Position numbers and translations under genes: made by a program
Part shown: piece after piece, positions 1 through 64,000 of the stretch
How the letters are laid out: every line of letters begins with the position of its first letter
Numbering within the stretch: the stretch's first letter is position 1
From: Candidatus Velthaea sp.
Lineage (GTDB): Bacteria > Vulcanimicrobiota > Vulcanimicrobiia > Vulcanimicrobiales > Vulcanimicrobiaceae
DNA: 64,000 nt
Assembly: GCA_050012475.1 (NCBI GenBank)
Contig: JBEKHC010000010.1
Span: 1-64,000, forward strand
Direction of reading: 5' to 3'
The notes under the pieces: model-generated
The model's input: the letters and a program-made list of their open reading frames with translations, nothing else
The model's database searches: none
Told to the model about the DNA's origin: nothing

Positions 1-26
1 CCGGCGGCTGGGTCTTGGCTCGACAT
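1..26 (-). CDS. 5' end of an unidentified gene running off the left edge (MSSQDPAA...)
   Basis: ATG at 26 on the minus strand preceded by a GGGAGGG RBS-like sequence. Confidence 0.4.
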
Positions 27-266
27 TCCAGACACCCTCCCACCGATCTCTCTGCTTGTTTCATCACCAGCGACAAGTCGGCCCTGTTCTGTTACGACGT
101 AAAGAAATCGCAATGACGCCGGCGTTTGCTTTTCCGACCTTCGAGAACTTAGTCGTATCGCCAATACTCAAAGGTGAACCTCGAAGACAATTCGATCAAA
201 GCCTCTCAGGTCGCAATATGGGGTTCACCCAACACTCGTATCATCAGGGGCCATCTAAGGCTGCTG

Positions 267-287
267 CGGCACGAGTAAACGCCGGAC
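267..287 (+). repeat. 21-bp direct repeat, copy 1 (CGGCACGAGTAAACGCCGGAC)
   Basis: Matches 1141-1161 with one mismatch. Confidence 0.85.
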
Positions 288-332
288 CGAGGTTTGGCTG
301 ACGTTCAGGCGCAGGGCGATCTCGCTTTTTGC

Positions 333-542
333 TCACGCCGTCTTTGCGAAGCGCACTAATCTGATTGGCGCTTTGCCGCACGGTCGCGGGCTGCCGCAAG
401 CATCGAGCAATCCCGGCTGCTCCAGACGATGCGCCGCGACACGGGCCGCCAAAACAAGCTCGAGGCCTGCGGACGTCAATCGTGCTGCGATCCGAAAAGC
501 GAGATTGCCCGCCCCAATCAGCGCGAGCTTGGCGTAGCCCAA
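333..542 (-). pseudogene. Fragment of a Rossmann-fold dehydrogenase
   Basis: N-terminal LALIGAGNLA (GxGxxA) motif, then the ORF ends after 69 aa. Confidence 0.4.
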
Positions 543-605
543 AACAGTTCCTCGTTAAGAACGAATCTCAATGCCTGTTATGGACATTGGAAACGCGCCA
601 GCGGC

Positions 606-995
606 TTAGTCGCCTGTTGGCACGATTCCAGCCTGTTCGATCATGACGCATACGCAGCGTTTCGGCGCGCGCGTCCGATGTACGACGCCTTTCGGAACAG
701 TGTAGCCTTGGTGCTTTTGCAGAACGACTCCCTCACGTCCCTCGATGTCTAGGTTCAGCTCACCATCAATGACGAGGAAGAACTCATCTTGGTGGTCATG
801 TTTGTGCCAATGATACTCGCCACAGAAGACACCCAGCCGCACGAGAGCGTCATTTACGGTAGTCAGCGTCTGATTAAACCACGGCACGGTCACCGCATCC
901 GCCTCCGCAGCGACGTCGATGAGCGCGAGCGATCCAAACTTATCGTCCATGTGCACGACGTACCGATCACTGTAGTCTTCGCGCGATGTTTCCAC
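606..995 (-). CDS. Cupin domain protein
   Basis: GEYHWHKHDHQDEFFLV and VPKGVVHRT cupin motifs; GTG start at 995 after GAGGGAGAG. Confidence 0.85.
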   Translation of the reverse strand: METSREDYSDRYVVHMDDKFGSLALIDVAAEADAVTVPWFNQTLTTVNDALVRLGVFCGEYHWHKHDHQDEFFLVIDGELNLDIEGREGVVLQKHQGYTVPKGVVHRTRAPKRCVCVMIEQAGIVPTGD

Positions 996-1140
996 CTGGT
1001 ACTCTCCCTCTCTTCGGCGGCGGCTCTGCCGCATTCCACGAGCCGACACTTTCGCGTGCTTACGGCACCATACGTTCGATTGCCTCGACGGAAGGACCCG
1101 GCGCGTGAGCTGGCCGCAGCAGCAACCGTGGTTCGCCCTA

Positions 1141-1161
1141 CGACACGAGTAAACGCCGGAC
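1141..1161 (+). repeat. 21-bp direct repeat, copy 2 (CGACACGAGTAAACGCCGGAC)
   Basis: Matches 267-287 with one mismatch. Confidence 0.85.
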
Positions 1162-1335
1162 GGTCAAGAAGCTCTGCGTATGCACGTCTGCGGAAGGGCC
1201 TTTGGCCACTGCGAATAGTAGCCGGAGAGCCTCGTCTGAATCTTTCCCTCCTATCCCCCTGTCTTCAAGCCGCATGACGCGGATGGCGTTTACCTCTCGG
1301 TGCTCGAAGTTCCTCAGACGCGCCAAAACCATACG

Positions 1336-2400
1336 CTAAATTCGTTTGAACAGCGGACTGCGCGCCAGGGCCGCGTTGCCGTCGCGGGCGGTGACGAAGC
1401 GTTCGGTGTAGATGTCGCGCTCGAAGAGCCGGCCTTTCATGAGCGCTCGAATCGACGCTTCGATCATCGGCGGCGGCCCGCACAGATACGCATTCCAGCC
1501 TTTGAAACTGCCCTCGAAATGCTTCGCGGCCACATCGTGAACGAAACCCAGCGCGCCCGTCCACGTGTTCGAGCCGTCGTGCTGTGAGAGCGCGGGGACA
1601 TAGGTGAAGTTTGCGTGCTGTGCGGCGAGCGACGTGAAGACGTCGTGAAAGTACACGTCGTCGATCGTGCGCACACCGTGGAAGAGCATGATCGGCGCGG
1701 TGTACCCCGTCTCGAGCAGATCGAGCACCATTGATTTTGGACTCGAAAGCCCCGAACCGCCCGCGATGAACACCAGCGGCGCATTCGTGGAGCGCCGGAC
1801 ATAAAACCGCCCGAACGGCCCGCTCAGGGAGAGACGGTCGCCGACGGCCAAAGAGTCGTGAATGTAGCCGGTTCCGGCGCCGCCGGGCACGCGCCGAACG
1901 TGGAGCTCGATCTGCGTCGGTCGCGAAGGCGCGCTTGCGATCGAGAAGGCACGCGGACCGCTGCAGCCGGGAATCGTGACGTTGACGTACTGACCGGCTT
2001 GGAACGAGAGACCCGGCGCGGGCAGCGCGATCGACAGGATGGCGATGTCGCCGGTCGGCCGCGTGATCTCGGTGACGATCCCGGTCACGTCGCAGATGGG
2101 ATAGCGCAACGCGTCGGGCTCTTCGTCGACATCCGCTTCGATCGTTGCATCGGAATGCAAGCGCGCGCAGCACGCCAGTGCACTGCCCTCCGCCCGCTCG
2201 AAGTCTAGCAACGCGAACGGGGACGCGTCGCCCAGATCGACCTCGCCGTCGATCACGTTCACCTTGCACGTCCCGCAGAGCCCGTGCCCGCACGCATATG
2301 GCAAATAGATGCCGTTGCGCAAACAGGCGTCGAGCATGGTTTGCGACTCCTCGACCGCCACGGTTTCACCCAGCGGTTCGATCGTCAATTGGTACGTCAT
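1336..2400 (-). CDS. dmpP: Phenol hydroxylase reductase (P5), 2Fe-2S/FAD/NAD-binding
   Basis: CGHGLCGTC ferredoxin motif, RAFSIAS, GGSGLSS, YLCGPPPM; C-terminal RSPLFKRI; operon context. Confidence 0.93.
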   Translation of the reverse strand: MTYQLTIEPLGETVAVEESQTMLDACLRNGIYLPYACGHGLCGTCKVNVIDGEVDLGDASPFALLDFERAEGSALACCARLHSDATIEADVDEEPDALRYPICDVTGIVTEITRPTGDIAILSIALPAPGLSFQAGQYVNVTIPGCSGPRAFSIASAPSRPTQIELHVRRVPGGAGTGYIHDSLAVGDRLSLSGPFGRFYVRRSTNAPLVFIAGGSGLSSPKSMVLDLLETGYTAPIMLFHGVRTIDDVYFHDVFTSLAAQHANFTYVPALSQHDGSNTWTGALGFVHDVAAKHFEGSFKGWNAYLCGPPPMIEASIRALMKGRLFERDIYTERFVTARDGNAALARSPLFKRI

Positions 2401-2525
2401 CTTCCGTTACTCCGATGAAGCACTCGGTTAAAAGCGGCTTGCCGGTTCGGCCCGAGCGTTACGCGATTCGTCCAGTTAGAGTCAACACCACTACCACTCG
2501 GCCCGCAGACCCAAAAACCACAGCG

Positions 2526-2571
2526 GCTTGCGGCGAAGCCGCAAGCGCCACGGGTTCGGCGAAGCCGAACC
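2526..2571. repeat. Two perfect GGC-GAA-GCC hairpins (REP-like)
   Basis: GCTTGCGGC-GAA-GCCGCAAGC (2526-2546) and GGTTCGGC-GAA-GCCGAACC (2553-2571). Confidence 0.8.
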
Positions 2572-2574
2572 TTG

Positions 2575-2934
2575 CTAAATCGACATTCCGCCGATCCCGT
2601 CCAACCCGGGCGTTGTAAACGTGACGAGCGACTTGTGCGTGAGACCGTTCGCGGCGATGCTCGCGCCGAAGTTCGGTACGAACGGTGCGCCGTCGAGTGT
2701 CCAAGTGACGGTCGACCAGTCGATCTTGGCCCAATCCGGATGGACGCCGTAGATGCCCGGCAGCACGGCCTCCACGATCGCACCGAACGGCATGTCGGGC
2801 GGGAACGGGAAGGCCAGCGGCGCGCAGAACATCAGGTGCCGCTTCCAGTTTACATAGGTTACTTGGTTGCCGTGGAAATTGGCCGCGGCGTCGCGCACTT
2901 CGCCGCGATAATCGTAGGTTGAAGCTACTGGCAT
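2575..2934 (-). CDS. dmpO: Phenol hydroxylase gamma subunit (P4)
   Basis: NFHGNQ..Y..W..HLMFCAP, HPDWAKIDW, GLTHKS, TPGLDG motifs; position in operon. Confidence 0.92.
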   Translation of the reverse strand: MPVASTYDYRGEVRDAAANFHGNQVTYVNWKRHLMFCAPLAFPFPPDMPFGAIVEAVLPGIYGVHPDWAKIDWSTVTWTLDGAPFVPNFGASIAANGLTHKSLVTFTTPGLDGIGGMSI

Positions 2935-2946
2935 GACGATCCCCTC

Positions 2947-4485
2947 CTAACCCGACGTCTTGACGCGCTGCGCCATCCACTCGTCCCAATTTTTCTGCTC
3001 GGCCGAACCGATGTATTCCATATTGTCCGTGCCGTCGACCATGTGGTACCACTTCAGCACGTCTTTGAGGTCCGCGCCGCCGCAGTTGCCCTTGAAGATC
3101 TCGTGGACCGGCAGCCACGACTGCACGTACTTGTCCGGTTCGTAGGCGAAGATGTCGCGGCAGCCGTCCGAACAGAAGTGATACTTCTCGCCGTTGTGTT
3201 CGAGCATGCGGAAGCAGATCGCCGTCGGATCGTCGGGTTCCGTGAACGCCATCGGAATCTGACACGTGTTGCACAACTGCGGCAAGCCCATGTTGTAATA
3301 CCGCTTGCCGGCCTGCTGTTGCTCGCGCCAGTACTCGAACCGCGGGCGGTAGAGCTTGTCGAACGTCTCGGGATACTTCTCGGACAGCCACGCCATCTCT
3401 TCATCCGACGGGATCCACGTGTGGATGTGCGCCGCGTGCGTGTAGTTGTAGAAGACCGACCAGATCTCGTGCGACAGCCGGTTCTTCTCCTTGGCTGCAA
3501 CCTCGTGATACTTGGGCAGCCGGATGCCGTAGCGGCTGAGGTCCTCGAACAGCGCGCCGCCGCTCTCCTCGAAGTACATCTCCCAGGCTTCTTGCCATGA
3601 CATGACCCGTTTGGGCAGCATGTAGTCCATCATCATCGACACGAGTGCCAGCAGCCGGTAGCCGCGCCAGAACCATTTGTCGATCCAGCGCTGCACGATC
3701 GGGACGTTGGCCTCGTCTTGCTCGAGGATGAACTTGATCGTCTCGAGTCCCAGCGTCATGTGGCGTGCTTCGTCGGACTGCGCCGAGAAGCCGAAGGTGA
3801 CGGTCGCCATGTCGCCGTTGTACGCCGCGCCCGACATGAACGGCACGAAGAGCAAGTTGGTGAGGACGAACTCGAACGAGAACGAGATCGCGGTGAGGAA
3901 CTCGAACGGGCCGGCCGTGCGCGCGTCGTCGAAAAATGACTTGGGCACGGAGAGAAACCAGACCCGGTCGTGCATGTACGTCGGATCGTGCAGGCCGTCG
4001 AAGAACTTGTTGTAGTGGCTGACGGCGTGCATCTGAGTCTGCGCGTGGCGCAGTTCGTCGATCGCCTGCATCTGGCAGGCAACCCGCGCGCCGACGCCGC
4101 GGAAATGCCGGCCGACGTGGGCGAAGCCGCGGTGCGCCGCGTACTCGAGCGGCGAAACGCCGGTCAGGAACAGCTTGATCGCGTTGATGTAGCGCGCGTC
4201 GGTGATCCCGAGATGACCGTTGTTCTGCGCGAACGAATCGATGACGGCGTAGAGTTTGCGCTCTTTCTCCGCTTGATATTTCCAGTACGCGTCCATCGTG
4301 AGCCGGAACGGATCCTGCCAGGCATCCCAATCGTGGATCTTGATGCCCTCGAACGTTTCGAGCGGAAAGATCTTCTCGACGGGCTGGTACGTCGGCTCCC
4401 AGTCCAGTCCGCGCGTCTGCAGCGCGTAACGCTCTTTGAGGCCGAGCTTCTTTTTAGCGGTCTTGGGCGCTTGCGGTGCGATCAT
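2947..4485 (-). CDS. dmpN: Phenol hydroxylase large (alpha, diiron) subunit (P3)
   Basis: Two diiron motifs DELRH and DEARH; WQDPFRLTMDAYWKYQ; C-terminal YHS-like FCSDGC; ATG at 4485. Confidence 0.96.
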   Translation of the reverse strand: MIAPQAPKTAKKKLGLKERYALQTRGLDWEPTYQPVEKIFPLETFEGIKIHDWDAWQDPFRLTMDAYWKYQAEKERKLYAVIDSFAQNNGHLGITDARYINAIKLFLTGVSPLEYAAHRGFAHVGRHFRGVGARVACQMQAIDELRHAQTQMHAVSHYNKFFDGLHDPTYMHDRVWFLSVPKSFFDDARTAGPFEFLTAISFSFEFVLTNLLFVPFMSGAAYNGDMATVTFGFSAQSDEARHMTLGLETIKFILEQDEANVPIVQRWIDKWFWRGYRLLALVSMMMDYMLPKRVMSWQEAWEMYFEESGGALFEDLSRYGIRLPKYHEVAAKEKNRLSHEIWSVFYNYTHAAHIHTWIPSDEEMAWLSEKYPETFDKLYRPRFEYWREQQQAGKRYYNMGLPQLCNTCQIPMAFTEPDDPTAICFRMLEHNGEKYHFCSDGCRDIFAYEPDKYVQSWLPVHEIFKGNCGGADLKDVLKWYHMVDGTDNMEYIGSAEQKNWDEWMAQRVKTSG

Positions 4486-4486
4486 G

Positions 4487-4759
4487 TTACTTTCTCCACT
4501 CCAGAATGAAATGGTCGTCGTCTTCATCCACGCTGCCGGACATGCTCACGAGCGTCAACTGCAGTTCTTGAACGTCCCAGGCGCGGCCGATGCGTTCTTC
4601 GACGCTGGCTCGGTTGACGACGAGCCGGCCGGCGACGTCGATCTTGACCATCGACGGATAGTCGGCGACCTGCGCCCCGGGGTTGTCGGCGACGATCGCC
4701 TCGATGATCCCGCGTGCGTCGTCGTTGTTTTGCAAGGTGATCGATACGTTGGAGGCCAT
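4487..4759 (-). CDS. dmpM: Phenol hydroxylase activator (P2, MmoB/DmpM family)
   Basis: 90 aa; IIEAIVADNP, PSMVKID, LVSMSG; position in operon. Confidence 0.93.
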   Translation of the reverse strand: MASNVSITLQNNDDARGIIEAIVADNPGAQVADYPSMVKIDVAGRLVVNRASVEERIGRAWDVQELQLTLVSMSGSVDEDDDHFILEWRK

Positions 4760-4763
4760 GCGA

Positions 4764-5762
4764 TTACACCGTCAATCCCACGGCGACGGCGCGCCGGTTG
4801 AGGCGTTCGATCGCCCGGGTGACGGCGGCCTCGCCGCCGGCATCGAGAACCTCGTCGGCCAGTGGCGCCACGGCGTCCACCGCTCGTAGGCGCCAATCGA
4901 CGAACCAACGCGAGAGCAGCGCCCGGTTCGCATCCGATTCCGCCGCCGCGACCTTGAGAACCGCGTCGATCCAGCGGCTCGTATCCGCGAACCACTCGAG
5001 GAAGGCTTCACCCAGCAGCGTCATCGCCGTCGCGTCGTGCGTTCGCCCGCGCTCGTCGAAGTCGGTGAACCACAGCGGATAGACCAGGCCGTCCATCACG
5101 AAGTCTTGCGCCAGCAGCAACTCGAACCAGTCGCTCACGACAAGCGTGTCTTCGACGAGCCGGCGCATCGGCTGCCAGAACGCGTCGTCCATCCAGCGCT
5201 GCTTTGCTTGCGCGAGCCGGTCGCCGGTGTTGCCGTCGACGAGCAGGCCGATCCGGCTGATCATTTGAGCCAGGCCCAGCCGATCCATCGTCGCGTACAT
5301 CGTCGCCTGCGTGATCGCCGTGCCGTAGCCCTCGTCGGTGATGCGGCAGTTGTTCATGTTGGCGCCCCACTCGTAGTGCCGCAGCGGCAGCAGGTACTCG
5401 CACAGCATTTCCCGCCACGGGCTGGGCAGCGCGTCCAGCGCGCCGAGCTTCTCGACGAAGCCGCACGAACGATCGAACTGTTCGCTCAGCTTCGCGCGCG
5501 ACTGCGTATACGTGCCGTAGTAGAACTGGCGGGGGTCGAGCAGTGCGTACCAATCGTTCATGACGATCGCCGTGCGGGCTTTGTCGTGCAGCTCGAAGCG
5601 TTCGTCCCACAACGGTTTGTAATGGAAATTCACCGAAGCCTGCATGTCGAATGTGGCTTCTTGATAGCGCGACGCCGGCTTGTCGCCGCCGATCCGGCGC
5701 GCGACATTCGCATACGTGTGGCGCCTCGCCGCGGTACCGATGGTTTTGATGTCAAGCGACAT
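4764..5762 (-). CDS. dmpL: Phenol hydroxylase beta subunit (P1)
   Basis: ASRYQEAT, NFHYKPLW, DPRQFYY, PLRHYEWGANMNN. Confidence 0.94.
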   Translation of the reverse strand: MSLDIKTIGTAARRHTYANVARRIGGDKPASRYQEATFDMQASVNFHYKPLWDERFELHDKARTAIVMNDWYALLDPRQFYYGTYTQSRAKLSEQFDRSCGFVEKLGALDALPSPWREMLCEYLLPLRHYEWGANMNNCRITDEGYGTAITQATMYATMDRLGLAQMISRIGLLVDGNTGDRLAQAKQRWMDDAFWQPMRRLVEDTLVVSDWFELLLAQDFVMDGLVYPLWFTDFDERGRTHDATAMTLLGEAFLEWFADTSRWIDAVLKVAAAESDANRALLSRWFVDWRLRAVDAVAPLADEVLDAGGEAAVTRAIERLNRRAVAVGLTV

Positions 5763-6004
5763 ACGGTTCTGCCTCCGAAGATATGGGAGCCGAAAAGAGA
5801 CAAGCGCAACGTGACCGTGCGGGATCGCGAAAACGATGACGCAGTGAGTCGGGAACGTTCAGCGATGAGGAAGGAAGCGTTGAGTTGAGCTTATGGTCAG
5901 GACATTAATTTGGATTTCGAGCTAGAGCGAGCATCGGGCACGGTCGATCGGAATTTCGAACGACGGACCGATGACGCTCGCGTACGGACGAAGACGCGGG
6001 TCGT

Positions 6005-6256
6005 TCAGGAAGTCAAATTTGACGGAACGGACAGGAGGTCGGTATAGGCGCGCTCGGCGTCAGGCGTCGCGAAGCGCAATTCCGCATTGCGCGCGCCTTG
6101 AAATTCGCGCAGCGCGTGCAGCGGCATGATCAATTCGACGGCCAGCGCGCCGTCCGCAAGCGAATACTCGAATTCAACGAAGACGGCACGCCGCACGCCG
6201 CGCACGGTGACGACGGCCGAACCGAGGGTAATGGTACCCGCGTCCTCGACTCTCAT
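6005..6256 (-). CDS. dmpK: Phenol hydroxylase assembly subunit (P0)
   Basis: FVEFEYSL.D..LAVELIMP..A..EF motif; ATGA overlap with the upstream tautomerase. Confidence 0.8.
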   Translation of the reverse strand: MRVEDAGTITLGSAVVTVRGVRRAVFVEFEYSLADGALAVELIMPLHALREFQGARNAELRFATPDAERAYTDLLSVPSNLTS

Positions 6257-6441
6257 TGAGGTTCGCCTTTCGGCTCGCCGGCGACGGACCAGTGAAAGGC
6301 CGGAACTTCCCGCAGCACGACGCGGATCGTCGCTCGCGGCGCGCCGATGGCTTCTTCTACCGCATCGGTCACGCGGCGCATGAGCGCGCGCTTCGCGTCG
6401 TTGCTGCGGCCTTCGACCAGGGTGATCTCCACGAACGGCAT
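6253..6441 (-). CDS. dmpI: 4-oxalocrotonate (2-hydroxymuconate) tautomerase
   Basis: 62 aa, N-terminal MP (catalytic Pro-1), EGRS..AKRAL, IRVVLREVP..HW..AG. Confidence 0.92.
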   Translation of the reverse strand: MPFVEITLVEGRSNDAKRALMRRVTDAVEEAIGAPRATIRVVLREVPAFHWSVAGEPKGEPQ

Positions 6442-6443
6442 CG

Positions 6444-7211
6444 CTAGTTCGCTCGCACGGCGAAGCTGACCGATCCCAAACGCTCGACCGTGAGCCGCAC
6501 GCGCTGGCCCGGAGCAAGTGCCTCGGCAGCCGTGGCGCCGCCGCTCATGATGATGTCGCCGGCGTTGAGCTGCTCGCCGGCGGCTGCGACCAGCCGTGCC
6601 GCGGCGACGAGCGCGCGCGCCGGGTGATCGAGCACCGCGGCGCTCGAACCGATTTGAACGGGCTGACCGTCGATCTCCATGAGCATGCCCAAATTCGATA
6701 CGTCGGTGTGCGGATCGGCCCACGGGCCGACGACGAAGCCCGACGACGACGTGTTGTCGGCCACGACGTCGGTAAGCGAAAACTTGAAATTCTCGTAGCG
6801 GCTGTCGATGATTTCGAGCGCCGGCGCAACCGCTTCGACCGCGGCCAGGGCGGCAGGCATCGTGACCCGGCCGGCCAGCGGCGACTTCAAGAGAAACGCG
6901 ATCTCCGGTTCGACGCGCGGGTGAACGTAGTGCCGCAAATCGATGATCGTGCCGTCGTCGACGAGCATCCCGTCGGTGAGGCGGCCCCAGATCATCTCAT
7001 CAAGCCCCATCTGCACCATCTTGGCGCGGCTGGTGAAGCCCATCTTCACGCCGATGCGCCGTTCTCCACGCGCGTAGCGGCGCGCGAGTGAGAGCGCCTG
7101 GACGCGGTACGCTTCGTCGAGATCGATCGGTTCGGCGAGTTGCGCGACGGCCTGCGCGTGCAGTGCGGCATCGTCGAGCCGCTGCGCGAGTTGTGCCAGA
7201 TCGGTTATCAT
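6444..7211 (-). CDS. dmpH: 4-oxalocrotonate decarboxylase
   Basis: GVKMGFTSRAKMVQMG, HPRVEPEIAF, IIDSRYENFKF, VVADNTSS. Confidence 0.92.
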   Translation of the reverse strand: MITDLAQLAQRLDDAALHAQAVAQLAEPIDLDEAYRVQALSLARRYARGERRIGVKMGFTSRAKMVQMGLDEMIWGRLTDGMLVDDGTIIDLRHYVHPRVEPEIAFLLKSPLAGRVTMPAALAAVEAVAPALEIIDSRYENFKFSLTDVVADNTSSSGFVVGPWADPHTDVSNLGMLMEIDGQPVQIGSSAAVLDHPARALVAAARLVAAAGEQLNAGDIIMSGGATAAEALAPGQRVRLTVERLGSVSFAVRAN

Positions 7212-8026
7212 GCCGCCGCCTTTGCAAAGTTGACCGCTGCCGCGCCCAGGCCGTTGATCCGCGCCTCGAACCGGTCACCCGGCTGTGCGGCGATCATCGG
7301 GCCGAGCGCGCCGGAAAGCACGACGTCGCCCGCGCCCAGCGGACGGCCGACGGCGGCCATCTTTTCGGCTAACCACAGCAGCGCGTTGAGCGGATGTCCG
7401 AGCGCGGCGGCGCCGGCGCCGAACGAAACCGACTCGCCGTTTTTATACAGCGTCATGCCGCATAGCCGCGCATCGAAATCAGCCAGGCGCACCGGCCGTT
7501 CGCCCAACACGAACAGCCCCGACGAGGCGTTGTCGGCAACCGTGTCGAGAATCTTGATGTTCCATTTGGCGATCCGGCTGTCGACGATTTCGAGCGCCGG
7601 CAGCGCATACGCGACGGCCCCGATGATGTCGGCCATCGTCAACCGTTCGGCGGTCAGGTCGCGTTCGAGGACGAATGCGATTTCGGCTTCGACTTTGGCT
7701 TGCATGAGTCGCCCGGCAGCGATGTCGTCGCCGCTGAGCAACGCCATGCGATCGAAAAGCATGCCGTAATCCGGTTGCGCGACACCCAGTTGGCGCTGCA
7801 CGCTCTTCGCCGTCAGCCCGATCTTGCGGCCGATGAGCCGGAGGCCCTCGTCCAGCCAGCGATTGGTGTTGACCTCTTGGATCGCGTACGCCGTCTCGAT
7901 CGGCGCGTCGCCGAGCTCATCGCGCAACGGCCCGATCGGCACGCCGCTCGTATATGCTTCGTAGAGCCGCTGGGCGAACGCCGCGAGCTGCGCTTTTCCC
8001 GGCGGCGTGGTCACGACGGCGGTCAC
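7208..8026 (-). CDS. dmpE: 2-keto-4-pentenoate hydratase
   Basis: GRKIGLT, QPDYG, KVEAEIAF, DTVADNASSG; GTG start overlapping the dmpC stop. Confidence 0.92.
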   Translation of the reverse strand: MTAVVTTPPGKAQLAAFAQRLYEAYTSGVPIGPLRDELGDAPIETAYAIQEVNTNRWLDEGLRLIGRKIGLTAKSVQRQLGVAQPDYGMLFDRMALLSGDDIAAGRLMQAKVEAEIAFVLERDLTAERLTMADIIGAVAYALPALEIVDSRIAKWNIKILDTVADNASSGLFVLGERPVRLADFDARLCGMTLYKNGESVSFGAGAAALGHPLNALLWLAEKMAAVGRPLGAGDVVLSGALGPMIAAQPGDRFEARINGLGAAAVNFAKAAA

Positions 8027-9522
8027 AGCTTGATGCACACGTTGCGCAGTTCTGAGTAGAACTCCAACCCGTGCACGCCGCCTTCTCGGCCGATCCCGGA
8101 TTGCTTCGAGCCGCCGAACGGCGTGCGCAGATCGCGCAGAAACCACGAATTGACCCACACCAAACCGACTTCGAGTTTGCCCGCAACGCGGTGCGCGCGC
8201 GACAGATCGCGCGTCCACACCGCGGCGTCGAGACCGTACGCCGAATCATTGGCGCGCGCGATGACTTCATCTTCACTATCGAATGGCGAGATGTGGCAGC
8301 AGGGTCCGAAGATTTCTTCGCGCAGCACCGCCGAATCGTCGCCGAGCCCAGTCCAAATCGTCGGCTGGATCCAAGCTCCGCCGGTCAAAGCCGGCGACAG
8401 TTGCGGCACGCCGCCGCCCGTGACCACCGTAGCGCCCGCCGCGGCGGCTTTCTCGTAGTACGACAAAACTTTGTCGCGATGACCGATGCTCACGAGCGGC
8501 CCCATCGTCGTCTCGGCATCGTCCGGCACGCCGTAGCGGAAACGCTCTGCGCGCGCTTTGAGCGCGGAAACGAAGCGCTCGAAGATCGGCCGCTGCACGT
8601 AGACACGTTCGGTTCCCAAGCACACCTGGCCGGTGTTGGCGAAGCACGAACGCGACGTTCCTTCAACGGCCGCGTCGAAATCGCAATCGGCGAAGACCAC
8701 CGCGGCGTTCTTGCCGCCCAACTCGAACGAAACCGGCCGCACGCCGTCGGCGGCAACTTTCATGATCGCCGTTCCGGTCGACGTTTCGCCGGTGAAGGTG
8801 AATGCATCGACGCCGCGATTTTGGGTGAGGAACTCGCCCGCGGAATTCGGCCCAAAGCCGTTGACCACGTTGTACACGCCCGGCGGAATGCCGACCGTAT
8901 TCATCACTTCGCCGAGCAGCGTCGCCGTGCTCGGCGTTTCCTCCGACGGCTTGACCACGACGGTGTTGCCGCACGCCAACGCCGGACCAACTTTCCAGGT
9001 CATCAGGAGCAACGGCAGATTCCACGGACTGATGACGCCGACCACGCCGCGCGGCCGCCGAACGCTGTAGTTGAGCGCGCGTCCGCCGTCGGGCGTCGTC
9101 ATCTCGAACGCTTCCGTCGGCACGTTGCGCACGATGTCGGCGAAGATCTTGAAATTCGCCGCGCCGCGCGGGATGTCGAGGTGGCTCGCCAGCGTCACCG
9201 GCTTGCCCGTGTCGTTGACTTCGGCCAACAAGAAATCGTCGAAGCGGCGGGTGATCTCGCCGGCGATCGCCGCGACGAGGTCGGCACGCTCGGCGACGCC
9301 CAGTTTGCCCCACGGACCGTCGAGCGCCGCGCGGGCAGCGCGCACGGCGGCATCCACGTCATTTCGATCGGCCTCGTGAACGATGCTGACGACCGAACCG
9401 TCGACAGGGCTGACGTTCTCAAACCGCCGTCCGCCGCCGTCGACGTATTTGCCGCCGATGAAGTTACGCGTTTGCGCGACGGCCGAGTCAGTGGCGCGAC
9501 CGGGATGCGCTTGTGTCTGCAC
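8023..9522 (-). CDS. dmpC: 2-hydroxymuconic semialdehyde dehydrogenase
   Basis: ALDH motifs PWNLP, FTGET, ELGGKN, GQVCL, EEIFGP; HLDIPRGAANF; GTG at 9522 after AAAGGAG. Confidence 0.94.
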   Translation of the reverse strand: MQTQAHPGRATDSAVAQTRNFIGGKYVDGGGRRFENVSPVDGSVVSIVHEADRNDVDAAVRAARAALDGPWGKLGVAERADLVAAIAGEITRRFDDFLLAEVNDTGKPVTLASHLDIPRGAANFKIFADIVRNVPTEAFEMTTPDGGRALNYSVRRPRGVVGVISPWNLPLLLMTWKVGPALACGNTVVVKPSEETPSTATLLGEVMNTVGIPPGVYNVVNGFGPNSAGEFLTQNRGVDAFTFTGETSTGTAIMKVAADGVRPVSFELGGKNAAVVFADCDFDAAVEGTSRSCFANTGQVCLGTERVYVQRPIFERFVSALKARAERFRYGVPDDAETTMGPLVSIGHRDKVLSYYEKAAAAGATVVTGGGVPQLSPALTGGAWIQPTIWTGLGDDSAVLREEIFGPCCHISPFDSEDEVIARANDSAYGLDAAVWTRDLSRAHRVAGKLEVGLVWVNSWFLRDLRTPFGGSKQSGIGREGGVHGLEFYSELRNVCIKL

Positions 9523-9644
9523 GGGTGCTCCTTTGTTACTGGAAAGACGCTCTTCGCGCACGCCGCTTCGCGTTCGGCTTCGCGACGCCGCGCCGGCAAT
9601 GGCCGAGTCGGGTCGAGGGCCGGCGCGAAGGCTGCGCGCCGATA

Positions 9645-10589
9645 CTAGCTGGGAACCAGTTCCGTCGTGCCCGACGTGGTCACGCTCAGGAACGCTTCGT
9701 TGAGCCGGCCTTCGTAATAGAAGATCGCACGGCCGAGCTCCGAGGCATCCCACTGGATCGTCGGACGGTCGGGGAAGTAGGCGTAGCCGCCGGAAAAGAC
9801 CTCGTTGCGATTGCCGGACGGATCGAAGAAGTAAATCGTGTAGCCGCGCGTGATTCCGTGCCGGGTCGGCCCGATGTCCAGCGCGATCTTCTTCTTGGCG
9901 ATAATGTCGGCCGCGGTCTTGACGTCTTCCCACGACTCCAAAAAGAATGCGACGTGGTGAAAGCGCGTCTCGGGTGCGCTCACGAACGCGATGTCGTGCG
10001 ACTTGTTGGCGCAGGCGAGCCAAACGGCGATCTGGGCGCCGTCTTCGGTGACGACTTCTTCGGTGACGCCGAACCCGAGCACGTCTTTGAACAACCGCGT
10101 CGTTTCCGCAACGTTCGGCCCATACAGCAAGCCGTGATCCAGTCGGCACGGTTTCATGCCGCGCAGCCCGTCGGGCCACACGTCGGGATTCCGGGTCGGC
10201 AACCCGTTGCCGACGATCTCGGCGTGAGCGTAGAGTTCGATGCGATGTCCGGTCGGAATCACGAACGAGATGCGCCGCCCGATGCCGGGCTGGTCGCCCG
10301 CGGCGATGTGGGTCACCCCGATCGCCCGTTCCCGCAACTCGCCTTCGATGCGGTCCAGATCCGCGTCATTGCGGACCTTGAACGCGAAATGATCGAGTCC
10401 CGGATCGTCGGACTCACGCAAGATGAGCGAATGGTGATCGAACTCGTCCCACGCTTTGAGATACACCCGGTTGGCGTCGCGGCAGACTTCCTGCAGCCCG
10501 ATGTATTCGGTATAGTGGCGCAGCGCCGCAGCCATATCCATGACGCGCAGTTGGACTTGCCCGACGCGCATCACACCTTCGATAGCCAT
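9645..10589 (-). CDS. xylE: Catechol 2,3-dioxygenase, copy A
   Basis: YLKAWDEFDHHS, RLDH, HDIAF, HHVAF, GPTRHGIT.G.TIYFFDPSGNRNE. Confidence 0.96.
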   Translation of the reverse strand: MAIEGVMRVGQVQLRVMDMAAALRHYTEYIGLQEVCRDANRVYLKAWDEFDHHSLILRESDDPGLDHFAFKVRNDADLDRIEGELRERAIGVTHIAAGDQPGIGRRISFVIPTGHRIELYAHAEIVGNGLPTRNPDVWPDGLRGMKPCRLDHGLLYGPNVAETTRLFKDVLGFGVTEEVVTEDGAQIAVWLACANKSHDIAFVSAPETRFHHVAFFLESWEDVKTAADIIAKKKIALDIGPTRHGITRGYTIYFFDPSGNRNEVFSGGYAYFPDRPTIQWDASELGRAIFYYEGRLNEAFLSVTTSGTTELVPS

Positions 10590-10628
10590 GAGACCTCCAT
10601 TACGTAAGGATTGATGAGGGCGCCGTTT

Positions 10629-10799
10629 TCAAACCGACCGGCGCAGGTTCGACGGTAAGATCGCCGGTTCACCGCCGGCTACGCGTTGTTTGATCGCCGC
10701 GTTGAGAGCGTCTTGGTGGGGCGCACGAGTGATATCACGATCGGCGCCGGCGGGGCGGATGCGGAACATTTGCGCAGTAGGAAAGAGGTTGACGCTCAA
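10629..10799 (-). pseudogene. Decayed copy of the XylT/DmpQ ferredoxin
   Basis: FRIRPAGADRDITRAPHQDALNAA aligns to YRIRIMGADREINCAADQDILNAA of 16143-16514; the Cys cluster ligands are lost. Confidence 0.75.
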
Positions 10800-10884
10800 A
10801 AGCTCACGTTGCCCCACGGTGGGTTTGGGTGAAGGCGACTCGGCTGACCGCGGAAGAAGGTTCCACGACCTATCTCCGTGGACG

Positions 10885-11024
10885 TATTTTCATCCCAAAA
10901 ACATCGTTTGTCAATATAAATATCGATATTTTTTGAGAATATCGCTGCTCCGTGACGGGCGTCTCACAACCTCCGGAGCAATCCAGAAGCGGGAGTCTGG
11001 GGTCAGCCGAAAACATCGATATTT
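10885..11024. promoter_or_regulatory. AT-rich promoter/operator, copy A, with palindrome AAATATCGATATTT
   Basis: Perfect 14-bp palindrome at 10918-10931; related AAAACATCGATATTT at 11010-11024; near-identical block at 16600-16664. Confidence 0.7.
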
Positions 11025-11138
11025 GAATTTGAGGACACGTTTCAATTGAACGCCCGAGCGGCAGCAAGATACCGCAGAGCAGGGCGACCGCGAAGGCCGA
11101 GCCCGCCGGCGCGCGGCGAACGAGCCCTCGATGAATCG

Positions 11139-13469
<2,331 letters not shown>

Positions 13470-13556
13470 AACTCTTCGGCGCGCCGCATCGCGCGAAGCG
13501 GTTTTTGCGGTCAACGGCGAGACAATCGCGCAGCCCGCAGCGCCGGTGGATAGCGC

Positions 13557-14411
13557 TTAGTCGATGGTCAGGAAATCGCGGGTGAGCCGGCTGAACTCCG
13601 CCGCGTGCTCGATCTGGGTCCAATGTCCGCACGCGCCGAACACGTGCAGCTGAGCATCGGGAATCTTCTGCAGCAGTTTGAGGCTGGTCGACAGCGGGAT
13701 GATGCGGTCGTCGCGGCCGTGGAAGATCAGCGTGCGCGCGCGGATCGCATCGAGCCGATCCTCGAAGGCGGCGAGACCGTCGACGCCATTCTGGCGCGGC
13801 GCCGGGAACATGCTGCTGAACGCTTCTTGGACGCCCGGACGCAGCGCGGCCTTATAGCGCAGCTGCGCCAACTCGTCGGTCGCCAACGCCTTGTCGGAGA
13901 CGAAGAGATCGATCAGCCGGCGCATGTTCTCGACGCTGGGCGTATAGCCCCAGGCAAAATCCAGCCCGGTGCCTTCGACGATCGGGAAGCGCACGCCGCA
14001 CGGCCCCATGAGCACGAGCCGGTCGACGCGTGCAGGATGTTCGACGGCCGCCGCAATCGCGACGGCGGCGCCCATCGAGTTGCCGACGAGATGCGCGCGC
14101 TCGAGGCCGGCGGCGTCCATGAAGTCGAGCAGATGCTTCGTCCAGCGCGCGAGCGTGTACGGTTCATCGCTGGGTAAATCGCTGTAGCCGAAGCCGACCT
14201 GATCGTAAGCGAAAACGTGGAGTTTTTCGGCGAGCACGGGGATCGTCAGCCGCCAATTCGCGTAGGCCGACACGCCGGGGCCCGAACCATGGATGAGCAC
14301 GACCGGCGCGCCCGCGCCGGCTTCGAGGTAGTTGGTGTTGACCGGCCCGGCGAGCACGGATTTGCCGATTTCCGGCGAGCGCGGCTGAGCGGCCGTCGAT
14401 GATGACGTCAT
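13557..14411 (-). CDS. dmpD: 2-hydroxymuconic semialdehyde hydrolase (alpha/beta C-C hydrolase)
   Basis: HGSGPGVSAYANWR, GNSMG nucleophile elbow, HGRDD, CGHWTQIEH. Confidence 0.9.
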   Translation of the reverse strand: MTSSSTAAQPRSPEIGKSVLAGPVNTNYLEAGAGAPVVLIHGSGPGVSAYANWRLTIPVLAEKLHVFAYDQVGFGYSDLPSDEPYTLARWTKHLLDFMDAAGLERAHLVGNSMGAAVAIAAAVEHPARVDRLVLMGPCGVRFPIVEGTGLDFAWGYTPSVENMRRLIDLFVSDKALATDELAQLRYKAALRPGVQEAFSSMFPAPRQNGVDGLAAFEDRLDAIRARTLIFHGRDDRIIPLSTSLKLLQKIPDAQLHVFGACGHWTQIEHAAEFSRLTRDFLTID

Positions 14412-14448
14412 GGATTCGCTTTTGGCCTTTCCGTCTTTCGACCGGCGG

Positions 14449-15198
14449 TCAGTACGTCGCGCGGCCGCCCGAGACGTCGAAGACGGCGCCGGTGCTGAAC
14501 GAGCATTCCGCACTCGCCAGCCAGCACACCAGTGCCGCGATCTCTTCGATCTGGCCGAAGCGGCCGATGGGGATTTTCGAGAGCATGAAATCGATGTGTT
14601 CTTGCGTCATCTGATCGAAAATCGCGGTGCGCACGGCGGCCGGCGTCACGCAGTTGACGCGGATCTCGGTCTTCGCAAGTTCCTTGCCCAGCGATTTCGT
14701 CAAGCCGATGACGGCCGCTTTCGAAGCGCTGTAAGCGGAGGCGTTGGGATTCCCTTCCTTCCCCGCCACCGATGCGATGTTGACGATTCGCCCGTAGCCG
14801 TTGCGCAGCAGGTGCGGAACGACGGCCCGATTGCAGTAGAATACGCCGTTCAAGTTCACGTCGATGACGCGCTGCCACTCCCGCACGGGATACTCCCAGA
14901 GCGGCGCGTTCGGCCCGGTGATCCCGGCGCTGGCGACGAGGATGTCGAGCTTGCCGAACGCGGCCGCCGTCGTGTCGGCGGCGGCGGCGACGGCTTCGGC
15001 ATCGGCGATGTCGACGACGGCGTGATGGGCAGCACCCGTTGCCGCGGCAGCCTCCGCAAGCGCACCGGCGTCGCGATCCCACAGGCTGACGGCCGCGCCT
15101 TCGCTCACTAAGCGCGCGGCGATCGCGCGCCCGATGCCCGCGGCGCCGCCCGTGACGATCGCATGCCGCCCGGCAAAGCGCGGAGCTTCATTCACCAC
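14449..15198 (-). CDS. Short-chain dehydrogenase resembling 2-keto-3-deoxy-L-rhamnonate 4-dehydrogenase (LRA5-type)
   Basis: TGGAAGIG, YSASK catalytic motif; ASVAGKEGNPNASAYSASK and FDVSGGRATY recalled as typical of this subfamily. Confidence 0.8.
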   Translation of the reverse strand: MVNEAPRFAGRHAIVTGGAAGIGRAIAARLVSEGAAVSLWDRDAGALAEAAAATGAAHHAVVDIADAEAVAAAADTTAAAFGKLDILVASAGITGPNAPLWEYPVREWQRVIDVNLNGVFYCNRAVVPHLLRNGYGRIVNIASVAGKEGNPNASAYSASKAAVIGLTKSLGKELAKTEIRVNCVTPAAVRTAIFDQMTQEHIDFMLSKIPIGRFGQIEEIAALVCWLASAECSFSTGAVFDVSGGRATY

Positions 15199-15216
15199 AA
15201 CCGTGTTCCCCGCAAG

Positions 15217-16161
15217 CTACTTCGCGACGAGTTCCGCCGCGCCCGAGGTCGTAACCCCCAGGAACGCTTCGTTGAGCCGGCCTTCGTAGTAGAAGATTGC
15301 GCGGCCCAGCTCCGCGGCATCCCACTGGATCGTCGGACGGTCGGGGAAGTAGGCGTAGCCGCCGGAGTAGACTTCGTTGCGGTTGCCCGACGGATCGAAG
15401 AAATAGATCGTGTAGCCGCGCGTGATTCCGTGCCGGGTCGGCCCGATGTCCAGCGCGATCTTCTTCTTGGCGATGATGTCGGCCGCGGTCTTGACGTCTT
15501 CCCACGACTCCAAAAAGAACGCGACGTGGTGGAAACGGGTCTCGGGCGCATTCACGAACGCGATGTCGTGCGATTTGTTGGCGCACGTCAGCCAGACGGC
15601 GATCTGCGCGCCGTCTTCGGTGATGACTTCCTCGGCGACGCCGAAGCCGAGCACTTCTTTGAACAGCCGCGTCGTCTCGGGCACATTCGGCCCGTAGAGC
15701 AAGCCGTGATCGAGACGCGTCGGTTTCATGCCGCGCAGCCCGTCGGGCCACACGTCGGGGTTCTTGAGCGGCAAGCCGTTGCCGACCAGATCGGCATGCG
15801 CGTAGAGTTCGATCCGGTGGCCGGTCGGGATCAAGAACGAGATGCGCCGGCCGATACCAGGCTGATCGCCCGCGGGGATATGGGTGACGCCGATGGCGCG
15901 TTCGGCCAGTTCGCCTTCGATGCGATCGAGGTCCGACTCGTTGCGCACTTTGAATGCGAAATGATCCAAACCGGGATCGTCGGACTCACGCAAGATGAGC
16001 GAATGATGATCGAACTCGTCCCAGGCTTTGAGATACACCCGGTTGGCGTCGCGCGCAACTTCTTGCAGGCCGATGTATTCGGTATAGTGGCGCACCGCGG
16101 CTTCCATGTCCATCACGCGCAGCTGGACTTGCCCGACGCGCATCACACCTTCGATTGCCAT
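15217..16161 (-). CDS. xylE: Catechol 2,3-dioxygenase, copy B
   Basis: Same motifs and length (314 aa) as copy A. Confidence 0.96.
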   Translation of the reverse strand: MAIEGVMRVGQVQLRVMDMEAAVRHYTEYIGLQEVARDANRVYLKAWDEFDHHSLILRESDDPGLDHFAFKVRNESDLDRIEGELAERAIGVTHIPAGDQPGIGRRISFLIPTGHRIELYAHADLVGNGLPLKNPDVWPDGLRGMKPTRLDHGLLYGPNVPETTRLFKEVLGFGVAEEVITEDGAQIAVWLTCANKSHDIAFVNAPETRFHHVAFFLESWEDVKTAADIIAKKKIALDIGPTRHGITRGYTIYFFDPSGNRNEVYSGGYAYFPDRPTIQWDAAELGRAIFYYEGRLNEAFLGVTTSGAAELVAK

Positions 16162-16514
16162 GAGATCCTCCGTTGTTCGCTAAGTGGTGACGGCGCCGTC
16201 TTCACGCCGACCGGCGCGGGTTCGAGGATGAGGTCGCTCACCGGATAGATGCGGCAGGCCAGCGCGTATCGCTCACCGTTTTCACCCGCCGCGACGTGCT
16301 GTTTGGCCATTTTGCCGGCGACGTAGTCGCCGCTGCGCACGATCACGCGGCAAACGCCGCACCCGCCGCCCCGGCAACCGACCTTGAGCCAGTTGTGGCC
16401 GGCCCGGACCGCGGCGTTGAGGATGTCCTGGTCGGCGGCGCAGTTGATTTCGCGATCCGCACCCATGATGCGGATGCGGTACGATCGCGGAGCAGGGGTT
16501 GAGTCGACGTTCAA
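16143..16514 (-). CDS. dmpQ: Plant-type 2Fe-2S ferredoxin (XylT/DmpQ, dioxygenase reactivator)
   Basis: VGCRGGGCGVC...LACR; TTG start after TAGGAG; directly upstream of the dioxygenase. Confidence 0.88.
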   Translation of the reverse strand: MNVDSTPAPRSYRIRIMGADREINCAADQDILNAAVRAGHNWLKVGCRGGGCGVCRVIVRSGDYVAGKMAKQHVAAGENGERYALACRIYPVSDLILEPAPVGVKTAPSPLSEQRRISWQSKV

Positions 16515-16599
16515 AAGCTGACGTCTCCTACGGGGGCGTAGTTCAGAAGGGCAGCCGGCAAGTGCTTGGAAGAATGTTCCGTTCGCCCGCCGGCGTGAG

Positions 16600-16664
16600 C
16601 GTATTTTCGTCCCAAAAACATCGTTTGTCAAGATAAAAATCGATATTTTTTACGAATATCGCTG
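16600..16664. promoter_or_regulatory. Divergent promoter/operator, copy B (AAAAATCGATATTT)
   Basis: Lies between the ferredoxin and GntR starts; near-identical to 10885-10947. Confidence 0.7.
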
Positions 16665-16699
16665 AATGTGATCCGGATTCCGCCGGAGAACATCGTGAT

Positions 16700-17410
16700 G
16701 TGCGATCGCAGGCCGACGTCGACCCTCCAAAGACGCTGAGCGATGAGGCATACCGGCGTATACGCGACGATCTGATCGCCGGCCGCCTGGTGCCCGGCTC
16801 GCGTTTGCGCGTCGAGCGGCTCAAAGCGGACTACGATATCGGCGCGAGCCCCCTGCGCGAAGCCCTCTCGCGACTGGCCTCCGAAGGCCTCGTCACGGCC
16901 GAAGGGCAGCGCGGCTTTCGCGCCAGCGAATTGTCGCTCAGCGATCTCGAGGACATCACGCGGATGCGGATCTTCCTCGAAGTCCAGGCGATCGAAGAGA
17001 GCGTCGCGCGCGGCGACGACGCGTGGGAAGCGCGCGTGGTTGCCGCCCACCACCATCTGGCCAAAGCCGAGCCGCGCAACGCCGCGACGTCGAACGTCAA
17101 CTTCGACGATTGGGAACAGCGCAACCGCGCCTTTCACGACTCGCTCGTCGCGGCGTGCACCTCGCGCTGGCTGCTGCACTTTCGCGAAGTCATTTACGAT
17201 CAGCACCAGCGCTATCGGCGTATCGCGATCAGCCACCCGGAGATTCCGCGCGACGTACGCGACGAACATCGGCTGATCTTTGAGGCCGCGCTGTCGCGCG
17301 ACATTCCGCACGTCACGCAACTCTCGGCGGTGCACATCCAGCGCACGAGCGACCTGGTTCGCGAACTTTTGCGCAAGGCGGACGGTTTCGCTCGCTCTGT
17401 CTCCGCTTAA
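16700..17410 (+). CDS. GntR/FCD-family transcriptional regulator
   Basis: G.L.PGSRL, ASPLREALSRLASEGLV, QRGFR; FCD domain NRAFH and EH..I. Confidence 0.93.
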   Translation: MRSQADVDPPKTLSDEAYRRIRDDLIAGRLVPGSRLRVERLKADYDIGASPLREALSRLASEGLVTAEGQRGFRASELSLSDLEDITRMRIFLEVQAIEESVARGDDAWEARVVAAHHHLAKAEPRNAATSNVNFDDWEQRNRAFHDSLVAACTSRWLLHFREVIYDQHQRYRRIAISHPEIPRDVRDEHRLIFEAALSRDIPHVTQLSAVHIQRTSDLVRELLRKADGFARSVSA

Positions 17411-17464
17411 CCGCTTGGGTGACTGACCAGGAGCCGCGCATCGCACGAGCGATGTACTGTTGGC

Positions 17465-17779
17465 ATGGTCGATGTCTTGGATGCGATCGAGTCTTGGCGC
17501 AAAGCCGGTCAGCGGGTTGCCGTCGCGACGGTCGTGGGCGTCGAGAAGTCGGCTCCGCGCGGCCCGGGCGCCGTGCTCGCCGTGAACGAGCGCGGCGATG
17601 TCGCGGGCTCCGTCAGCGGCGGCTGCGTCGAGGCCGCCGTTTACCAGGAAGCGCAAGACGCGATTGCGACCGGACGCGCGCGGCTGGTCGTGTACGGCAT
17701 CAGCGATGCCGACGCGATCTCCGTCGGACTGACCTGCGGCGGGACGATCCACGTGTTCGTCGAGCGCCTGGACTGGTGA
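17465..17779 (+). CDS. XdhC/CoxI family, N-terminal part
   Basis: SAPRGPGA, GSVSGGCVE, GLTCGG. Confidence 0.9.
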   Translation: MVDVLDAIESWRKAGQRVAVATVVGVEKSAPRGPGAVLAVNERGDVAGSVSGGCVEAAVYQEAQDAIATGRARLVVYGISDADAISVGLTCGGTIHVFVERLDW

Positions 17780-18579
17780 TCTTCGACCGGCTTGCCGCGG
17801 CGATTCGAGCGGACCGGCCGGTCGCGCTGGTCACGCGCCTCGACGGTTCGGCCGCCGGCGCGAAACTGCTCGTCTTCGCCGACGACGCGGAAGGCGACAT
17901 GGGCAGACCCGGACTGACGCATGCCGCCACGCAGGAGGCCCGTGCCTTGCTCGCCGCAGGCGAGACGACGATCCGAACCTTCGGCGCCGACGGCGAGCCG
18001 GTCGGCATGGAGGTGCAACTCTTCATCCAGGCGTTCGCACCGAAACCCGCGATGTACATTTTCGGCGCGATCGATTTTTCACGCGCCATGGCGCGCATCG
18101 GCAAGTATCTGGGCTACTGCGTGACCGTCGTCGATGCGCGGCCGATTTTCGCGACCAAGGCGCGCATTCCGGATGCCGACCGGGTGGTGGTTTCGTGGCC
18201 CGATGAATTCCTGGCCGGGGCAGCCGTCGACGAACGCACCGCGCTGATCGTGCTCACGCACGACGTCAAATTCGACATCCCGCTGCTGCAAGTCGCCTTG
18301 CAGACGCCGGCGGGATACATCGGGGCGATGGGCAGCCGGCGCACGCACGCCAACCGGATCGGCGAACTGCGCCGCGCCGGCGTCAGTGACGCGCAAATCG
18401 CACGGATCAACGCGCCGATCGGTCTCGATCTGGGGGCGCGCACGCCCGAAGAAACCGCGATCTCGATTGCCGCCGAAATCATTGCCTTGCGCGAGCGCCG
18501 GCGCGGCGGCCGCCTAGCCGAGAACGACTTGCCGGTGCATAACCCGCAGGCGCCCGTCGTTTTGGCCAAGCGCCTCTGA
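17776..18579 (+). CDS. XdhC family, C-terminal Rossmann part
   Basis: IFGAIDF, VLTHD.KFD, YIGAMGSR, PIGLDLGARTPEETAISI; GTGA overlap. Confidence 0.9.
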   Translation: MIFDRLAAAIRADRPVALVTRLDGSAAGAKLLVFADDAEGDMGRPGLTHAATQEARALLAAGETTIRTFGADGEPVGMEVQLFIQAFAPKPAMYIFGAIDFSRAMARIGKYLGYCVTVVDARPIFATKARIPDADRVVVSWPDEFLAGAAVDERTALIVLTHDVKFDIPLLQVALQTPAGYIGAMGSRRTHANRIGELRRAGVSDAQIARINAPIGLDLGARTPEETAISIAAEIIALRERRRGGRLAENDLPVHNPQAPVVLAKRL

Positions 18580-20237
18580 TCACCGGCGGACGGCTGTTGG
18601 TCGATGCGTTGATCGCCAACGGCGTGCAGCGCGCGTTTTGCGTTCCGGGCGAAAGCTATCTGCCGGTGCTCGATGCCCTCTACGACGTCCAAGACCGTTT
18701 GCCGCTCATCGTTTGCCGCCACGAAAACGGCGCGGCCAACATGGCCGAAGCATACGGCAAGCTCACCGGACGGCCGGGTATCGCGTTCGTGACCCGCGGA
18801 CCGGGTGCAAGCAATGCGAGCATCGGGGTGCACACCGCGAAGCAAGACGCCACGCCGATGATTCTGTTCATCGGTCAGGTCGCGAGCGCGCTGCGCGGCC
18901 GCGAAGCGTTTCAAGAAGTCGACCTGGTCGCGATGTTCGCGCCGCTGGCAAAATGGAGCGCTCAGATCGATGCCGCCGACCGGATACCGGAGTTCGTCGC
19001 GCGGGCCTTCGTCACCGCGACGTCCGGGCTGCCCGGTCCCGTCGTGCTCGCTCTGCCTGAAGACGTCCTGGCGGCGCAAGTGAACGGATCCGCGTGTCCG
19101 GCCGGGCCGCACGCCGCGCCGCCGCTCCACCCCGACGACGCGGCGGCGCTACGCGCCCATCTCGCGCGCGCGCAGCGGCCGCTGGTGATCGCGGGCGGCG
19201 GCCCGTGGAGCGCTGCCGCGGCCGCCGACCTCGCTGCGTTCGCGTCCAGCAACGCTTTGCCAGTGGCCGTCGAGTTTCGTTGTCAGGATTTCATTGACAA
19301 CGATCACCCGTCGTATGCCGGCGTGCTGGGCTTGGGCACGCAGCCAGCGCTGGCCACCCTGGCGCGGGAAGCCGATGTGATCTTGGCGCTAGGCGCGCGC
19401 TTGGGCGAAGTCGTCACGCAAGGTTATACGCTGCTGCACGTACCGCAACCACGCGCCCGCGTTCTCACGGTGGGGATCGACGCCGCTGAAATCGGCCGCG
19501 TCTACCAACCCGCCTATGCCGCGATTGCCGACCCGTGCGATGCGGCAGCGCGCCTGCGCGACGCCGAGCCGATCGCCGATCCGGTGTGGGCACCGCGCAC
19601 GCAAGCGGCGCACGCCGCACTGTTGGAATCGCGCACGGCGGTGTCCGCCTCCGGCAGCGGCGTCGACCTCGCCGAGTTCGTCGCGTTCCTGCGCGAGCGT
19701 TTGCCGGACGACGCGATCGTCGTCAACGGCGCCGGCAACTTCACGACGTGGCTGCATCGCTTCTTCACCTATCGTCGTTACGGCACCCAACTCGCGCCGC
19801 GCAGCGGTGCCATGGGCTACGGCGTCCCTGCCGCCATCGCCGCAAAATTAACCTATCCGCGGCGCACCGTGGTATGCTTCACGGGCGACGGCGACTTTCT
19901 CATGAGCGGCAACGAACTCGCCACGGCGGTGATGTACGAGGTGCCGATCGTCATCATCGTCGTCAACAACGGCATGTACGGGACGATCCGCATGCATCAG
20001 GAACGCCAGTATCCGGCGCGCGTGCTCGGTACGCATCTCGTCAACCCCGATTTCGCCGCGTACGCGCGCGCCTTCGGCGCCTATGGCGAAACGGTCGGAA
20101 CGTCGGCCGGCGTCGCGGCTGCCTTCGAGCGCGCCGTTCGCTCGGGCGGACCTGCGCTGCTCGAACTGCGCGTCGACCGCAACGCGCTCACGCCGTCGCT
20201 GACCATCAATGCGTTGCGCGCGGCCGAGCGGCCATGA
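18576..20237 (+). CDS. Thiamine pyrophosphate-dependent enzyme (acetolactate synthase-like)
   Basis: VPGESYL, CRHE, TRGPG, GDGDF...NNGMYG; start uncertain (CTG 18576 or TTG 18597). Confidence 0.9.
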   Translation: MITGGRLLVDALIANGVQRAFCVPGESYLPVLDALYDVQDRLPLIVCRHENGAANMAEAYGKLTGRPGIAFVTRGPGASNASIGVHTAKQDATPMILFIGQVASALRGREAFQEVDLVAMFAPLAKWSAQIDAADRIPEFVARAFVTATSGLPGPVVLALPEDVLAAQVNGSACPAGPHAAPPLHPDDAAALRAHLARAQRPLVIAGGGPWSAAAAADLAAFASSNALPVAVEFRCQDFIDNDHPSYAGVLGLGTQPALATLAREADVILALGARLGEVVTQGYTLLHVPQPRARVLTVGIDAAEIGRVYQPAYAAIADPCDAAARLRDAEPIADPVWAPRTQAAHAALLESRTAVSASGSGVDLAEFVAFLRERLPDDAIVVNGAGNFTTWLHRFFTYRRYGTQLAPRSGAMGYGVPAAIAAKLTYPRRTVVCFTGDGDFLMSGNELATAVMYEVPIVIIVVNNGMYGTIRMHQERQYPARVLGTHLVNPDFAAYARAFGAYGETVGTSAGVAAAFERAVRSGGPALLELRVDRNALTPSLTINALRAAERP

Positions 20238-21091
20238 ACGCCGGCGACGAACGTCCGGACCAACTGGCGTTCGTGATCTGGAAAAGCCGGGTGCTGGTGC
20301 GCTCGGCGCTCGACCCGGAGCCGCTCGTCATCTCGGGTCGCGCCTTTGCGTCAAGCGTACCGCTCGTTCCGGTCTACGACGAAGGCGGCGCGCGCATTGC
20401 CGTGTACATCCTCGAAACGGACGAGCGCGGCGCGCATGAGGCCGTCGCCGAGATCGCGCCGGCGGCGGTGTTTGCCGAAGTGATGCGCGAGCTGGGCCGT
20501 TTAGACGCAAACGAGCGAAGGGCACTCGTGCGCGCGATCGCCATCGAGCGCTGGTCGAACCGGTATCGCTATTGTCCGGTGTGCAGCACGACATTGATTT
20601 GGACGCGCGATGCCATCGCGAAGATCTGCACCAACCCGCAGCGCGTGCATCGCCATTTTCCGCGGCTCGATCCTGCGATCATCGTGCTCGTAACCGACGG
20701 CGAGCGCGCACTCCTCGGACGTTCGGCGCGCTTTCCGCCCGGCTTCTATTCGACGTTGGCCGGTTTCGTCGAGCCCGGTGAAAGCGTCGAAGCCGCGCTG
20801 CGGCGCGAAGTCTTCGAAGAGTCCGGCATTCGCGTCGGCACGACCCGCTATTTCGATTCAGAGCCGTGGCCCTTCCCCCGCTCGCTTATGCTCGGATTTT
20901 TCGCCCAGGCGCAGTCGTCGGAGATCGTTCTGCGCGACTCCGAACTCGAAGACGCCCGCTGGTTCGACGCTCGCGAGCTGGCGGCACTCCAGACGCACAT
21001 GAAAACGGAGCGGCCCTATTTCGACACGATCGCGCGGCGCTTGATCGATACGTGGCTAACGCAGCGGGAACACGGAACACTGTTTGCGTGA
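20234..21091 (+). CDS. nudC: NADH pyrophosphatase / NAD-cap decapping Nudix hydrolase
   Basis: YCPVC, FPRLDPAII, Nudix box GFVEPGES.E.A..REVFEESG, SEPWPFP. Confidence 0.88.
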   Translation: MNAGDERPDQLAFVIWKSRVLVRSALDPEPLVISGRAFASSVPLVPVYDEGGARIAVYILETDERGAHEAVAEIAPAAVFAEVMRELGRLDANERRALVRAIAIERWSNRYRYCPVCSTTLIWTRDAIAKICTNPQRVHRHFPRLDPAIIVLVTDGERALLGRSARFPPGFYSTLAGFVEPGESVEAALRREVFEESGIRVGTTRYFDSEPWPFPRSLMLGFFAQAQSSEIVLRDSELEDARWFDARELAALQTHMKTERPYFDTIARRLIDTWLTQREHGTLFA

Positions 21092-22383
21092 ACTTGCGCC
21101 AGCAGGGCCAGTGCCGCGTCGAGCTGCGGATCGCTGCCGGGAACGCCGCGCAGCGCGGTCGCCGGCTCGTCCACCGCGAGATCGGGCCGCAGGCCAATGC
21201 CGTCGATATCATGTCCGCCCGGCGTGAAGTAACGAGCCGTCGTCAGTTTCACCGCCGAACCGTCGGGCAGCGGAAACATCGTTTGCACGAGCCCCTTGCC
21301 GAATGTGCGTGTCCCAACCACTTTGCCCAATCCGTGGTCGGCGATCGCTCCAGTTACGAGTTCCGACCCCGATGCCGAGTCGCGGTCGACCAGCACGGCC
21401 AGGGGCTGCGGGGCCGGTGCGGTTCCGTCAGCGACGACGATGTTCTGGTGGCCGTGATTCGTCTGCGTGACGACGATCGTGCCGCTCGGCACGAAAACGG
21501 AAGCCACCCGCACCGCCGCTGTTTCGTAGCCGCCGCCGTTGCCGCGCAGATCGAACAATGTCGCGCGTGCGCCGCGGGCCCGAAGCCGGATCAACGCCGC
21601 TCGGACCTGCTCGCCCGCCGCTGGTCCGAAACCGCGCAGCGCGATATAGGCGACGTCCCCGGGCAGCAGGCGTGCGCTCACCTCAGGCGGCGTGATCGCA
21701 GCACGCACGATTGAAAGCCGCTGCGTCTGCGCATCGGCCGCGCGCAACACGTCCAACTGCACGGTCGTGCCGGCGCGCCCCTTCAACAGCGCGGCAACCG
21801 CCGCGGGCGAACGTCCGGCGAGCGGTTTGCCGTCCACCGCCACGATCCGGTCGCCGGCAAGCAGACCAGCGCGCGCCGCCGGGGCGTCGTCAAAAACTTG
21901 ATCGGCTTGGTACTCTCCCTCAGCAGTCAAAGCGAGCGACACGCCGATGCCGCCGAAGGGAGCACCATCGAGCGCGGTCGTAAAGCGGCGTAACTCCGCG
22001 CGACGAAAAAAAACCGAATACGGATCGTGCAGAGCTGCGAGTTCGCCGCAGATCGCAGCGTAAACGAGCTCGCGCGTCTCGACACGCGAACCGTACCGAT
22101 CGATGGCCTTGCCGAGCTGCTGCTCGATCGCGGGAACCACGCCGCGGCCATCGGGGCGTGCGCGCAGCAGCGGCACCGCCGGATCGGCGACCCCACGGCC
22201 TCGCAGGTATGCGACAATACCCGTACGAGCCCCGTCGAGCAACCGCTGCGGCGAGGCGGCTTGATAATAATTGTCGGTAATCGTCGTGTAGCCCATGTCG
22301 AGCTCGACGATGTCGAGGAGTGAAACGTCGCGGGCGGCCGGCGCGGGCGACGTCGCGCCGAGCAGAGCGGCCGCGATGAACAT
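21016..22383 (-). CDS. S41 C-terminal processing peptidase with PDZ domain
   Basis: DPYS, FGGIG, DLRGNGGG, SASGSE, TFGKGLVQ; N-terminal signal peptide-like segment; start approximate. Confidence 0.92.
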   Translation of the reverse strand: MFIAAALLGATSPAPAARDVSLLDIVELDMGYTTITDNYYQAASPQRLLDGARTGIVAYLRGRGVADPAVPLLRARPDGRGVVPAIEQQLGKAIDRYGSRVETRELVYAAICGELAALHDPYSVFFRRAELRRFTTALDGAPFGGIGVSLALTAEGEYQADQVFDDAPAARAGLLAGDRIVAVDGKPLAGRSPAAVAALLKGRAGTTVQLDVLRAADAQTQRLSIVRAAITPPEVSARLLPGDVAYIALRGFGPAAGEQVRAALIRLRARGARATLFDLRGNGGGYETAAVRVASVFVPSGTIVVTQTNHGHQNIVVADGTAPAPQPLAVLVDRDSASGSELVTGAIADHGLGKVVGTRTFGKGLVQTMFPLPDGSAVKLTTARYFTPGGHDIDGIGLRPDLAVDEPATALRGVPGSDPQLDAALALLAQVHANSVPCSRCVSHVSIKRRAIVSK

Positions 22384-22406
22384 CGCGGCGCCGGCCTGCC
22401 GGTTCG

Positions 22407-22712
22407 CTATGCGGTCATCGAGTCGGCGCCGTCTTCCAACACCCGCATGATCATGTGCGAGTAGGCGCGCCGATAGTTTTCCAGCCACAACAACACGAGG
22501 TCGTTTGGATACGAGGTCGGTTGCCTCGAGCGATCATCGCGAATGACCTCGACGATATCGCGCGCGGTCGTCGCCGGCAGCTCAGTGGCGACATGCCCCT
22601 GGACAAAGTCGAGGATCGCGAAGCCCTCCGCGATCGACTTGATCTTGTCGCGCTGCTCGATTAATTCGCCGACGATGCGTTGCGCCGCCCGGACCGGCTC
22701 GCGTTCGGACAT
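22407..22712 (-). CDS. Hypothetical protein, 101 aa
   Basis: Clean ORF with host-like codon usage and an upstream GGAGA RBS-like sequence. Confidence 0.65.
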   Translation of the reverse strand: MSEREPVRAAQRIVGELIEQRDKIKSIAEGFAILDFVQGHVATELPATTARDIVEVIRDDRSRQPTSYPNDLVLLWLENYRRAYSHMIMRVLEDGADSMTA

Positions 22713-23222
22713 CTGTTCCAGCGTCGATTCTCCAATGAAGCTATCTGAAGAGTGTACCCAGGATGCACGAATTTTGCACCCGCTACTAGGTCACCATTTT
22801 CCCGAAACAAAGTACCTTCGGGGAAGTTGGTGCGTGATGCATCTCACAAAGGCCGATAAAATGGGCCTTTTTCACTATAATTTGTGCGCGCGATCCGTGC
22901 ATCGAGCCGCTCAAACCGCATGCGTTCGATGCACACTCCATCACGCAAAAGCAGATGAGTAGCTACTCCGCGCGTCCGCAGTCCGCTCCCGCAAGCAGCG
23001 TCGCGCACGCGTGCATCGCTGCCTTTGCGTCGTACGCGCGCCGCCTTTGAGTCGTTAGGCCCAGCGCGCTACGGATCGCAGGCCCACGCCGCGCCCCGCC
23101 TGCCAAGGACAGCGAGCACTTTGTTACTCGAACGCTGCCCGGCACAACTTCCAAAGTGTCCGGCGGCGTTCGCTTGCCTTCCTTGCAAGAGCAGGCTGCG
23201 GTCCTTTGCCCCGTGCTGCCGG

Positions 23223-24668
23223 CTACGAGGTTTTTACTTCCGCACCGTCCTGCGCCCAGCGCGTGTGGAACGAACCAAATGCGTCCGGTCGCCGATAGGT
23301 GTGCGCCCCGTAGTAATCGCGCTGTCCCTGGAGGAGATTGGCCGGCCCGCGCTCGCGCCGGTACCCGTCATAATAAGCGAGCGCCGATGAGAATGCCGGG
23401 ACCGGGACTCCAGCCTCAACCGCTTGGCTAACGACGCGTCGCCATGCCGCCTGCGCGTTCATCACCGCGGAACTGAAGTACGGCGCGAGCAAGAGATTTT
23501 TGAGCCGCGCATCGGCATCGTATGCTTCTTTGATGCGATTGAGAAAGCGGGCGCGAATGATGCACCCGCCGCGCCATATCGTCGCGATCGTCCCGAGCTG
23601 CAGGTCCCAGTGGTATTGCGCCGCGGCAGCCGACATCTGCTCGAAGCCCTGGGCGTACGCGACGATCTTCGAGGCGTAGAGCGCGTCGCGAATATCGTCG
23701 ACGAAGCGCACGGTGCGATCGTCGCCGGTCAAGCGCGGATCGGGGCCGCTCAAGATACGGGACGCATCTTCACGCTCGGCCTTGCGGGCCGAAAGCGCGC
23801 GCGCAAATACCGCTTCCGTGATCGCCGTCAGCGGAACCCCCAGTTCAAGCGCCGATTGAGACGTCCAGCGCCCGGTGCCTTTTTGTTCGGCTTCATCCAA
23901 AATCAAATCAACGAGCGGACGGCCCGTCTGCTCGTCGACTTTGTGCAGCACTTCGGACGTGATTTGAATGAGATACGAATCGAGTTCGCCCTCATTCCAG
24001 CGCGCGAAGATGTCGCCGATCTCGCGCGCGTCATAGCCGAGCAACTCCCGAAGCAAGTCGTAGGCCTCGGCAATGAGTTGCATGTCGGCATATTCGATTC
24101 CGTTGTGCACCATCTTCACATAGTGACCGGCGCCGTCGGCACCGATGTACGTGCAGCACGGCTGCCCGTCGACTTGCGCCGCGATCCGGGTGAGAATCGG
24201 CTCGATCAGCTTATACGCCTCGGGCGTGCCGCCGGGCATGATGCTCGGTCCGAGCAGCGCGCCTTCTTCACCGCCGGAAACGCCCGTGCCGATGTACCGA
24301 AAGCCTTTGGCTTCGACATCATGCGTTCGCCGGACCGTATCGGCGAAAAACGAGTTTCCGCCGTCGATGAGGATGTCGCCGGAATCGAGATGCGGCAGCA
24401 ACTCGTCGATGACGTCGTCGACCGGTTTCCCCGCCTTGACCATCATGAGGATCGCGCGCGGCCGTTTGATGGCGGCGACGAATGCGGGAACGTCCTGCGC
24501 ACCCACGAACGTGCCCTCGCTGCCGAACTCGCGCAGGAATTCGTCGGTTTTTGTATTCGTGCGGTTGTGTACTGCCACCGTGATCCCGCGGCGCGCGATG
24601 TTTCGGGCTAAATTCGCACCCATAACCGCTAGGCCGGTGACGCCGATCGTCGCTTCTGCTGCCATCAT
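23223..24668 (-). CDS. gndA: NADP-dependent 6-phosphogluconate dehydrogenase
   Basis: GLAVMG, IDGGN, VSGGEEGA, KMVHNGIEY, QKGTG, QRDYYGAH; ATG after GGAGG. Confidence 0.97.
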   Translation of the reverse strand: MMAAEATIGVTGLAVMGANLARNIARRGITVAVHNRTNTKTDEFLREFGSEGTFVGAQDVPAFVAAIKRPRAILMMVKAGKPVDDVIDELLPHLDSGDILIDGGNSFFADTVRRTHDVEAKGFRYIGTGVSGGEEGALLGPSIMPGGTPEAYKLIEPILTRIAAQVDGQPCCTYIGADGAGHYVKMVHNGIEYADMQLIAEAYDLLRELLGYDAREIGDIFARWNEGELDSYLIQITSEVLHKVDEQTGRPLVDLILDEAEQKGTGRWTSQSALELGVPLTAITEAVFARALSARKAEREDASRILSGPDPRLTGDDRTVRFVDDIRDALYASKIVAYAQGFEQMSAAAAQYHWDLQLGTIATIWRGGCIIRARFLNRIKEAYDADARLKNLLLAPYFSSAVMNAQAAWRRVVSQAVEAGVPVPAFSSALAYYDGYRRERGPANLLQGQRDYYGAHTYRRPDAFGSFHTRWAQDGAEVKTS

Positions 24669-24889
24669 GTATCCTCCGTTTCGAATGCTAAGTGCGGCTC
24701 GGAGCCAGATGATTCCAGCCAAGGGAGCGGCGGCCGATGAGCGCGCGAGGATATTTGCGCCGCAATCCGCTATGTTAGGCGACCGCATCTCGCCCATGGT
24801 TCGCGCGAACTCGTGCGTCCGGCGAGTCGGCACCGCTGAGATAGCGTCGGTGCGAAAAGAAGTTCCGCACGTGAACGGGAGGTTTTTTT

Positions 24890-25747
24890 ATGAGCAGCCA
24901 AATCGGTGTGCATGCCGCGGTCTGGTCGGGCGGCTGGAGCGATGCCGAAAGCCGGCACGCGATCGCCGAGAGCAAAGCGGCGGAATACGATTACATCGAG
25001 ATCATGGCATTTGATCCGGCGTCGATCGACGTCGCGAAAACGCGCGCGCTGCTGGCCGACGCCGGGCTCGGTGTGACGAGTTCGCTCGGGCTGAACTGGG
25101 ACAATGACCTTTCTAGTGAAGACCCTGCTGTCGTCGCCCGCGGCGAAACGCTGCTGGAGGCCGTGATCGATTGCAACGCCGCCTTGGGATCGAAATACCT
25201 CGTGGGCGTAATTTACAGCGCATTGGGAAAATATTCGCGCCCCGCGACGCCGCGCGGACGCGCGAACTGCGTCGCCGCGCTGCAGCGCCTGGCGCGCCGC
25301 GCCGCCGACAGCGGAATCACCTTGGGACTCGAGGTGGTCAACCGCTACGAGACCAATCTGTTCAACACCGCCGCGCAAGCGCTCGACATCGTGAGCGAAA
25401 TCGGCGCCCCCAATCTCGGCGTGCACCTCGACACCTACCACATGAACATCGAAGAGGACGACTTCGACGAACCGGTGCGCTTGTGCGGTGACAAGCTCGT
25501 CTACGTGCACATCGGCGAAAGTCATCGCGGCTATCTGGGTTCGGGAAACGTCGATTTTGCGACCTTTTTTCGCGCGCTGGGCGAATGCGGATACGCCGGG
25601 CCTATCGCATTCGAGAGCTTCTCGAGTGCCGTGGTCGCACCCGCACTTTCCAACACGCTGGGCGTCTGGCGGAACCTCTGGACCGACAATCGCGATCTCG
25701 CGCGCCACGCCAAAGAGTTCATCGACCGGCTGCGAGCACCGTCGTAA
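24890..25747 (+). CDS. Ketose 3-epimerase (D-psicose/D-tagatose 3-epimerase-like TIM barrel)
   Basis: LEVVNRYE, DTYHMNIEE, HIGESHRGYLG.G, FESF. Confidence 0.88.
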   Translation: MSSQIGVHAAVWSGGWSDAESRHAIAESKAAEYDYIEIMAFDPASIDVAKTRALLADAGLGVTSSLGLNWDNDLSSEDPAVVARGETLLEAVIDCNAALGSKYLVGVIYSALGKYSRPATPRGRANCVAALQRLARRAADSGITLGLEVVNRYETNLFNTAAQALDIVSEIGAPNLGVHLDTYHMNIEEDDFDEPVRLCGDKLVYVHIGESHRGYLGSGNVDFATFFRALGECGYAGPIAFESFSSAVVAPALSNTLGVWRNLWTDNRDLARHAKEFIDRLRAPS

Positions 25748-25753
25748 CCCACG

Positions 25754-25816
25754 CCCTGCGGCTCGGGCCGCAGGCCCGAACGCCATGGATTCGCGGCGCG
25801 TTCAGCGCCGCGAATC
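25754..25816 (+). repeat. Two-hairpin intergenic element, copy 1
   Basis: CCCTGCGGCTCGG-[hairpin]-CCGAACGC.ATGGATTCG-[hairpin]-CGAATC, shared with 31396-31453. Confidence 0.75.
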
Positions 25817-25822
25817 CTGCTG

Positions 25823-27490
25823 CTATGGCAGCGTCAGCGGACGATACCGGATCCGGTGCGGTTTGGCGGCTTCTTCGCCGAGCCGGACGATTTTATTCGC
25901 TTCGTACTCCGTGTAGTTGCCTTCGAAGAAAAAGACCCGCGAGTCGCCCTCGAAGGCAATGATGTGCGTCGCGATGCGATCGAGGAACCAGCGATCGTGG
26001 CTGATGCACAGCACCGTGCCGGCAAATTCGCCGAGCGCGTCTTCGAGCGCGCGCAGCGTTTCGACGTCCAGATCGTTGGAGGGTTCGTCGAGCAGCAGCA
26101 CGTTGGCGCCGGCCAAGAGCGTCTTGGCGAGGTGAAGCCGGCCGCGTTCTCCGCCGGAAAGCGTTCCGACGTTCTTCTGTTGGTCGCCGCCCTTGAAATT
26201 GAAGCGCCCCAGGTACGCGCGTGAGGGCATCTCGAAACGTCCGACTTTGAGCACGTCGAGCCCACCGCTGACGTCGTCGAAGACCGTCTTCGTGTTGTCG
26301 AGTGATTCGCGGGTTTGGTCGACGACGGCCAGCTTCACCGTGGGACCGATGTGAATCTCGCCGGCGTCGGGCTGCTCTTTGCCCGCGATCAAGCGAAACA
26401 GGGTCGATTTTCCCGCGCCGTTGGGGCCGATGATGCCGACGATCGCGCCGGCGGGGATGCGGAACGAAACATCGTCCATGAGCAGCCGGTCGCCGTATGC
26501 TTTGCGCACGCCGGAAAAGTCGATGACGCGATCGCCGAGCCGCTCGGCGACCGGGATGAAGATCTCCTGCGTTTCGTTGCGGCGCTGATATTCGTAGCTC
26601 GAGAGTTCCTCGAACCGTGCCAGGCGGCTCTTGCTCTTGGATTGCTGGCCCTTGACCCCCGAACGCACCCATTCCAGCTCGCGCTTGAGCGCGCGCCGGC
26701 GGGCTGACTCACTCGATTCTTCCTGCGCCAGACGCTGCTGCTTCTGATCGAGCCACGAACTGTAGTTCCCCTTCCACGGGATGCCGCGTCCGCGATCGAG
26801 TTCGAGGATCCACTCGGCGGCGTTGTCCAGAAAATAGCGGTCGTGCGTCACGGCGACGACGGTACCGGGGAAACGTTGCAGGAAGTGTTCGAGCCATTCG
26901 ACGCTTTCGGCATCGAGATGGTTCGTCGGTTCGTCGAGCAGCAGCATGTCGGGCTTCGAGAGCAGTAAACGGCAGAGCGCCACGCGGCGCTTCTCGCCGC
27001 CCGAAAGCGGCCCGATCTTGGCATCCCAGGGCGGCAACCGCAAGGCGTCGGCCGCCAATTCCAGCTGCTGTTCGAGATCGTCGCCTGCGGCGAACAAAAT
27101 CGCCTCGAGCTTGTGCTGCTCGTCGGCGAGTTTGTCGAAGTCGGCGTCCGGATCGCCGTACGCGGCGTAGACGTCGTCGAGCCGTTTGCGCACGGCGAAG
27201 ATTTCGCCCAGGGCCTCTTCGACCGTCTCGCGCACCGATTTTTGAGGATCGAGCTTGGGCTCTTGCTCGAGGTACCCGACGCTCAAATTGGCCATCGGCT
27301 TCGCTTCGCCGTCGATGTCGGTGTCGACGCCGGCCATGATCCGCAATAGCGTGGATTTTCCGCCGCCGTTCAGGCCTAAAATGCCGATCTTCGCCCCCGG
27401 CAAGAAGCTCAAAGAAATGTCCTTGAGGATCTGGCGCTTGGGCGGGACGGTCTTGCCGACCCGATGCATCGAGTAAACGTATTGCGTCAT
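25823..27490 (-). CDS. ettA: ABC-F translational throttle EttA
   Basis: 555 aa, two ABC domains (GLNGGGKS, GPNGAGKS), C-terminal HRIRYRPL. Confidence 0.96.
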   Translation of the reverse strand: MTQYVYSMHRVGKTVPPKRQILKDISLSFLPGAKIGILGLNGGGKSTLLRIMAGVDTDIDGEAKPMANLSVGYLEQEPKLDPQKSVRETVEEALGEIFAVRKRLDDVYAAYGDPDADFDKLADEQHKLEAILFAAGDDLEQQLELAADALRLPPWDAKIGPLSGGEKRRVALCRLLLSKPDMLLLDEPTNHLDAESVEWLEHFLQRFPGTVVAVTHDRYFLDNAAEWILELDRGRGIPWKGNYSSWLDQKQQRLAQEESSESARRRALKRELEWVRSGVKGQQSKSKSRLARFEELSSYEYQRRNETQEIFIPVAERLGDRVIDFSGVRKAYGDRLLMDDVSFRIPAGAIVGIIGPNGAGKSTLFRLIAGKEQPDAGEIHIGPTVKLAVVDQTRESLDNTKTVFDDVSGGLDVLKVGRFEMPSRAYLGRFNFKGGDQQKNVGTLSGGERGRLHLAKTLLAGANVLLLDEPSNDLDVETLRALEDALGEFAGTVLCISHDRWFLDRIATHIIAFEGDSRVFFFEGNYTEYEANKIVRLGEEAAKPHRIRYRPLTLP

Positions 27491-27658
27491 CGGTATCGCC
27501 TATTGCCCGCCCGCCGCGCGCCCTCATCCCGGTTGCGGACGGCCGATTTTCGACGAAACGGGACGCGCCGACGCATTTCGGACGCTCCGAGGACGCCCCA
27601 GCGCTATGCTGAGGTTGCCACGGATCGTCACCCCGGCGCGTAGAGGCGCCGAGGAATC

Positions 27659-27690
27659 AGGGCCGGCCGCCTCGAGCGGCCGGCCCTTCT
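27659..27690. terminator. Strong GC hairpin, probable terminator
   Basis: AGGGCCGGCCGC-CTCGA-GCGGCCGGCCCT perfect 12-bp stem downstream of the GMC operon. Confidence 0.65.
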
Positions 27691-27701
27691 CGCTTTTGCC
27701 A

Positions 27702-27988
27702 TCAGGAAACTGCGCGCAGGGTCGCACTCGCCGCCGCGGGTTGCGCCCCGTCGAGCGGCCGGCCCGCTTGCAAGCTCATGTAGCGCAGGCAGCAGACCCG
27801 CAAGAACGACGCAAAGTTCTTCACGTCCTCGCGGTATTGGGTGACTTCGTCGTGCAATTTCACGATCAAGCCGTTCGTCGTGGTCTGCTGCTGGGTGGCC
27901 TGATCGTCGTGAGAACGCCGTGAATGCGCAGCGAGCGCGCGCGCGATTCATACAAGATCGGATCGGCCTGGGCGTACACCTGGCACAT
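27702..27988 (-). pseudogene. Ribbon-helix-helix domain protein, frameshifted by an internal deletion
   Basis: MCQVYAQADPILYESRARSLRIHGVLTTIR in one frame, TTNGLIVKLHDEV...NFASFLRVCCLRY in another; the span is 287 nt, not a multiple of 3. Confidence 0.8.
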
Positions 27989-27990
27989 GC

Positions 27991-29562
27991 CTACACCGCT
28001 TGTTTGGACATCGCGTCGGTGATGAACTCCGCTTGCCGGATCGCCAGCGTGACGATCGTGAGCGTCGGGTTCTCAGCGGCGCTGGTGGTATAGACGCTGC
28101 CGTCGCTGATGAACAGATTGGCGATGTCGTGCGCCTGGCCGTGCTTGTTGACGACACCCTTGGCCGGATCTTCGCTCATGCGGCTCGTGCCGACATTGTG
28201 CGTCGACGGATAGGGCGGTGTGCGGAACGTTTTCGTCGCACCGGCCGCCAGATAGATGGCCTCGCCGCGTTCGTAGGCGTGGTTGCGCATTGCGATGTCG
28301 TTGGGGCTGTCGTCGTAGTGCACGTTGGGAACCGGCAAGCCGTGCTGGTCCTTGACCGCGGTGTTGAGCGTGACGCGGTTGGTTTCGCGCGGCAAGTCTT
28401 CACCCACCAGCCACATCCCGGCGACATTGTTGTAGTTGTCGAGGAAGTGCGTGAAGTCGCTCCCCCACGCGCCCGGATCGAGAAACGCTGCAAAGAACGG
28501 CAGACCCAGGGAGATCGTCTCCATCTCGTAGCCGCCGGCAAAGCCGCGGCTGGGGTCGTGCTTGGCTTCGTCTTGCACGATCCCGGCCATTGTCGTGCCG
28601 CGGTACATGTGCACCGGATGATCGAAGAGCGCATAGACCGACCCGGTCATGTGGCGCATGTAGTTGCGCCCGACTTGGCCCGAACTGTTCGCCAAGCCGT
28701 CGGGATATTTGCTGGTCGCCGAATTGAGCAGCAGCCGCGGCGTTTCGATCGAGTTGGCGGCAACGGCGACGACGCGCGCCTTTTGACGCTGCTGTTTGCC
28801 GTCGGCATCCACGTACACGACGCCGGTCACTTTGCCTTTGGCGTTGCTCTCGATGTTGAGCACGAATGATTCCGGCCGCAGATCGAGCCGCCCGGTCGCC
28901 TCGGCGTGCGGAATCTCAGTATACAAGGTGGACCACTTGGCACCCGTTTTACAGCCTTGAAAACAGAAGCCCATCTGCTGACACCAGACGCGGTTGTCGC
29001 GCGGATGGCTGTTGATCGCCATGTGACCGGTCGACACGCGTTGATAACCGACCTTGGTCGCACCGGCGTACAAAACTTTGAAGTTGTTGTTGCCGGGCAG
29101 ACCGGGGTTACCGTTGGTTCGCGTCACGCCCATCTTCGCTTCGGCGCGGTCGTAATACGGCTCGAGTTCGCCAAGCGTGACCGGCCAATCGAGCAAGTTG
29201 GCGCCGGCGACATCGCCGTAGGTCGTCCGGGCCGCGAACTCGTGCGGCTGGAATCGCAGCGAGGCGCCGGCCCAGTGCGTCGTGGTTCCGCCGACCGTCT
29301 TGCAAATCCACGTCGGTAGGTTGGGAAAATCTTTGGCTACGCGCCAGGTACCCGACGTGGTGCGGTTGTCCAGCCAAGCCAGCTGCTTGAACGACGGCCA
29401 CTCTTCTTGCGTGAAGAGGGCGCTGGACTGACGTTTGCCCGCCTCGAGGAGGACGACGTTCACGCCTTTTTGCGTGAGCTCGTTCGCCAGCGTTCCACCC
29501 CCGGCGCCGGACCCGATGATAACGACGACCGAATCGTCATTGTGATCGAATGGTGCTGCCAT
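27991..29562 (-). CDS. GMC-family flavoprotein oxidoreductase
   Basis: IIGSGAGGG, KTVGGTT.HW, C..GFC.QGC, HNVGT.RM, NPTLTI. Confidence 0.93.
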   Translation of the reverse strand: MAAPFDHNDDSVVVIIGSGAGGGTLANELTQKGVNVVLLEAGKRQSSALFTQEEWPSFKQLAWLDNRTTSGTWRVAKDFPNLPTWICKTVGGTTTHWAGASLRFQPHEFAARTTYGDVAGANLLDWPVTLGELEPYYDRAEAKMGVTRTNGNPGLPGNNNFKVLYAGATKVGYQRVSTGHMAINSHPRDNRVWCQQMGFCFQGCKTGAKWSTLYTEIPHAEATGRLDLRPESFVLNIESNAKGKVTGVVYVDADGKQQRQKARVVAVAANSIETPRLLLNSATSKYPDGLANSSGQVGRNYMRHMTGSVYALFDHPVHMYRGTTMAGIVQDEAKHDPSRGFAGGYEMETISLGLPFFAAFLDPGAWGSDFTHFLDNYNNVAGMWLVGEDLPRETNRVTLNTAVKDQHGLPVPNVHYDDSPNDIAMRNHAYERGEAIYLAAGATKTFRTPPYPSTHNVGTSRMSEDPAKGVVNKHGQAHDIANLFISDGSVYTTSAAENPTLTIVTLAIRQAEFITDAMSKQAV

Positions 29563-29601
29563 CGTCGTGCTATGCTCCTTCGCTCATGCGGAAAGCGCTG
29601 G

Positions 29602-30171
29602 TTACAGATAGGGTGCGGGGCTCGCGGCTTCGGGCGGGTTCGGCAGCCAGCTCAGATCGTTGAAGCCGCGCCGAAGGTAGCCGCCCTTGGGCCACGACGG
29701 TCCGGGGTAACCGAAGTGCGCAAACGCCATCTCGTTGTCGTAGAGCGAGGTGATGCACTGGCCGCGCACGGTCGCGAAAAACGGCGTGCCCTCCAAACTC
29801 TTGACCGCTTTGAGTTTGACCTCATCGCTGGCGGCGGCGAAGTTTCCGCCGGCCGCGGCATCGAGCGCGGCGGTTCCTTGCGTGAGTTGCGCCGCGACGG
29901 TCGGATCGGCCGCCTTCGCGTCGAGATCCTTGGCCAGCAGTGCATAGACTGCCGTGTCGAGCTTGTTGTGCGGGTAGAGAACTTTGCCGAAGGCGACGAG
30001 CGTCGTGCCTTCCTGCGTCGAAAGACGCGCAAGCTCGAGCGCCCAGACGCGGGTGGGTGCCAGTTCGGCGAGCACGGAACCAGCCGCAATCGTTCCCACC
30101 AGCATAGCCGCGCCGCGCAAAAGCTCGCGACGGTTCAGAGTCGGTTGTCCATCGCTCACGCTGACCTCCAC
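29602..30171 (-). CDS. Tat-exported small subunit of the GMC dehydrogenase (gluconate 2-dehydrogenase subunit 3-like)
   Basis: NRRELL twin-arginine signal; FGYPGPS..KGGYL.RGFNDL.WLP. Confidence 0.8.
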   Translation of the reverse strand: MEVSVSDGQPTLNRRELLRGAAMLVGTIAAGSVLAELAPTRVWALELARLSTQEGTTLVAFGKVLYPHNKLDTAVYALLAKDLDAKAADPTVAAQLTQGTAALDAAAGGNFAAASDEVKLKAVKSLEGTPFFATVRGQCITSLYDNEMAFAHFGYPGPSWPKGGYLRRGFNDLSWLPNPPEAASPAPYL

Positions 30172-30397
30172 AAGCGAAAAAATCCAAAGCCGAGTCCGGC
30201 AAACGCCGTGTCGGTTCGACGAAAATCGGCGCAGAGGTAAAAATTTCCTACCAGGCCGCCCGCCTGGGATAGTTTATTCCGCTCGGCGGCAACCCGGGGT
30301 AATACTCCCGTATATTTTTCCGCGCTCACGAGGCGCACAACGTCGCGCGGGGTCCGTGTTTCCGGGTGTTTTGCGTGCCGCTGGGTACAAGATCCGC

Positions 30398-31291
30398 ATG
30401 GCACAACTACCACTTTCTGCAGCTGCTGCGGGCTCGTTTGCGATCGGGGGCGACCTGCGCGTCTCCCGGATGGGTTTCGGCGCCATGCGCATCACCGGCC
30501 CCGGAATCTGGGGGCCGCCCCGCGATCGCGCGGCCGCCCTGGCCGTCTTGCGCCGGGCGGTAGAACTCGGCGTGAACATCATCGATACCGCCGACTCGTA
30601 CGGCCCGGACGTCAGCGAAGACCTCATCGCTGAGGCACTTTTCCCCTATCCCGCCGATCTCGTCGTCGCGACCAAGGGCGGCCACACGCGCAGCGGGCCG
30701 GATCAGTGGACCCCGGCCGGCGAGCCGGCCCATCTCCAGGCGGCCCTCGCGGGCAGTCTCAAACGTCTGCGCCTGGAGCGGATCGATCTCTATCAACTTC
30801 ACCGGCCCGATCCCAAAGTCGCGTTCGAACGCTCCGTCGAGGCGGTCGCCGAGATGCAAGCTGCGGGCAAAGTCCGGCATGTCGGGCTTTCCAACGTCAG
30901 CGTCGCGCAGATCGAGAGCGCGCGCAAGATCGTCCCGATCGTTTCGGTGCAGAACCGGTTCAACAACGCAACGCGCGGCGACACGGTTTTCAATGGCGTC
31001 ACCAACGACGAGACGCTCGCGGTCGTCGACTACTGCACCGCGCACGGCATCGCGTTTTTTCCCTGGGGTCCGCTCGCCGCCGGAAAACTCTCGTCGGAAC
31101 GCATCTCCGCGGTGGCCGCAGCGCGCAACGCGACAGCCAATCAAATTGCATTGGCGTGGCTGCTGCGCCGCTCGCCGGTGATAATCCCGATTCCGGGCAC
31201 CGCCTCGATCGCACACCTCGAAGAAAACGTCGCTGCCGCTTCGATTCAGCTCTCCGACCAAGAATACGAATCGCTTCTCGTCGCCGGCTGA
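30398..31291 (+). CDS. Aldo/keto reductase
   Basis: RMGFGAMR, IDTADSYG, ATKGG, IDLYQLHR.D, PIPGT. Confidence 0.94.
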   Translation: MAQLPLSAAAAGSFAIGGDLRVSRMGFGAMRITGPGIWGPPRDRAAALAVLRRAVELGVNIIDTADSYGPDVSEDLIAEALFPYPADLVVATKGGHTRSGPDQWTPAGEPAHLQAALAGSLKRLRLERIDLYQLHRPDPKVAFERSVEAVAEMQAAGKVRHVGLSNVSVAQIESARKIVPIVSVQNRFNNATRGDTVFNGVTNDETLAVVDYCTAHGIAFFPWGPLAAGKLSSERISAVAAARNATANQIALAWLLRRSPVIIPIPGTASIAHLEENVAAASIQLSDQEYESLLVAG

Positions 31292-31395
31292 AATCGCATC
31301 CCCGGCCGGGAGGGGCCGCCGCTTTCGGTAGGAGTGTGTCGGGCTTTGCCCGACACGCGACGACCGGATGGGTGCCCTCGGCTTCGCTCGGTGCA

Positions 31396-31453
31396 CCCTG
31401 CGGCTCGGCGAAGCCGAACGCGATGGATTCGTCGAGCGAAGCCGCGGCGAATC
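31396..31453 (+). repeat. Two-hairpin intergenic element, copy 2
   Basis: Same flanks and linker as 25754-25816 with different stem interiors. Confidence 0.75.
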
Positions 31454-31806
31454 TAGTGCTTGGACGTCGTCGAGCGCACGAACGACGACAGGATGAACGA
31501 CACGATGCTGAGCACCAGCGCGCCGATGAACGCGGCGCCGAAGTTATCGACCCGTAAGCCGATCCCCAGTTTCGCGACGAGATAAAACAGCGCGGCGTTG
31601 ATGACGAGCGTGAACAGGCCGAGGGTCAGAATCTCCAGCGGCAAGCTCAAGATGATGAGGATCGGCTTGAGCACGGCGTTGACGATGCCCAAGATGAGCG
31701 CGGCGAGCAGCGCCGCCCCGATGCCCGACACGTGCACGCCGGGAATGAGGTATTCGACGAGCAGCAAGGCGATGGCGTTGATGACGAGCCGGACGAGTAA
31801 ACCCAT
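31453..31806 (-). CDS. 4-TMS membrane protein (YvlD/'phage holin family 4')
   Basis: LGIVNAVLKPIL..LSLP..ILTLGLF..VINA. Confidence 0.88.
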   Translation of the reverse strand: MGLLVRLVINAIALLLVEYLIPGVHVSGIGAALLAALILGIVNAVLKPILIILSLPLEILTLGLFTLVINAALFYLVAKLGIGLRVDNFGAAFIGALVLSIVSFILSSFVRSTTSKH

Positions 31807-31881
31807 GATGCCCGCGATTTTCTCGCCGCCCGGGCTTCGTCCCCCGCGGATCGCTGCGGATGCGAGTTCGCGGTTCGCGCG

Positions 31882-33906
31882 TTAGGCGTTGAGCGCGGTT
31901 TTGATGTGAGACGCCAAGGCCGGCGACACGCCTTTGACCGCCGCGATTTCATCGACGCTCGCGCGCCGAATCGCGCCGACCGAGCCGAACGCGGTCATCA
32001 GGCGTTTTTTGCGCACGGCACCGACGCCCCCGAGCGTATCGAGGACCGACTTGGTCATGGCTTTCCCACGCCGCTGCCGATGGTACGTGACGGCGAAGCG
32101 ATGGGCTTCGTCGCGCACGCGCATCACCAGATGCAGGCCCGCCGAGTTGGGCGGCAGCACGATCGGATCGGGGTTGCCCGGAACGTAGAGCCACTCGTTT
32201 TCTTTCGCTAAACCGGCCACCGGGATGCCCCACATGTCCAATTCGTGCAGCACCTCCACGACCGCGTTGAGCTGGCCTTTGCCGCCGTCGATGAGCAGCA
32301 GGTCGGGCTTGTAATGAAAGCGTTCTTTGCGCGCGGCCTGAACTTCCATCGCCGCGGCGGCGGCATCGCCTTCACCGATCGGCGGGCGATCGGCGTCGTG
32401 ACGCAAGTAGCGCAAACGCCGCCGCAACGTCTCTTGCATCATCGCAAAATCGTTGGGCCCCTTATCGTATTGAATTTTGAAGTGCCGGTAGTCGCTTTTC
32501 TTTGCCCGGCCTTCGACGAAGACGACCATCGAGCTGACCGAGTTCGTGCCCTGGATGTTGGAGATGTCGTAACACTCGATGCGGTGCGGCGGTCCGGGCA
32601 AATCGAGCGCGGCCGCCAGTTCGCCGAGCGCATTGGCCGAGGCGCTTTCGGTCGCTTCCTGGTGCATGAGAAACGCTTTGAGATTCTGTTCGGCGTTTTG
32701 CTGGACGAGGCGCATGTAGTCGGCGCGGCCGCCGCGCTGCGGACGCAAGATGCGCACCCGCTGGCCCTTGAGTTCGGTCAGCCACTGCTCGATCACGGTC
32801 CGGTCGGCGGGCAGCGCTTCGATCGAGATCTCTTTGGGGATCGCGGCAGCGCCGGCAAGCGAACGGCGATGCCGTGTCCGCTCGCGCAGCGCAACCGGCG
32901 CTTCTTGTTCGCGCGCCGAGCGCAGCGCGAGCGGACTGCCCAGCAGCTCGGCGTCGATCTCAGTCCCGGCTCCCGTGTTTCCGCTGCGCGCGGTGTAAAA
33001 TTGTTTGAGAAACTCCGAGAACAATTCGGCGGCGGGCACGTCGCCCGTTCCGTCGAGGATGAAGTGTTCTTGGCCCAACAGCTTGCCGCCGCGCACCATG
33101 AACACTTGCATGCAGGCTTGCCCCTGGGCGCGCGCGACCGCAATCAAATCCATGTCGATCCGCGAACGCCAGACGACCTTCTGCGCCTCGGTCACGCGGC
33201 GAACGGCAATGATGCGGTCCCGCAGCCGGGCCGCCGCCTCGAAGTTGAAGTGTTCGGCGGCATCTGACATCTCGCTTTGCAGCCGCAAGATCAGCGCGTC
33301 TTGCTGGCCTTCCAAGAACAGCACGACTTCATCGACGAGCCGATCGTACTCGGCCTCGGATTGATAGCCGACACAGGGCGCCAAACAGCGCTTGATGTGA
33401 TACTGCAGGCAGGGCCGTCTGCGTTTACCGTCGATCGGTTCGCGGCACGTCCGCAGCGGGAACACGATGCGCACCAGATCGATGAGTTCGCGCAAACCGT
33501 GAGCGTTGGTGTACGGCCCGAAATACCGCGCACCGTCGTCTCTGAGCGTGCGGGTAAAAATCACCCGCGGAAACGGCTCGTTGGTGACCTTGAGATACGG
33601 GAAGCGCTTGTCGTCGCGCAGCCGGACGTTGAACGGCGGCTGATGCCGTTTGATGAGGTTGGCTTCGAGGATGAGCGATTCGATCTCGTTCGAAACGACG
33701 ATCGTGCGCACGTCGACGACCCGTTCGACCATCGACCGCGTGCGCGGCGGGTGAGCGGCCGAGTCCTGAAAATACGAGCGCACGCGGTTGCGCAGCGAGA
33801 CGGCTTTACCGATGTAGAGGATCCGGCCATCCTCGCCGACCATCATGTAGACGCCCGGCACGTCGGGCAATTGCGCCAACGTCCGTTCCAATCGGTTTTC
33901 GTGCAC
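31882..33906 (-). CDS. uvrC: Excinuclease ABC subunit C
   Basis: GIY-YIG (PGVY..YIGKA..LR.RV.SYF), UVR domain, ECYDISN, IDGGKGQ, RDEAHRFA, HhH. Confidence 0.97.
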   Translation of the reverse strand: MHENRLERTLAQLPDVPGVYMMVGEDGRILYIGKAVSLRNRVRSYFQDSAAHPPRTRSMVERVVDVRTIVVSNEIESLILEANLIKRHQPPFNVRLRDDKRFPYLKVTNEPFPRVIFTRTLRDDGARYFGPYTNAHGLRELIDLVRIVFPLRTCREPIDGKRRRPCLQYHIKRCLAPCVGYQSEAEYDRLVDEVVLFLEGQQDALILRLQSEMSDAAEHFNFEAAARLRDRIIAVRRVTEAQKVVWRSRIDMDLIAVARAQGQACMQVFMVRGGKLLGQEHFILDGTGDVPAAELFSEFLKQFYTARSGNTGAGTEIDAELLGSPLALRSAREQEAPVALRERTRHRRSLAGAAAIPKEISIEALPADRTVIEQWLTELKGQRVRILRPQRGGRADYMRLVQQNAEQNLKAFLMHQEATESASANALGELAAALDLPGPPHRIECYDISNIQGTNSVSSMVVFVEGRAKKSDYRHFKIQYDKGPNDFAMMQETLRRRLRYLRHDADRPPIGEGDAAAAAMEVQAARKERFHYKPDLLLIDGGKGQLNAVVEVLHELDMWGIPVAGLAKENEWLYVPGNPDPIVLPPNSAGLHLVMRVRDEAHRFAVTYHRQRRGKAMTKSVLDTLGGVGAVRKKRLMTAFGSVGAIRRASVDEIAAVKGVSPALASHIKTALNA

Positions 33907-33985
33907 GGTTCGCTATTCGCCGGCCGGAGCGGGTTTCCAGGCTCGCAGGGAGTCGCGTGCCGGTGGCCAAACGTCGGTGCCCGGT

Positions 33986-34426
33986 ATGGCAGCCTTTCGT
34001 TTTTCGCTGCAGCCAGTGCTCGAGCGGCGCACCCGGATCGAAACCGCGCAACGCGAGGTGTTGCTCGCCGCCGAGCGAGCCGCGGCGGGCGCGAGAGCCG
34101 AGCTGGTTGCGCTCGACCTGCGCCTGCACGGGTTGAGCCGCGCTTTCAGCGGCTCGTTCGCGGCGCTCGGCGCAAGCGACGTCCGCGGGTTGCTGCTCGA
34201 AATCGAGGTCGTCAAAACGTCCCTTGCCAAGCAGCGGCACGTCACCGACGCCGCCCGCGCGGCGGCGAGCAGGGCGCGCGATGCGTTCGGGGCCGCACGC
34301 GCCGAGCGCACGACGCTCGAAGCCGTACGGGACAGATGCTACGCGACGTTCCTAGCCGAGCAAGAGCTGCGCGAGGCGGCAGAATACGACGAGTCCAACG
34401 CCCGGCGCCGCATAATTTCGGCATAA
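33986..34426 (+). CDS. fliJ: FliJ-like export chaperone/stalk
   Basis: FRFSLQPVLE.R N-terminus, coiled coil, E....DE C-terminus. Confidence 0.8.
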   Translation: MAAFRFSLQPVLERRTRIETAQREVLLAAERAAAGARAELVALDLRLHGLSRAFSGSFAALGASDVRGLLLEIEVVKTSLAKQRHVTDAARAAASRARDAFGAARAERTTLEAVRDRCYATFLAEQELREAAEYDESNARRRIISA

Positions 34427-34469
34427 TCCGCGCACGGTCGGCCCATATTCGGCCGCTACGCTGTGCGGC

Positions 34470-34697
34470 ATGATGAATCTGACCGGCAACCTCGAATCGG
34501 CCGCGCTCGCCGGACGCGACGGCCTAAGCGCCGACGCAGCGGGCACCGCGCGCTCGATGACGGGGCCGTCTGCGCAACGCGATTTCGAGGCCCCGATGGC
34601 GCAGGCCGCGCGGCATGAGCTATTTACCGAAGCGTTGCTTTCGGCCGCCCACGCGCGGCTCGAAGAACTCAAGACCGCGGCCATGAACGGCCGATGA
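34470..34697 (+). CDS. Very short FlgB-like proximal rod protein
   Basis: C-terminal DFE..MA..A...L...AL......L..LKTA resembles FlgB; directly upstream of flgC. Confidence 0.6.
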   Translation: MMNLTGNLESAALAGRDGLSADAAGTARSMTGPSAQRDFEAPMAQAARHELFTEALLSAAHARLEELKTAAMNGR

Positions 34698-35104
34698 CCG
34701 ACTTTGCCATCCTCGGCGCCGCGTCGAGCGGGATGCAAGCGCAACGCGCGGCGATGGATATTGCCGCGCGCAATGTCGCGCTGGCACAAACCGGCGACGC
34801 CCGGCATCCGGCGCATGGACTCGTGCCCGATTTCGCGACCGTTCTTTCCGCTTCCAGCGCGCCCGAAGGCCCGGAGGACGCCGACGTCACGGCTCTCGAG
34901 GCGCAACTTTCCGACTCCGGCGACGACGCGAACGCCGGCGCAGTGGTTGCAATCAGCGGAGCCCACGTCGGCTCCGCGCCGCTCGATTCAATTACGGAGA
35001 TGATCAACGTCTTGGATTCACAACGCGCGTACGAAGCCAACGCGTCGATCTTCGACATCGGTAAACGCTTGTCGGAACGCACGATCGACATGGGGCGGCT
35101 GTGA
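34694..35104 (+). CDS. flgC: Basal-body rod protein FlgC-like
   Basis: ASSGM.AQR..MDIAARNVA; EMINV..SQRAYEAN. Confidence 0.85.
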   Translation: MTDFAILGAASSGMQAQRAAMDIAARNVALAQTGDARHPAHGLVPDFATVLSASSAPEGPEDADVTALEAQLSDSGDDANAGAVVAISGAHVGSAPLDSITEMINVLDSQRAYEANASIFDIGKRLSERTIDMGRL

Positions 35105-35409
35105 CCATCACGCCGCTGGACGCTATCGCAGAAAGCCCCGCTGCGACGGCGCTGGAGCCTGACATCTCGCGCGCATCCGGCAACGATGCGGCGACCTTCG
35201 GATTTGGAAGTTTGGTCTCTGCGCTGCGGGCCGGCACGCAATCGCTGCAGCGTGCGGAGGGTGCCGAAAACGCCTTCATCGGCGGAACCGGCGGACTGCA
35301 AGAGCTGGTCTTCGAGCGCGCCAAGGCCGACATCGTCGTCTCGATCGCGACGGCGGCTTCCTCGCGCGTGACCCAATCGATCAACACCGTCACCCAAATG
35401 CAACTATAG
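35101..35409 (+). CDS. fliE: FliE-like protein
   Basis: G...LQELV....KAD........SRV.Q....V.QMQL. Confidence 0.82.
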   Translation: MTITPLDAIAESPAATALEPDISRASGNDAATFGFGSLVSALRAGTQSLQRAEGAENAFIGGTGGLQELVFERAKADIVVSIATAASSRVTQSINTVTQMQL

Positions 35410-35479
35410 TGAATTCGACTTCATCGAATCCCTCGCGTTCGGCCTCACGGCTGAGCCGCATCAGTGCCAGGCTCTGACG

Positions 35480-36994
35480 GTGCTCAACGGAACCGTGCCA
35501 CGCCGCTGGCAAGATCTTTCGCGCTCCGCGCAGATCGGGTCGCTGGCGCTCGTCGCGATCGTGCTGATCGGACTGGCGGCCTTCTTCTTCACCCGCGATA
35601 CGCAAACGGGACTCTTCGCGCGTCCGCTGCTGCCCGAGCAGCTCGCCGACGTCGAGACCCGACTGGCGGCCTGGAATGTGCCGTTCTCCGCGACGAGCGA
35701 CAACGTTCGCGTTCTGAGCGCTCAGAAAAACGAAACGCTCTTGCGCCTGTCGCTCGCGGGCGTGCCGCGCCTGCACATCGCGGATTCGAGTGAAACGCTG
35801 GCCAAAGTCGGCGCGCTGACCCCGCAATCGGTCCTCGAAGCGCAGACGCGCGACGGACTTGCCGGCGACCTTGCGCTGGGCTTGCGCGACATCACCGGCA
35901 TTTCCGACGCGCGCGTCATCATCGCGCCCGCAACGCCGGGCTACTTCGCCGACGAAACGGCGCATGAAGCCAGCGCCAGCGTTCAACTCGTGCGCGCGCC
36001 GAGCGCCCAGCTGTCGCCCGAAACCATCGGCGGGATCAAGGCGTTCGTGGCCGCCGGCGTGCCGGGGCTGGACCCGGCGCACGTCGCGGTCGTCGACGAC
36101 CGCGGGGTCGCGCTGAGCGGCACCGCGTGGACTGGTGAAGGCGAAGCGCAGCAATTGCAGGCGTCCATTCAGTCGGCGCTCGATCAGGCGCTGGGGAATG
36201 GCCGGGCGATCGTCCGCGCCCACGTCGACGTCGATCCAACCACAAGCACGCAACACGAAACGAAGCGCACGCCGGTGACGGCCAAACCGATCGCCGGGCA
36301 AACGACTGACGAACACTACACGAGCGACAAGAAACGCTACTCGAAAATTCAATCGTCGACCGACCGCGGCAGCGACGTCGTGGTCACCGATAAGAGCAGT
36401 GCCGCCGGGCGTCCGCAGCGCGTCTCGATCGCGGTGTTTCTCGATCGGCCGCTGGCTTCGGAGATCCCGCTCATTCGCTCGCTGGTGGAAAGCGCCGGCG
36501 GATTGAATTATGCGCGCGGCGACAGCCTCAGCGTGCAGCCCATCGCGCTCGCGACTGCCCCGCAAACGGCGCCGATTCGCACGGTCCCGCCGGCCCAAGC
36601 CGTGCTCGCGACGTTCGTGCCGCTCCTGCCGCCGACGATCTGGATCCTCGCGCTCGGCGGGCTGCTGGTCGTGTTCGCGCGCCCGCTCAAGCGGCTGCTC
36701 GCCGATTTGGGCCCGGGCGTTCCCGCTGCCGCACCGACGCTCGCTGCCATGTCCGTGCCGGGGCCGGCAAGCGCAGCAACGCTCCCCCCTGTCTCGCCCG
36801 ACGCGATCTTCCGCGCGCTGGCCGACGAGCCGCCGCACACCGCGGCAACCGTGATCGCCGGATTGTCGACACCGGATGCGGCCGCCGTGCTCGACTTGTA
36901 TCCGGCCGACGCGCGGCGCGAAATCATCAGCCGGCTGGCGCGCCCGCGGACGCCGTTGGCCAACGACGTGTCGGGCGCCGTCGGCCATGGCTGA
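35480..36994 (+). CDS. fliF: MS-ring protein FliF with C-terminal FliG middle-domain-like extension
   Basis: TM, ARVII, ASASVQL, VAAGVPGL....VAVVD.RG, RVSIAVFLD, RGDSLSV, second TM, then LADEPPHTAATVIAGL...AAAVL..YP...RREII.RLA. Confidence 0.88.
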   Translation: MLNGTVPRRWQDLSRSAQIGSLALVAIVLIGLAAFFFTRDTQTGLFARPLLPEQLADVETRLAAWNVPFSATSDNVRVLSAQKNETLLRLSLAGVPRLHIADSSETLAKVGALTPQSVLEAQTRDGLAGDLALGLRDITGISDARVIIAPATPGYFADETAHEASASVQLVRAPSAQLSPETIGGIKAFVAAGVPGLDPAHVAVVDDRGVALSGTAWTGEGEAQQLQASIQSALDQALGNGRAIVRAHVDVDPTTSTQHETKRTPVTAKPIAGQTTDEHYTSDKKRYSKIQSSTDRGSDVVVTDKSSAAGRPQRVSIAVFLDRPLASEIPLIRSLVESAGGLNYARGDSLSVQPIALATAPQTAPIRTVPPAQAVLATFVPLLPPTIWILALGGLLVVFARPLKRLLADLGPGVPAAAPTLAAMSVPGPASAATLPPVSPDAIFRALADEPPHTAATVIAGLSTPDAAAVLDLYPADARREIISRLARPRTPLANDVSGAVGHG

Positions 36995-37490
36995 AGCTTT
37001 TCGCAGCTTTGCCGCACTGCTGCTCGGCCGCGACGAGGCCAACGCCGAGCCGCCGGGCCCGCCCGAATCCGAACCGGCCGTCATTACCGAACCATGCCGC
37101 GAAACCGACCCGCGGGTAGCCGATCTGCTGGCTGGGTTCACCGTCGAACTGAACCGGTTGACGGCGCGCGCCGCCGAACTGTTGGAGGAGCAGGCCGAAG
37201 CCGCACTCGCCGATCTCGCACGACGCGTGTTGGGACGGGAATTCGCTTCCTCGCCGGCCGAGATCGCAGCGCTGCTGGCCGAAACGCTCGCGGAGTTCGG
37301 CGTCACGCGGCCGCTCGCCGTACGCGTTTCGAGCGCCGACGCGCAGCACGTCGTTTCGCCCTGGCGCGTACAGATCGACCCGAGCCTTTCCGCCGGTGAT
37401 TTCGCGGTCGACGTCGAGGACGGCAGCTACGATCTCAACGTCCAGACCCGGCTGGATGCGCTGCTCGCGGCGCACCGGATCGCGCTGTGA
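36987..37490 (+). CDS. fliH: FliH/SctL-like ATPase stator
   Basis: LARRVLGRE, VRVS..D, DPSL..GD..V, RL; lies between fliF and the ATPase. Confidence 0.75.
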   Translation: MAEAFRSFAALLLGRDEANAEPPGPPESEPAVITEPCRETDPRVADLLAGFTVELNRLTARAAELLEEQAEAALADLARRVLGREFASSPAEIAALLAETLAEFGVTRPLAVRVSSADAQHVVSPWRVQIDPSLSAGDFAVDVEDGSYDLNVQTRLDALLAAHRIAL

Positions 37491-38761
37491 GCTTTGCTGC
37501 CCGGCGCGGCCGGGTTCTCGCCGCGCTGGGCGAGAGCGTGATCGCCCAGCTGCCCGGGGCGCGTGTCGGCGAAGCGGTCACGATCCGGGTCGGCGCGGCG
37601 CCGCGCGTTCCCGCGACCGTAACGCGCGTCGATGCCGCACGCGTTGAACTGCGGCCGCACACGTCGGTCGCCGGCGTCGGCGTGGGCGACGAAGTGGTGA
37701 CCGACCCGCTGGCCACGACTTTGCCGCTCGGGATGCGGCTGCTCGGGCGCGCGATCGATTCGGCCGGCTGCGCTCTCGACGCCAAAGGCAGCGTGCGCGG
37801 GCGCCGGAGCGCCGTCATCGATCCGCCGATCGATGCCGGTCAACGCGGTCCGGTCGAGCGGCCGTTTTGGACCGGCGTCAAAGCCATCGACGGGCTGATG
37901 ACGATCGGCCGCGGCGCGCGTGTCGGCATTTTCGGCGGCCCGGCGACCGGAAAATCGCTGCTCGTCGAAGCGCTGGTGCGCGGCGCCGGCGCCGACGCCG
38001 TGGTCGTCGGGCTGATCGGCGAGCGCGGCGCAGAAGCGGCGGCCTGGATGCAGCGCATCTCGCCGCACGCCACGATCGTGTGTTCGCCCAGCGATCGTTC
38101 CCCCAGCGAGCGCGTGCGCGCGGCGCACGTCGCGCTCGCGCAAGCATCGCAATTGCGCCGGCGCGGACTCAACGTGCTCGTCGTGCTCGACAGCCTGGCG
38201 CGCTTCGCGCTGGCCGCGCGTGAGATTGCGCTGCGCAACGGTGAAGCCGTCGGCCGCGGCGGCTATCCGCCCAGCGTCTTCGCCGAGATGACGCGGCTGC
38301 TGGAACGCGGCGGAAACGTGGGCGGCGGCAGCATCACGCTCGTGGCGACCGTGCTGTCCGACGGGCCGGACGACCGCGAACCCTTGAGCGACGGGGCTCG
38401 CGCAGCCCTCGACGGACACATCGTGCTGTCGGCCAAACTCGCGCGTCGCGGGCTCTTTCCCGCCATCGACGTGGCCGCCAGCGCGAGCCGCACGATGGAC
38501 GCCGCGGTAAGCGCCGGGCATCGGCGCAGCGCGCGGATCGTGCGGCGAGCAATCGCGGCGCTCGACGCCACCCGTGAACTGCGCGACCTCGGTTTCAGCC
38601 ATACCGACCGTCATCTCGAACGCGCCGTCGCGCTGCAAGAACGCATCGAAGCCTTCATCCACGACGGTCGGCGCACATCCGGCTCCGCCGAAATGCTGGC
38701 CGAGCTGCGCGCGCTCGCCGAACAACTGGATCTCGACGGACTCGAAGCGGTGTCTTTTTGA
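37487..38761 (+). CDS. fliI: Type III export ATPase FliI/SctN
   Basis: TGVKAIDG..TIGRG.RVGIFG, GKS, LIGERG, DSLARFA.A.REI, GYPPSVF, LDGHIVLS. Confidence 0.94.
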   Translation: MSFAARRGRVLAALGESVIAQLPGARVGEAVTIRVGAAPRVPATVTRVDAARVELRPHTSVAGVGVGDEVVTDPLATTLPLGMRLLGRAIDSAGCALDAKGSVRGRRSAVIDPPIDAGQRGPVERPFWTGVKAIDGLMTIGRGARVGIFGGPATGKSLLVEALVRGAGADAVVVGLIGERGAEAAAWMQRISPHATIVCSPSDRSPSERVRAAHVALAQASQLRRRGLNVLVVLDSLARFALAAREIALRNGEAVGRGGYPPSVFAEMTRLLERGGNVGGGSITLVATVLSDGPDDREPLSDGARAALDGHIVLSAKLARRGLFPAIDVAASASRTMDAAVSAGHRRSARIVRRAIAALDATRELRDLGFSHTDRHLERAVALQERIEAFIHDGRRTSGSAEMLAELRALAEQLDLDGLEAVSF

Positions 38762-39369
38762 TAGCGCTCGCCGATGTCGCCGCCGTCGAACGCCGCGTCG
38801 CTCAACTCGCCGACGGCGAACGTCCGCCCATCGATCGCACGTCCGGCGGCGCCGCGTTTTCAGCACTGTTGGCTGCTGGGGGCGCCGCGCCCGACGGCAC
38901 GCCGCCCGCGCCGCCGCCGCGTTCGATCCCCTTCGCCGAACTCGAGCGAACGATCGCGCAGGCGTCGGCGGCGAACGGGGTCGATCCCGCGCTGGTCAAA
39001 GCCGTCATTGCGAACGAAAGCGGCTTCGACGCTGGCGCAACGTCGAGCGCCGGCGCGCAAGGACTCATGCAGCTCATGCCCGGCACGGCGGCGAGTGAGG
39101 GCGTCGCCGACGCGTACGATCCGCGCCAGAATGTCGCCGGCGGAACGCACTATCTCCGTGGTTTGCTCGAACGTTTCCACGGCAATGTCGCGCTCGCGCT
39201 CGCGGGCTACAACGCTGGGCCGGGGGCGGTCGAGCGCGGCGCCATCGGAACCGAAACGCAAAACTACGTGCATTCGGTGCTCGCTTCGTACGCGGCGCTC
39301 CGTGCCTCCGCAAAGCCGGACGCCGACGCCGTTTCGCCGGACGCTGTTGCCGCAACGCCGATTGGATAG
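38758..39369 (+). CDS. Lytic transglycosylase (SLT domain)
   Basis: VIANESGF, GAQGLMQLMP.TA, AGYNAG, ETQNYV. Confidence 0.93.
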   Translation: MIALADVAAVERRVAQLADGERPPIDRTSGGAAFSALLAAGGAAPDGTPPAPPPRSIPFAELERTIAQASAANGVDPALVKAVIANESGFDAGATSSAGAQGLMQLMPGTAASEGVADAYDPRQNVAGGTHYLRGLLERFHGNVALALAGYNAGPGAVERGAIGTETQNYVHSVLASYAALRASAKPDADAVSPDAVAATPIG

Positions 39370-39511
39370 CCGAACGGCTTCCGCAACGGCCCGAGGGGTG
39401 GGCTGCCCGTTCGCCGGAATGGACTCGAGGCCTCAACCGCCGCCGATCTGAAGCTCGAAGCAGCCCAGCTCGAGCGCGAGGCCGGTTGCCGGTTGCGCCC
39501 GGCGGTGAGCC

Positions 39512-39763
39512 GATGAGATTGCGCACGACTGGGAATCGTACTTCGATGTTCCTGATGGCCGAAGCTTCGAGGGACATTGGGTCACGGTGGAGCTCGGCGA
39601 GTCCGGCGGCGGATCGGTCTTGTCGCTTACAACGACAGCGATCCGCGAGCGCGCCGAGCGTGACGCGGCCGACAGCTATTGGCTCGATAAACTCTTCAAG
39701 CTCTATTGGGCGCTGCAATCCGATCGTTCAGGTGCGTTGTCGCCGACAGCTAGAATTGAATAG
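39512..39763 (+). pseudogene. Start-less open frame, possibly an SRPBCC-like C-terminal fragment
   Basis: Frame reads DEIAHDWESYF...WVTVELGESGGGSVLSLT...YWLDKLFKL; an in-frame TGA lies just upstream. Confidence 0.35.
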
Positions 39764-40121
39764 CACACAGGCGTGGCGCGGCTGGGACCGGATAAAGTTT
39801 CGCTTCGATAAAGTACGTAACTACCATAATACCGACAAAAACTATCGTCACGAGCATCCATCTTGATGCACTTGCACGAAGAGATGCAACGAGCGGAAGT
39901 CCAAATAGCACGCCCGGAAGCCAAATTATCGCACCGAGTGTAACTTCGCTGACAATGAGCAACTCATTGAATGAACCTTCTCCGCAGTCGTGATAATGCG
40001 CAAGCAGGGACAACGTCATCCAAACACATGCGCTCATAACGGTCACTAAAAATACCGCAAGGGCGGCATTTGGTGGCGGCTTCGAGCTCTTCTCGTCGTC
40101 CATGTCGTCCATGTCGTCCAT
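39750..40121 (-). CDS. Hypothetical 3-TM membrane protein, AT-richer than neighbours
   Basis: Three hydrophobic segments; a 9-bp tandem repeat gives MDDMDDMDD. Confidence 0.55.
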   Translation of the reverse strand: MDDMDDMDDEKSSKPPPNAALAVFLVTVMSACVWMTLSLLAHYHDCGEGSFNELLIVSEVTLGAIIWLPGVLFGLPLVASLRASASRWMLVTIVFVGIMVVTYFIEAKLYPVPAAPRLCAIQF

Positions 40122-40532
40122 GTCGTTGATTAAACTCTCGCCGTTTGGACCCGCTTCCCCTCGCGAATCTAATACTTTCTAGGCCAAGTCGGAGACGGTC
40201 ATCCGAATCTGACCGCCGGTAGGCGCGACGACACGACCGGCTCGAGCTGCATGCGCTCGCAACCACCGTCAAAGAGCACGATGCTGAACGTTGTACCGAG
40301 TTTGCTGCACTTGTGCCCTTATTGGGTATGTAGTGGGTGATCGGGAATCACACGGTGTCGCATAGCGGGAGGTACGTTCCTGGCGTGATCGCAGCTCTCG
40401 GACCAAACACAACGCGTCCGAGCAAGCAACGTTAGTGAGAAACTCCTTCTTCTTTTGCTCGTCTCAGGCGGATCAGATTGTCAAGTGGAACGATTGCTCC
40501 GGTATCGGATCATGGATACGGTTGCTTCGGGC

Positions 40533-41186
40533 CTAAGCGATCAAGATGGAGCTCTGCGTGCAATCGTCGGGCGGATACTCCGGCGCGTCGCCGTGCTCGC
40601 CCCTTTCGTCCGCTGGACGCCGGCACGGTTGTTCGTGCCGGCGCTTGCGGCGATCGAGGGTGTCCGGAGCCGGCGGTGTGAGCGCGTTGGCCACCAAGAT
40701 CGGCGGCGGCGTGTTGTCGGCATCCGGCGTAGCGGGAGGCAGCAAGCGCAGCGCCGCATCGCTGCCGTAGCGCTCGATGGAGGCGGCTAGACGACCGGCG
40801 GTCGCCGCAGCGAGTTCCGTCTTGCTGGGGGACGCGGCGCCGCGCGTCCGCCCACCGGCCGCAAGCTGCGCCAGTGTCAGCTGGGCGATGAACGCTTCCC
40901 GCACTTGGGTCGGAAGCGCCGCGATGACGGTCGCGAACGCCTCGCCATACCGTCGGAGCAACACTCCGACCGCGTTCGGCCCGTACTCCGGCATCGTTTG
41001 CAGCAACGCCGCGACGTGCGCGTAGGGAACGCCGAACGTCGTCGCCGGATCGCATGCGATGCTATCGGCGGCCGGCATCGGACCGGTAAAAGCCCCCAGC
41101 GCTGAATCGACTGGGGTTTCCGCTGCCGCAGCAACGCGAACCGCCGGCACCGGCGAAACGCCTGGTAAGGCATCGAATTCCCTCAT
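40533..41186 (-). CDS. Hypothetical protein inside the export cluster
   Basis: ATG at 41186 after GGAGGAGG; 217 aa. Confidence 0.65.
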   Translation of the reverse strand: MREFDALPGVSPVPAVRVAAAAETPVDSALGAFTGPMPAADSIACDPATTFGVPYAHVAALLQTMPEYGPNAVGVLLRRYGEAFATVIAALPTQVREAFIAQLTLAQLAAGGRTRGAASPSKTELAAATAGRLAASIERYGSDAALRLLPPATPDADNTPPPILVANALTPPAPDTLDRRKRRHEQPCRRPADERGEHGDAPEYPPDDCTQSSILIA

Positions 41187-41321
41187 CCGGCCTCCTCCGC
41201 TCCCCCGCAGCGCCCTTTCACGCGCACGGGGTGCTTTTTCAAGGGCCGGCGGCCTCGGACCGACGATTATTTTGCGCGCAGAGAACACATCGGACACATA
41301 AGCCGCCGCTACGCTTGCGAC

Positions 41322-41594
41322 GTGGATGTTTTTGACGGCCTCCTGCGCGAGGCGCTCGTCGTGTGTGCGGTCATCTGCTTGCCGGTCTTAGGGGCGGCGG
41401 CGCTCATCGGGACGATCATTGCGATCGTCCAGGCGGCGACGCAGATTCAGGAACAGACGTTGACGCTGCTGCCCAAGCTCATCGTCGTCGCGTTCGTGGT
41501 CGCCGTGTTCGGCCGGTTCGGTTTGGGATTGTGCGCGAATCTCTTCACCGACGCGCTCGGCCGCATCCCGGCGTTGATTTCGTCGCTGGGGTGA
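41322..41594 (+). CDS. fliQ: Export gate FliQ/SctS
   Basis: QAATQIQEQTLT.LPK. Confidence 0.95.
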   Translation: MDVFDGLLREALVVCAVICLPVLGAAALIGTIIAIVQAATQIQEQTLTLLPKLIVVAFVVAVFGRFGLGLCANLFTDALGRIPALISSLG

Positions 41595-42310
41595 CGCAGC
41601 TGTATGCGCTCGTCTTCGCCCGCTGCGCCGGCTTCGTTTTCCGCGCGCCGGGCTTTTCGCACCCGGCGGTGCCGCCGATGGTGCGTGCGGGTTTGGCGCT
41701 GGTGCTTGCCGTCGGATTGAGCCCCGCGTTGCGCGGTCCCGGCGTTCTTCCCACTGGTTCGTTCGTCTTCGCATTGGCACTTGAGGTCGCGCTCGGCGCG
41801 ATGGTCGGCATGGCGGCATCGATTCTTTACGACGGCATCTCAGCGGGAGCACGCGCGCTCGATGACTACGTCGGCATCCAGGATAGTCTGCGCAACGCGA
41901 CGACCTCGGCCGGCGGCGAGGCGTTCAGCCGGCTGTGGACGATCACGTTCATCGCAGCCTTCTTCGTCCTGGGCGGATACCGTTTGCTGATTGTCGCCTT
42001 TGCGCGCGGGTTCGAGCTGCTGCCGCCGGGCTCGCTGCTGCGTCCGGGGCATCTGCTCGACTTCGCTCTCTCGCTGCCGACGCTGTCGCTGCGTGCCGCG
42101 CTCATCGTCGCGGGGCCCGGCATTTTGCTCGCGCTGCTCGCCCAGCTCGCGCTGGGCAGCGTCGCGCGCGTCATCCCGCGCTTTGCGAATTTCACCTTGA
42201 CGTTTCCGATCGTCTTCGGCGTCGTGCTCCTCGCGACACTGGCCACGCTGCCGTTTGCTGCGGACCTCGCCGGCCGTCCGTGGCTGCACCTGCCGATGCT
42301 GAACCCTTAA
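41591..42310 (+). CDS. fliR: Export gate FliR/SctT
   Basis: VFAR..G....AP.FS, E...G, LG..ARVIP, FP; GTGA overlap with fliQ. Confidence 0.92.
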   Translation: MTQLYALVFARCAGFVFRAPGFSHPAVPPMVRAGLALVLAVGLSPALRGPGVLPTGSFVFALALEVALGAMVGMAASILYDGISAGARALDDYVGIQDSLRNATTSAGGEAFSRLWTITFIAAFFVLGGYRLLIVAFARGFELLPPGSLLRPGHLLDFALSLPTLSLRAALIVAGPGILLALLAQLALGSVARVIPRFANFTLTFPIVFGVVLLATLATLPFAADLAGRPWLHLPMLNP

Positions 42311-42313
42311 TTC

Positions 42314-43318
42314 ATGGCCGACGACAAACCGTTCGAGCCGACGCCCAACTGGATCGCGCGGGCTAAGCGCGAAGGCAACGTCGCACGCTCGCAGGAGCTG
42401 GGCGCGATCTGCGGGTTTTTGCTTGGCGCCGTCGCGCTCGCGGCGCTCGTGCCGGCGCTGGGCGGCGTCGCTGCCCGTTGGATGGTGCAGACGGCGGCGG
42501 ACGGCGGTCTGCACACCGATGGACTGCTGCCGTTCGCCGGACTGGCGCTGCTGCCGCTCGTCGCCGTTGCAATCGGCGGCACGACGACGGCCCTGCTGCA
42601 AGAACGGCTGTTCTTCGTGGCACCGCGCTTCAAAGCCGACCGGCTCAATCCCAAAGAAGGCCTCAAGCGCATGTTCTCGCGCGAAGCGGCCGTCGCGGCG
42701 GCACGCGCGGTGCTCGCCTTCGGACTGGCGACGAGCGCCATCGTGCCGACCGCGAACGAAGTCTTCGCCCGCGGCGTCGGCGCGGCCGATCTTCCGTTCA
42801 TCGCGGCTTTGGTGCGCTCGGCCGGCGCGCGCATCGTGCTCAGCGTGCTCGTCGTCGGCGCGCTCTTTGCCATCTTCGACGTCCTCATCGTGCGCCGGCG
42901 CTGGCGCCGCAAACTGCGCATGAACGCACACGAGCTCAAACGCGACACCAAAGAAAGTGAAGGCGATCCGCTGCTGCGCCGGCACCGCCGGGGCATGCAC
43001 CGCTCGCTGAGCTCCGGAGCCATGGCCGGCGTTCAGCGCGCGGCCTTCGTGCTCACCAATCCGACGCACATCGCGATCGCTCTGGAATACCGGCCGCCCG
43101 AGGTCCCCGTGCCGCGCATCCTCGTTCGCGCCAGCGACCAAAACGCGCTCCGCGTGCGCGACTTGGCGGCCGGTTATGCAATACCGGTGATCGAGAACGT
43201 GGCGCTCGCGCGCGAACTCTACGCGCTGGGCCGGCCCGGCGACGAGATTCCGGTCCAAACGTACGTCGCAGTGGCCGAGGTCATAAACGCACTCTTGCAA
43301 ACGGGGACCCTGACGTGA
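42314..43318 (+). CDS. flhB: Export switch FlhB/SctU
   Basis: PT....AKREG.V.RS.E, RLNP..G.KRMFS, KESEGDP, NPTH autocleavage motif. Confidence 0.95.
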   Translation: MADDKPFEPTPNWIARAKREGNVARSQELGAICGFLLGAVALAALVPALGGVAARWMVQTAADGGLHTDGLLPFAGLALLPLVAVAIGGTTTALLQERLFFVAPRFKADRLNPKEGLKRMFSREAAVAAARAVLAFGLATSAIVPTANEVFARGVGAADLPFIAALVRSAGARIVLSVLVVGALFAIFDVLIVRRRWRRKLRMNAHELKRDTKESEGDPLLRRHRRGMHRSLSSGAMAGVQRAAFVLTNPTHIAIALEYRPPEVPVPRILVRASDQNALRVRDLAAGYAIPVIENVALARELYALGRPGDEIPVQTYVAVAEVINALLQTGTLT

Positions 43319-45360
43319 AACCAAGTGCGATGACCGCCGCGTTCGGCGCGCTCGTTTTGTCGGTCGTGTTGATTCTCGTCGTTCCGCTGCCGCCGTTCGT
43401 GCTCGACGCGCTCCTTGCGATCAACATCTTGGGAACCGCGCTCGTGCTGCTCATCAGCATCACCGTCAGCGATCCGTTGGAATTCTCGGCCTTCGCACCG
43501 GCCTTGCTCGTCGCCACGCTCTTTCGCCTTGCGCTCGACGTTTCGGCGACGCGCTTGATCCTGACCCAAGGATCGCTGCCCGGCGGCGTGGGGTCGATCA
43601 TTCCGGCCTTTGGCGATTTCGTCGTGCGCGGCAATCTCGTCGTCGGCCTCATCATGTTCGTCATCCTCATCACGATCCAGTTCATCGTGATCGCGGCCGG
43701 TTCGCAGCGGGTCGCCGAGGTGGCCGCGCGTTTCACCTTGGACGCGATGCCCGGCAAGCAGATGGGCATCGATGCCGAACTGCACGCGGGGTCGCTCACG
43801 CCCGAAGCGGCCCGCAAGCGCCGCGCCTTGGTGCAGAAAGAAGGCGACTTCTTCGGCGCCATGGACGGCGCGGGCAAGTTCGTCAAAGGCGACGCGATCG
43901 CGGCTCTGGTGATCGTGGTGCTCAATTTGGTCGGCGGCGTTGCCGTCGGCATGATCTACGACGGCTTGTCGCCGCTCGACGCGCTCAATACGTTTGCGCT
44001 GCTTTCGATCGGCAATGCGCTCGTCACGACGTTGCCCGCGTTCCTGATGTCGATCTCGATGGGCATGATGGTCACCCGCGTGGCGGCGGACGGTTCGCTG
44101 GGAACCGACCTGATCACGCAACTCTTCGCGCGCCCGGAAGTCCTGCGCTCGGCCGGCTTCTTGTCGTTCGGACTGGCACTGGTACCCGTCTTGCCGCATC
44201 CGTTGTTTATCGCCCTGGGTCTGGCCGCGATTGCGTGCGCGCAGCTCTCGGCACGGCGGATCAAGCGCGACGCCGACCACGGCGCCGCGCGAGCCGAATC
44301 GCTTCGGAAAGCCGAGCGGCGACGGCCCGAATCGGCCTTCGGATCGGTCGGCGTCGACATCATCGCCGTCGAGTTGGGCAAGGATCTCGCACCGTTTTTT
44401 CTGCCCGAAAACACCGAAGCCATCATCGAACGCGTTTTCGAGGCGCGGCGCATGATCGCGCGTGAACTGGGCATCGTGATGGCCGGGGTGAACGTCCGCG
44501 ACGAAGGTACCCGTGAGCCCGCATCCTACGAGATCCGCTTTCGCGGTGAAGTCGTCGGTTGCGGATCGCTGCGCCCGGAGCGCTTTCTGGCCATCGCCGA
44601 CACAACCGTCCTCGGGGCGCTTAGCGGCGAAGAAGTGCGCGATCCCGTGTACGGCTTCCCGGTGAAGTGGATCGCGCCCGCCGATCGCGACTTTGCGATG
44701 GCCGCCGGCGCGCTGGTCTTCGATCCGATCACCGTGCTCATCTCGCACCTGGGCGAGTGCGTGCGCAATCGCGCGGGTCTTCTGTTCGGGCGTCAAGAGA
44801 TGCAAACGCTGCTCGAATACCTCAAGCCCGCATATCCCGTGATCGTCAAGGAAGTCGGAACCGACGCCCTGCCGTTCGCGACCGTCCACAAAGCCTTTCT
44901 CTATTTGCTGCGCGAACGCGTTTGGCCGCGCGACCCGGTGGCCACCATCGAGGCCATGATCGAGGCCTCCGCAACAACGCGCGACGCGCGCGATCTCGCC
45001 GATGCGGCGCGCAAAGTCTTGGTCCCGCCGCTGCTCCATGCGCGCAAACTGCGCGAGCTGCCGGCGCTGATGTTCGACCCGGAATTCGAGGCGCGCGTGG
45101 CCGCAGCATGGACGGGCGACGCCGGCGTGCCCGAACCGCAGCTCGCACTGTACATCCGCGAGCGCGTGAGCGCGTATGCCAAGACCCTTCCCGGCGGCCA
45201 AACGTTTGTCGTCTGCACGTCGCCGCTGCGCCGTCACCTCAGCGACTTGCTCGAGAAGTTCGGCTTGCGCGCCGAAGTCTTCGGTTTTGGCGAGCTGCCG
45301 CCGGACGTCAACCTTCGACCCACCGCTATCGTATCCGACCCGCGTGGGGCGCTCGCATAA
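43315..45360 (+). CDS. flhA: Major export gate FlhA/SctV
   Basis: RVAEVAARFTLDAMPGKQM.IDAEL, FFGAMDGAGKFVKGDAIA. Confidence 0.96.
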   Translation: MKPSAMTAAFGALVLSVVLILVVPLPPFVLDALLAINILGTALVLLISITVSDPLEFSAFAPALLVATLFRLALDVSATRLILTQGSLPGGVGSIIPAFGDFVVRGNLVVGLIMFVILITIQFIVIAAGSQRVAEVAARFTLDAMPGKQMGIDAELHAGSLTPEAARKRRALVQKEGDFFGAMDGAGKFVKGDAIAALVIVVLNLVGGVAVGMIYDGLSPLDALNTFALLSIGNALVTTLPAFLMSISMGMMVTRVAADGSLGTDLITQLFARPEVLRSAGFLSFGLALVPVLPHPLFIALGLAAIACAQLSARRIKRDADHGAARAESLRKAERRRPESAFGSVGVDIIAVELGKDLAPFFLPENTEAIIERVFEARRMIARELGIVMAGVNVRDEGTREPASYEIRFRGEVVGCGSLRPERFLAIADTTVLGALSGEEVRDPVYGFPVKWIAPADRDFAMAAGALVFDPITVLISHLGECVRNRAGLLFGRQEMQTLLEYLKPAYPVIVKEVGTDALPFATVHKAFLYLLRERVWPRDPVATIEAMIEASATTRDARDLADAARKVLVPPLLHARKLRELPALMFDPEFEARVAAAWTGDAGVPEPQLALYIRERVSAYAKTLPGGQTFVVCTSPLRRHLSDLLEKFGLRAEVFGFGELPPDVNLRPTAIVSDPRGALA

Positions 45361-45529
45361 AACCCGCGGGCGACGCGCGAAATCCGGCATGTGGCGCAAA
45401 CACTGGTATCATCTTTGCCCGTTACCATCCGTGCGGGGCCGCGCGCGACTGGAATCGCCGCCTGCGGGACGCGATCGAGCCCGGGACCGCACTGAAAATC
45501 TCTTTGCAGCGGACGTAAAGGAGCAATCC

Positions 45530-45799
45530 ATGGCATTTCTCGGTGCACTCTTTGCCGGTATCGGCGGCAGCTTGTTCTCCGGCGGCCCGCTGTCCGGGAT
45601 GCTCAACGGCGCGGAGGCGGCCTCCGAGGCAAGTTACGAGGAAAACCAGGCCGAACTGCTGGCCTCGAACACGCGGCTCAATACCATGGCCGTAAAAATG
45701 TCGGAAACCACGAATACCGAGGAGCTCTCCGTCGCCGCCGACGAGGCGCACAACCACGTTGTACGTTCCTACATCGAAGCGGTCAAACAAGTACAATAG
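45530..45799 (+). CDS. Small helical protein, candidate T3SS pilin or secreted subunit (89 aa)
   Basis: Strong RBS AAAGGAGCAATC; Gly-rich N-terminus, amphipathic C-terminus; directly after flhA. Confidence 0.75.
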   Translation: MAFLGALFAGIGGSLFSGGPLSGMLNGAEAASEASYEENQAELLASNTRLNTMAVKMSETTNTEELSVAADEAHNHVVRSYIEAVKQVQ

Positions 45800-45856
45800 G
45801 GTCTGCGGTTCCGCGGGGTTCCTCGGGCCAAACGACGGCGATCGATTCCCTTCAAT

Positions 45857-45884
45857 GGCATGCAAGCGATGCCGCCTTTTTTCG
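45857..45884 (+). terminator. Possible intrinsic terminator
   Basis: GGCAT...ATGCC short stem followed closely by a T6 tract. Confidence 0.4.
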
Positions 45885-45980
45885 TGCAGCTTCAGGAACC
45901 CGCGTGGGTCTACATAGACTTCTAACATGAATTCACCGAAGGCGATAAGCAGAGCCGGGAGTCGATGTCGTCTCGTTCTT

Positions 45981-46538
45981 TTAGGCGGTACCGCCTCGTA
46001 TGCGATAGCGCACGTGGATTACTCCAGTCCTGAAACGGCGCGTCTCAAGGAGTTCGAGATTCCGTCGTATGGCGGCTCGGAATGCCGGCTTTCCCCCGCC
46101 GACGATCACCGGGTTGAGAAACAGGTGACATTCATCGACGAGGTCGGCTTCGATCGCAAGTCCCGCAAGCTCGGCGCCGCCAATGATCATGTCGTGCTCC
46201 GATTCCCGCTTGAGCTTCCGAATAGCCTCGAAGTCGAACTCCCGCTCGACACGCGCGTTGTGTTTCGCAGCGCCGAGCGTTCGTGAAAAGACGATCTTTT
46301 CGGGCTTCTGCCAAACCCGTGCGAAGTCGCGGTGTTCGGGCGGATAATCCTCCACCGGCGCATCCCAGAAGGCCATCGTCTCATAGAGTCGCCGCCCCAA
46401 AAGAAGGGCTCCAATCGGCCGCAACAGCTCGGTGATGAAGGCGAATACCTGATCGGGATTGACCCAATCGAAAGCACCGCTGGCGTCCTCGACGTAACCG
46501 TCGAGCGACGCGCTCGTGATGTAGATCAGCTTCGACAT
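45981..46538 (-). CDS. Dihydrofolate reductase family (RibD C-terminal) protein
   Basis: SLDGY, LLGRRLYE, KIVFSRTL, IIGGAELA, LVDE, PVIVGGGK. Confidence 0.9.
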   Translation of the reverse strand: MSKLIYITSASLDGYVEDASGAFDWVNPDQVFAFITELLRPIGALLLGRRLYETMAFWDAPVEDYPPEHRDFARVWQKPEKIVFSRTLGAAKHNARVEREFDFEAIRKLKRESEHDMIIGGAELAGLAIEADLVDECHLFLNPVIVGGGKPAFRAAIRRNLELLETRRFRTGVIHVRYRIRGGTA

Positions 46539-46768
46539 ACGAGAGAGGTCGAACGTTTCGTGCAGGCCGCAGATGAATTCCTCTGCGTCGTTGCGCAGCC
46601 CCTCGCCAAGAGCACGCACTTGCTGGGACATGCCAATTCGTTGTGCGAGGCGCGGCCCAACGAGCTCCCGACGACAGGCGCGGAAGAACCCCGCGCAATG
46701 GCCGCCCATTCTCCAGTAACTCAGCGACACCGATTGTCCGAGGGCGCCAAGCACGCCGAAGGCTCGCC

Positions 46769-47311
46769 CTACAACCCCGTGGGTTCAGTTATGAGCCCAC
46801 CTCGCCGTCTGCGCGCTCGAAGCTGAGTCTGCGTGGCTCGATTCGGCAAGACCCGGCGCAGATTCGGTGTGTCGAGTTGCAAACCGCGGTTCTCACGGAC
46901 GATGCGCCACGTTCCCTCATAGGTGGTGGTAACGAATCGTCCGCCAGCTCCATGGTCGTTGGAAGTCAACCGCACCGATACGAGGCTCGGCGAGTCTGCG
47001 TGTGCCGAGATGAGAGAGATAAACCTTGTCTGCGCGGTCATCGGGAGCCAGCCCACGTAGGGATGTCCGTGACGGTATGCACGAGAGAACAAATGGTACA
47101 TGTCGGCGTAGCGCTCTTGGCTCCACAATCGAAAAAAGTAATCGACCAGCACTACGGCCTCTTGCTCACGCGAGCCCTGCACGGACGCGTTCGCGCTGCG
47201 ACCGCAAAGGTGATTCCCGTCGTAGGCTAGGCTGCACGCGATGGGCATGGGCACTCCGAGCGTCAGACGTCGCAAGCCAAACCATGAAAGCACGCTTCGA
47301 CGACCGCCCAC
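46769..47311 (-). CDS. Hypothetical protein (possible NTF2-like fold)
   Basis: V..FF..W....YA.MY.L.S and YEGTWRIVRE patterns; start uncertain. Confidence 0.45.
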   Translation of the reverse strand: MGGRRSVLSWFGLRRLTLGVPMPIACSLAYDGNHLCGRSANASVQGSREQEAVVLVDYFFRLWSQERYADMYHLFSRAYRHGHPYVGWLPMTAQTRFISLISAHADSPSLVSVRLTSNDHGAGGRFVTTTYEGTWRIVRENRGLQLDTPNLRRVLPNRATQTQLRARRRRGGLITEPTGL

Positions 47312-47502
47312 GGGCGAGCCTAGCAGAGTCGGACGTTATGATAGAAACGAATCTCTTCGGACGCCCGAACAGGTTCGCTTTCCTCGCTGCAACCCTTGAC
47401 TTTCGAACCTTGAAACGCGATAGGGCACGTGGAGGCGATCGCCTCACTACGCGGCTCGTTCCTTTCCGTTCCGTCCGACCGAAGTCAACAAGGAGCAATC
47501 TC

Positions 47503-47775
47503 ATGTCATCCATTGCACCCTCTCTCAGCAGCACAGCCGGATCCGCCGTTTCGAGCACGGCGAACAGCAGCAGCGGCGACAGCAGTTCGCAGGCGTTGCT
47601 GCAAGAAGAACAGGCGCAGTTCGAGGCAAACTTCGCGCTGCAAACGCACCAGGCCATGATCGACAACCAAAATGCGACCAACACCGCGATTGCCCAGTCG
47701 CACGCACAGACCGCATCCGCGTCGACCGCAGGCGCACGGGAAGTCGGCGACTCGAACGCCCATATCGTTGCATAG
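47503..47775 (+). CDS. Small Ser/Ala/Gln-rich protein, candidate Hrp-pilin-like subunit (90 aa)
   Basis: RBS AAGGAGCAATC identical to that of 45530; Ser-rich disordered N-terminus then a Gln/Asn/Ala helix. Confidence 0.75.
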   Translation: MSSIAPSLSSTAGSAVSSTANSSSGDSSSQALLQEEQAQFEANFALQTHQAMIDNQNATNTAIAQSHAQTASASTAGAREVGDSNAHIVA

Positions 47776-48019
47776 GCGCGCGGGGGAGCGCCGCCGTTCC
47801 ACAACGCCTGCACGGATCGGCAAAAGAGGCTGATACGACAGAGTCCCGAGCGTCACGAGCGACCATCCGCCCCGTGGCGCTCGAGCTTCTTTTCTCGATC
47901 GTTTTCACGCCGCGTGCACACCCCAACCATATCAACGGGTGAAAGCCGCCCCATCTCGATCGGCGGGTCTGATGCTCGCCCGTTGAATTCTGCGCGGACC
48001 GCCTCGTTCGTGCCGATCC

Positions 48020-48337
48020 TCAACCGAAACGATACGCGCCGCTGTCGTCGATTTGAACCGTGCCGTGCTCGATTTCCAAGCGGTGGACGCGATGATCCCA
48101 GTAGCCGAGCAGCCGGATCGCATACGGCTTCATTCGTGCGAGCAGCGCTTTGGTCGCGCTCGAGACGACGAAGCGGTCGCGCACCCATTTCGGATGATCT
48201 CGCGGCAAGACGATCTCGCCGATCGCACCGGCATCGGTCAAGCCGCCCATGACCGTCGGCGATTCGGCCGCCTGCTGCGCGGGCGGTGCAGCGCTGGTTC
48301 CCTCGCGCCGTCGCACGATTCCAGCTCGTTTACTCAT
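48020..48337 (-). CDS. Hypothetical protein coupled to the sigma factor gene
   Basis: ATGA overlap with the sigma gene stop. Confidence 0.55.
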   Translation of the reverse strand: MSKRAGIVRRREGTSAAPPAQQAAESPTVMGGLTDAGAIGEIVLPRDHPKWVRDRFVVSSATKALLARMKPYAIRLLGYWDHRVHRLEIEHGTVQIDDSGAYRFG

Positions 48338-49002
48338 GCGCTGATCATCTCTTCGCGAACGATTTCGAGCGCGCGATCGCGCAACTGCGCGATGCGCTGC
48401 TTGGTCACGGACAACTCGCGCGCTACGGCTTTGAGTCGATAGCCGGAAAAAAAGTAGAGTTCGACGACCTGCCGATGGCGCACGGGCAATTTCTGGAGCG
48501 CCGCCCGTAAAATCGCGCGTGCCTCGTGTTCGCAGTACAGCCGAGCCGGATCCGTTTCCCAGTTCGCAGCGACCAGCGCGTCGACCGGGATCGCATCATC
48601 GAGTGAAACGCACGAACGGTGATGGGCGGCAATCCGAGCAGAGCGCAGCTTGGGATGCCGGCGCTCCATCTCGAGCATCGACGGCAGGTGACCAGCCGTC
48701 AGCGCGATGGCGTAGCGGTCCCGTTCCGCCTGACGTAAGATACGCCGGGTGAATTCGGTCAGCCGGTCCATGCGCCGCAACCCGTTGAGCATTGCGCCGA
48801 GAATGCGGGCGCGCGCGTAGCGATCGAGCGACGCTCCGCGAGCCGGATCGTAGGAATCGACCGCGCGGACGAGCCCCAGGCAGCCTTCGCCGACCAGATC
48901 GTCGAGGTCCACGCGCCCGGCTCGGCGTGCTACCGTGCGCGCGATGGTGCGGACTACCGGATACAATCGCACGATCGTCGCATCCCGCTCGGCCGCGGTC
49001 AT
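48334..49002 (-). CDS. FliA/WhiG-like (sigma-28 group) sigma factor
   Basis: DDLV.EG.LGL..AVDSYDP.RG, YA..RI.GAML..LR..D, SLD, region 4 HTH. Confidence 0.85.
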   Translation of the reverse strand: MTAAERDATIVRLYPVVRTIARTVARRAGRVDLDDLVGEGCLGLVRAVDSYDPARGASLDRYARARILGAMLNGLRRMDRLTEFTRRILRQAERDRYAIALTAGHLPSMLEMERRHPKLRSARIAAHHRSCVSLDDAIPVDALVAANWETDPARLYCEHEARAILRAALQKLPVRHRQVVELYFFSGYRLKAVARELSVTKQRIAQLRDRALEIVREEMISA

Positions 49003-49304
49003 TTGAGCCGCTCGGCGTCCTGGGCGGCGGCGCCGCCGGCGCCGGAACGTTCGGTCAGCGCTCGCAACTCATCGTAGAAGGCGTCGTGTTGGCCGCGCGC
49101 GATGGCGGCGCCCAGCGCATCGGTGAACACGTCGCCCAGCGGCCCCAATGCTTGCGCCAAGGGCGCGAGCACGCTCGACCACAACAGGCCCTCGAACTTC
49201 GCCGCGGTCTCGGCGTTCGGCGCCGATCCCGCCGCAGTTCTCGGCGGATCGACCGCCAACGGGACGCCGGCGGGACTAGCTGCGCTGGATGTTGTTGGCA
49301 ACAC
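48999..49304 (-). CDS. Short FlgJ rod-binding-like protein
   Basis: TAAKFEGLL...L motif; follows flgG; no muramidase domain. Confidence 0.5.
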   Translation of the reverse strand: MLPTTSSAASPAGVPLAVDPPRTAAGSAPNAETAAKFEGLLWSSVLAPLAQALGPLGDVFTDALGAAIARGQHDAFYDELRALTERSGAGGAAAQDAERLK

Positions 49305-50004
49305 GCATCATCTCGTCGGCGGCAGTAACGCCTTTGGCGTTGGCTTCGTAGGCGCGCTGCGCAGAGAGAATTTCCATCATCGCTTCGATCACCGAGACGT
49401 TCGAGCGTTCGAGCATCCCGAACGCGACCTTCGGACCGCCGTCGCGACCGGCATCCACATAGCGCACGGGTCCCGAATCGTTGGTCGCCGCGAACACGGT
49501 CGAACCGGCGACGCGCAGACGTTCGGGCGCGGCAAACGTGGCTAGGCGGATGCGGCCGGCAAACTGACGCTTCCCGGCCAGCGTGTCGACGTAGGTCATG
49601 CCGTCCGGTTCGGCCGTTATCGCCAGTGCATCATCGGGAACCTTGATGCCGACGAGCGAGAAACCGTCCGCGTTGCGCAACACGCCGTCGGGCGTGCGGT
49701 GAAATTCACCGTCGCGGCTGTAGACGAACGTCCCATCGGGGCGCTTGAGGGTAAAGAAACCGACGCCGTCGATTGCCGCGTCGAACGGACCACCCGATTT
49801 CATGAGCTTGCCCTGCTCGAAAAGCAGCTGTTTGCCGGTGAATGCGGTGCCCAGACCCGAGGTGCCGTCGGTGAGTGCAGCAAACCTGGCGGCACTGCCT
49901 TTGAATCCGGGCACTTCGGCATTGGCAAGATTGTCCGAAATCGTCTCGAGATTGTTTTGCTGCGCTGCCATCCCCGTTGCAGCCGCGAACATCGCCCGGT
50001 TCAT
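49276..50004 (-). CDS. flgG: Distal rod protein FlgG-like
   Basis: AATGMAAQQ..LE.ISDNLAN...PGFK, D.AIDG.GFF, YSRDG.F, LERSNV, QRAYEAN. Confidence 0.88.
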   Translation of the reverse strand: MNRAMFAAATGMAAQQNNLETISDNLANAEVPGFKGSAARFAALTDGTSGLGTAFTGKQLLFEQGKLMKSGGPFDAAIDGVGFFTLKRPDGTFVYSRDGEFHRTPDGVLRNADGFSLVGIKVPDDALAITAEPDGMTYVDTLAGKRQFAGRIRLATFAAPERLRVAGSTVFAATNDSGPVRYVDAGRDGGPKVAFGMLERSNVSVIEAMMEILSAQRAYEANAKGVTAADEMMRVANNIQRS

Positions 50005-50615
50005 TGAATCTTTCCCATCCCGTTAGCGGCTTTCGAGCGCGTTTCGTCGATCGCGACGAGCGTTTTTTGCGCGGTCTCGAACGCGCGCTGCGCATCGATG
50101 ACGCCGATCATCTCGCCGATCGAGTTGACGTTCGAGCTCTCGAGGAAGCCGCTCCGCACGGTGGTGCCGCGCGGCAGCGCCAACTGCGCGACGGCCCGGC
50201 CCGACGCACGCCACGTTCCGTCGGCTTCGATCGCCGGCGCGCCGGGCGGCAAACGAACGAAACCGTTCTTGCCCAGCAGCGTGCGGCCGTGCGCGTCGAC
50301 GAGATAGCCGTCGCAGTCAGAGGTGAACGCTCCCGCCCGCGTCGCAACGCGCAACTGCGGATTGCGGTCGGGCGCGACGAAAAACGAACCGCCGCCGATG
50401 AGGGCGAGATCCAGCGTGCGTCCGGTGAAGCGCGCGGGGCCTTTCTCGGGCGATGCGACCGCAACGGTCGTGAGGCCGCGTCGTGACGCAACGGTCCGGG
50501 CCAGGTGTTTGTGAAAGCCGTCGGTCGACGCGTTGGCGAGATTGTCGGTGGCGATTTCGAGCTTCGCCTTGGCGGAGAGCATTGCGCTCGCCATCCATTG
50601 AATGCCGGTCAACAT
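50001..50615 (-). CDS. flgF: Rod protein FlgF-like
   Basis: NLANAST.GF, TGR.LDLAL.G, TRAGAF, GFLESSNVN, QRAFE. Confidence 0.82.
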   Translation of the reverse strand: MLTGIQWMASAMLSAKAKLEIATDNLANASTDGFHKHLARTVASRRGLTTVAVASPEKGPARFTGRTLDLALIGGGSFFVAPDRNPQLRVATRAGAFTSDCDGYLVDAHGRTLLGKNGFVRLPPGAPAIEADGTWRASGRAVAQLALPRGTTVRSGFLESSNVNSIGEMIGVIDAQRAFETAQKTLVAIDETRSKAANGMGKIQ

Positions 50616-50674
50616 AGTCTCTACCTTACTTTTGAAAGATGCGTACAGTATTTTCTGAGCGCCGCGGATTTCGG

Positions 50675-51328
50675 TCAGCGAAAGCTGCTCGCGATGCCGC
50701 CGCAGACCAGCGTCCAGCCGTCGACCATAACGAACAGCAGGAGCTTACACGGCAGCGAGATCACGGGTGGACTGAGCATGAACATGCCGAGGCCCATGAG
50801 GATCGACGCCACCGCCAGATCGATGGCCACGAAGGGCAAATACAGCGCGAAACCGATCGCGAACGCGCTGCGCAATTCGCCGACCACGAACGCCGGCATG
50901 ACGACCGAGACTGGCTGCAGCGACGCTTGTGCTTCGGGCTCGTGCGCCACGCGCTCGAAGAGATCCAGATCTTTTTTGCGCGTCTGCCGGAGCATGAACG
51001 CGCGCAGCGGTTCGATGCCGCGCTCGATGAGCTGCGCTTGCGAGATGCGGCCTTGACTGTAGGGCACGATGGAATCGTGCGAAATGCGCTGCAGCGTCGG
51101 CGTCATGACGACGACGGTCAGCACCAACGAAACGCCGATCAAAACGATGTTGGGCGGCAGCGCTTGGGCGCCGATCGCGGAGCGCACGAGCCCGAGCACG
51201 ACCACGATGCGCACGAACGCCGTCGTCATCACGAGCAGCAGCGGCGCGATGGCCAGGATCGTCAGACTGCCCAGCACGTCGAGCGGCAGGGCCGCGTGAC
51301 TGCCGGGAAGGGCGAAGCCGGGTATCAT
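50675..51328 (-). CDS. fliP: Export gate FliP/SctR
   Basis: MTTAFVRI, PPN.VL, PAF...EL..AF.IGF..YLPF..ID, PP..ISLP.KLLLFV.VDGW. Confidence 0.96.
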   Translation of the reverse strand: MIPGFALPGSHAALPLDVLGSLTILAIAPLLLVMTTAFVRIVVVLGLVRSAIGAQALPPNIVLIGVSLVLTVVVMTPTLQRISHDSIVPYSQGRISQAQLIERGIEPLRAFMLRQTRKKDLDLFERVAHEPEAQASLQPVSVVMPAFVVGELRSAFAIGFALYLPFVAIDLAVASILMGLGMFMLSPPVISLPCKLLLFVMVDGWTLVCGGIASSFR

Positions 51329-51334
51329 GCCGGA

Positions 51335-51592
51335 TCAGCGCTGCGCGACGAGTTCGGTGATCCGAACGCCGTAATTGTCGCCCACCGCCACGATGTCGCC
51401 GCGGGCAACGATTTTGTCGTTGACGAGCAAATCGATCGGTCCGCCGGCGCAGCGATTGAGGTCCAGGATCGATCCGGTGCCCAGTTGCAAGACCTCTTCG
51501 ATCGTCAGCTTGCACGTGCCGAGTTCAGCGGTCACGTGCAGCGGCACGTGCATGAGCAGCTCGAAGTTGCCGTACTCGTCGGGCGGGCTCAT
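51335..51592 (-). CDS. fliN: C-ring protein FliN
   Basis: VPL.V.AELG, L..GSI..L, P.D..VN...ARG..V, YGVRIT. Confidence 0.93.
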   Translation of the reverse strand: MSPPDEYGNFELLMHVPLHVTAELGTCKLTIEEVLQLGTGSILDLNRCAGGPIDLLVNDKIVARGDIVAVGDNYGVRITELVAQR

Positions 51593-52401
51593 GTCGTCGC
51601 CTCCCGGCGGCCCGCAGCCGCGATGACAACCGCGTTGCTTTGGGCGCGGATGCCGCAGTCGCCGCTGGCGACGACGCAATCGCCGATCTTGACCATCGTC
51701 GGCGCACCGATCTTCGTATCGAGCCGCACCGTCTGTCCCACCCGCCAGGCCGCGATTTCGCGCGCGTTGACGACCGCCTCGGCGAACTGCGCGCGAACGT
51801 CGAGCGCGATGCCGGACAACATCGAACGCTCCAGCTTGCCGCCGAAGCGCGGACCCGGATCTTGCGAGAGCCCGATGCCGATCACGGCATCGAACGGCAG
51901 GCCGATCCGCAACTCGAAATACGTGACGCAGCGTGCGTCTTCACGCTCGGGTTCGATCCGTGCGAGGCCGTTCGCGTCGCCGCAGAACGGTGCGCAGAGC
52001 GCCGCGACCTCGGCGGCGATGCGTTCGAGCGCACGTTCTTCGAGCGCAGAAAGCGGCACGTTTTCGCCGCCGCACTCTTCGCCGAACACGCCCTGCGCGA
52101 TGCGCCGCGCGTCGCGCCGGCGGAACACGACGTAGAGGTCGCAGATACTGCCACGCGCCCGGTACAGGCTTCCGCGCTCGAAAAGGACGCGCTGCGTGCC
52201 GTCTTTGACGAGCACGGGCGCAAAGACGTCGAGCGTCAACTCGCGGGCCAGCAGGTTCGAGAGCCGGGCTCGCGCGTGATTGGCCGCTGCACACACGGCG
52301 GAAATCGGCAAGTCCGTGACCGGCTCGAAATAGGTCTCACGAACGAGTTTCGCGCCCGACGCGCCGCTGGGTTGGGCCCGAAAGCGCAGCATCGTGATCA
52401 C
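51589..52401 (-). CDS. fliM: FliM-like C-ring protein
   Basis: LSALE motif and C-terminal SpoA-like domain; upstream of fliN; no LSQ.EID CheY-binding N-terminus. Confidence 0.7.
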   Translation of the reverse strand: MITMLRFRAQPSGASGAKLVRETYFEPVTDLPISAVCAAANHARARLSNLLARELTLDVFAPVLVKDGTQRVLFERGSLYRARGSICDLYVVFRRRDARRIAQGVFGEECGGENVPLSALEERALERIAAEVAALCAPFCGDANGLARIEPEREDARCVTYFELRIGLPFDAVIGIGLSQDPGPRFGGKLERSMLSGIALDVRAQFAEAVVNAREIAAWRVGQTVRLDTKIGAPTMVKIGDCVVASGDCGIRAQSNAVVIAAAGRREATT

Positions 52402-53126
52402 TTGATGAGATCCACGGCGATCTTGGCCGCGCGGGCATCGGCCTGTGTGCCCGCGCTCATAGCATCGAGCGCGAGGAACGCCTCGCGAAGCTGAACGAGC
52501 CCGGCCTCGAAGTCGACCGACCCGAGGTCGCGCGATTGCGTCGCGAGCGCCCCGAACGATCCTTCCGTCGCCCGCCCGACGGTCGCGACGATACCGGGCG
52601 CGGGCACCGCCTGCGTCGCGCCTACGCGCTGCAGTTCGGTTCCGGCCGGGAAGCGCGCTAAAGCCACCCGCCCGACGGCGACGCGTTCTTTGGACGGTTT
52701 GTTGGTCTTGGGATCGATCACGGTGCGCGTGTAGGCGACGGTGCCGTCGGCCTCGACGTGCGCTTCGCTCACCCGTCCCAGCGCGGCATCGACGGGATCG
52801 ACATGCAGCGGCTGCGGCGACGCGCCCCGCGCCGCGGCGGGAAAGCCCAGCACCGCCGAACCGTCGGCGAAGCGAACGGTCCCGTCGACGACGGCGAAAC
52901 TTCCGTCGCGCGAATAAAACGGCTTCGCGGCTTTATCCAGGCCCATGAAGTAGGCGTGTTCGGGAGCCGCAACGCTCATCGGATCGAGCGCCGGTTTCGG
53001 GGGCGCCGGCGTCGCGCTGCGCACATCGTGATACGTGGCTTCGTACCCAGGCACATACGCGTTGAGCATCTCTTGGGTGCGCGCCGCGAGTTCGCTGAGC
53101 GCTTGCGCCGGACCGGGATTGATCAT
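52398..53126 (-). CDS. Divergent short hook/rod-family protein (FlgE/FlgG-like)
   Basis: LNAYVPGY, YSRDGSF, VALARF....L...G, SVDF...LV.L. Confidence 0.65.
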   Translation of the reverse strand: MINPGPAQALSELAARTQEMLNAYVPGYEATYHDVRSATPAPPKPALDPMSVAAPEHAYFMGLDKAAKPFYSRDGSFAVVDGTVRFADGSAVLGFPAAARGASPQPLHVDPVDAALGRVSEAHVEADGTVAYTRTVIDPKTNKPSKERVAVGRVALARFPAGTELQRVGATQAVPAPGIVATVGRATEGSFGALATQSRDLGSVDFEAGLVQLREAFLALDAMSAGTQADARAAKIAVDLIK

Positions 53127-53746
53127 GAATGCCCTTTCTGGATAGCATCGATCTCGATACGCACGCCGCGGCGCAGCAACGCGGCACGGGCTGCATCGAG
53201 TGCGGCCGCGACGCGCGGCGAGTTCCGGCCGTCATAGATGGCGATCAGACGCAGCACGGTACCGTGTTGCTGCACGAGCAGGTCGACGCCTGTGCCGTCG
53301 CCGAGTCTCGCCCGGCAATGGATTCGCTTGCGTACGATCGCGCCGGCGGCCGGCCGGAGCGTTGCCGTGACGCGCTGCTTGCGAGCCGGCAGCGCCGGGG
53401 AAAGCGCCGGCGCTGAGCTGACGAGCCGCATGCGCAGCGCCCGTTGCGCGAACGCGTTTGGGCTCGCGCCGGTTTGTGCTCCTGCACGCGCCGGCGCAGC
53501 GCGCAACGCCGCGGCAGCGCCGGCGACGAGCTCGGGGCGATTGCGTCCATTCGCGGCCGGTGGCTGCGCCGTAGCGCGCGGATGGAAGAGCGCGCGATAC
53601 CACGCTTCAGAAAGCGCGCGGCGATCCGTGTACACCGAAGGCGATGCAAACGAAGCATTCGGCGGCTGCGGTACGATCTCGTTCACGGACGCTGTTCCGG
53701 CATGAACGAAGCGTAGCGCCGGAATTTGGGACGGCCGTGACCGCAT
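53123..53746 (-). CDS. Possible FliK/SctP-like length-control protein
   Basis: Ala/Pro-rich N-terminal region plus a compact beta-beta-alpha-beta C-terminus (GVDLLVQQHGTVLRLIA...AL..RG..IEI); ATGA-coupled to the hook-like gene; start uncertain. Confidence 0.45.
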   Translation of the reverse strand: MRSRPSQIPALRFVHAGTASVNEIVPQPPNASFASPSVYTDRRALSEAWYRALFHPRATAQPPAANGRNRPELVAGAAAALRAAPARAGAQTGASPNAFAQRALRMRLVSSAPALSPALPARKQRVTATLRPAAGAIVRKRIHCRARLGDGTGVDLLVQQHGTVLRLIAIYDGRNSPRVAAALDAARAALLRRGVRIEIDAIQKGHS

Positions 53747-53810
53747 TATGGTCCGGGTGTGTGCCGACGCGGGCGCGATCGCTTCGCTGAGCCCGCGCAG
53801 CGTGCGGCGG

Positions 53811-54491
53811 TTACGCGGCCACAAACTTATAGCCGTACCCATAGATCGTCGTGAGGCAGGGCGGTAACTGCAGCTGCTCTTCGACTTTCGTCCGAACGCG
53901 CCGAATGTGTCCGTCGACGGTGCGGTCGTCGCCGTCGTAATCGAAACCCCACACCTTTTGCAGCAAGGTTTTGCGCGACAGCACGACGCCGGGATTGCTG
54001 GCCAGCGCCCATAGCAGCGAGAACTCCTTGGGGCGTAAACCGGCGTCGACACCGTCGACGCGCGCGACGCGCGCGCCTTCGTCGAGTTCGAGCCGTCCAT
54101 AGCGCAGCACGCGCGCGGCCGGCTCGGCGTCGGCCGTCTTGCGCCGCAAGATCGCGCGCACACGGCACACGACTTCGCGCGGAAAGAACGGTTTGGCGAC
54201 GAAATCGTCTGCCCCCAGTTCGAACGTCACGACCCGGTCGATCTCGTCGGTTCGGCCGCTGAGCACGAGGACGGGAATGGACCGGTTCTCGCCGCGCAAC
54301 GTCCGCATGACGCCCATTCCGTCGATCACCGGTAAGCCCAGATCGAGGATCACGAGTTCGGCGCCTTCGCGAACGTGACGCAGCGCCGCGCAGCCGTCGG
54401 CGGCTTCCACGGCATCAAAGCCCTCACTCTTGAGGTGAAAGACCATCAGGCTTCGAACGGCCTGATCGTCGTCGGCTACTACGATACGCAT
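53811..54491 (-). CDS. OmpR/PhoB-family response regulator
   Basis: DDD, LDLGLP..DG, GADDFV.KPF, RTVD.HIRR.R.K, GYGYKF. Confidence 0.95.
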   Translation of the reverse strand: MRIVVADDDQAVRSLMVFHLKSEGFDAVEAADGCAALRHVREGAELVILDLGLPVIDGMGVMRTLRGENRSIPVLVLSGRTDEIDRVVTFELGADDFVAKPFFPREVVCRVRAILRRKTADAEPAARVLRYGRLELDEGARVARVDGVDAGLRPKEFSLLWALASNPGVVLSRKTLLQKVWGFDYDGDDRTVDGHIRRVRTKVEEQLQLPPCLTTIYGYGYKFVAA

Positions 54492-54978
54492 TTATGCTCC
54501 AAGCTTTCTGGGGCGAAACACACGCTGCACGGTCCCGCCGCAACGAAACGACCGCGAACGCACCACGCAGGTGTGACGGCAAAGAGATCTCGAGATGTGC
54601 GAATGGCGCCAACGCCGTACGCGAGGCGTGCAATTGTGACGCGATGTTGAGCGTGTGTGCAAAATCTTCCAATGCCGCGGTCACAACCGGCGCGTAACAT
54701 GACGGGATGGGAGACCGAAACGCGCCCACATCGACGCCCCACGTCGCGCGCAGCGCGTCTGGCGGGGGCGAATCGTCCGGACAAACCGTGAATGTTCGAG
54801 CTGGCGGCAATCCTGGCATTGCCCTGGTGACGACGCTTGCTCCCCGACGTATCACCCGGTGCAGCACTTGTGCGACCGTTCACAATCGAACCAATCAGGC
54901 AAACGCGCGCGCACACATCCGGTCGGCGCTTGCCGCCTTCGCGTCGGCCCGGCGACCGAGGCCTGACGGTCAGGCGCG

Positions 54979-55428
54979 ATGAGCGATATTCCTACCGTGC
55001 TGCGCATCGTCTCGGCATTCGCCGTCGTTGTGCTGCTGTTGTACGCCTTTGCCGTCGTCGCGCGCCAGCGCCGGGGAACGAAACTGCACGCGCGCAGCGA
55101 TCGGCTCATCACGGTGATCGAGACGACGCCCCTGACGCAGAACGCGTCGCTGCACGTCGTGAAAGTGGGCGAGCGCTACCAGGTGATCGCGCTGACGTCG
55201 GCTACCGTTTCGCAGCTAGGTGAAATCGAGCCGGCAACGGTCGGACGCATCGCCGGCTCGCGCGATGCACCGTCGTTCTTTGCCGGAGCCGGCCGGCGGC
55301 CGAGCGCCCCTGCCGGGCAGCCGCCGCGAAGATCGCGGACCGGAGACGCTCAACCGGGCTGCGACGGCAATGCTCCAGACGGCGCGCACGGTACGGATCC
55401 ATTTGATCGATCGGCCGCGCCTCAGTGA
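54979..55428 (+). CDS. fliO: FliO-like protein; 3' end runs into duplicated foreign sequence
   Basis: N-terminal TM, I.VIETT.L.....LHVVKVG.RY..I; the C-terminal tail overlaps the repeat of 59460-59850. Confidence 0.75.
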   Translation: MSDIPTVLRIVSAFAVVVLLLYAFAVVARQRRGTKLHARSDRLITVIETTPLTQNASLHVVKVGERYQVIALTSATVSQLGEIEPATVGRIAGSRDAPSFFAGAGRRPSAPAGQPPRRSRTGDAQPGCDGNAPDGAHGTDPFDRSAAPQ

Positions 55429-55632
55429 GGTTGACGTGCCGCTCAAGTTCAAGGCGCCGCGCGCGCACTGTCGCTGCTGACCTACCTCTTCGTCCACCGA
55501 AGCGCGCCGTTGAGCCGCGCACCAACGACGTGCTGCCGCCGCCCGCCCGGGGGACGCCGTGGATCGTCGCCGACAAGCGCACCATCGGTTGGAACGCTCA
55601 GGCTCCAGCTTGCTGCGATCTGCGCGCATTCG
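55320..55632 (+). pseudogene. Degenerate duplicate of the upstream region and 5' end of the SARP/NB-ARC/TPR gene
   Basis: ATGCTCCAGACGGCGCGCACGGTACGGATCCATTTG identical to 59506 onward; 1-nt deletion and about 80-nt deletion. Confidence 0.9.
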
Positions 55633-58600
55633 TTATTCGCAAACCGGAGCGCACGTCATCGACGCCTTCCGCGCCGCGGTGCTCTCGGCCGCGGCGATTT
55701 CGCTCGGGGGCGGCTCCATGGCGAGGATGGACGGCGTCTCATCCGGGAAATAGCAGCGCAACATGCCGTAACCGATCCCCGCCAGACCCGTGAGTAAGCC
55801 GGGAACGGGCTCGTTCGGAACGCATCCGCAGCGCCACGCTCTCCGGTCTTGGAATCGTTGAATCGCGCCGGTAGCGCGGCGCTTAGCTAAGGCACGTAAG
55901 TGAGGCCGGCCGGTGGAGCCGGCGGCCCACAGGAGCAACTCGATGTTCCCGAATTCACCGTGGCAAAGGCAATCGGTGGGCGAGATTGCCGAAGTCCGTA
56001 TTGTTTCTAAGGCATTATCGATATCGATCATCTCCGCCTTGCCGATACATCCCGGCGGGAGCGCGGCACGCGCCAATCCGATTCCCGGTGCCCCATGACA
56101 CCAAGCCACAGGATAGCCTCCGCCGCCGCCCTCTGCGACACCTTCGCGAAAATCGGGCCAACCGGCTTTTGCATCGCAGTACACCGATCGCTCGTATTCG
56201 AACGCCTTCATTCCGGCAATCGTGAAGTCATCTCGGCTGGCATGATGGCCTACCTGTAGCAATGCCCAGCCGAACCCTGCGGCTCCGTGCGCAAAGCCGG
56301 TGAGCGGTGCGCGACTGTTGCGGCTCGGCCATCCATACCCCATCTCACAGTCCATGTGCGTGGCGAGCAAATGCTCCGCAGCGCGCACTGCTGCATCCAA
56401 GAGAGCGGCGACGTGCGTGAGCCGATAGGCCGCGACCAGCACACCGCACATGCCTGCCGAGCCAGAGATAACGTCCAGCATTTTATCCTCGCGGGGATCG
56501 TCGGAAAGCTGGAGCAGAAACTCAATAGCGCGGTCGAACCAAGCTTGCTCTTGAAGTACCGTGGCGATGTGAAGCAGACCGTACGCGACGCTGCCGCGGC
56601 CCGAGAATGCGCCGCCGGCCGGAGTGCGGTTGTGGCGCACCGCAGCCAAAGATGTTTGTCCGCATAGCCTGGCCGTATGCAGCAGACGGTCGTCTACAAG
56701 ACGTGCACCCGCGTAGCAGAGGAATACCCCGATTCCGGAAACACCGTCGTACAGGTCAGGTCCGACCGCCGAAAGCCGGCTTCCGTCATAACCGTTTTGC
56801 GCGAGGCCAATCCAGTCAATCTCTTCGTCGCGTTGAATTGCACGATCGCAAACCATGCCGGCAACCGTTCGAATCTCGCTTACTATTTCGTCCCGATCTA
56901 GCGCATTTTCCGGCACCGGACGCGGAAGAGCCGATTCCGTGCCGGGCTCGCCCCGCCTGCGCAACGTGGCCATGGACAATCGCACAATGTCCTTTTGGAA
57001 CGCCAAATTGTCTTCCGCGAGCCCCGCTGCACGTGCTCGGATCGCTGTCGCGGCATCCTCTTCCAAGAAGTCTGGAATCTCTACGTGCTGCTCGTCGAAG
57101 ACGGACGTCGCTTGGGGGAAGCTCGTAAACCTTGGTATGTCGCCGGCAAAGAGGGCCGCCAACTCGGACTTTAGTAAGGGTCCGGCCGAAGGTATGACGC
57201 GGCTTCGTTGAGCGAGATTGGCCAGCACGAGTTCGCGGTAAACCGAGCGCCCTAGAAAATCAGGATGCGTAGCGCGGTGCAACAGCGCCGCATAAGCGAA
57301 CGTCGCCAACGGTACATGCCGCACCTTGGCACCCAGCAATCTCGCAACCGGTCCCCAAGGAGACAACAGTGCCGAAGCGTTCGCCTGCAGCACGCGATAG
57401 CACGTCTCGAAGCCTTGAGTCACCTCGTCGGAATAGAACGACGGATTTACCCGCTTGCCTTCATACGTTGGGCGATTCGCATTTTCCAGCACGGCGACGC
57501 GCTTGCGGACGACCCTTATTGCTCCGTCGTCTTGAGTTTCAATCACGTCACTCTTATTCTTGTAATATTGCCCTTCACGATTGCCGATGCCGCTCAAATC
57601 CGGGCTAGGCGTTTCCAGATCCGCACTTGCCCAGCCCGGCAACAGCCCGCATGCAAAGACGGAATGCCGCAGCATCTGCTCGCCGCAGGTTGCCCGATAA
57701 TCATCTCCGCTGAGCTTTGCGTCGGCATGCATGAGCGTTTCGAGATCGACCAGGACCGGCTGCTCCCCGCTCGCTATAATGTTCTCAGAGTGAAAGTCCG
57801 TTGCTTTCATCAGGTACAAGACAGCCAAGAGAATGCCATGACGTATGTAGAACTGCCGAGCGGAGTCCTCCGCAGGCAGCGGCGCAGACTCCACGAACTC
57901 CACCCAGCCATAATCGGAACCCGCCACTACGTCGAGGACGCGTAATCGAGGCTCGATACCGACACTATTTAACCAGCTGATGAGCTGCTGATATCCGACG
58001 TCGACTTCGACGGACCGCGGCTTGTAAACAAGCCTCCGGCCATCGGCGAATCCCAGGATGAGGACCCGTTTTCCGCCGTCGTGCGGGTCGGAAAGAGTTC
58101 CCTCGATGCTTTGCAGCGTACCGGGCGATCCTCGAAAAATCGTCGTTTGAATCTTCGGACCATCTTCGCGCAAACGAGTGAGAACGTCGTTAACGTTCTG
58201 CCGCCACTGCAAGAGCGTCGTCGCGATCAACCGTGTCAACCCCGGATAGGTTAGGTAGAGCCGCTGCAAGTATCGACCACGCTTCACCGCGGCTTGTGCA
58301 AATCGATCGACGATGGAGTCTTTGTCTTGCCCGGAAGCACCACCGGTGCACTGCCACAAGATGTTGGCCTCTAAAATAAACGTCCTATAAGACAAGGCAC
58401 CAAGCTGTTCGGACAACTGGATCAGCAGTGCTGTCCGCAGCGAGTTCCAATCTGCAGCATGGATCTCAGACAGCTCATCGATCCGCGCTTCGGCCCAGCT
58501 TAGAAACGGATACAGCGCTTTACGCAGTCCCGCGGCGCCAACTACTTGCTTATTCGACGCAGCAATATACTCGCTAGACAAAACCGTTACCAGGAGTTGA

Positions 58601-58707
58601 TACCAGGAAGCGTCTTCGAACGCCGACGCGGAGACAAAACGCACGGATAGCGCCATGGACAGTTCTTCTTTGGAAACGCCGGTAAGCCGCAAGAACTGAT
58701 CGAGCAC
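55633..58707 (-). CDS. lanM: Class II lanthipeptide synthetase LanM
   Basis: Dehydratase motifs SDPH..G, YKPR, TDFH.ENII, VDLETL; cyclase motifs LYDG.SG, GFAHG, WCHGAPG, CLCHG; true start probably further upstream. Confidence 0.95.
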   Translation of the reverse strand: MLDQFLRLTGVSKEELSMALSVRFVSASAFEDASWYQLLVTVLSSEYIAASNKQVVGAAGLRKALYPFLSWAEARIDELSEIHAADWNSLRTALLIQLSEQLGALSYRTFILEANILWQCTGGASGQDKDSIVDRFAQAAVKRGRYLQRLYLTYPGLTRLIATTLLQWRQNVNDVLTRLREDGPKIQTTIFRGSPGTLQSIEGTLSDPHDGGKRVLILGFADGRRLVYKPRSVEVDVGYQQLISWLNSVGIEPRLRVLDVVAGSDYGWVEFVESAPLPAEDSARQFYIRHGILLAVLYLMKATDFHSENIIASGEQPVLVDLETLMHADAKLSGDDYRATCGEQMLRHSVFACGLLPGWASADLETPSPDLSGIGNREGQYYKNKSDVIETQDDGAIRVVRKRVAVLENANRPTYEGKRVNPSFYSDEVTQGFETCYRVLQANASALLSPWGPVARLLGAKVRHVPLATFAYAALLHRATHPDFLGRSVYRELVLANLAQRSRVIPSAGPLLKSELAALFAGDIPRFTSFPQATSVFDEQHVEIPDFLEEDAATAIRARAAGLAEDNLAFQKDIVRLSMATLRRRGEPGTESALPRPVPENALDRDEIVSEIRTVAGMVCDRAIQRDEEIDWIGLAQNGYDGSRLSAVGPDLYDGVSGIGVFLCYAGARLVDDRLLHTARLCGQTSLAAVRHNRTPAGGAFSGRGSVAYGLLHIATVLQEQAWFDRAIEFLLQLSDDPREDKMLDVISGSAGMCGVLVAAYRLTHVAALLDAAVRAAEHLLATHMDCEMGYGWPSRNSRAPLTGFAHGAAGFGWALLQVGHHASRDDFTIAGMKAFEYERSVYCDAKAGWPDFREGVAEGGGGGYPVAWCHGAPGIGLARAALPPGCIGKAEMIDIDNALETIRTSAISPTDCLCHGEFGNIELLLWAAGSTGRPHLRALAKRRATGAIQRFQDRRAWRCGCVPNEPVPGLLTGLAGIGYGMLRCYFPDETPSILAMEPPPSEIAAAESTAARKASMTCAPVCE

Positions 58708-59025
58708 GGCGTCGTTTTCGACAGGGAAAAATCGCTTTAGATCGGATGCCGCACGTCCGTGATCCCGCAGCCTCGCGCTCTCTTGCCATAGGAGGCTGAG
58801 GTGCTCCTTGACACTCGCAGCGCGGGCGGTAAAGTGCCTCGGTAAATGCTTGCCCGTGAGCGGGTACCTCGAAAGTTTGAGTCGCGGCAGAGGCCGATAA
58901 CCGCTCGAAATGCATCACCTGGCTAAACGTGCGCACGATGAAACCGGTCCGAACCATTGCTCGAATCGTTGAGGCGGACCGTTCGGCCCCCGCGGGTGAT
59001 TAGCGGAGTATCGAACCGTTCATTT

Positions 59026-59283
59026 TCAGCAGGGTGGTCGGTCGGTCGTATGAGGACAATGCTCGCCCAGGGTCTGGCACGGATCGGTACACACAACCCG
59101 AGAACATCCAGCACTTGTACAGCCGTCGCCAAGCGTGATTTCACAAAGTTGCACGCTCCAATCATTCTCGTCTTGGAGCGAGTCGCCGACCGGGTGCTTC
59201 GGTAGTCGCAACAACGTCTCGATCGGCAGGTTGGAGCGGTATATCGGGTCGCGCCATGCTCGAGCCACGGTGTAACTGTCCAT
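59026..59283 (-). CDS. lanA: Lanthipeptide precursor LanA, mersacidin/lichenicidin-type leader
   Basis: Leader ARAWRDP.YR..L......LP.HP.G; Cys/Ser/Thr-rich C-terminus; RBS AAGGAG; upstream of lanM. Confidence 0.9.
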   Translation of the reverse strand: MDSYTVARAWRDPIYRSNLPIETLLRLPKHPVGDSLQDENDWSVQLCEITLGDGCTSAGCSRVVCTDPCQTLGEHCPHTTDRPPC

Positions 59284-59505
59284 GTAAAACTCCTTGCCGG
59301 CAAGACAAGCGGGGCGTCAGAGATTTGATCTATTATTTCGGAAAATGAATCGACCCGTCAATACGAACCGGCTGCCCTTGATCGGATCGGATGCGTCGGC
59401 CCGCGCACTCAAGGCGCTGCCGTTTTCGCCGCAAGGAAGCGCCGGCAGACGCCGGGCCGGCGCGAAGGTCGGAGAGCGGACACGCTGAACCGGGCTACGA
59501 CGGCA

Positions 59506-62500
59506 ATGCTCCAGACGGCGCGCACGGTACGGATCCATTTGTTCGGTCGGCCGCACCTCAGCGAGGATGACGTGCCGCTCAAGTTCAAGGCGCCCGCGCG
59601 CGCATTGTCGCTGCTGACGTATCTCTTCGTCCACGGCAGCGCGCCGCTCAGTCGCGACGCCGTCGCCTTCGCGCTGTGGCCTGACGATATGGAGAGCGAC
59701 GCCCGCGCGAACCTGCGCCGGCATCTCTTCTATCTCACCAACGACGTGCTGCCGCCGCCCGCGCCCCACACGCCGTGGATCGTCGCCGACAAGCGCACCA
59801 TCGGTTGGAACGCTGAGGCTGCGGCCTGGTGCGATCTGCGCGAATTCGAGCGGCTGTCGACGGCCGGCGATGCTTCCGAAGCCGTCGCGCTGTATCGCGG
59901 TGACCTGCTCGAAGGGTTCGAGGATGAGTGGCTCGAGGCACCGCGCGAACGCTTTCGCGAGCTGCAAGTTCGCCTGCTGCTCGACCTCATTGCCGGGAGC
60001 CGGGCGGCGAAGGCGCACGCTGCCGGAATCGGCTACGCCCGGCAACTGCTGGCCATCGATCCCTGGCGCGAGGACGGGATTCGCGCCCTCATCGAACTGC
60101 GCAATGCCAACGGCGACCGGGCCGGCGCGCTCGCGACCTACCGCGATTTCGTCAAACGGCTGGAAGCCGAGATGGGCGTGGCACCGATGCCCGAGACGAC
60201 GCGGGTCTACGAACGCGTCGCGACCATCACGGCGCCGAGCGCGCCGCTCGAAAGCGGCGACGCCGGCGGCGACGCCGGCGCCGGCGACGGCCAGCCGCCA
60301 AGTGAGGCCGAGTCGGCCGACGGCGCGTTCGTTCCCAGCCCGTTCTGGCACGCGCCGCAATCGATCAGCAACGCCGAGGCCGTGCGTTCCGTCCCGAGTT
60401 TTACCGGGCGCGAGGCGGAACTCGCGCTGCTCGAGGCCGCGCTCTGGGAGCGCACGGGACAGGCCGCGATCTTCGGGTTGGGCGGAGTCGGCAAGTCGGC
60501 GCTGGCGCGGGAATACGCGCGCCGCAACCGCGATCGCTACGCCGCGGTGTGGTGGCTCAACGCTGAAACCGAAGCGGGAATCGTCGACGGCCTCGTGCGG
60601 CTGGGTTCGGAGTTCGTGCCGGGGCTCGCCAAGATCGAGGACCGCCGCAGCGCGGCCGAACAGGTCACCGCGAACGTCCTGAGCGGCTTGACCAAGCCGG
60701 TGCTGTTGGTTTTCGACAACCTCGACGACGAGCGGCTCTTGCGCATCTGGGCGCCGCGTTCGGTCGCGCAGATTCTGGTCACGTCACGGCATGCGGTGCT
60801 CGGCGGCGAAATCGTCGCGCTCCGCCTGCAGACTTGGCCGCCGGAGGAAACGGTTCGCTATCTGCAGCGCGAGATCGCGCGCGACGACATCAGCGATTCC
60901 GAGGCGCTGCGGCTTGCCGAGGCGCTGGGGTTTTTGCCGCTCGCGTTGGCTCACGCCGCCGCCTATCTCAAGGGCACGGTCAACGTCAGTGCTGCGCGCT
61001 ATCTCGAACGAATCAACGATTATCTCGATCGCACGCCGCGCGGCGCCGACTACGACCGCGCCGTTTACGCGACGTTCCGCGAAGCCATCGCCCGCGCCGA
61101 AGACGAAGCGCCCGGCGCCGCCGCGCTGCTCGGCCTAGCAAGCTGTTTCGCGCCCGATGCGCTGCCCGAAGAACTCTTCCGTCAGCCGCTGGATAGCTAT
61201 GAAGCGCTCGTCCCGTCGATTCCGCAGGCCGAAAAACCGGCGTTGGATCTGCGGGCCGCGACGCTCGACGCGATCGGATTAGAAGACGCCCTAGGCGCGC
61301 TGCACCGGTTCTCGCTGCTGACGTTTTCGCTCGAAACGCGCACCTACACGCTGCATCGGCTCGTTCAGTGGGCAACGCGCGCACTGCTCGCCGCCGACGC
61401 CGCAGGGTGGACGCGAAGCGCGATCGCAGCGGCGCAGGCAGCGTTTCCGGAAGGTAGTTTCGAGAACTGGACGCAGTGCGAACGGCTCGCACCGCACGCG
61501 CGCGCCGTACTCGAGCGGCTTGCCGACGGAACGTGTCTGCCGTCGGCGGCGCGGCTGGCGCTACGCTGCGGACAATACATGCGCAAGCGCGCCGCCTTTG
61601 CCGAGGCGGAAAGCCTGTTGCGCCGCGGGCTCGCCGTTGCCGAAGCCTGCAGCACGGACGAGCCGTATCCCGAGATCGCAGCCCATATCGAAGCCCTCGC
61701 CGCGCTGCTGCGCGACACCAACCGGTCGGGCGAAGCCGAGCCGCTGCTGCGCCGCTCGATCGAACTCAGTGAAAAGATGTTCGGCCCGCAGCACCCCAAT
61801 GTCGCCGTCGCGCTCAACGAGTTGGCGATCTTGCTGCACTACGCGAACCGGCTCGACGAAGCCGAAGCACTCTATCGCCGCGCCCTCGCAATCGACGAAC
61901 GCACCTTCGGCTCGGATCACCCGGCGGCGGCGCTCCGGTCCCACAATCTCGCGCTCCTGTTGCACGAGACCAACAAACCCGCGGAAGCCGAACCGCTGCT
62001 CGAATGCGCGCTGCGCATCGACGAGCGCGCTCGCGGCCCGCAGCATCCCGACGTGGCCAGCGACCTGGGGAGTTTAGGCTGGCTGATCTTCCAGACCGGC
62101 CGCGTCAACGCCGCCGAACCTTTGCTGCGGCGGACGATCGATATCCGCGCGGCGGCCTACGGGACGCACCATCCGAGCTACGCGCACGCGGTCAGCGACG
62201 TTGCGGTTCTGCTCCACGACACCGGACGATTCAGCGAAGCGGAACTGCTCTACGGCCAAGCGCTGGCGATCTATGAGGCCAGCTACGGCGCGGACCATCC
62301 CGTCGTCGCTGCCTGTTTGAACAACGTCGCCGAACTGTATGCCGACGACGGACGGTTCGAGGAAGCCGAGAAACGGTATCGCCGCGCGCTCGGAAGCGAT
62401 GAAGCGACGTACGGACCGGATCACGCGAACGTGGCCCGCGACCTCAACAACCTCGCCGGTCTGCTCGCAGCGTCGGGGCGGGCGGCGGAAGCGCAGCCTT

Positions 62501-62682
62501 GCCTCGCACGCGCCTCGGCGATCTTGGAGCGCCACTACGCATCCGATCATCCGCGCGTTCAAATCGTCCGCGACAATGGTTTGCTTCTGGAGCACTGGCT
62601 CGCCGAGCCGCCCGCGTCGCCGCCCGCGGGCCCGGCGCGCTGGCGCAACATCCGGCGTTCGCCCTCACGCGGTCTGCGTTAG
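59506..62682 (+). CDS. SARP-type regulator: wHTH/BTAD + NB-ARC + TPR repeats
   Basis: LWP...ARANLR, LYRGDLL, DPWRE; Walker A GLGGVGKS, Walker B LLVFDN, LPLAL; repeated G..HP..A..LN.LA. Confidence 0.9.
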   Translation: MLQTARTVRIHLFGRPHLSEDDVPLKFKAPARALSLLTYLFVHGSAPLSRDAVAFALWPDDMESDARANLRRHLFYLTNDVLPPPAPHTPWIVADKRTIGWNAEAAAWCDLREFERLSTAGDASEAVALYRGDLLEGFEDEWLEAPRERFRELQVRLLLDLIAGSRAAKAHAAGIGYARQLLAIDPWREDGIRALIELRNANGDRAGALATYRDFVKRLEAEMGVAPMPETTRVYERVATITAPSAPLESGDAGGDAGAGDGQPPSEAESADGAFVPSPFWHAPQSISNAEAVRSVPSFTGREAELALLEAALWERTGQAAIFGLGGVGKSALAREYARRNRDRYAAVWWLNAETEAGIVDGLVRLGSEFVPGLAKIEDRRSAAEQVTANVLSGLTKPVLLVFDNLDDERLLRIWAPRSVAQILVTSRHAVLGGEIVALRLQTWPPEETVRYLQREIARDDISDSEALRLAEALGFLPLALAHAAAYLKGTVNVSAARYLERINDYLDRTPRGADYDRAVYATFREAIARAEDEAPGAAALLGLASCFAPDALPEELFRQPLDSYEALVPSIPQAEKPALDLRAATLDAIGLEDALGALHRFSLLTFSLETRTYTLHRLVQWATRALLAADAAGWTRSAIAAAQAAFPEGSFENWTQCERLAPHARAVLERLADGTCLPSAARLALRCGQYMRKRAAFAEAESLLRRGLAVAEACSTDEPYPEIAAHIEALAALLRDTNRSGEAEPLLRRSIELSEKMFGPQHPNVAVALNELAILLHYANRLDEAEALYRRALAIDERTFGSDHPAAALRSHNLALLLHETNKPAEAEPLLECALRIDERARGPQHPDVASDLGSLGWLIFQTGRVNAAEPLLRRTIDIRAAAYGTHHPSYAHAVSDVAVLLHDTGRFSEAELLYGQALAIYEASYGADHPVVAACLNNVAELYADDGRFEEAEKRYRRALGSDEATYGPDHANVARDLNNLAGLLAASGRAAEAQPCLARASAILERHYASDHPRVQIVRDNGLLLEHWLAEPPASPPAGPARWRNIRRSPSRGLR

Positions 62683-62707
62683 CAAGGCTCGGCTGCGCCG
62701 AGCCCGG

Positions 62708-63361
62708 CTAGGCTTCGCGCTGCGCTTCAAAGGCACGCCGCAGGTGCGCGACGCCGAGCCGGACCCGCGACTTGATCGTGCCCGCGGGCGCGCCCAAGGC
62801 GACCGCGGTCGCCTCATAGGTCATGCCCGCGAAATAGACGCACTCCACGGCCGCGCGCTGGTCGGGCGATAACGCCGCCACCGCTGCCGTCAGCCGCGTT
62901 CTCTCATCTTCTGCCGTCGCGACGTCTTCCGGAGAAAACTGGCCGGACGGGAGATGCTGCGCGTCGTCAAGCGACGCCGCGGCTCGCTGGGCGCGCACGT
63001 GGTCGATCGCGGCATTGCGTGCCACGGTCGTCAGCCACGGACGCAGCCGGAGTGACTTGGCAACCAGACGGTCTGCCCGAACCCAGAGCGCGGTGAACGT
63101 CTGTTGCGCGACGTCCTCGGCGGCGTCGCAATCACGGCAGATTTGGAGCGCTGCGCTCACGACCGCCGAGCGATGCCGGCCATGCAGCTCTTCGAAGGCC
63201 GCTTGATCGTCCCAGCGGGCGACTTCGGCGAGCAGCCGCATCTCGTATGCTTCATCGATGGTTTGCGCCGGGTTGAAGCGGCGGACCGAACGCGGTTTCG
63301 CGGCCGTCGACGAGCGTGCCGGCGCGGTTTTCGGAGCGAGCGGAGAGGTGGGTGAAAACAT
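62708..63361 (-). CDS. ECF sigma factor (SigK-like)
   Basis: AFEEL, AEDVAQ..F..LW, WL...ARN.AID, GTIKSR.R. Confidence 0.9.
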   Translation of the reverse strand: MFSPTSPLAPKTAPARSSTAAKPRSVRRFNPAQTIDEAYEMRLLAEVARWDDQAAFEELHGRHRSAVVSAALQICRDCDAAEDVAQQTFTALWVRADRLVAKSLRLRPWLTTVARNAAIDHVRAQRAAASLDDAQHLPSGQFSPEDVATAEDERTRLTAAVAALSPDQRAAVECVYFAGMTYEATAVALGAPAGTIKSRVRLGVAHLRRAFEAQREA

Positions 63362-63459
63362 CGGAACGGCCCTTTCGGTCGGTGACGGGCGCTGAGATCA
63401 GCGTGCTGTCAGAATACCGAATGAACCGTCCCAGAAGCGTCCGTTTTGCGTCGTTCGGG

Positions 63460-64000
63460 TTAGGCGGCTTCCTGTGCCGGCGCCGCCGGCAGCGCGACCT
63501 TCGCGCGCTCCGAGAAAACCGCGTCTTCGTAGTACTTGATCTTGCGTCCGTAGATCGGCGCATGCCCGGCCACGAAGACGAGCGCGTCGTCCGGCGGCAA
63601 GCGTCGGGCTTCGTCGGGGGTCAGCAGCGGCCGTTCGGTTTCGGCAACGCTGATTTGAACGTTGCCGCGGAAGCCGAGCCGGCCGCCGGAGTAGCTGCGC
63701 TGCTCGGTTCGCACCGTGGCCTGTCCGGCGAGCTTCGAGAGCAGTTCCATCGTCTCGAGTTTGTTGGGCGCGTACGCCACTTGCACGTGGCAGTTGGCCA
63801 TGATCGTTTCGGTCGAGTTGGGGCCGCCGTAGGCCGCCTGCAGCTGCGCGACGTCTTGGGTGATGAGATAGCTCTTGATGCCGTATCCGGCCATGTACGC
63901 CAGCGCCGTCTGCAGGATCTCGAGTTTGCCCAGCGACGGCAATTCGTCGATCATCAGCAACAGTTTATGCTTGTATCCCGCGACGCTGCGGCCGCCCTCG
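63460..64000 (-). CDS. VirD4/TraG-family type IV coupling protein, 3' part
   Basis: LLMIDELPSLG.L, MAGYG, ITQD..QL...YG, RPLLTPDE. Confidence 0.9.
   Translation of the reverse strand, partial: EGGRSVAGYKHKLLLMIDELPSLGKLEILQTALAYMAGYGIKSYLITQDVAQLQAAYGGPNSTETIMANCHVQVAYAPNKLETMELLSKLAGQATVRTEQRSYSGGRLGFRGNVQISVAETERPLLTPDEARRLPPDDALVFVAGHAPIYGRKIKYYEDAVFSERAKVALPAAPAQEAA

Follow-up and report, generated by a model that had tools for sequence, protein, structure and literature searches.

A gene cluster at positions 33,986 to 55,428 of the window (the whole 64,000-nucleotide stretch of Candidatus Velthaea sp. DNA analysed here) very probably encodes a stand-alone, motorless exporter, separate from the real flagellum of the cell. 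Judged from its genes, the fuller statement, that this is a non-rotating, rod-based type III secretion or pilus machine with antibacterial cargo, is on balance probable. The window copy is not a one-off: the reduced system is phylum-wide, found throughout the class and with a counterpart in other classes. We did not find a description of such a system in the literature searched.

We scanned 48 ORFs with Pfam. The first block, on the forward strand, opens with fliJ (ATPase stalk; 33986..34426; Pfam FliJ, 4.9e-9). It is followed by two proximal rod genes, a short flgB (34470..34697; hhalign 88.7% to FlgB, E 2.6e-6, against 0.7% for the FlgC control) and flgC (34694..35104; a FlgC-like Pfam match and TIGR01395, 1.5e-14). 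The call of fliE (35101..35409) comes from a weak Pfam match under the cut-off (7.6e-4) and from its position. The product of fliF (35480..36994) matches YscJ_FliF and FliF_C, and its tail is a fused FliG middle domain (FliG_M, 1.1e-7; hhalign 92.5% to FliG-M, 9% to FliG-N, 0.3% to FliG-C), lacking the FliG N and C (torque) domains. The block ends with fliH (36987..37490, start predicted; Pfam FliH, 3.2e-11), the export ATPase fliI (37487..38761) and a lytic transglycosylase (38758..39369; SLT, 6.6e-28). We rejected the SLT gene after fliI/J as a unique shared mark, as it is also present in a Patulibacter flagellar locus. A second forward block holds fliQ (41322..41594; 5.1e-21), fliR (41591..42310; 3e-31), flhB (42314..43318) and a flhA of the reduced clade (43315..45360), all with Pfam matches. 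Between the two blocks lies a 217-aa gene on the reverse strand (40533..41186), which is conserved in the island subtype described below, has no Pfam match and directly precedes a small1-type gene in relatives. A promoter-like motif stands ahead of it (41215..41243, reverse; rank 16 in the genome scan).

The remaining genes lie mostly on the reverse strand. A FliA/WhiG-like sigma factor (48334..49002) matches sigma-70 regions 2 and 4, and TIGR02479 at 5.6e-34, below the curated cut-off; a conserved gene of about 100 aa after it (48020..48337) has no family match. Next to these are a FlgJ-like rod-cap remnant (48999..49304), recognised from its position and from orthologs that match Rod-binding (E 3.8e-6 and 9.6e-4), and profile-matched genes for the distal rod protein flgG (49276..50004) and the rod protein flgF (50001..50615). 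They are accompanied by fliP (50675..51328; TIGR01103 over cut-off), fliN (51335..51592, start predicted; FliMN_C, 1.6e-23) and a divergent fliM (51589..52401; FliM-C) that lacks the N-terminal CheY-binding peptide. In the flgE position, 52398..53126 has a weak FlgE/F/G-type Pfam match and encodes a short D0-D1 rod/hook subunit (AlphaFold2 pLDDT 93; Foldseek E 1e-12 against rod/hook chains). Its shortness was rejected as proof of reduction, since a Paenibacillus FlgE is of the same length. A probable remnant of the length ruler FliK (53123 to about 53750, start uncertain) is suggested by position and by weak Pfam matches of orthologs (E 0.024 and 0.065), with hhalign giving no clear result. 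An OmpR-type response regulator (53811..54491) is also present in the G002 island. On the forward strand, fliO (54979..55428) has lost its 3' third, in whose place stands a truncated copy of the beginning of the regulator gene at 59506. The right flank, which the sequence-only reading took to be visible, is thus a rearranged junction, and genes formerly 3' of fliO may have been lost or relocated.

The part list of that reading otherwise held up well. Pfam and profile comparison bear out the complete export core (FliPQR, FlhAB, FliHIJ and FliO), FliF, FliM/N and all five rod-type genes (flgB, flgC, fliE, flgF, flgG). The Walker A/B motifs, the catalytic Glu region, the FlhA FHIPEP motifs and the FlhB NPTH motif are intact. 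The core proteins score higher on flagellar than on injectisome models, FlhB excepted, and flgB, flgC and fliE are treated as flagellum-specific markers in the available part of PMC3459982. The same 48 ORFs gave no Pfam match to MotB, FliL, FliG_N/C, FlgD, FlgK/L, FliD, flagellin, FlgH/I, FlgM, Che proteins or a secretin, as that reading had also proposed, and the single MotA-family hit is FliQ itself (E 0.088, below cut-off). Some amendments are needed. A stand-alone fliG is absent as claimed, yet its middle domain is kept within FliF, and the short FlgE-type subunit, the FlgJ-like gene and the probable FliK remnant are kept as well. These gene-level comparisons show that an export gate, an ATPase complex, an MS ring, a FliM/N platform, a set of rod genes and a sigma factor all belong to the system itself. 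Its predicted parts include no stator, torque domain, CheY site, hook cap, junction proteins, filament or L/P rings.

The same genome (G000) encodes a complete ordinary flagellum elsewhere, with fliG, motAB, flgD/E, flgK/L, fliD, three flagellins and its own full export set (C42, C93, C163). The window cluster therefore does not serve that flagellum. The sequence-only reading would have been overturned by a canonical flagellum with no second export apparatus; the second apparatus exists. Three MotB genes were found, on C42, C20 and C145 and none in the cluster, and a second reduced copy lies on C15 and C57.

Comparison across relatives showed that the reduced system recurs and is kept both with and without flagella. 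There are two subtypes, a ubiquitous chromosomal one and a rarer island one, to which the window copy belongs. Among 85 family genomes, 49 have the low-score FlhA type only, and none of these 49 has a MotB plug domain; 30 of the 31 with a canonical FlhA carry a second FlhA. In family f3, FlhA (10/11) and FliF (11/11) persist while flagellin, FliG_C and MotB plug are each found in 0/11. FliG_C is missing from all 21 flagellin-negative genomes of the 39 examined. In 30 picked non-flagellated genomes flagellin never exceeded the cut-off, and FlgD and FlgI were each found once, FlgI in G041, the owner of a canonical set. The hosts are free-living soil bacteria with a cultured representative. The cultured species is reported with type IV pili only in the available part of PMC9758169, which counts against the machine that we favour. 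The non-rotating, stand-alone character proposed earlier draws support from both the gene losses and the persistence in relatives that lack flagella.

The chromosomal and other-class copies share one gene order, flgB-C-fliE-F-G-H-I-J-(SLT)-fliK-flgE-fliM-N-O-P-Q-R-flhB-flhA. The basic residues at the two torque positions of FliG (arginines) are both missing in 8/8 FliG of the other-class operons and present in 5/5 flagellar FliG; the FliG-M motif E-[PS]-x-x occurs in 14/14 tails. Six loci have a gene of about 405 aa near the chromosomal operon, five with the promoter-like motif. It has no Pfam or PDB match and was absent from G000 in a motif-based search. A sigma-28 reading of the other-class promoters is not secure, as sigma-70 spacing fits equally.

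These data bear on whether the locus is a decaying duplicate or a spare-parts store of an ordinary flagellum. Long branches in the trees, the broken and decaying island copy in G003, the truncated fliO of the window and an assembly contamination of 5.3% would fit such a view. Against it, the operon is intact and syntenic across three families, the system is kept in three single-contig genomes that lack flagellin and FliG_C (G007, G009, G018), and catalytic motifs are intact. G002 holds three FlhA types as well. The dN/dS values of 13 gene pairs (0.08-0.39) are well below 1, which indicates purifying selection on the reduced system. Decay is highly improbable as an explanation of the cluster, and for the whole lineage it is largely refuted.

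The ancestry of the system is less straightforward. The reduced FlhA proteins form a clade of 28 sequences (support 100) that mirrors the host families. In the FliI tree and the FlhB/FliPQR tree a related clade stays among flagella, and in the latter the other-class clade joins the flagellum of G000 (support 95). This would agree with the earlier proposal of an independent derivation, but the markers conflict: a six-gene tree groups the clade with injectisomes, apart from all flagella. The data do not reject its union with injectisomes (p 0.117); on six genes, its union with the phylum's canonical flagellum is rejected (p 0.012). The reduced system lies outside the monophyletic Sct clade in every free tree, and a genuine Hrp2-type locus, in G028, sits on a distant branch. 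A basal FliI position in a FastTree analysis was set aside as likely long-branch attraction.

Two small genes are candidates for Hrp-pilin-like (HrpA) subunits: small1 (45530..45799, forward; 89 aa) for a pilus or needle, and small2 (47503..47775, forward; 90 aa, S/Q/A-rich) as a second axial subunit. The latter has a promoter-like motif ahead of it (47395..47423, forward; rank 25), has four homologs besides itself and follows the sigma operon in L348. Alignment of small1 with its homologs (22 besides itself) shows a variable G/S-rich N-terminus and an invariant helical C-terminus. AlphaFold2 models it as one long helix (pTM 0.33). Clear relatives are rare (two in 301 family genomes; two clusters at 50%), and its homologs adjoin fliQ-fliR in all four loci that reach that far. 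The Hrp-pilin-like label given earlier finds no more than a lead in the ESM feature score of small1 to an HrpA cluster (0.88, under the lead line of 0.9); it gains nothing from Pfam, NCBIfam or solved folds, where neither protein had a match (Foldseek for small1). In other classes a helical family of about 80 aa is multi-copy in 43/51 genomes, with near-identical tandem copies, and stands beside flhA in 6 of the 10 read. It has an atlas score of 0.91 to an HrpA cluster, no match among solved structures and no profile similarity to small1 (3%). A composition ranking of subunit candidates is circular for small1 and small2; two other G000 proteins that it picked (C9, C15) were dropped, as they were not found with these queries in five relatives. 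A pilin candidate was sought for the chromosomal subtype and none was found.

How the system would cross the outer membrane is a puzzle. We found no channel: the cluster has neither L/P-ring genes nor a secretin. The secretins of four relatives all lie within type IV pilus, Tad or T2SS-like loci. G000 has four, two of them (C193, C12) with no clear locus context; the one on C32 was rejected as a system part because it lies in a type IV pilus operon. On one reading, the exporter has no needle and reaches only as far as the periplasm: cargo passes the inner membrane and the wall, and the final step uses the secretin of a type IV pilus or Tad system, with the small helical proteins as inner-rod, plug or cargo. 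A type IV pilus secretin is present in all five genomes searched, and the chromosomal subtype's lack of a pilin candidate points the same way. There is a precedent in the Myxococcus T3SS*, proposed to work with the Kil pilus in the available part of PMC12075869. We nevertheless consider this reading unlikely, as the full rod set, the hook-position subunit and the probable ruler fit a structure of set length, and near-identical tandem copies, as in the other-class small proteins, are what abundant structural subunits have.

The proposed cargo comes from the neighbours of the island subtype. Beside small1 homologs, L351 has an Endonuclea_NS_2 gene (6e-21) with a YezG-like immunity gene (1.3e-12), and L349 a YezG-like gene (1.6e-10). 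G002 has an EndoU gene (7.8e-20) behind the same promoter-like motif. In L348, flhA is directly followed by a homolog (E 4e-35) of the 447-aa G000 gene with the highest-ranked motif (C1). The product of the rank-4 motif gene (C50) carries an endolysin-like domain at its end (E 1.3e-4). The shared motif points to more toxin-like genes. It is not enriched genome-wide (123 matches against 82-139 expected; in a second count 19 against 13 in the control, 12 of the 19 inside genes), and its pattern was defined once the window's own sites were known. Toxin-immunity pairs collect in islands for many reasons. The toxin genes could be passengers exported by other routes, and the system itself an appendage without a motor that serves attachment, contact between cells or interaction with eukaryotes (mosses, fungi, protists). 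The HrpA/HrpE-like atlas leads suit such an appendage, as does a 295-aa gene in the G002 island (G/Q/N/S-rich, Cys-free, no family match), which we take to be harpin-like; near-universal retention suggests a routine role. We regard an appendage as distinctly improbable, because the domains recognised in linked genes are those of bacterial-type nucleases, accompanied by immunity genes, and of a wall hydrolase, and the ORFs scanned gave no recognisable translocon or domain directed at eukaryotes.

In the rod-based secretion machine that we favour, FliF with its fused FliG middle domain would form a static sorting platform holding the FliM/N-FliH/I/J complex. The SLT enzyme would open the peptidoglycan wall for the rod, and FliE, FlgB, C, F and G with the short FlgE-type subunit would make a rigid conduit. 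On this, small1 and small2 may polymerise as an Hrp-like pilus, replacing hook and filament. The FliA-like sigma factor would turn on late genes and cargo. In the island subtype only, the cargo may include polymorphic toxins aimed at bacteria, among them nucleases with immunity genes, a wall hydrolase and perhaps a pore former, and such cargo would suit the window copy for contact competition with other bacteria.

The path from flagellum to injectisome has so far been rebuilt from its end points, namely flagella, Myxococcales systems that have no rod, and injectisomes that carry a secretin. The reduced lineage would supply the missing combination: it retains rod and FliF, has neither motor nor filament and would have gained small pilin-like subunits. 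It shows two degrees of reduction and coexists with a working flagellum, which makes the order of steps testable. It raises the question of how a rod crosses the outer membrane when both L ring and secretin are missing, suggests that antibacterial effectors of the toxin-immunity type are delivered by type III secretion, and means that motility calls from flagellar gene counts are wrong for many members of the phylum. More tentatively, and less likely than not, the lineage could form a third main branch of type III secretion, old and phylum-wide, that kept MS ring and rod, took up Hrp-pilin-like subunits in place of motor, hook cap and filament, and injects polymorphic toxins into other bacteria. 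It would then be a surviving sister lineage to all injectisomes, or else an independent second run of the transition from flagellum to injectisome, before secretin recruitment.

Of known systems, the flagellar hook-basal body (Bacillota-type fla/che order) shares the gene order of the chromosomal and other-class copies, and FliF, FliH/I/J, rod genes, a FlgJ-like protein and a FliA-like sigma factor are common to both. The reduced system differs in having no stator, torque domain or residues, CheY site, FlgD, FlgK/L, FliD, flagellin or L/P rings, and in having the FliF-FliG_M fusion and small helical genes instead of flagellin. Hrp1/Hrp2 injectisomes likewise have a lytic transglycosylase and a dedicated sigma factor, and their small helical subunit, conserved at the C-terminus and variable at the N-terminus, has a candidate counterpart here (the atlas leads are HrpA_pilin/HrpE-like). 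In contrast to these, no SctC, SctD, lipoprotein SctJ, SctI, SctW or translocon was recognised in the cluster.

Buchnera motorless basal bodies kept export and rod genes after losing flagellin and motAB, and protein export has been proposed for them; they keep FlgH, often FlgD/E/K, and often lose FliI (available part of PMC8109811). The flagellar T3SS of Lysobacter enzymogenes also kept export and rod genes after flagellin loss and has antimicrobial cargo (available part of PMC7688988). The reduced system matches this type in having an export core left intact after loss of filament and motor. As far as the accessible text of these sources goes, theirs is the only flagellar set of the cell, whereas the reduced system is a separate old lineage beside a full flagellum, keeps FliI, has no L/P rings and has its own candidate subunits. 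The Myxococcales T3SS* shares the absence of secretin and motor and has an antibacterial role in prey lysis (PMC3459982, PMC12075869), and it keeps FliO (PMC12403147), as does the reduced system; in the accessible portions of these papers it lacks FlgBCDEK and FliE/G and lies inside the injectisome clade. The reduced system, by contrast, has retained FliE, FlgB/C/F/G, a FlgE-type subunit and FliF, with FliG preserved partly or wholly, and stands outside that clade.

The flagellar-type export genes attributed to the window cluster (33986..55428) from sequence alone were borne out by Pfam and NCBIfam, and motif inspection found the catalytic motifs intact in FliI, FlhA, FlhB and the SLT protein. 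FliP passes the NCBIfam cut-off of TIGR01103; a motif pattern tried on it gave no match. Of the 48 ORFs scanned, none matched a stator, filament, junction, cap, L/P ring, chemotaxis or secretin family, as the sequence-only reading had it. Its picture of a stripped-down gene set holds for the motor and filament genes, which are absent, but four remnants had been overlooked. A FliG middle domain is fused to FliF, a D0-D1 rod/hook subunit occupies the flgE position (FlgE and FlgG cannot be told apart by score), a FlgJ-like gene is kept and a FliK remnant is probably present. The right boundary is a rearrangement that cuts fliO. The end of fliO is replaced by a partial copy of the start of a BTAD/TPR regulator gene, and the partial duplicate of this gene start at 55290-55530 and 59420-59670 flanks a LanM-type gene. 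Three lower-GC passengers lie within the island: a small membrane protein (39750-40121, minus strand), for which an orphan immunity role is a guess, and a RibD-C/DHFR-like gene and an ORF without an assigned family (45981-46540 and 46769-47311, both minus strand).

The source assembly (G000; 5.36 Mb, 204 contigs, 93.8% complete, 5.3% contaminated), in which the window is C10:1-64000, encodes three FlhA. One is part of a complete flagellum on contigs C42, C93 and C163, with FliG, MotAB, FliK, FlgD/E, FlgA/H/I/J/N/K/L, FliD, three flagellins and Che genes. The other two belong to reduced paralogs, i.e., the window cluster and a copy on C15 plus C57 whose proteins share 30-65% identity with those of the window. 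The second copy lies at a conserved chromosomal site (C15:3421-21200 and C57:9864-12276; loci L028, L029 and L030). With the complete flagellum separate from two reduced paralogs, the possibility that the window locus simply serves an ordinary flagellum does not hold, in line with the earlier reading. Two more motA/motB pairs lie outside the flagellar operon (C20:22923-24743 and C145:6479-8035), the latter adjoining cheY/cheC-like genes. The closest named FlhA to that of the window (56%) comes from a Vulcanimicrobiaceae MAG, and the tree places this FlhA among the window's family, which points to a host in the Vulcanimicrobiota (Eremiobacterota).

The C15-type, or chromosomal, subtype is syntenic among the relatives read and lies mostly between rplM/rpsI and secDF, names assigned by eye from translations. 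Its flgF-flgG-flgJ-sigma genes are at a second site, and family f3 splits the set further. Nearly every chromosomal copy of families f1 and f2 also contains a LolA-like/aspartyl-protease gene, located between the FliK-like gene and SLT (or fliI). Near the chromosomal operon is a conserved gene of ~405 aa (L032:8757-9986 and five homologs), which has the promoter-like motif described below in 5/6; it had no match in Pfam or PDB and may carry a clostripain-like motif. The window copy is of an island subtype, which unites all genes at one place and has fliJ, fliO, a regulator and small genes in addition. This subtype also occurs on contig C18 of relative G002, as sister of the window copy (support 99-100), in metagenome contigs and in G196. 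A congener (G003:C64, L143) carries the window's island decayed at the same uvrC site, with fliF and flgG broken; a search of this contig did not recover fliH to flhA.

FlhA was found in 145 of 151 sampled genomes of the phylum. Flagellin is present in 18/39 genomes and FliG_C in 17/39, and reduced FlhA occurs in 17 of the 21 flagellin-negative genomes, including the single-contig G007, G009 and G018 (the FlhA tally of these 39 takes in unpublished G011 and G024, and f3 denominators take in unpublished G036). A hand count of 85 family genomes, with score classes tree-checked for rows of the 136-row FlhA tree only, gave low-scoring FlhA only in 49, the canonical type in 31 and none in five; family genomes lacking FlhA include G015, G074 and G107. 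A second FlhA match occurs in 30 of the 31, and the MotB plug, found in 30/85, is confined to the same 31. In 30 genomes chosen because MotB or flagellin was missing, a single genome (G041) accounted for the only FlgI and the only FlgD, and flagellin passed the cut-off in none; G000 and G089 served as positive controls. Across 13 gene pairs dN/dS was 0.08-0.39 (uvrC control, 0.06) at a dS of 0.8-1.2, near saturation.

In the phylum's other classes FlhA is present in 51/51 genomes and the MotB plug in 21/51 (three weak). Over the stretches covered, the operon in the ten genomes read runs flgB-C-fliE-F-G-H-I-J-SLT-fliK-short flgE-fliM-N-O-P-Q-R-flhB-flhA and contains neither flgD nor motAB. flgF-flgG-flgJ recurs in 5/5 loci, followed by a sigma gene in the four that extend that far. 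FliG of this operon is full length. The basic torque-position residues of FliG have a role in torque; both are missing in 8/8 operon proteins and present in 5/5 flagellar FliG. The reduced system is real rather than a relic, and larger than could be seen from the window sequence alone. In some other-class genomes the canonical flagellar genes are scattered and rearranged (L228/L229 of G089:C1; L264), while the motorless operon has retained its ancestral gene order. Single genomes of these classes also have as many as seven additional FlhA-family matches, most of them the cytoplasmic domain alone (L168-L186, L196-L209), and G048 has an N-terminal-only copy adjoining flhA; the extra copies are possibly cargo-specific docking modules. 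A contig assigned to G028, a genome of the same taxonomic order as the source genome (C346; L127/L128), encodes a classical Hrp2-type injectisome (HrpB1/B2/B4/B7, HpaP, secretin), perhaps through transfer or mis-binning.

The FlhA tree (FastTree, 136 rows) recovered a reduced clade (28 rows) and an other-class clade (10 rows), both at 100, with injectisomes (12 rows) at 100 and flagella (84 rows) at 96. A six-gene tree under a mixture model (34 of 45 rows) joined the reduced and other-class clades at 96, and split all 15 flagella from these clades and the injectisomes at 99; in the six-gene FastTree run on the full 45 rows the reduced and other-class clades stayed apart. Because of the mixture-model tree and the shared gene order, we favor a common origin for the two reduced grades. 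Constraining both with the phylum's own flagellum was rejected (p 0.012), and constraining the reduced clade with injectisomes was not (p 0.117). The FliI tree, which had ATP synthase as outgroup and did not include the long reduced rows, places the other-class clade with Paenibacillus (94/84). The FlhB/FliPQR tree places it with the source genome's flagellum (95) and leaves the reduced clade unplaced. Both trees speak against a link to injectisomes, which thus seems to rest on FlhA and may reflect convergence or long-branch pull.

The Hrp-pilin-like genes proposed in place of flagellin remain a lead only: for small1 (45530..45799, plus strand, 89 aa) a HrpA-pilin cluster in the ESM atlas scores 0.88, after Vulcanimicrobiota hypothetical clusters. 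Relatives of small1 are rare; its 22 homologs vary in their G/S-rich start and are invariant in their helical end. Nine metagenome loci were found, of which two, 98-100% identical to the window protein, were set aside and seven were read together with G196. In 4/4 loci reaching that far, fliQ-fliR is present upstream, and a 217-aa-type gene separates it from the small1-type gene. The other classes encode a distinct, multi-copy helical family of ~80 aa (43/51 genomes; 0/100 in the window's class), which the ESM atlas links, with a score of 0.91, to a cluster where 24% of members carry HrpA_pilin. It does not align with small1. A search for an axial subunit of the chromosomal subtype found none. 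The helical domain of the ~80-aa family also forms the C-terminal end of longer proteins whose N-termini are disordered (L210:15007-15741, L218:13261-13908, L221:7397-8797); these are candidate tip, adaptor or cargo proteins. A conserved gene of ~95 aa without a family match lies between flhA and the ~80-aa gene (L210:17085-17429, L212:17270-17542, L218:17591-17881, L221:5771-6091) and is a possible chaperone.

A promoter-like motif is common to three small genes in the island of G002. When the source genome was ranked with a matrix built from eight sites of relatives, rank 1 was an A/G-rich protein of 447 aa that has a hydrophobic stretch at the C-terminus, and rank 4 a 289-aa protein with an endolysin-like end. 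The window's 217-aa gene (40533..41186, minus strand; motif at 41215..41243) ranked 16 and small2 (47503..47775, plus strand, 90 aa; motif at 47395..47423) ranked 25. The 123 matches are not above chance (82-139 expected), and a pattern search of five genomes gave 19 vs. 13 in the control. The motif alone is weak, since counts are near chance and the window's sites were already known when the pattern was drawn up. Independent support for a cargo link comes from island L348, where flhA is directly followed by a homolog of the 447-aa protein (E 4e-35), from two unlinked strong motif sites in G002, one leading to an EndoU nuclease protein and the other to a glycine-zipper protein, and from toxin-immunity-type pairs at the end of two small1 loci. 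The motif- or island-linked toxin-type proteins have S/P/T/A-rich stretches at the start, and inspection by eye revealed no signal peptide.

The outer membrane is the main gap in the proposed mechanism. L/P rings are missing from the reduced system, and in four relatives the secretins belong to loci of type IV pilus, Tad or T2SS-like kind; G032 has a pilus secretin only. We found no description of this system in the mainly open-access literature searched. In the parts available, PMC9758169 reports no flagella in the cultured species, Vulcanimicrobium alpinus, and its supplements list fliN (Table S8) with no flagellin and no flh or flg rows. TXSSCAN was applied to one family of this phylum in PMC9259500, whose supplements may bear on novelty; the main texts of PMC12199754 and PMC12403147, as far as available, do not mention the phylum. 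The reduced system falls outside both the motile flagellum and the injectisome. Judged from its genes, it would work like a repurposed flagellar export machine, probably in the manner of an injectisome. Systems for comparison are the Myxococcales T3SS* (PMC3459982, PMC12075869), the basal bodies of Buchnera (PMC8109811) and the system of Lysobacter enzymogenes (PMC7688988), as described in the parts of these papers available.

Follow-up and report, generated by a model that had tools for sequence, protein, structure and literature searches.

A FliF-FliG(M) fusion appears to mark a motorless sister of the flagellum in Vulcanimicrobiota

A stretch of 64,000 nucleotides of DNA from Candidatus Velthaea sp. 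(contig C10 of the genome, in the following referred to as the window) contains a fliF gene whose reading frame runs on into the middle domain of FliG. We consider it likely, judging from sequence, that this fused gene, which belongs to a gene set without flagellin, stator and P-ring genes, serves to build a type III export machine that does not rotate, with the FliG-derived tail predicted to dock FliM and FliN. The fusion marks a second, paralogous machine beside an ordinary flagellum.

The fusion gene (35480..36994, forward strand) encodes a protein of 504 residues that consists, according to Pfam and a structural model, of a first transmembrane segment, the ring-building domains RBM1-3, a second transmembrane segment, a linker and a FliG armadillo-M tail. 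Pfam assigns YscJ_FliF to residues 50-213, YscJ_FliF_C to residues 234-355 and FliG_M to residues 440-489, the latter over profile positions 1-50 of 76 and well above the cut-off (32.4 versus 25 bits, E 1.1e-7); FliG_N and FliG_C are not listed by Pfam for this open reading frame. The second transmembrane segment lies in a long model helix (residues 371-409; 36590..36706, forward strand), and the FliG middle domain, ARM-M, comprises residues 440-486 (36797..36937, forward strand), as delimited jointly by Pfam, profile, hhalign and structure. Within this domain, an EPPH motif (36827-36838, forward strand) had been proposed in the initial annotation as the counterpart of the EHPQ motif of FliG. 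This proposal was borne out: when the tail alone was compared with PDB sequences, the eight best matches were FliG middle domains (top E 0.002), in which EPPH aligned in register with EHPQ and R485 with the arginine of the EHPQR set, part of the EHPQR/GXXG interface (PMC7355467).

Since the domains of FliG are repeats of one fold (PMC7355467), the tail could in principle be another armadillo-like repeat, namely an MgtE N-domain, FliG-N or an unsplit unit of the FliF C-terminus and FliG-N, and weak MgtE matches were indeed obtained, one for MgtE_N in Pfam below the cut-off (16.1 versus 25.9 bits, E 0.017) and one in the PDB sequence search with the tail alone (E 0.18). We regard this as extremely unlikely. 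All significant sequence, profile and structure alignments fell on FliG-M, with the motif in register, and an identity of the tail as MgtE or FliG-N/C was therefore rejected. A tail profile run on genuine FliG proteins gave its match in the middle domain with E 2e-6, at about residues 118-183, while it touched the N-domain only faintly (E 0.4) and the C-domain not at all. An hhalign comparison of the fusion alignment with a FliG alignment (probability 71, E 3.6e-5) likewise returned a single block, that of the middle domain. In the AlphaFold2 model of the fusion, the tail forms four helices (residues 440-486, pLDDT 94-97) that superpose on Salmonella FliG 96-171 (Z 8.0-8.6, rmsd 2.8-3.7, 61-65 residues aligned) and on Thermotoga maritima FliG 115-168 (Z 7.7, rmsd 1.9, 54 residues), Z values that are modest for helical folds, derive from a predicted structure and carry weight only jointly with the sequence evidence. 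Foldseek with the whole FliF model recovered ring domains only; the match of the tail came solely from a second aligner. The peptide quoted in the initial annotation lies in the 504-residue protein, and its reading as a FliF with a fused FliG-M-like tail agrees with Pfam, profiles and model alike.

The reading frame ends about 18 residues past the armadillo domain, so that no FliG-C torque helix (described in PMC7355467) with Arg281/Asp289 is encoded. As had been noted at the outset, fliH follows directly; it encodes a short FliH of 167 residues (36987..37490, forward strand; Pfam FliH), and its start overlaps the stop codon of the fusion. An assembly error or a recent deletion was ruled out by bridging contigs and by conservation among relatives: one contig from another study spans the region from the helix with the second transmembrane segment to the tail (run X2, 36477-36885), and the junction of tail and fliH is spanned by contigs of three studies (X2, X4, X5). 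Among aligned fusions the motif is well kept at E450 (37/37), P452 (34/37), H453 (28/37) and R485 (27/37), with changes at the H and Q positions of EHPQR. The length of the tail, counted from the motif, is 54-56 residues in families f1 and f2 and 43-48 residues in family f3.

The same genome also carries an ordinary flagellar gene set. Contigs C42, C93 and C163 encode FliF, FliG, FliM, MotA, MotB, FlgE, FlgD, FlgH, FlgI, FlgK, FlgL and FlhA as well as three flagellins; P and L rings are included, and the torque residues of this FliG are intact. The genes were named from their sequences, and Pfam backs the naming of FliG, flagellin, MotA and FlgI. A profile search of the contigs returned a single FliG_C match, the full FliG on C42, and besides MotAB there are two further MotA_N matches in the host genome. 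A second fusion locus resides on C15. The initial annotation had read the absence of the torque domain as a signature of lost rotation. The absence is confirmed for the window locus and not for the genome, which has a complete FliG; likewise, lost rotation fits the machine that bears the fusion, which has no stator-contact helix, and does not fit the cell, which has kept FliG, MotA/MotB and flagellins. As the host possesses an intact separate flagellum, it likely still swims and the fusion belongs to another machine; a loss of motility at the level of the organism was rejected.

In order to assess how widespread the fusion is, 61 related Vulcanimicrobiota (Eremiobacterota) genomes of the same class were searched, and fused-type FliF was counted at E <= 1e-35. 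It was found in 57 of the 61, which substantiates the claim of a natural fusion conserved in homologous loci, and was not found in G014 (72% complete), G015, G022 and G032; as the genomes are related, the counts lack independence, and a gene called absent is one that the search did not find in the genomes covered. The tallies take in G022, G024, G031, G032, G048 and G059, on which the conclusions do not depend. A short FliG_M match in Pfam at the end of the fused gene was present in 32/37 f1, 5/5 f2 and 7/19 f3 genomes, and the diverged f3 tail aligns in all ten f3 rows of the fusion alignment. FliG_C (23/61), flagellin above cut-off (24/61), FlgI (23/61) and MotA_N (17/61) occur in nearly the same genomes, and all 17 MotA_N-positive genomes are also flagellin-positive. 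The fused system coexists with a true flagellum in about four of ten genomes sampled. The profile search found no FliG_C in 35 of the 57 carriers. Neither FliG_C nor flagellin accompanies fused-type FliF in 34 genomes, which include all 19 of f3 and four single-contig genomes; the Flagellin_N profile, which also detects FlgL, finds nothing in these 34 carriers. Genomes without the flagellum are also without FlgI (0/19 in f3).

These numbers bear on the possibility that the ring still rotates, driven by a canonical FliG and by stators or surplus MotA paralogues that are encoded elsewhere in the genome. The host would offer such parts with its full FliG, MotAB and the two additional MotA_N matches. 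However, the single-contig genomes without FliG_C (G007, G009, G018 and G027) largely refute rotation, the 34 of 57 carriers just mentioned would have no such parts to borrow, the fused FliF does not have the C-terminal helices that bind FliG-N, and unfused FliGs of sister systems do not have the stator-contact arginine. We therefore judge a rotating ring to be very unlikely. Within the fusion loci MotA and MotB were not found, and the conserved gene set of the fused system contains no genes for flagellin, stator, P-ring, hook-junction proteins or FliG-C. The MotA_N profile misses several flagellated genomes, and the absence of stators is consequently the weakest of these absences.

The fused system typically occupies a fixed place. 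Of 101 loci, a count that includes short contigs and some repeats, 78 have rpsI and 77 have rplM beside the core copy, whose gene order is flgB flgC fliE fliF-G fliH fliI slt, continued in f1 and f2 by fliK-like flgE-like fliM fliN fliP fliQ fliR flhB flhA; in f3 this second half is located elsewhere. A second module of flgF, flgG, flgJ-like, sigma factor and small ORF was present in 5/5 flagellin-less genomes checked. From gene order and neighborhood, the core copy appears to have been inherited vertically at a fixed position. Among the 80 nearest loci, 69 carry names that we take to belong to Vulcanimicrobiota/Eremiobacterota, and six under other names share the gene order and are probably mislabelled. 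In a search of 1.84 billion representatives, 45 of the best 150 carry the tail, all of them top-scoring fused-type or fragment rows, and none of the ordinary FliF rows among these 150 has it; three long rows that looked like new fusions were rejected as frameshift read-throughs.

In the window, a single island (33977-55428) unites all modules with a response regulator and FliO. On the forward strand, genes for FliJ (33977..34426; Pfam FliJ above cut-off), a putative eroded FlgB-like protein of 75 residues (34470..34697), FlgC (34694..35104; Pfam Flg_bbr_C and position) and FliE (35101..35409; Pfam FliE E 8e-4, just below cut-off) precede the fusion; the FlgB-like protein itself has no Pfam match, and its family profile finds the FlgB-position proteins of other classes (E 2e-6 to 6e-4). 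The fusion and fliH are followed on the same strand by genes for the export ATPase FliI (37487..38761; profile searches) and a lytic transglycosylase (38758..39369; Pfam SLT), which is present in 73 of 101 loci. An Ala/Pro-rich ORF of no family (40533..41297, reverse strand) diverges from fliQ, and ORFs of similar composition occupy the same place in two related islands. The export gate is specified on the forward strand by fliQ and fliR (41322-41594 and 41591-42310; together 41322..42310) and by flhB and flhA (42314-43318 and 43315/43330-45360; together 42314..45360), all identified by Pfam and NCBIfam, and on the reverse strand by fliP (50675-51328), which, like fliN (51335-51592, reverse strand), passes its TIGR cut-off.

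The genes listed next lie on the reverse strand except for the one for FliO (54979..55428, forward strand; Pfam FliO above cut-off). A small ORF of no family (48020..48337), which relatives also have downstream of their sigma gene, is followed by the gene for a FliA/WhiG-like sigma factor (48334..49002), whose best specific family, TIGR02479, is matched below the cut-off (117.8 versus 189.6 bits) and whose closest homolog adjoins flgF/flgG in 5/5 flagellin-less genomes. Next to it, an ORF with uncertain start (48999..49304) has no profile match itself and probably encodes a FlgJ rod-cap-like protein, given that the same-place protein of G049 passes Pfam Rod-binding (27.8 versus 25.1 bits). Profile searches identified FlgG-like (49276-50004) and FlgF-like (50001-50615) rod proteins. 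A FliM-like protein of 270 residues (51589..52401) is preceded in the direction of reading by a short FlgE-like hook protein of 242 residues without outer domain (52398..53126; FlgE is the best PDB match of its profile, E 3e-11, in two segments) and by a tentative FliK-like ruler (53123..53635, start approximate), suggested by its family profile (E 5e-20) and its position before the flgE-like gene; one of 16 members of its family matches Pfam Flg_hook (E 0.024). An OmpR-type response regulator (53811..54491) is also encoded in two related islands. Similar islands are found in G002, G003 and at locus L115, the window FlhA pairs with that of G002, and we infer that the window locus is a later and rarer duplicate of the core system. 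Most island proteins score below the NCBIfam family cut-offs.

The FliM-like protein combines a FliM middle fold with a SPOA domain, as seen by hhalign and modelling. It aligned with FliM over 219 columns in hhalign (probability 93, E 2.9e-7), its model matches, at E 2e-8 to 3e-5, the Salmonella C-ring FliM and FliM middle domains, and its profile retrieved only SPOA domains from the PDB sequences, so that the middle domain is seen by hhalign and the model. The N-terminal peptide of flagellar FliM, presumably the CheY-binding site, is absent. The glycine loop of the FliM-like protein reads FGE and R485 of the fusion is lost in 10/10 f3 rows, which indicates that the FliG-FliM interface has drifted. 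The fused tail likely docks a FliM/FliN platform.

Could the system nevertheless be the decaying leftover of a flagellum that was lost or became redundant, and the fusion a deletion scar without function? The proteins are shortened and fast-evolving, with a long FlhA branch and most scores below family cut-offs, fused-type FliF was not found in 4/61 genomes, and a few copies are split in two. On the other hand, the two-piece copies may be long-read errors, the reading frames are open, tail length is constant and the motif is conserved across three families, and the system is kept where a true flagellum is absent and has been duplicated in several genomes. Decay is thus quite unlikely in our view.

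Under the preferred reading of a non-rotating export machine, FliF rings would enclose a gate of FliPQR, FlhB and FlhA. Because the tail is covalently joined to FliF, the clasp between the FliF C-terminus and FliG-N would be unneeded, and it is gone. The EPPH..R face would bind the FliM-like protein at its middle domain, and this protein, together with FliN, may hold FliH, FliI and FliJ beneath the gate. Without FliG-C the machine would have no torque helix, and the stacking of ARM-M and ARM-C from which the rotor ring is built would be missing as well; without the CheY peptide there would be no chemotactic switching. The gate is predicted to export FliE and FlgB/C/F/G through a hole made by the transglycosylase, followed by a short FlgE-like tube with its length set by the FliK-like protein, and finally substrates that may be under the control of the FliA-like sigma factor. 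Against this reading stand two gaps in the fusion loci, where no dedicated outer-membrane component was found and FlgD, the hook cap, was not recognized.

A related proposal is that the machine is a non-rotating envelope structure with a task other than cargo secretion: a rod limited to the periplasm that acts as wall-anchored channel, sensor or developmental platform, similar to the FliF-related sporulation channel or to the export-gate platform proposed for nanotubes (PMC6456723), and tied to its own sigma factor. A number of features would fit. There is no P-ring and no linked secretin (none was detected in the fusion loci, and in 5/5 genomes checked secretins are encoded only elsewhere), the system is near-universal, mostly single-copy and fixed among housekeeping genes, unlike patchily distributed weapons, and it combines an own FliA/WhiG-like sigma factor with core loci in which no cargo genes are evident. 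However, the ATPase, FliH, FliJ, FlhB and the FliK-like and FlgE-like proteins have all been kept, as expected for ordered export of an axial tube, and duplicate islands carry small ORFs that look secreted. We therefore consider an envelope structure of this kind unlikely.

Two of these small ORFs are candidate pilin-type substrates and serve as leads. The first (45530..45799, forward strand) encodes 89 residues and falls into the HrpA cluster with a feature score of 0.88; it has 22 relatives besides its own record, with a variable, Gly-rich N-terminal half and a near-invariant, helical C-terminal half. The second (47503..47775, forward strand) encodes 90 residues, Ser-rich at first and then Gln/Ala-helical, with a feature score of 0.91 and 177 shared language-model features, and belongs to a cluster in which 23% of the members carry HrpA_pilin. 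Neither ORF belongs to an NCBIfam family, the small island ORFs are without a Pfam family, and tblastn gave no credible homolog for them among the loci compared. Related islands also hold small Gly/Ser/Gln-rich ORFs. The family of the 89-residue protein occurs in only 2/151 family genomes, the second case again adjoining fliQ-fliR, and is therefore silent on the cargo of the core copy. For the window duplicate, gene content makes it likely that small pilin-like proteins of its own are exported.

Information on the origin of the system comes from other classes of the phylum. Of 57 genomes, 53 have FliG_C and 19 have flagellin, and four loci (L192, L207-L209) combine the gene order of the fused system with an unfused FliG of 330 residues and a short FlgE-like gene. 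An equivalent of Arg281, a residue named in PMC6445934 whose column was mapped by alignment to the host's own FliG, is present in 25/25 flagellar FliGs versus 0/13 FliGs from flagellin-negative genomes; the Arg297 column holds Arg or Lys in 19/25 versus 0/13, and the FliGs of both sets all retain an acidic residue at column 289. A MotA query produced weak partial matches in two of five other-class genomes. In FlhA trees, 17 sequences of the fused system lie on one side of a branch with an SH-aLRT of 100, and this clade, with its long branch, is sister to five unfused flagellin-less systems (support 100) and stands apart from the flagellar FlhA that the genomes concerned also encode. A grouping of fused with flagellar FlhA was rejected (AU p 1.8e-10), and one with SctV, represented by three rows, was weakly rejected (AU p 0.029). 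The trees comprised 40 and then 28 rows, after two very long and ten near-redundant rows had been dropped with the main grouping unchanged; they are quick single-gene searches with few outgroups and compositional bias, and as they are also thinly rooted the order of events has to be inferred. Since the unfused sister systems already lack it, the stator-contact arginine was likely lost before the fusion arose. The flagellar basal body may thus have been duplicated early in the phylum; the duplicate may have lost the filament and the stator-contact arginines with FliG still whole, as in other classes today, and may then have been trimmed to the FliF-FliG(M) fusion in the ancestor of the window's class.

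Several known systems resemble parts of this arrangement. A FliF-FliG(M) fusion with a proposed partner of the FliM/FliN type is known from Chlamydiaceae (Bergeron 2016, PMC4768692), where the cytosolic tail of FliF likewise equals the FliG middle region in a non-flagellated setting; the architecture itself is consequently not new in kind. The chlamydial FliF is, however, about 330 residues long, with its periplasmic part cut, and occurs with a few stray flagellar genes beside an injectisome, whereas the window FliF has 504 residues and complete RBM1-3 and the gate, ATPase, FliM, FliN, rod, short hook and sigma factor are kept. Length, context and family scores together suggest convergence. 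As to the scores, the window FliF gave no match at E 0.001 to the 341-position family PRK05934, which we take to be that of the chlamydial fusion protein, and FliG-M does match. In a Salmonella deletion fusion, in which FliF's C-terminal 56 residues and the first 94 of FliG are removed, the C ring assembles (Sakai et al. 2019, PMC6445934). The logic of the junction is the same, with the natural tail aligning from about residue 96-103 of Salmonella FliG, but the mutant retains FliG-C and rotates, whereas the natural fusion ends after FliG-M.

The flagellar basal body has homologous counterparts of the MS ring, gate, ATPase, FliM/FliN, rod and FliA-like sigma factor, and the window FlhA scores higher with the flagellar than with the SctV model (596 versus 464 bits, both below cut-off). 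Compared with it, the fused system has no flagellin, hook-junction, stator, P-ring or FliG-C, a FliM without CheY peptide and a FlgE of about 240 residues. Injectisome and Hrp systems share the character, here predicted, of a flagellum-derived export machine that does not rotate, a linked lytic transglycosylase and possibly HrpA-like pilins in the islands, but they differ in that the fused system possesses a two-TM FliF with RBM3 instead of SctJ/SctD (the SctJ model scores 28.5 versus 162 bits on the window FliF), has kept rod and hook proteins, has no linked secretin and has an FlhA that groups with flagellar-type FlhA rather than with the three SctV, the alternative being weakly rejected. 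Endosymbionts of the Buchnera type have reduced basal bodies without filament or motor that are thought to export proteins. Theirs is the only, shrinking flagellum of the cell, whereas bacteria with the fused system live free in soil and peat and carry it as a second system.

No description of the fused system was found in the literature searched, which covered few subscription papers, and the main text of a secretion-system scan of one family of the phylum (PMC9259500) does not describe it. Rotor genes without filament have been reported for 11% of non-motile species, in an account that does not name the phylum (PMC12199754), and the fusion offers an answer from one lineage to the question raised there about the role of such rotor proteins. 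The cultured member V. alpinus is portrayed as having no flagella and no flagellin gene, with fliN listed (PMC9758169), so that the system could be tested in a non-flagellated representative of the phylum.

How a rotary flagellum gave rise to the non-rotating injectisome is a long-standing question, and we know of no surviving intermediates in the usual model organisms. The phylum appears to keep a parallel series, consisting of the flagellum, a basal body that lacks the filament and has a complete but torque-dead FliG, and the FliF-FliG(M) fusion, which shows the piece of FliG that export needs once torque has been dropped. Whether the series represents a third type III lineage, that is, a second independent conversion of the basal body with living intermediates and with island duplicates that build a Hrp-like pilus from pilins of their own, we would answer tentatively, as something possible though short of probable. 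Genomes with the fused system run the risk of being scored wrongly as motile or as decayed. The fusion itself appears to identify a motorless sister of the flagellum that extends across the phylum, and not a cell that has lost rotation.

Around the island with the duplicate export genes, the window contains an aromatic degradation cluster (1336-16631, minus strand) that encodes multicomponent phenol hydroxylase subunits, two catechol 2,3-dioxygenases, an aldehyde dehydrogenase and hydratases, as well as a LanM-type lanthipeptide synthetase (55633-58707, minus strand; DUF4135 and LANC_like) that lies in DNA of lower GC content beside a BTAD/ATPase/TPR regulator (59506-62682, plus strand). The start of this regulator is repeated in a fragment at 55370-55480, which flanks the synthetase gene. 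At the window's end, the gene for an ECF sigma factor (62708-63361) and a type IV coupling-protein fragment (63460-63960, minus strand) could be traces of a mobile element in the vicinity of the island.

Two additional genes lie on the same strand within the core export cluster, the commoner copy of the gene set: one that resembles an aspartyl protease gene is present in 54 of 101 loci, and metF in 55 of them. Both were named from sequence and not by family scan. In the source genome, G000, they are found on contig C15 at 14948-16435 and 10694-11599, respectively. Two strong MotA_N matches occur in this genome outside the flagellar cluster (C20:24465-24734 and C31:49173-49439), and the three other genomes of the same genus have comparable additional matches.

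In other classes of the phylum, many proteins from genomes G090, G133, G097, G065 and G074 (loci L217-L222) match the cytoplasmic C-terminal part of FlhA alone, with up to about a dozen such matches in G090 and some located in very long ORFs; possibly, they represent an expanded family of cargo-docking domains. Solitary FliF paralogues with C-termini of the ordinary FliF type are also present in these classes (L191, L193-L195, L197-L199, L201 and L203-L206), and flagellar genes were not recognized as their neighbors. An unfused system of G097 encodes a truncated FliG with N and M parts and without the C part (L208:10767-11621), directly followed by a full FliG.

The duplicate export genes in the island of G002 are surrounded by several Gly/Ser/Gln-rich ORFs of 80-295 aa (L188:1829-3795 and 9639-11939), none of which matched a Pfam family above the cut-off and which appear harpin- or pilin-like in their make-up. 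A further genome, G123 (locus L210, contig C62), carries two full fused FliF copies. The second FlhA of this genome does not branch with the window-type FlhA, which indicates that duplication took place more than once.
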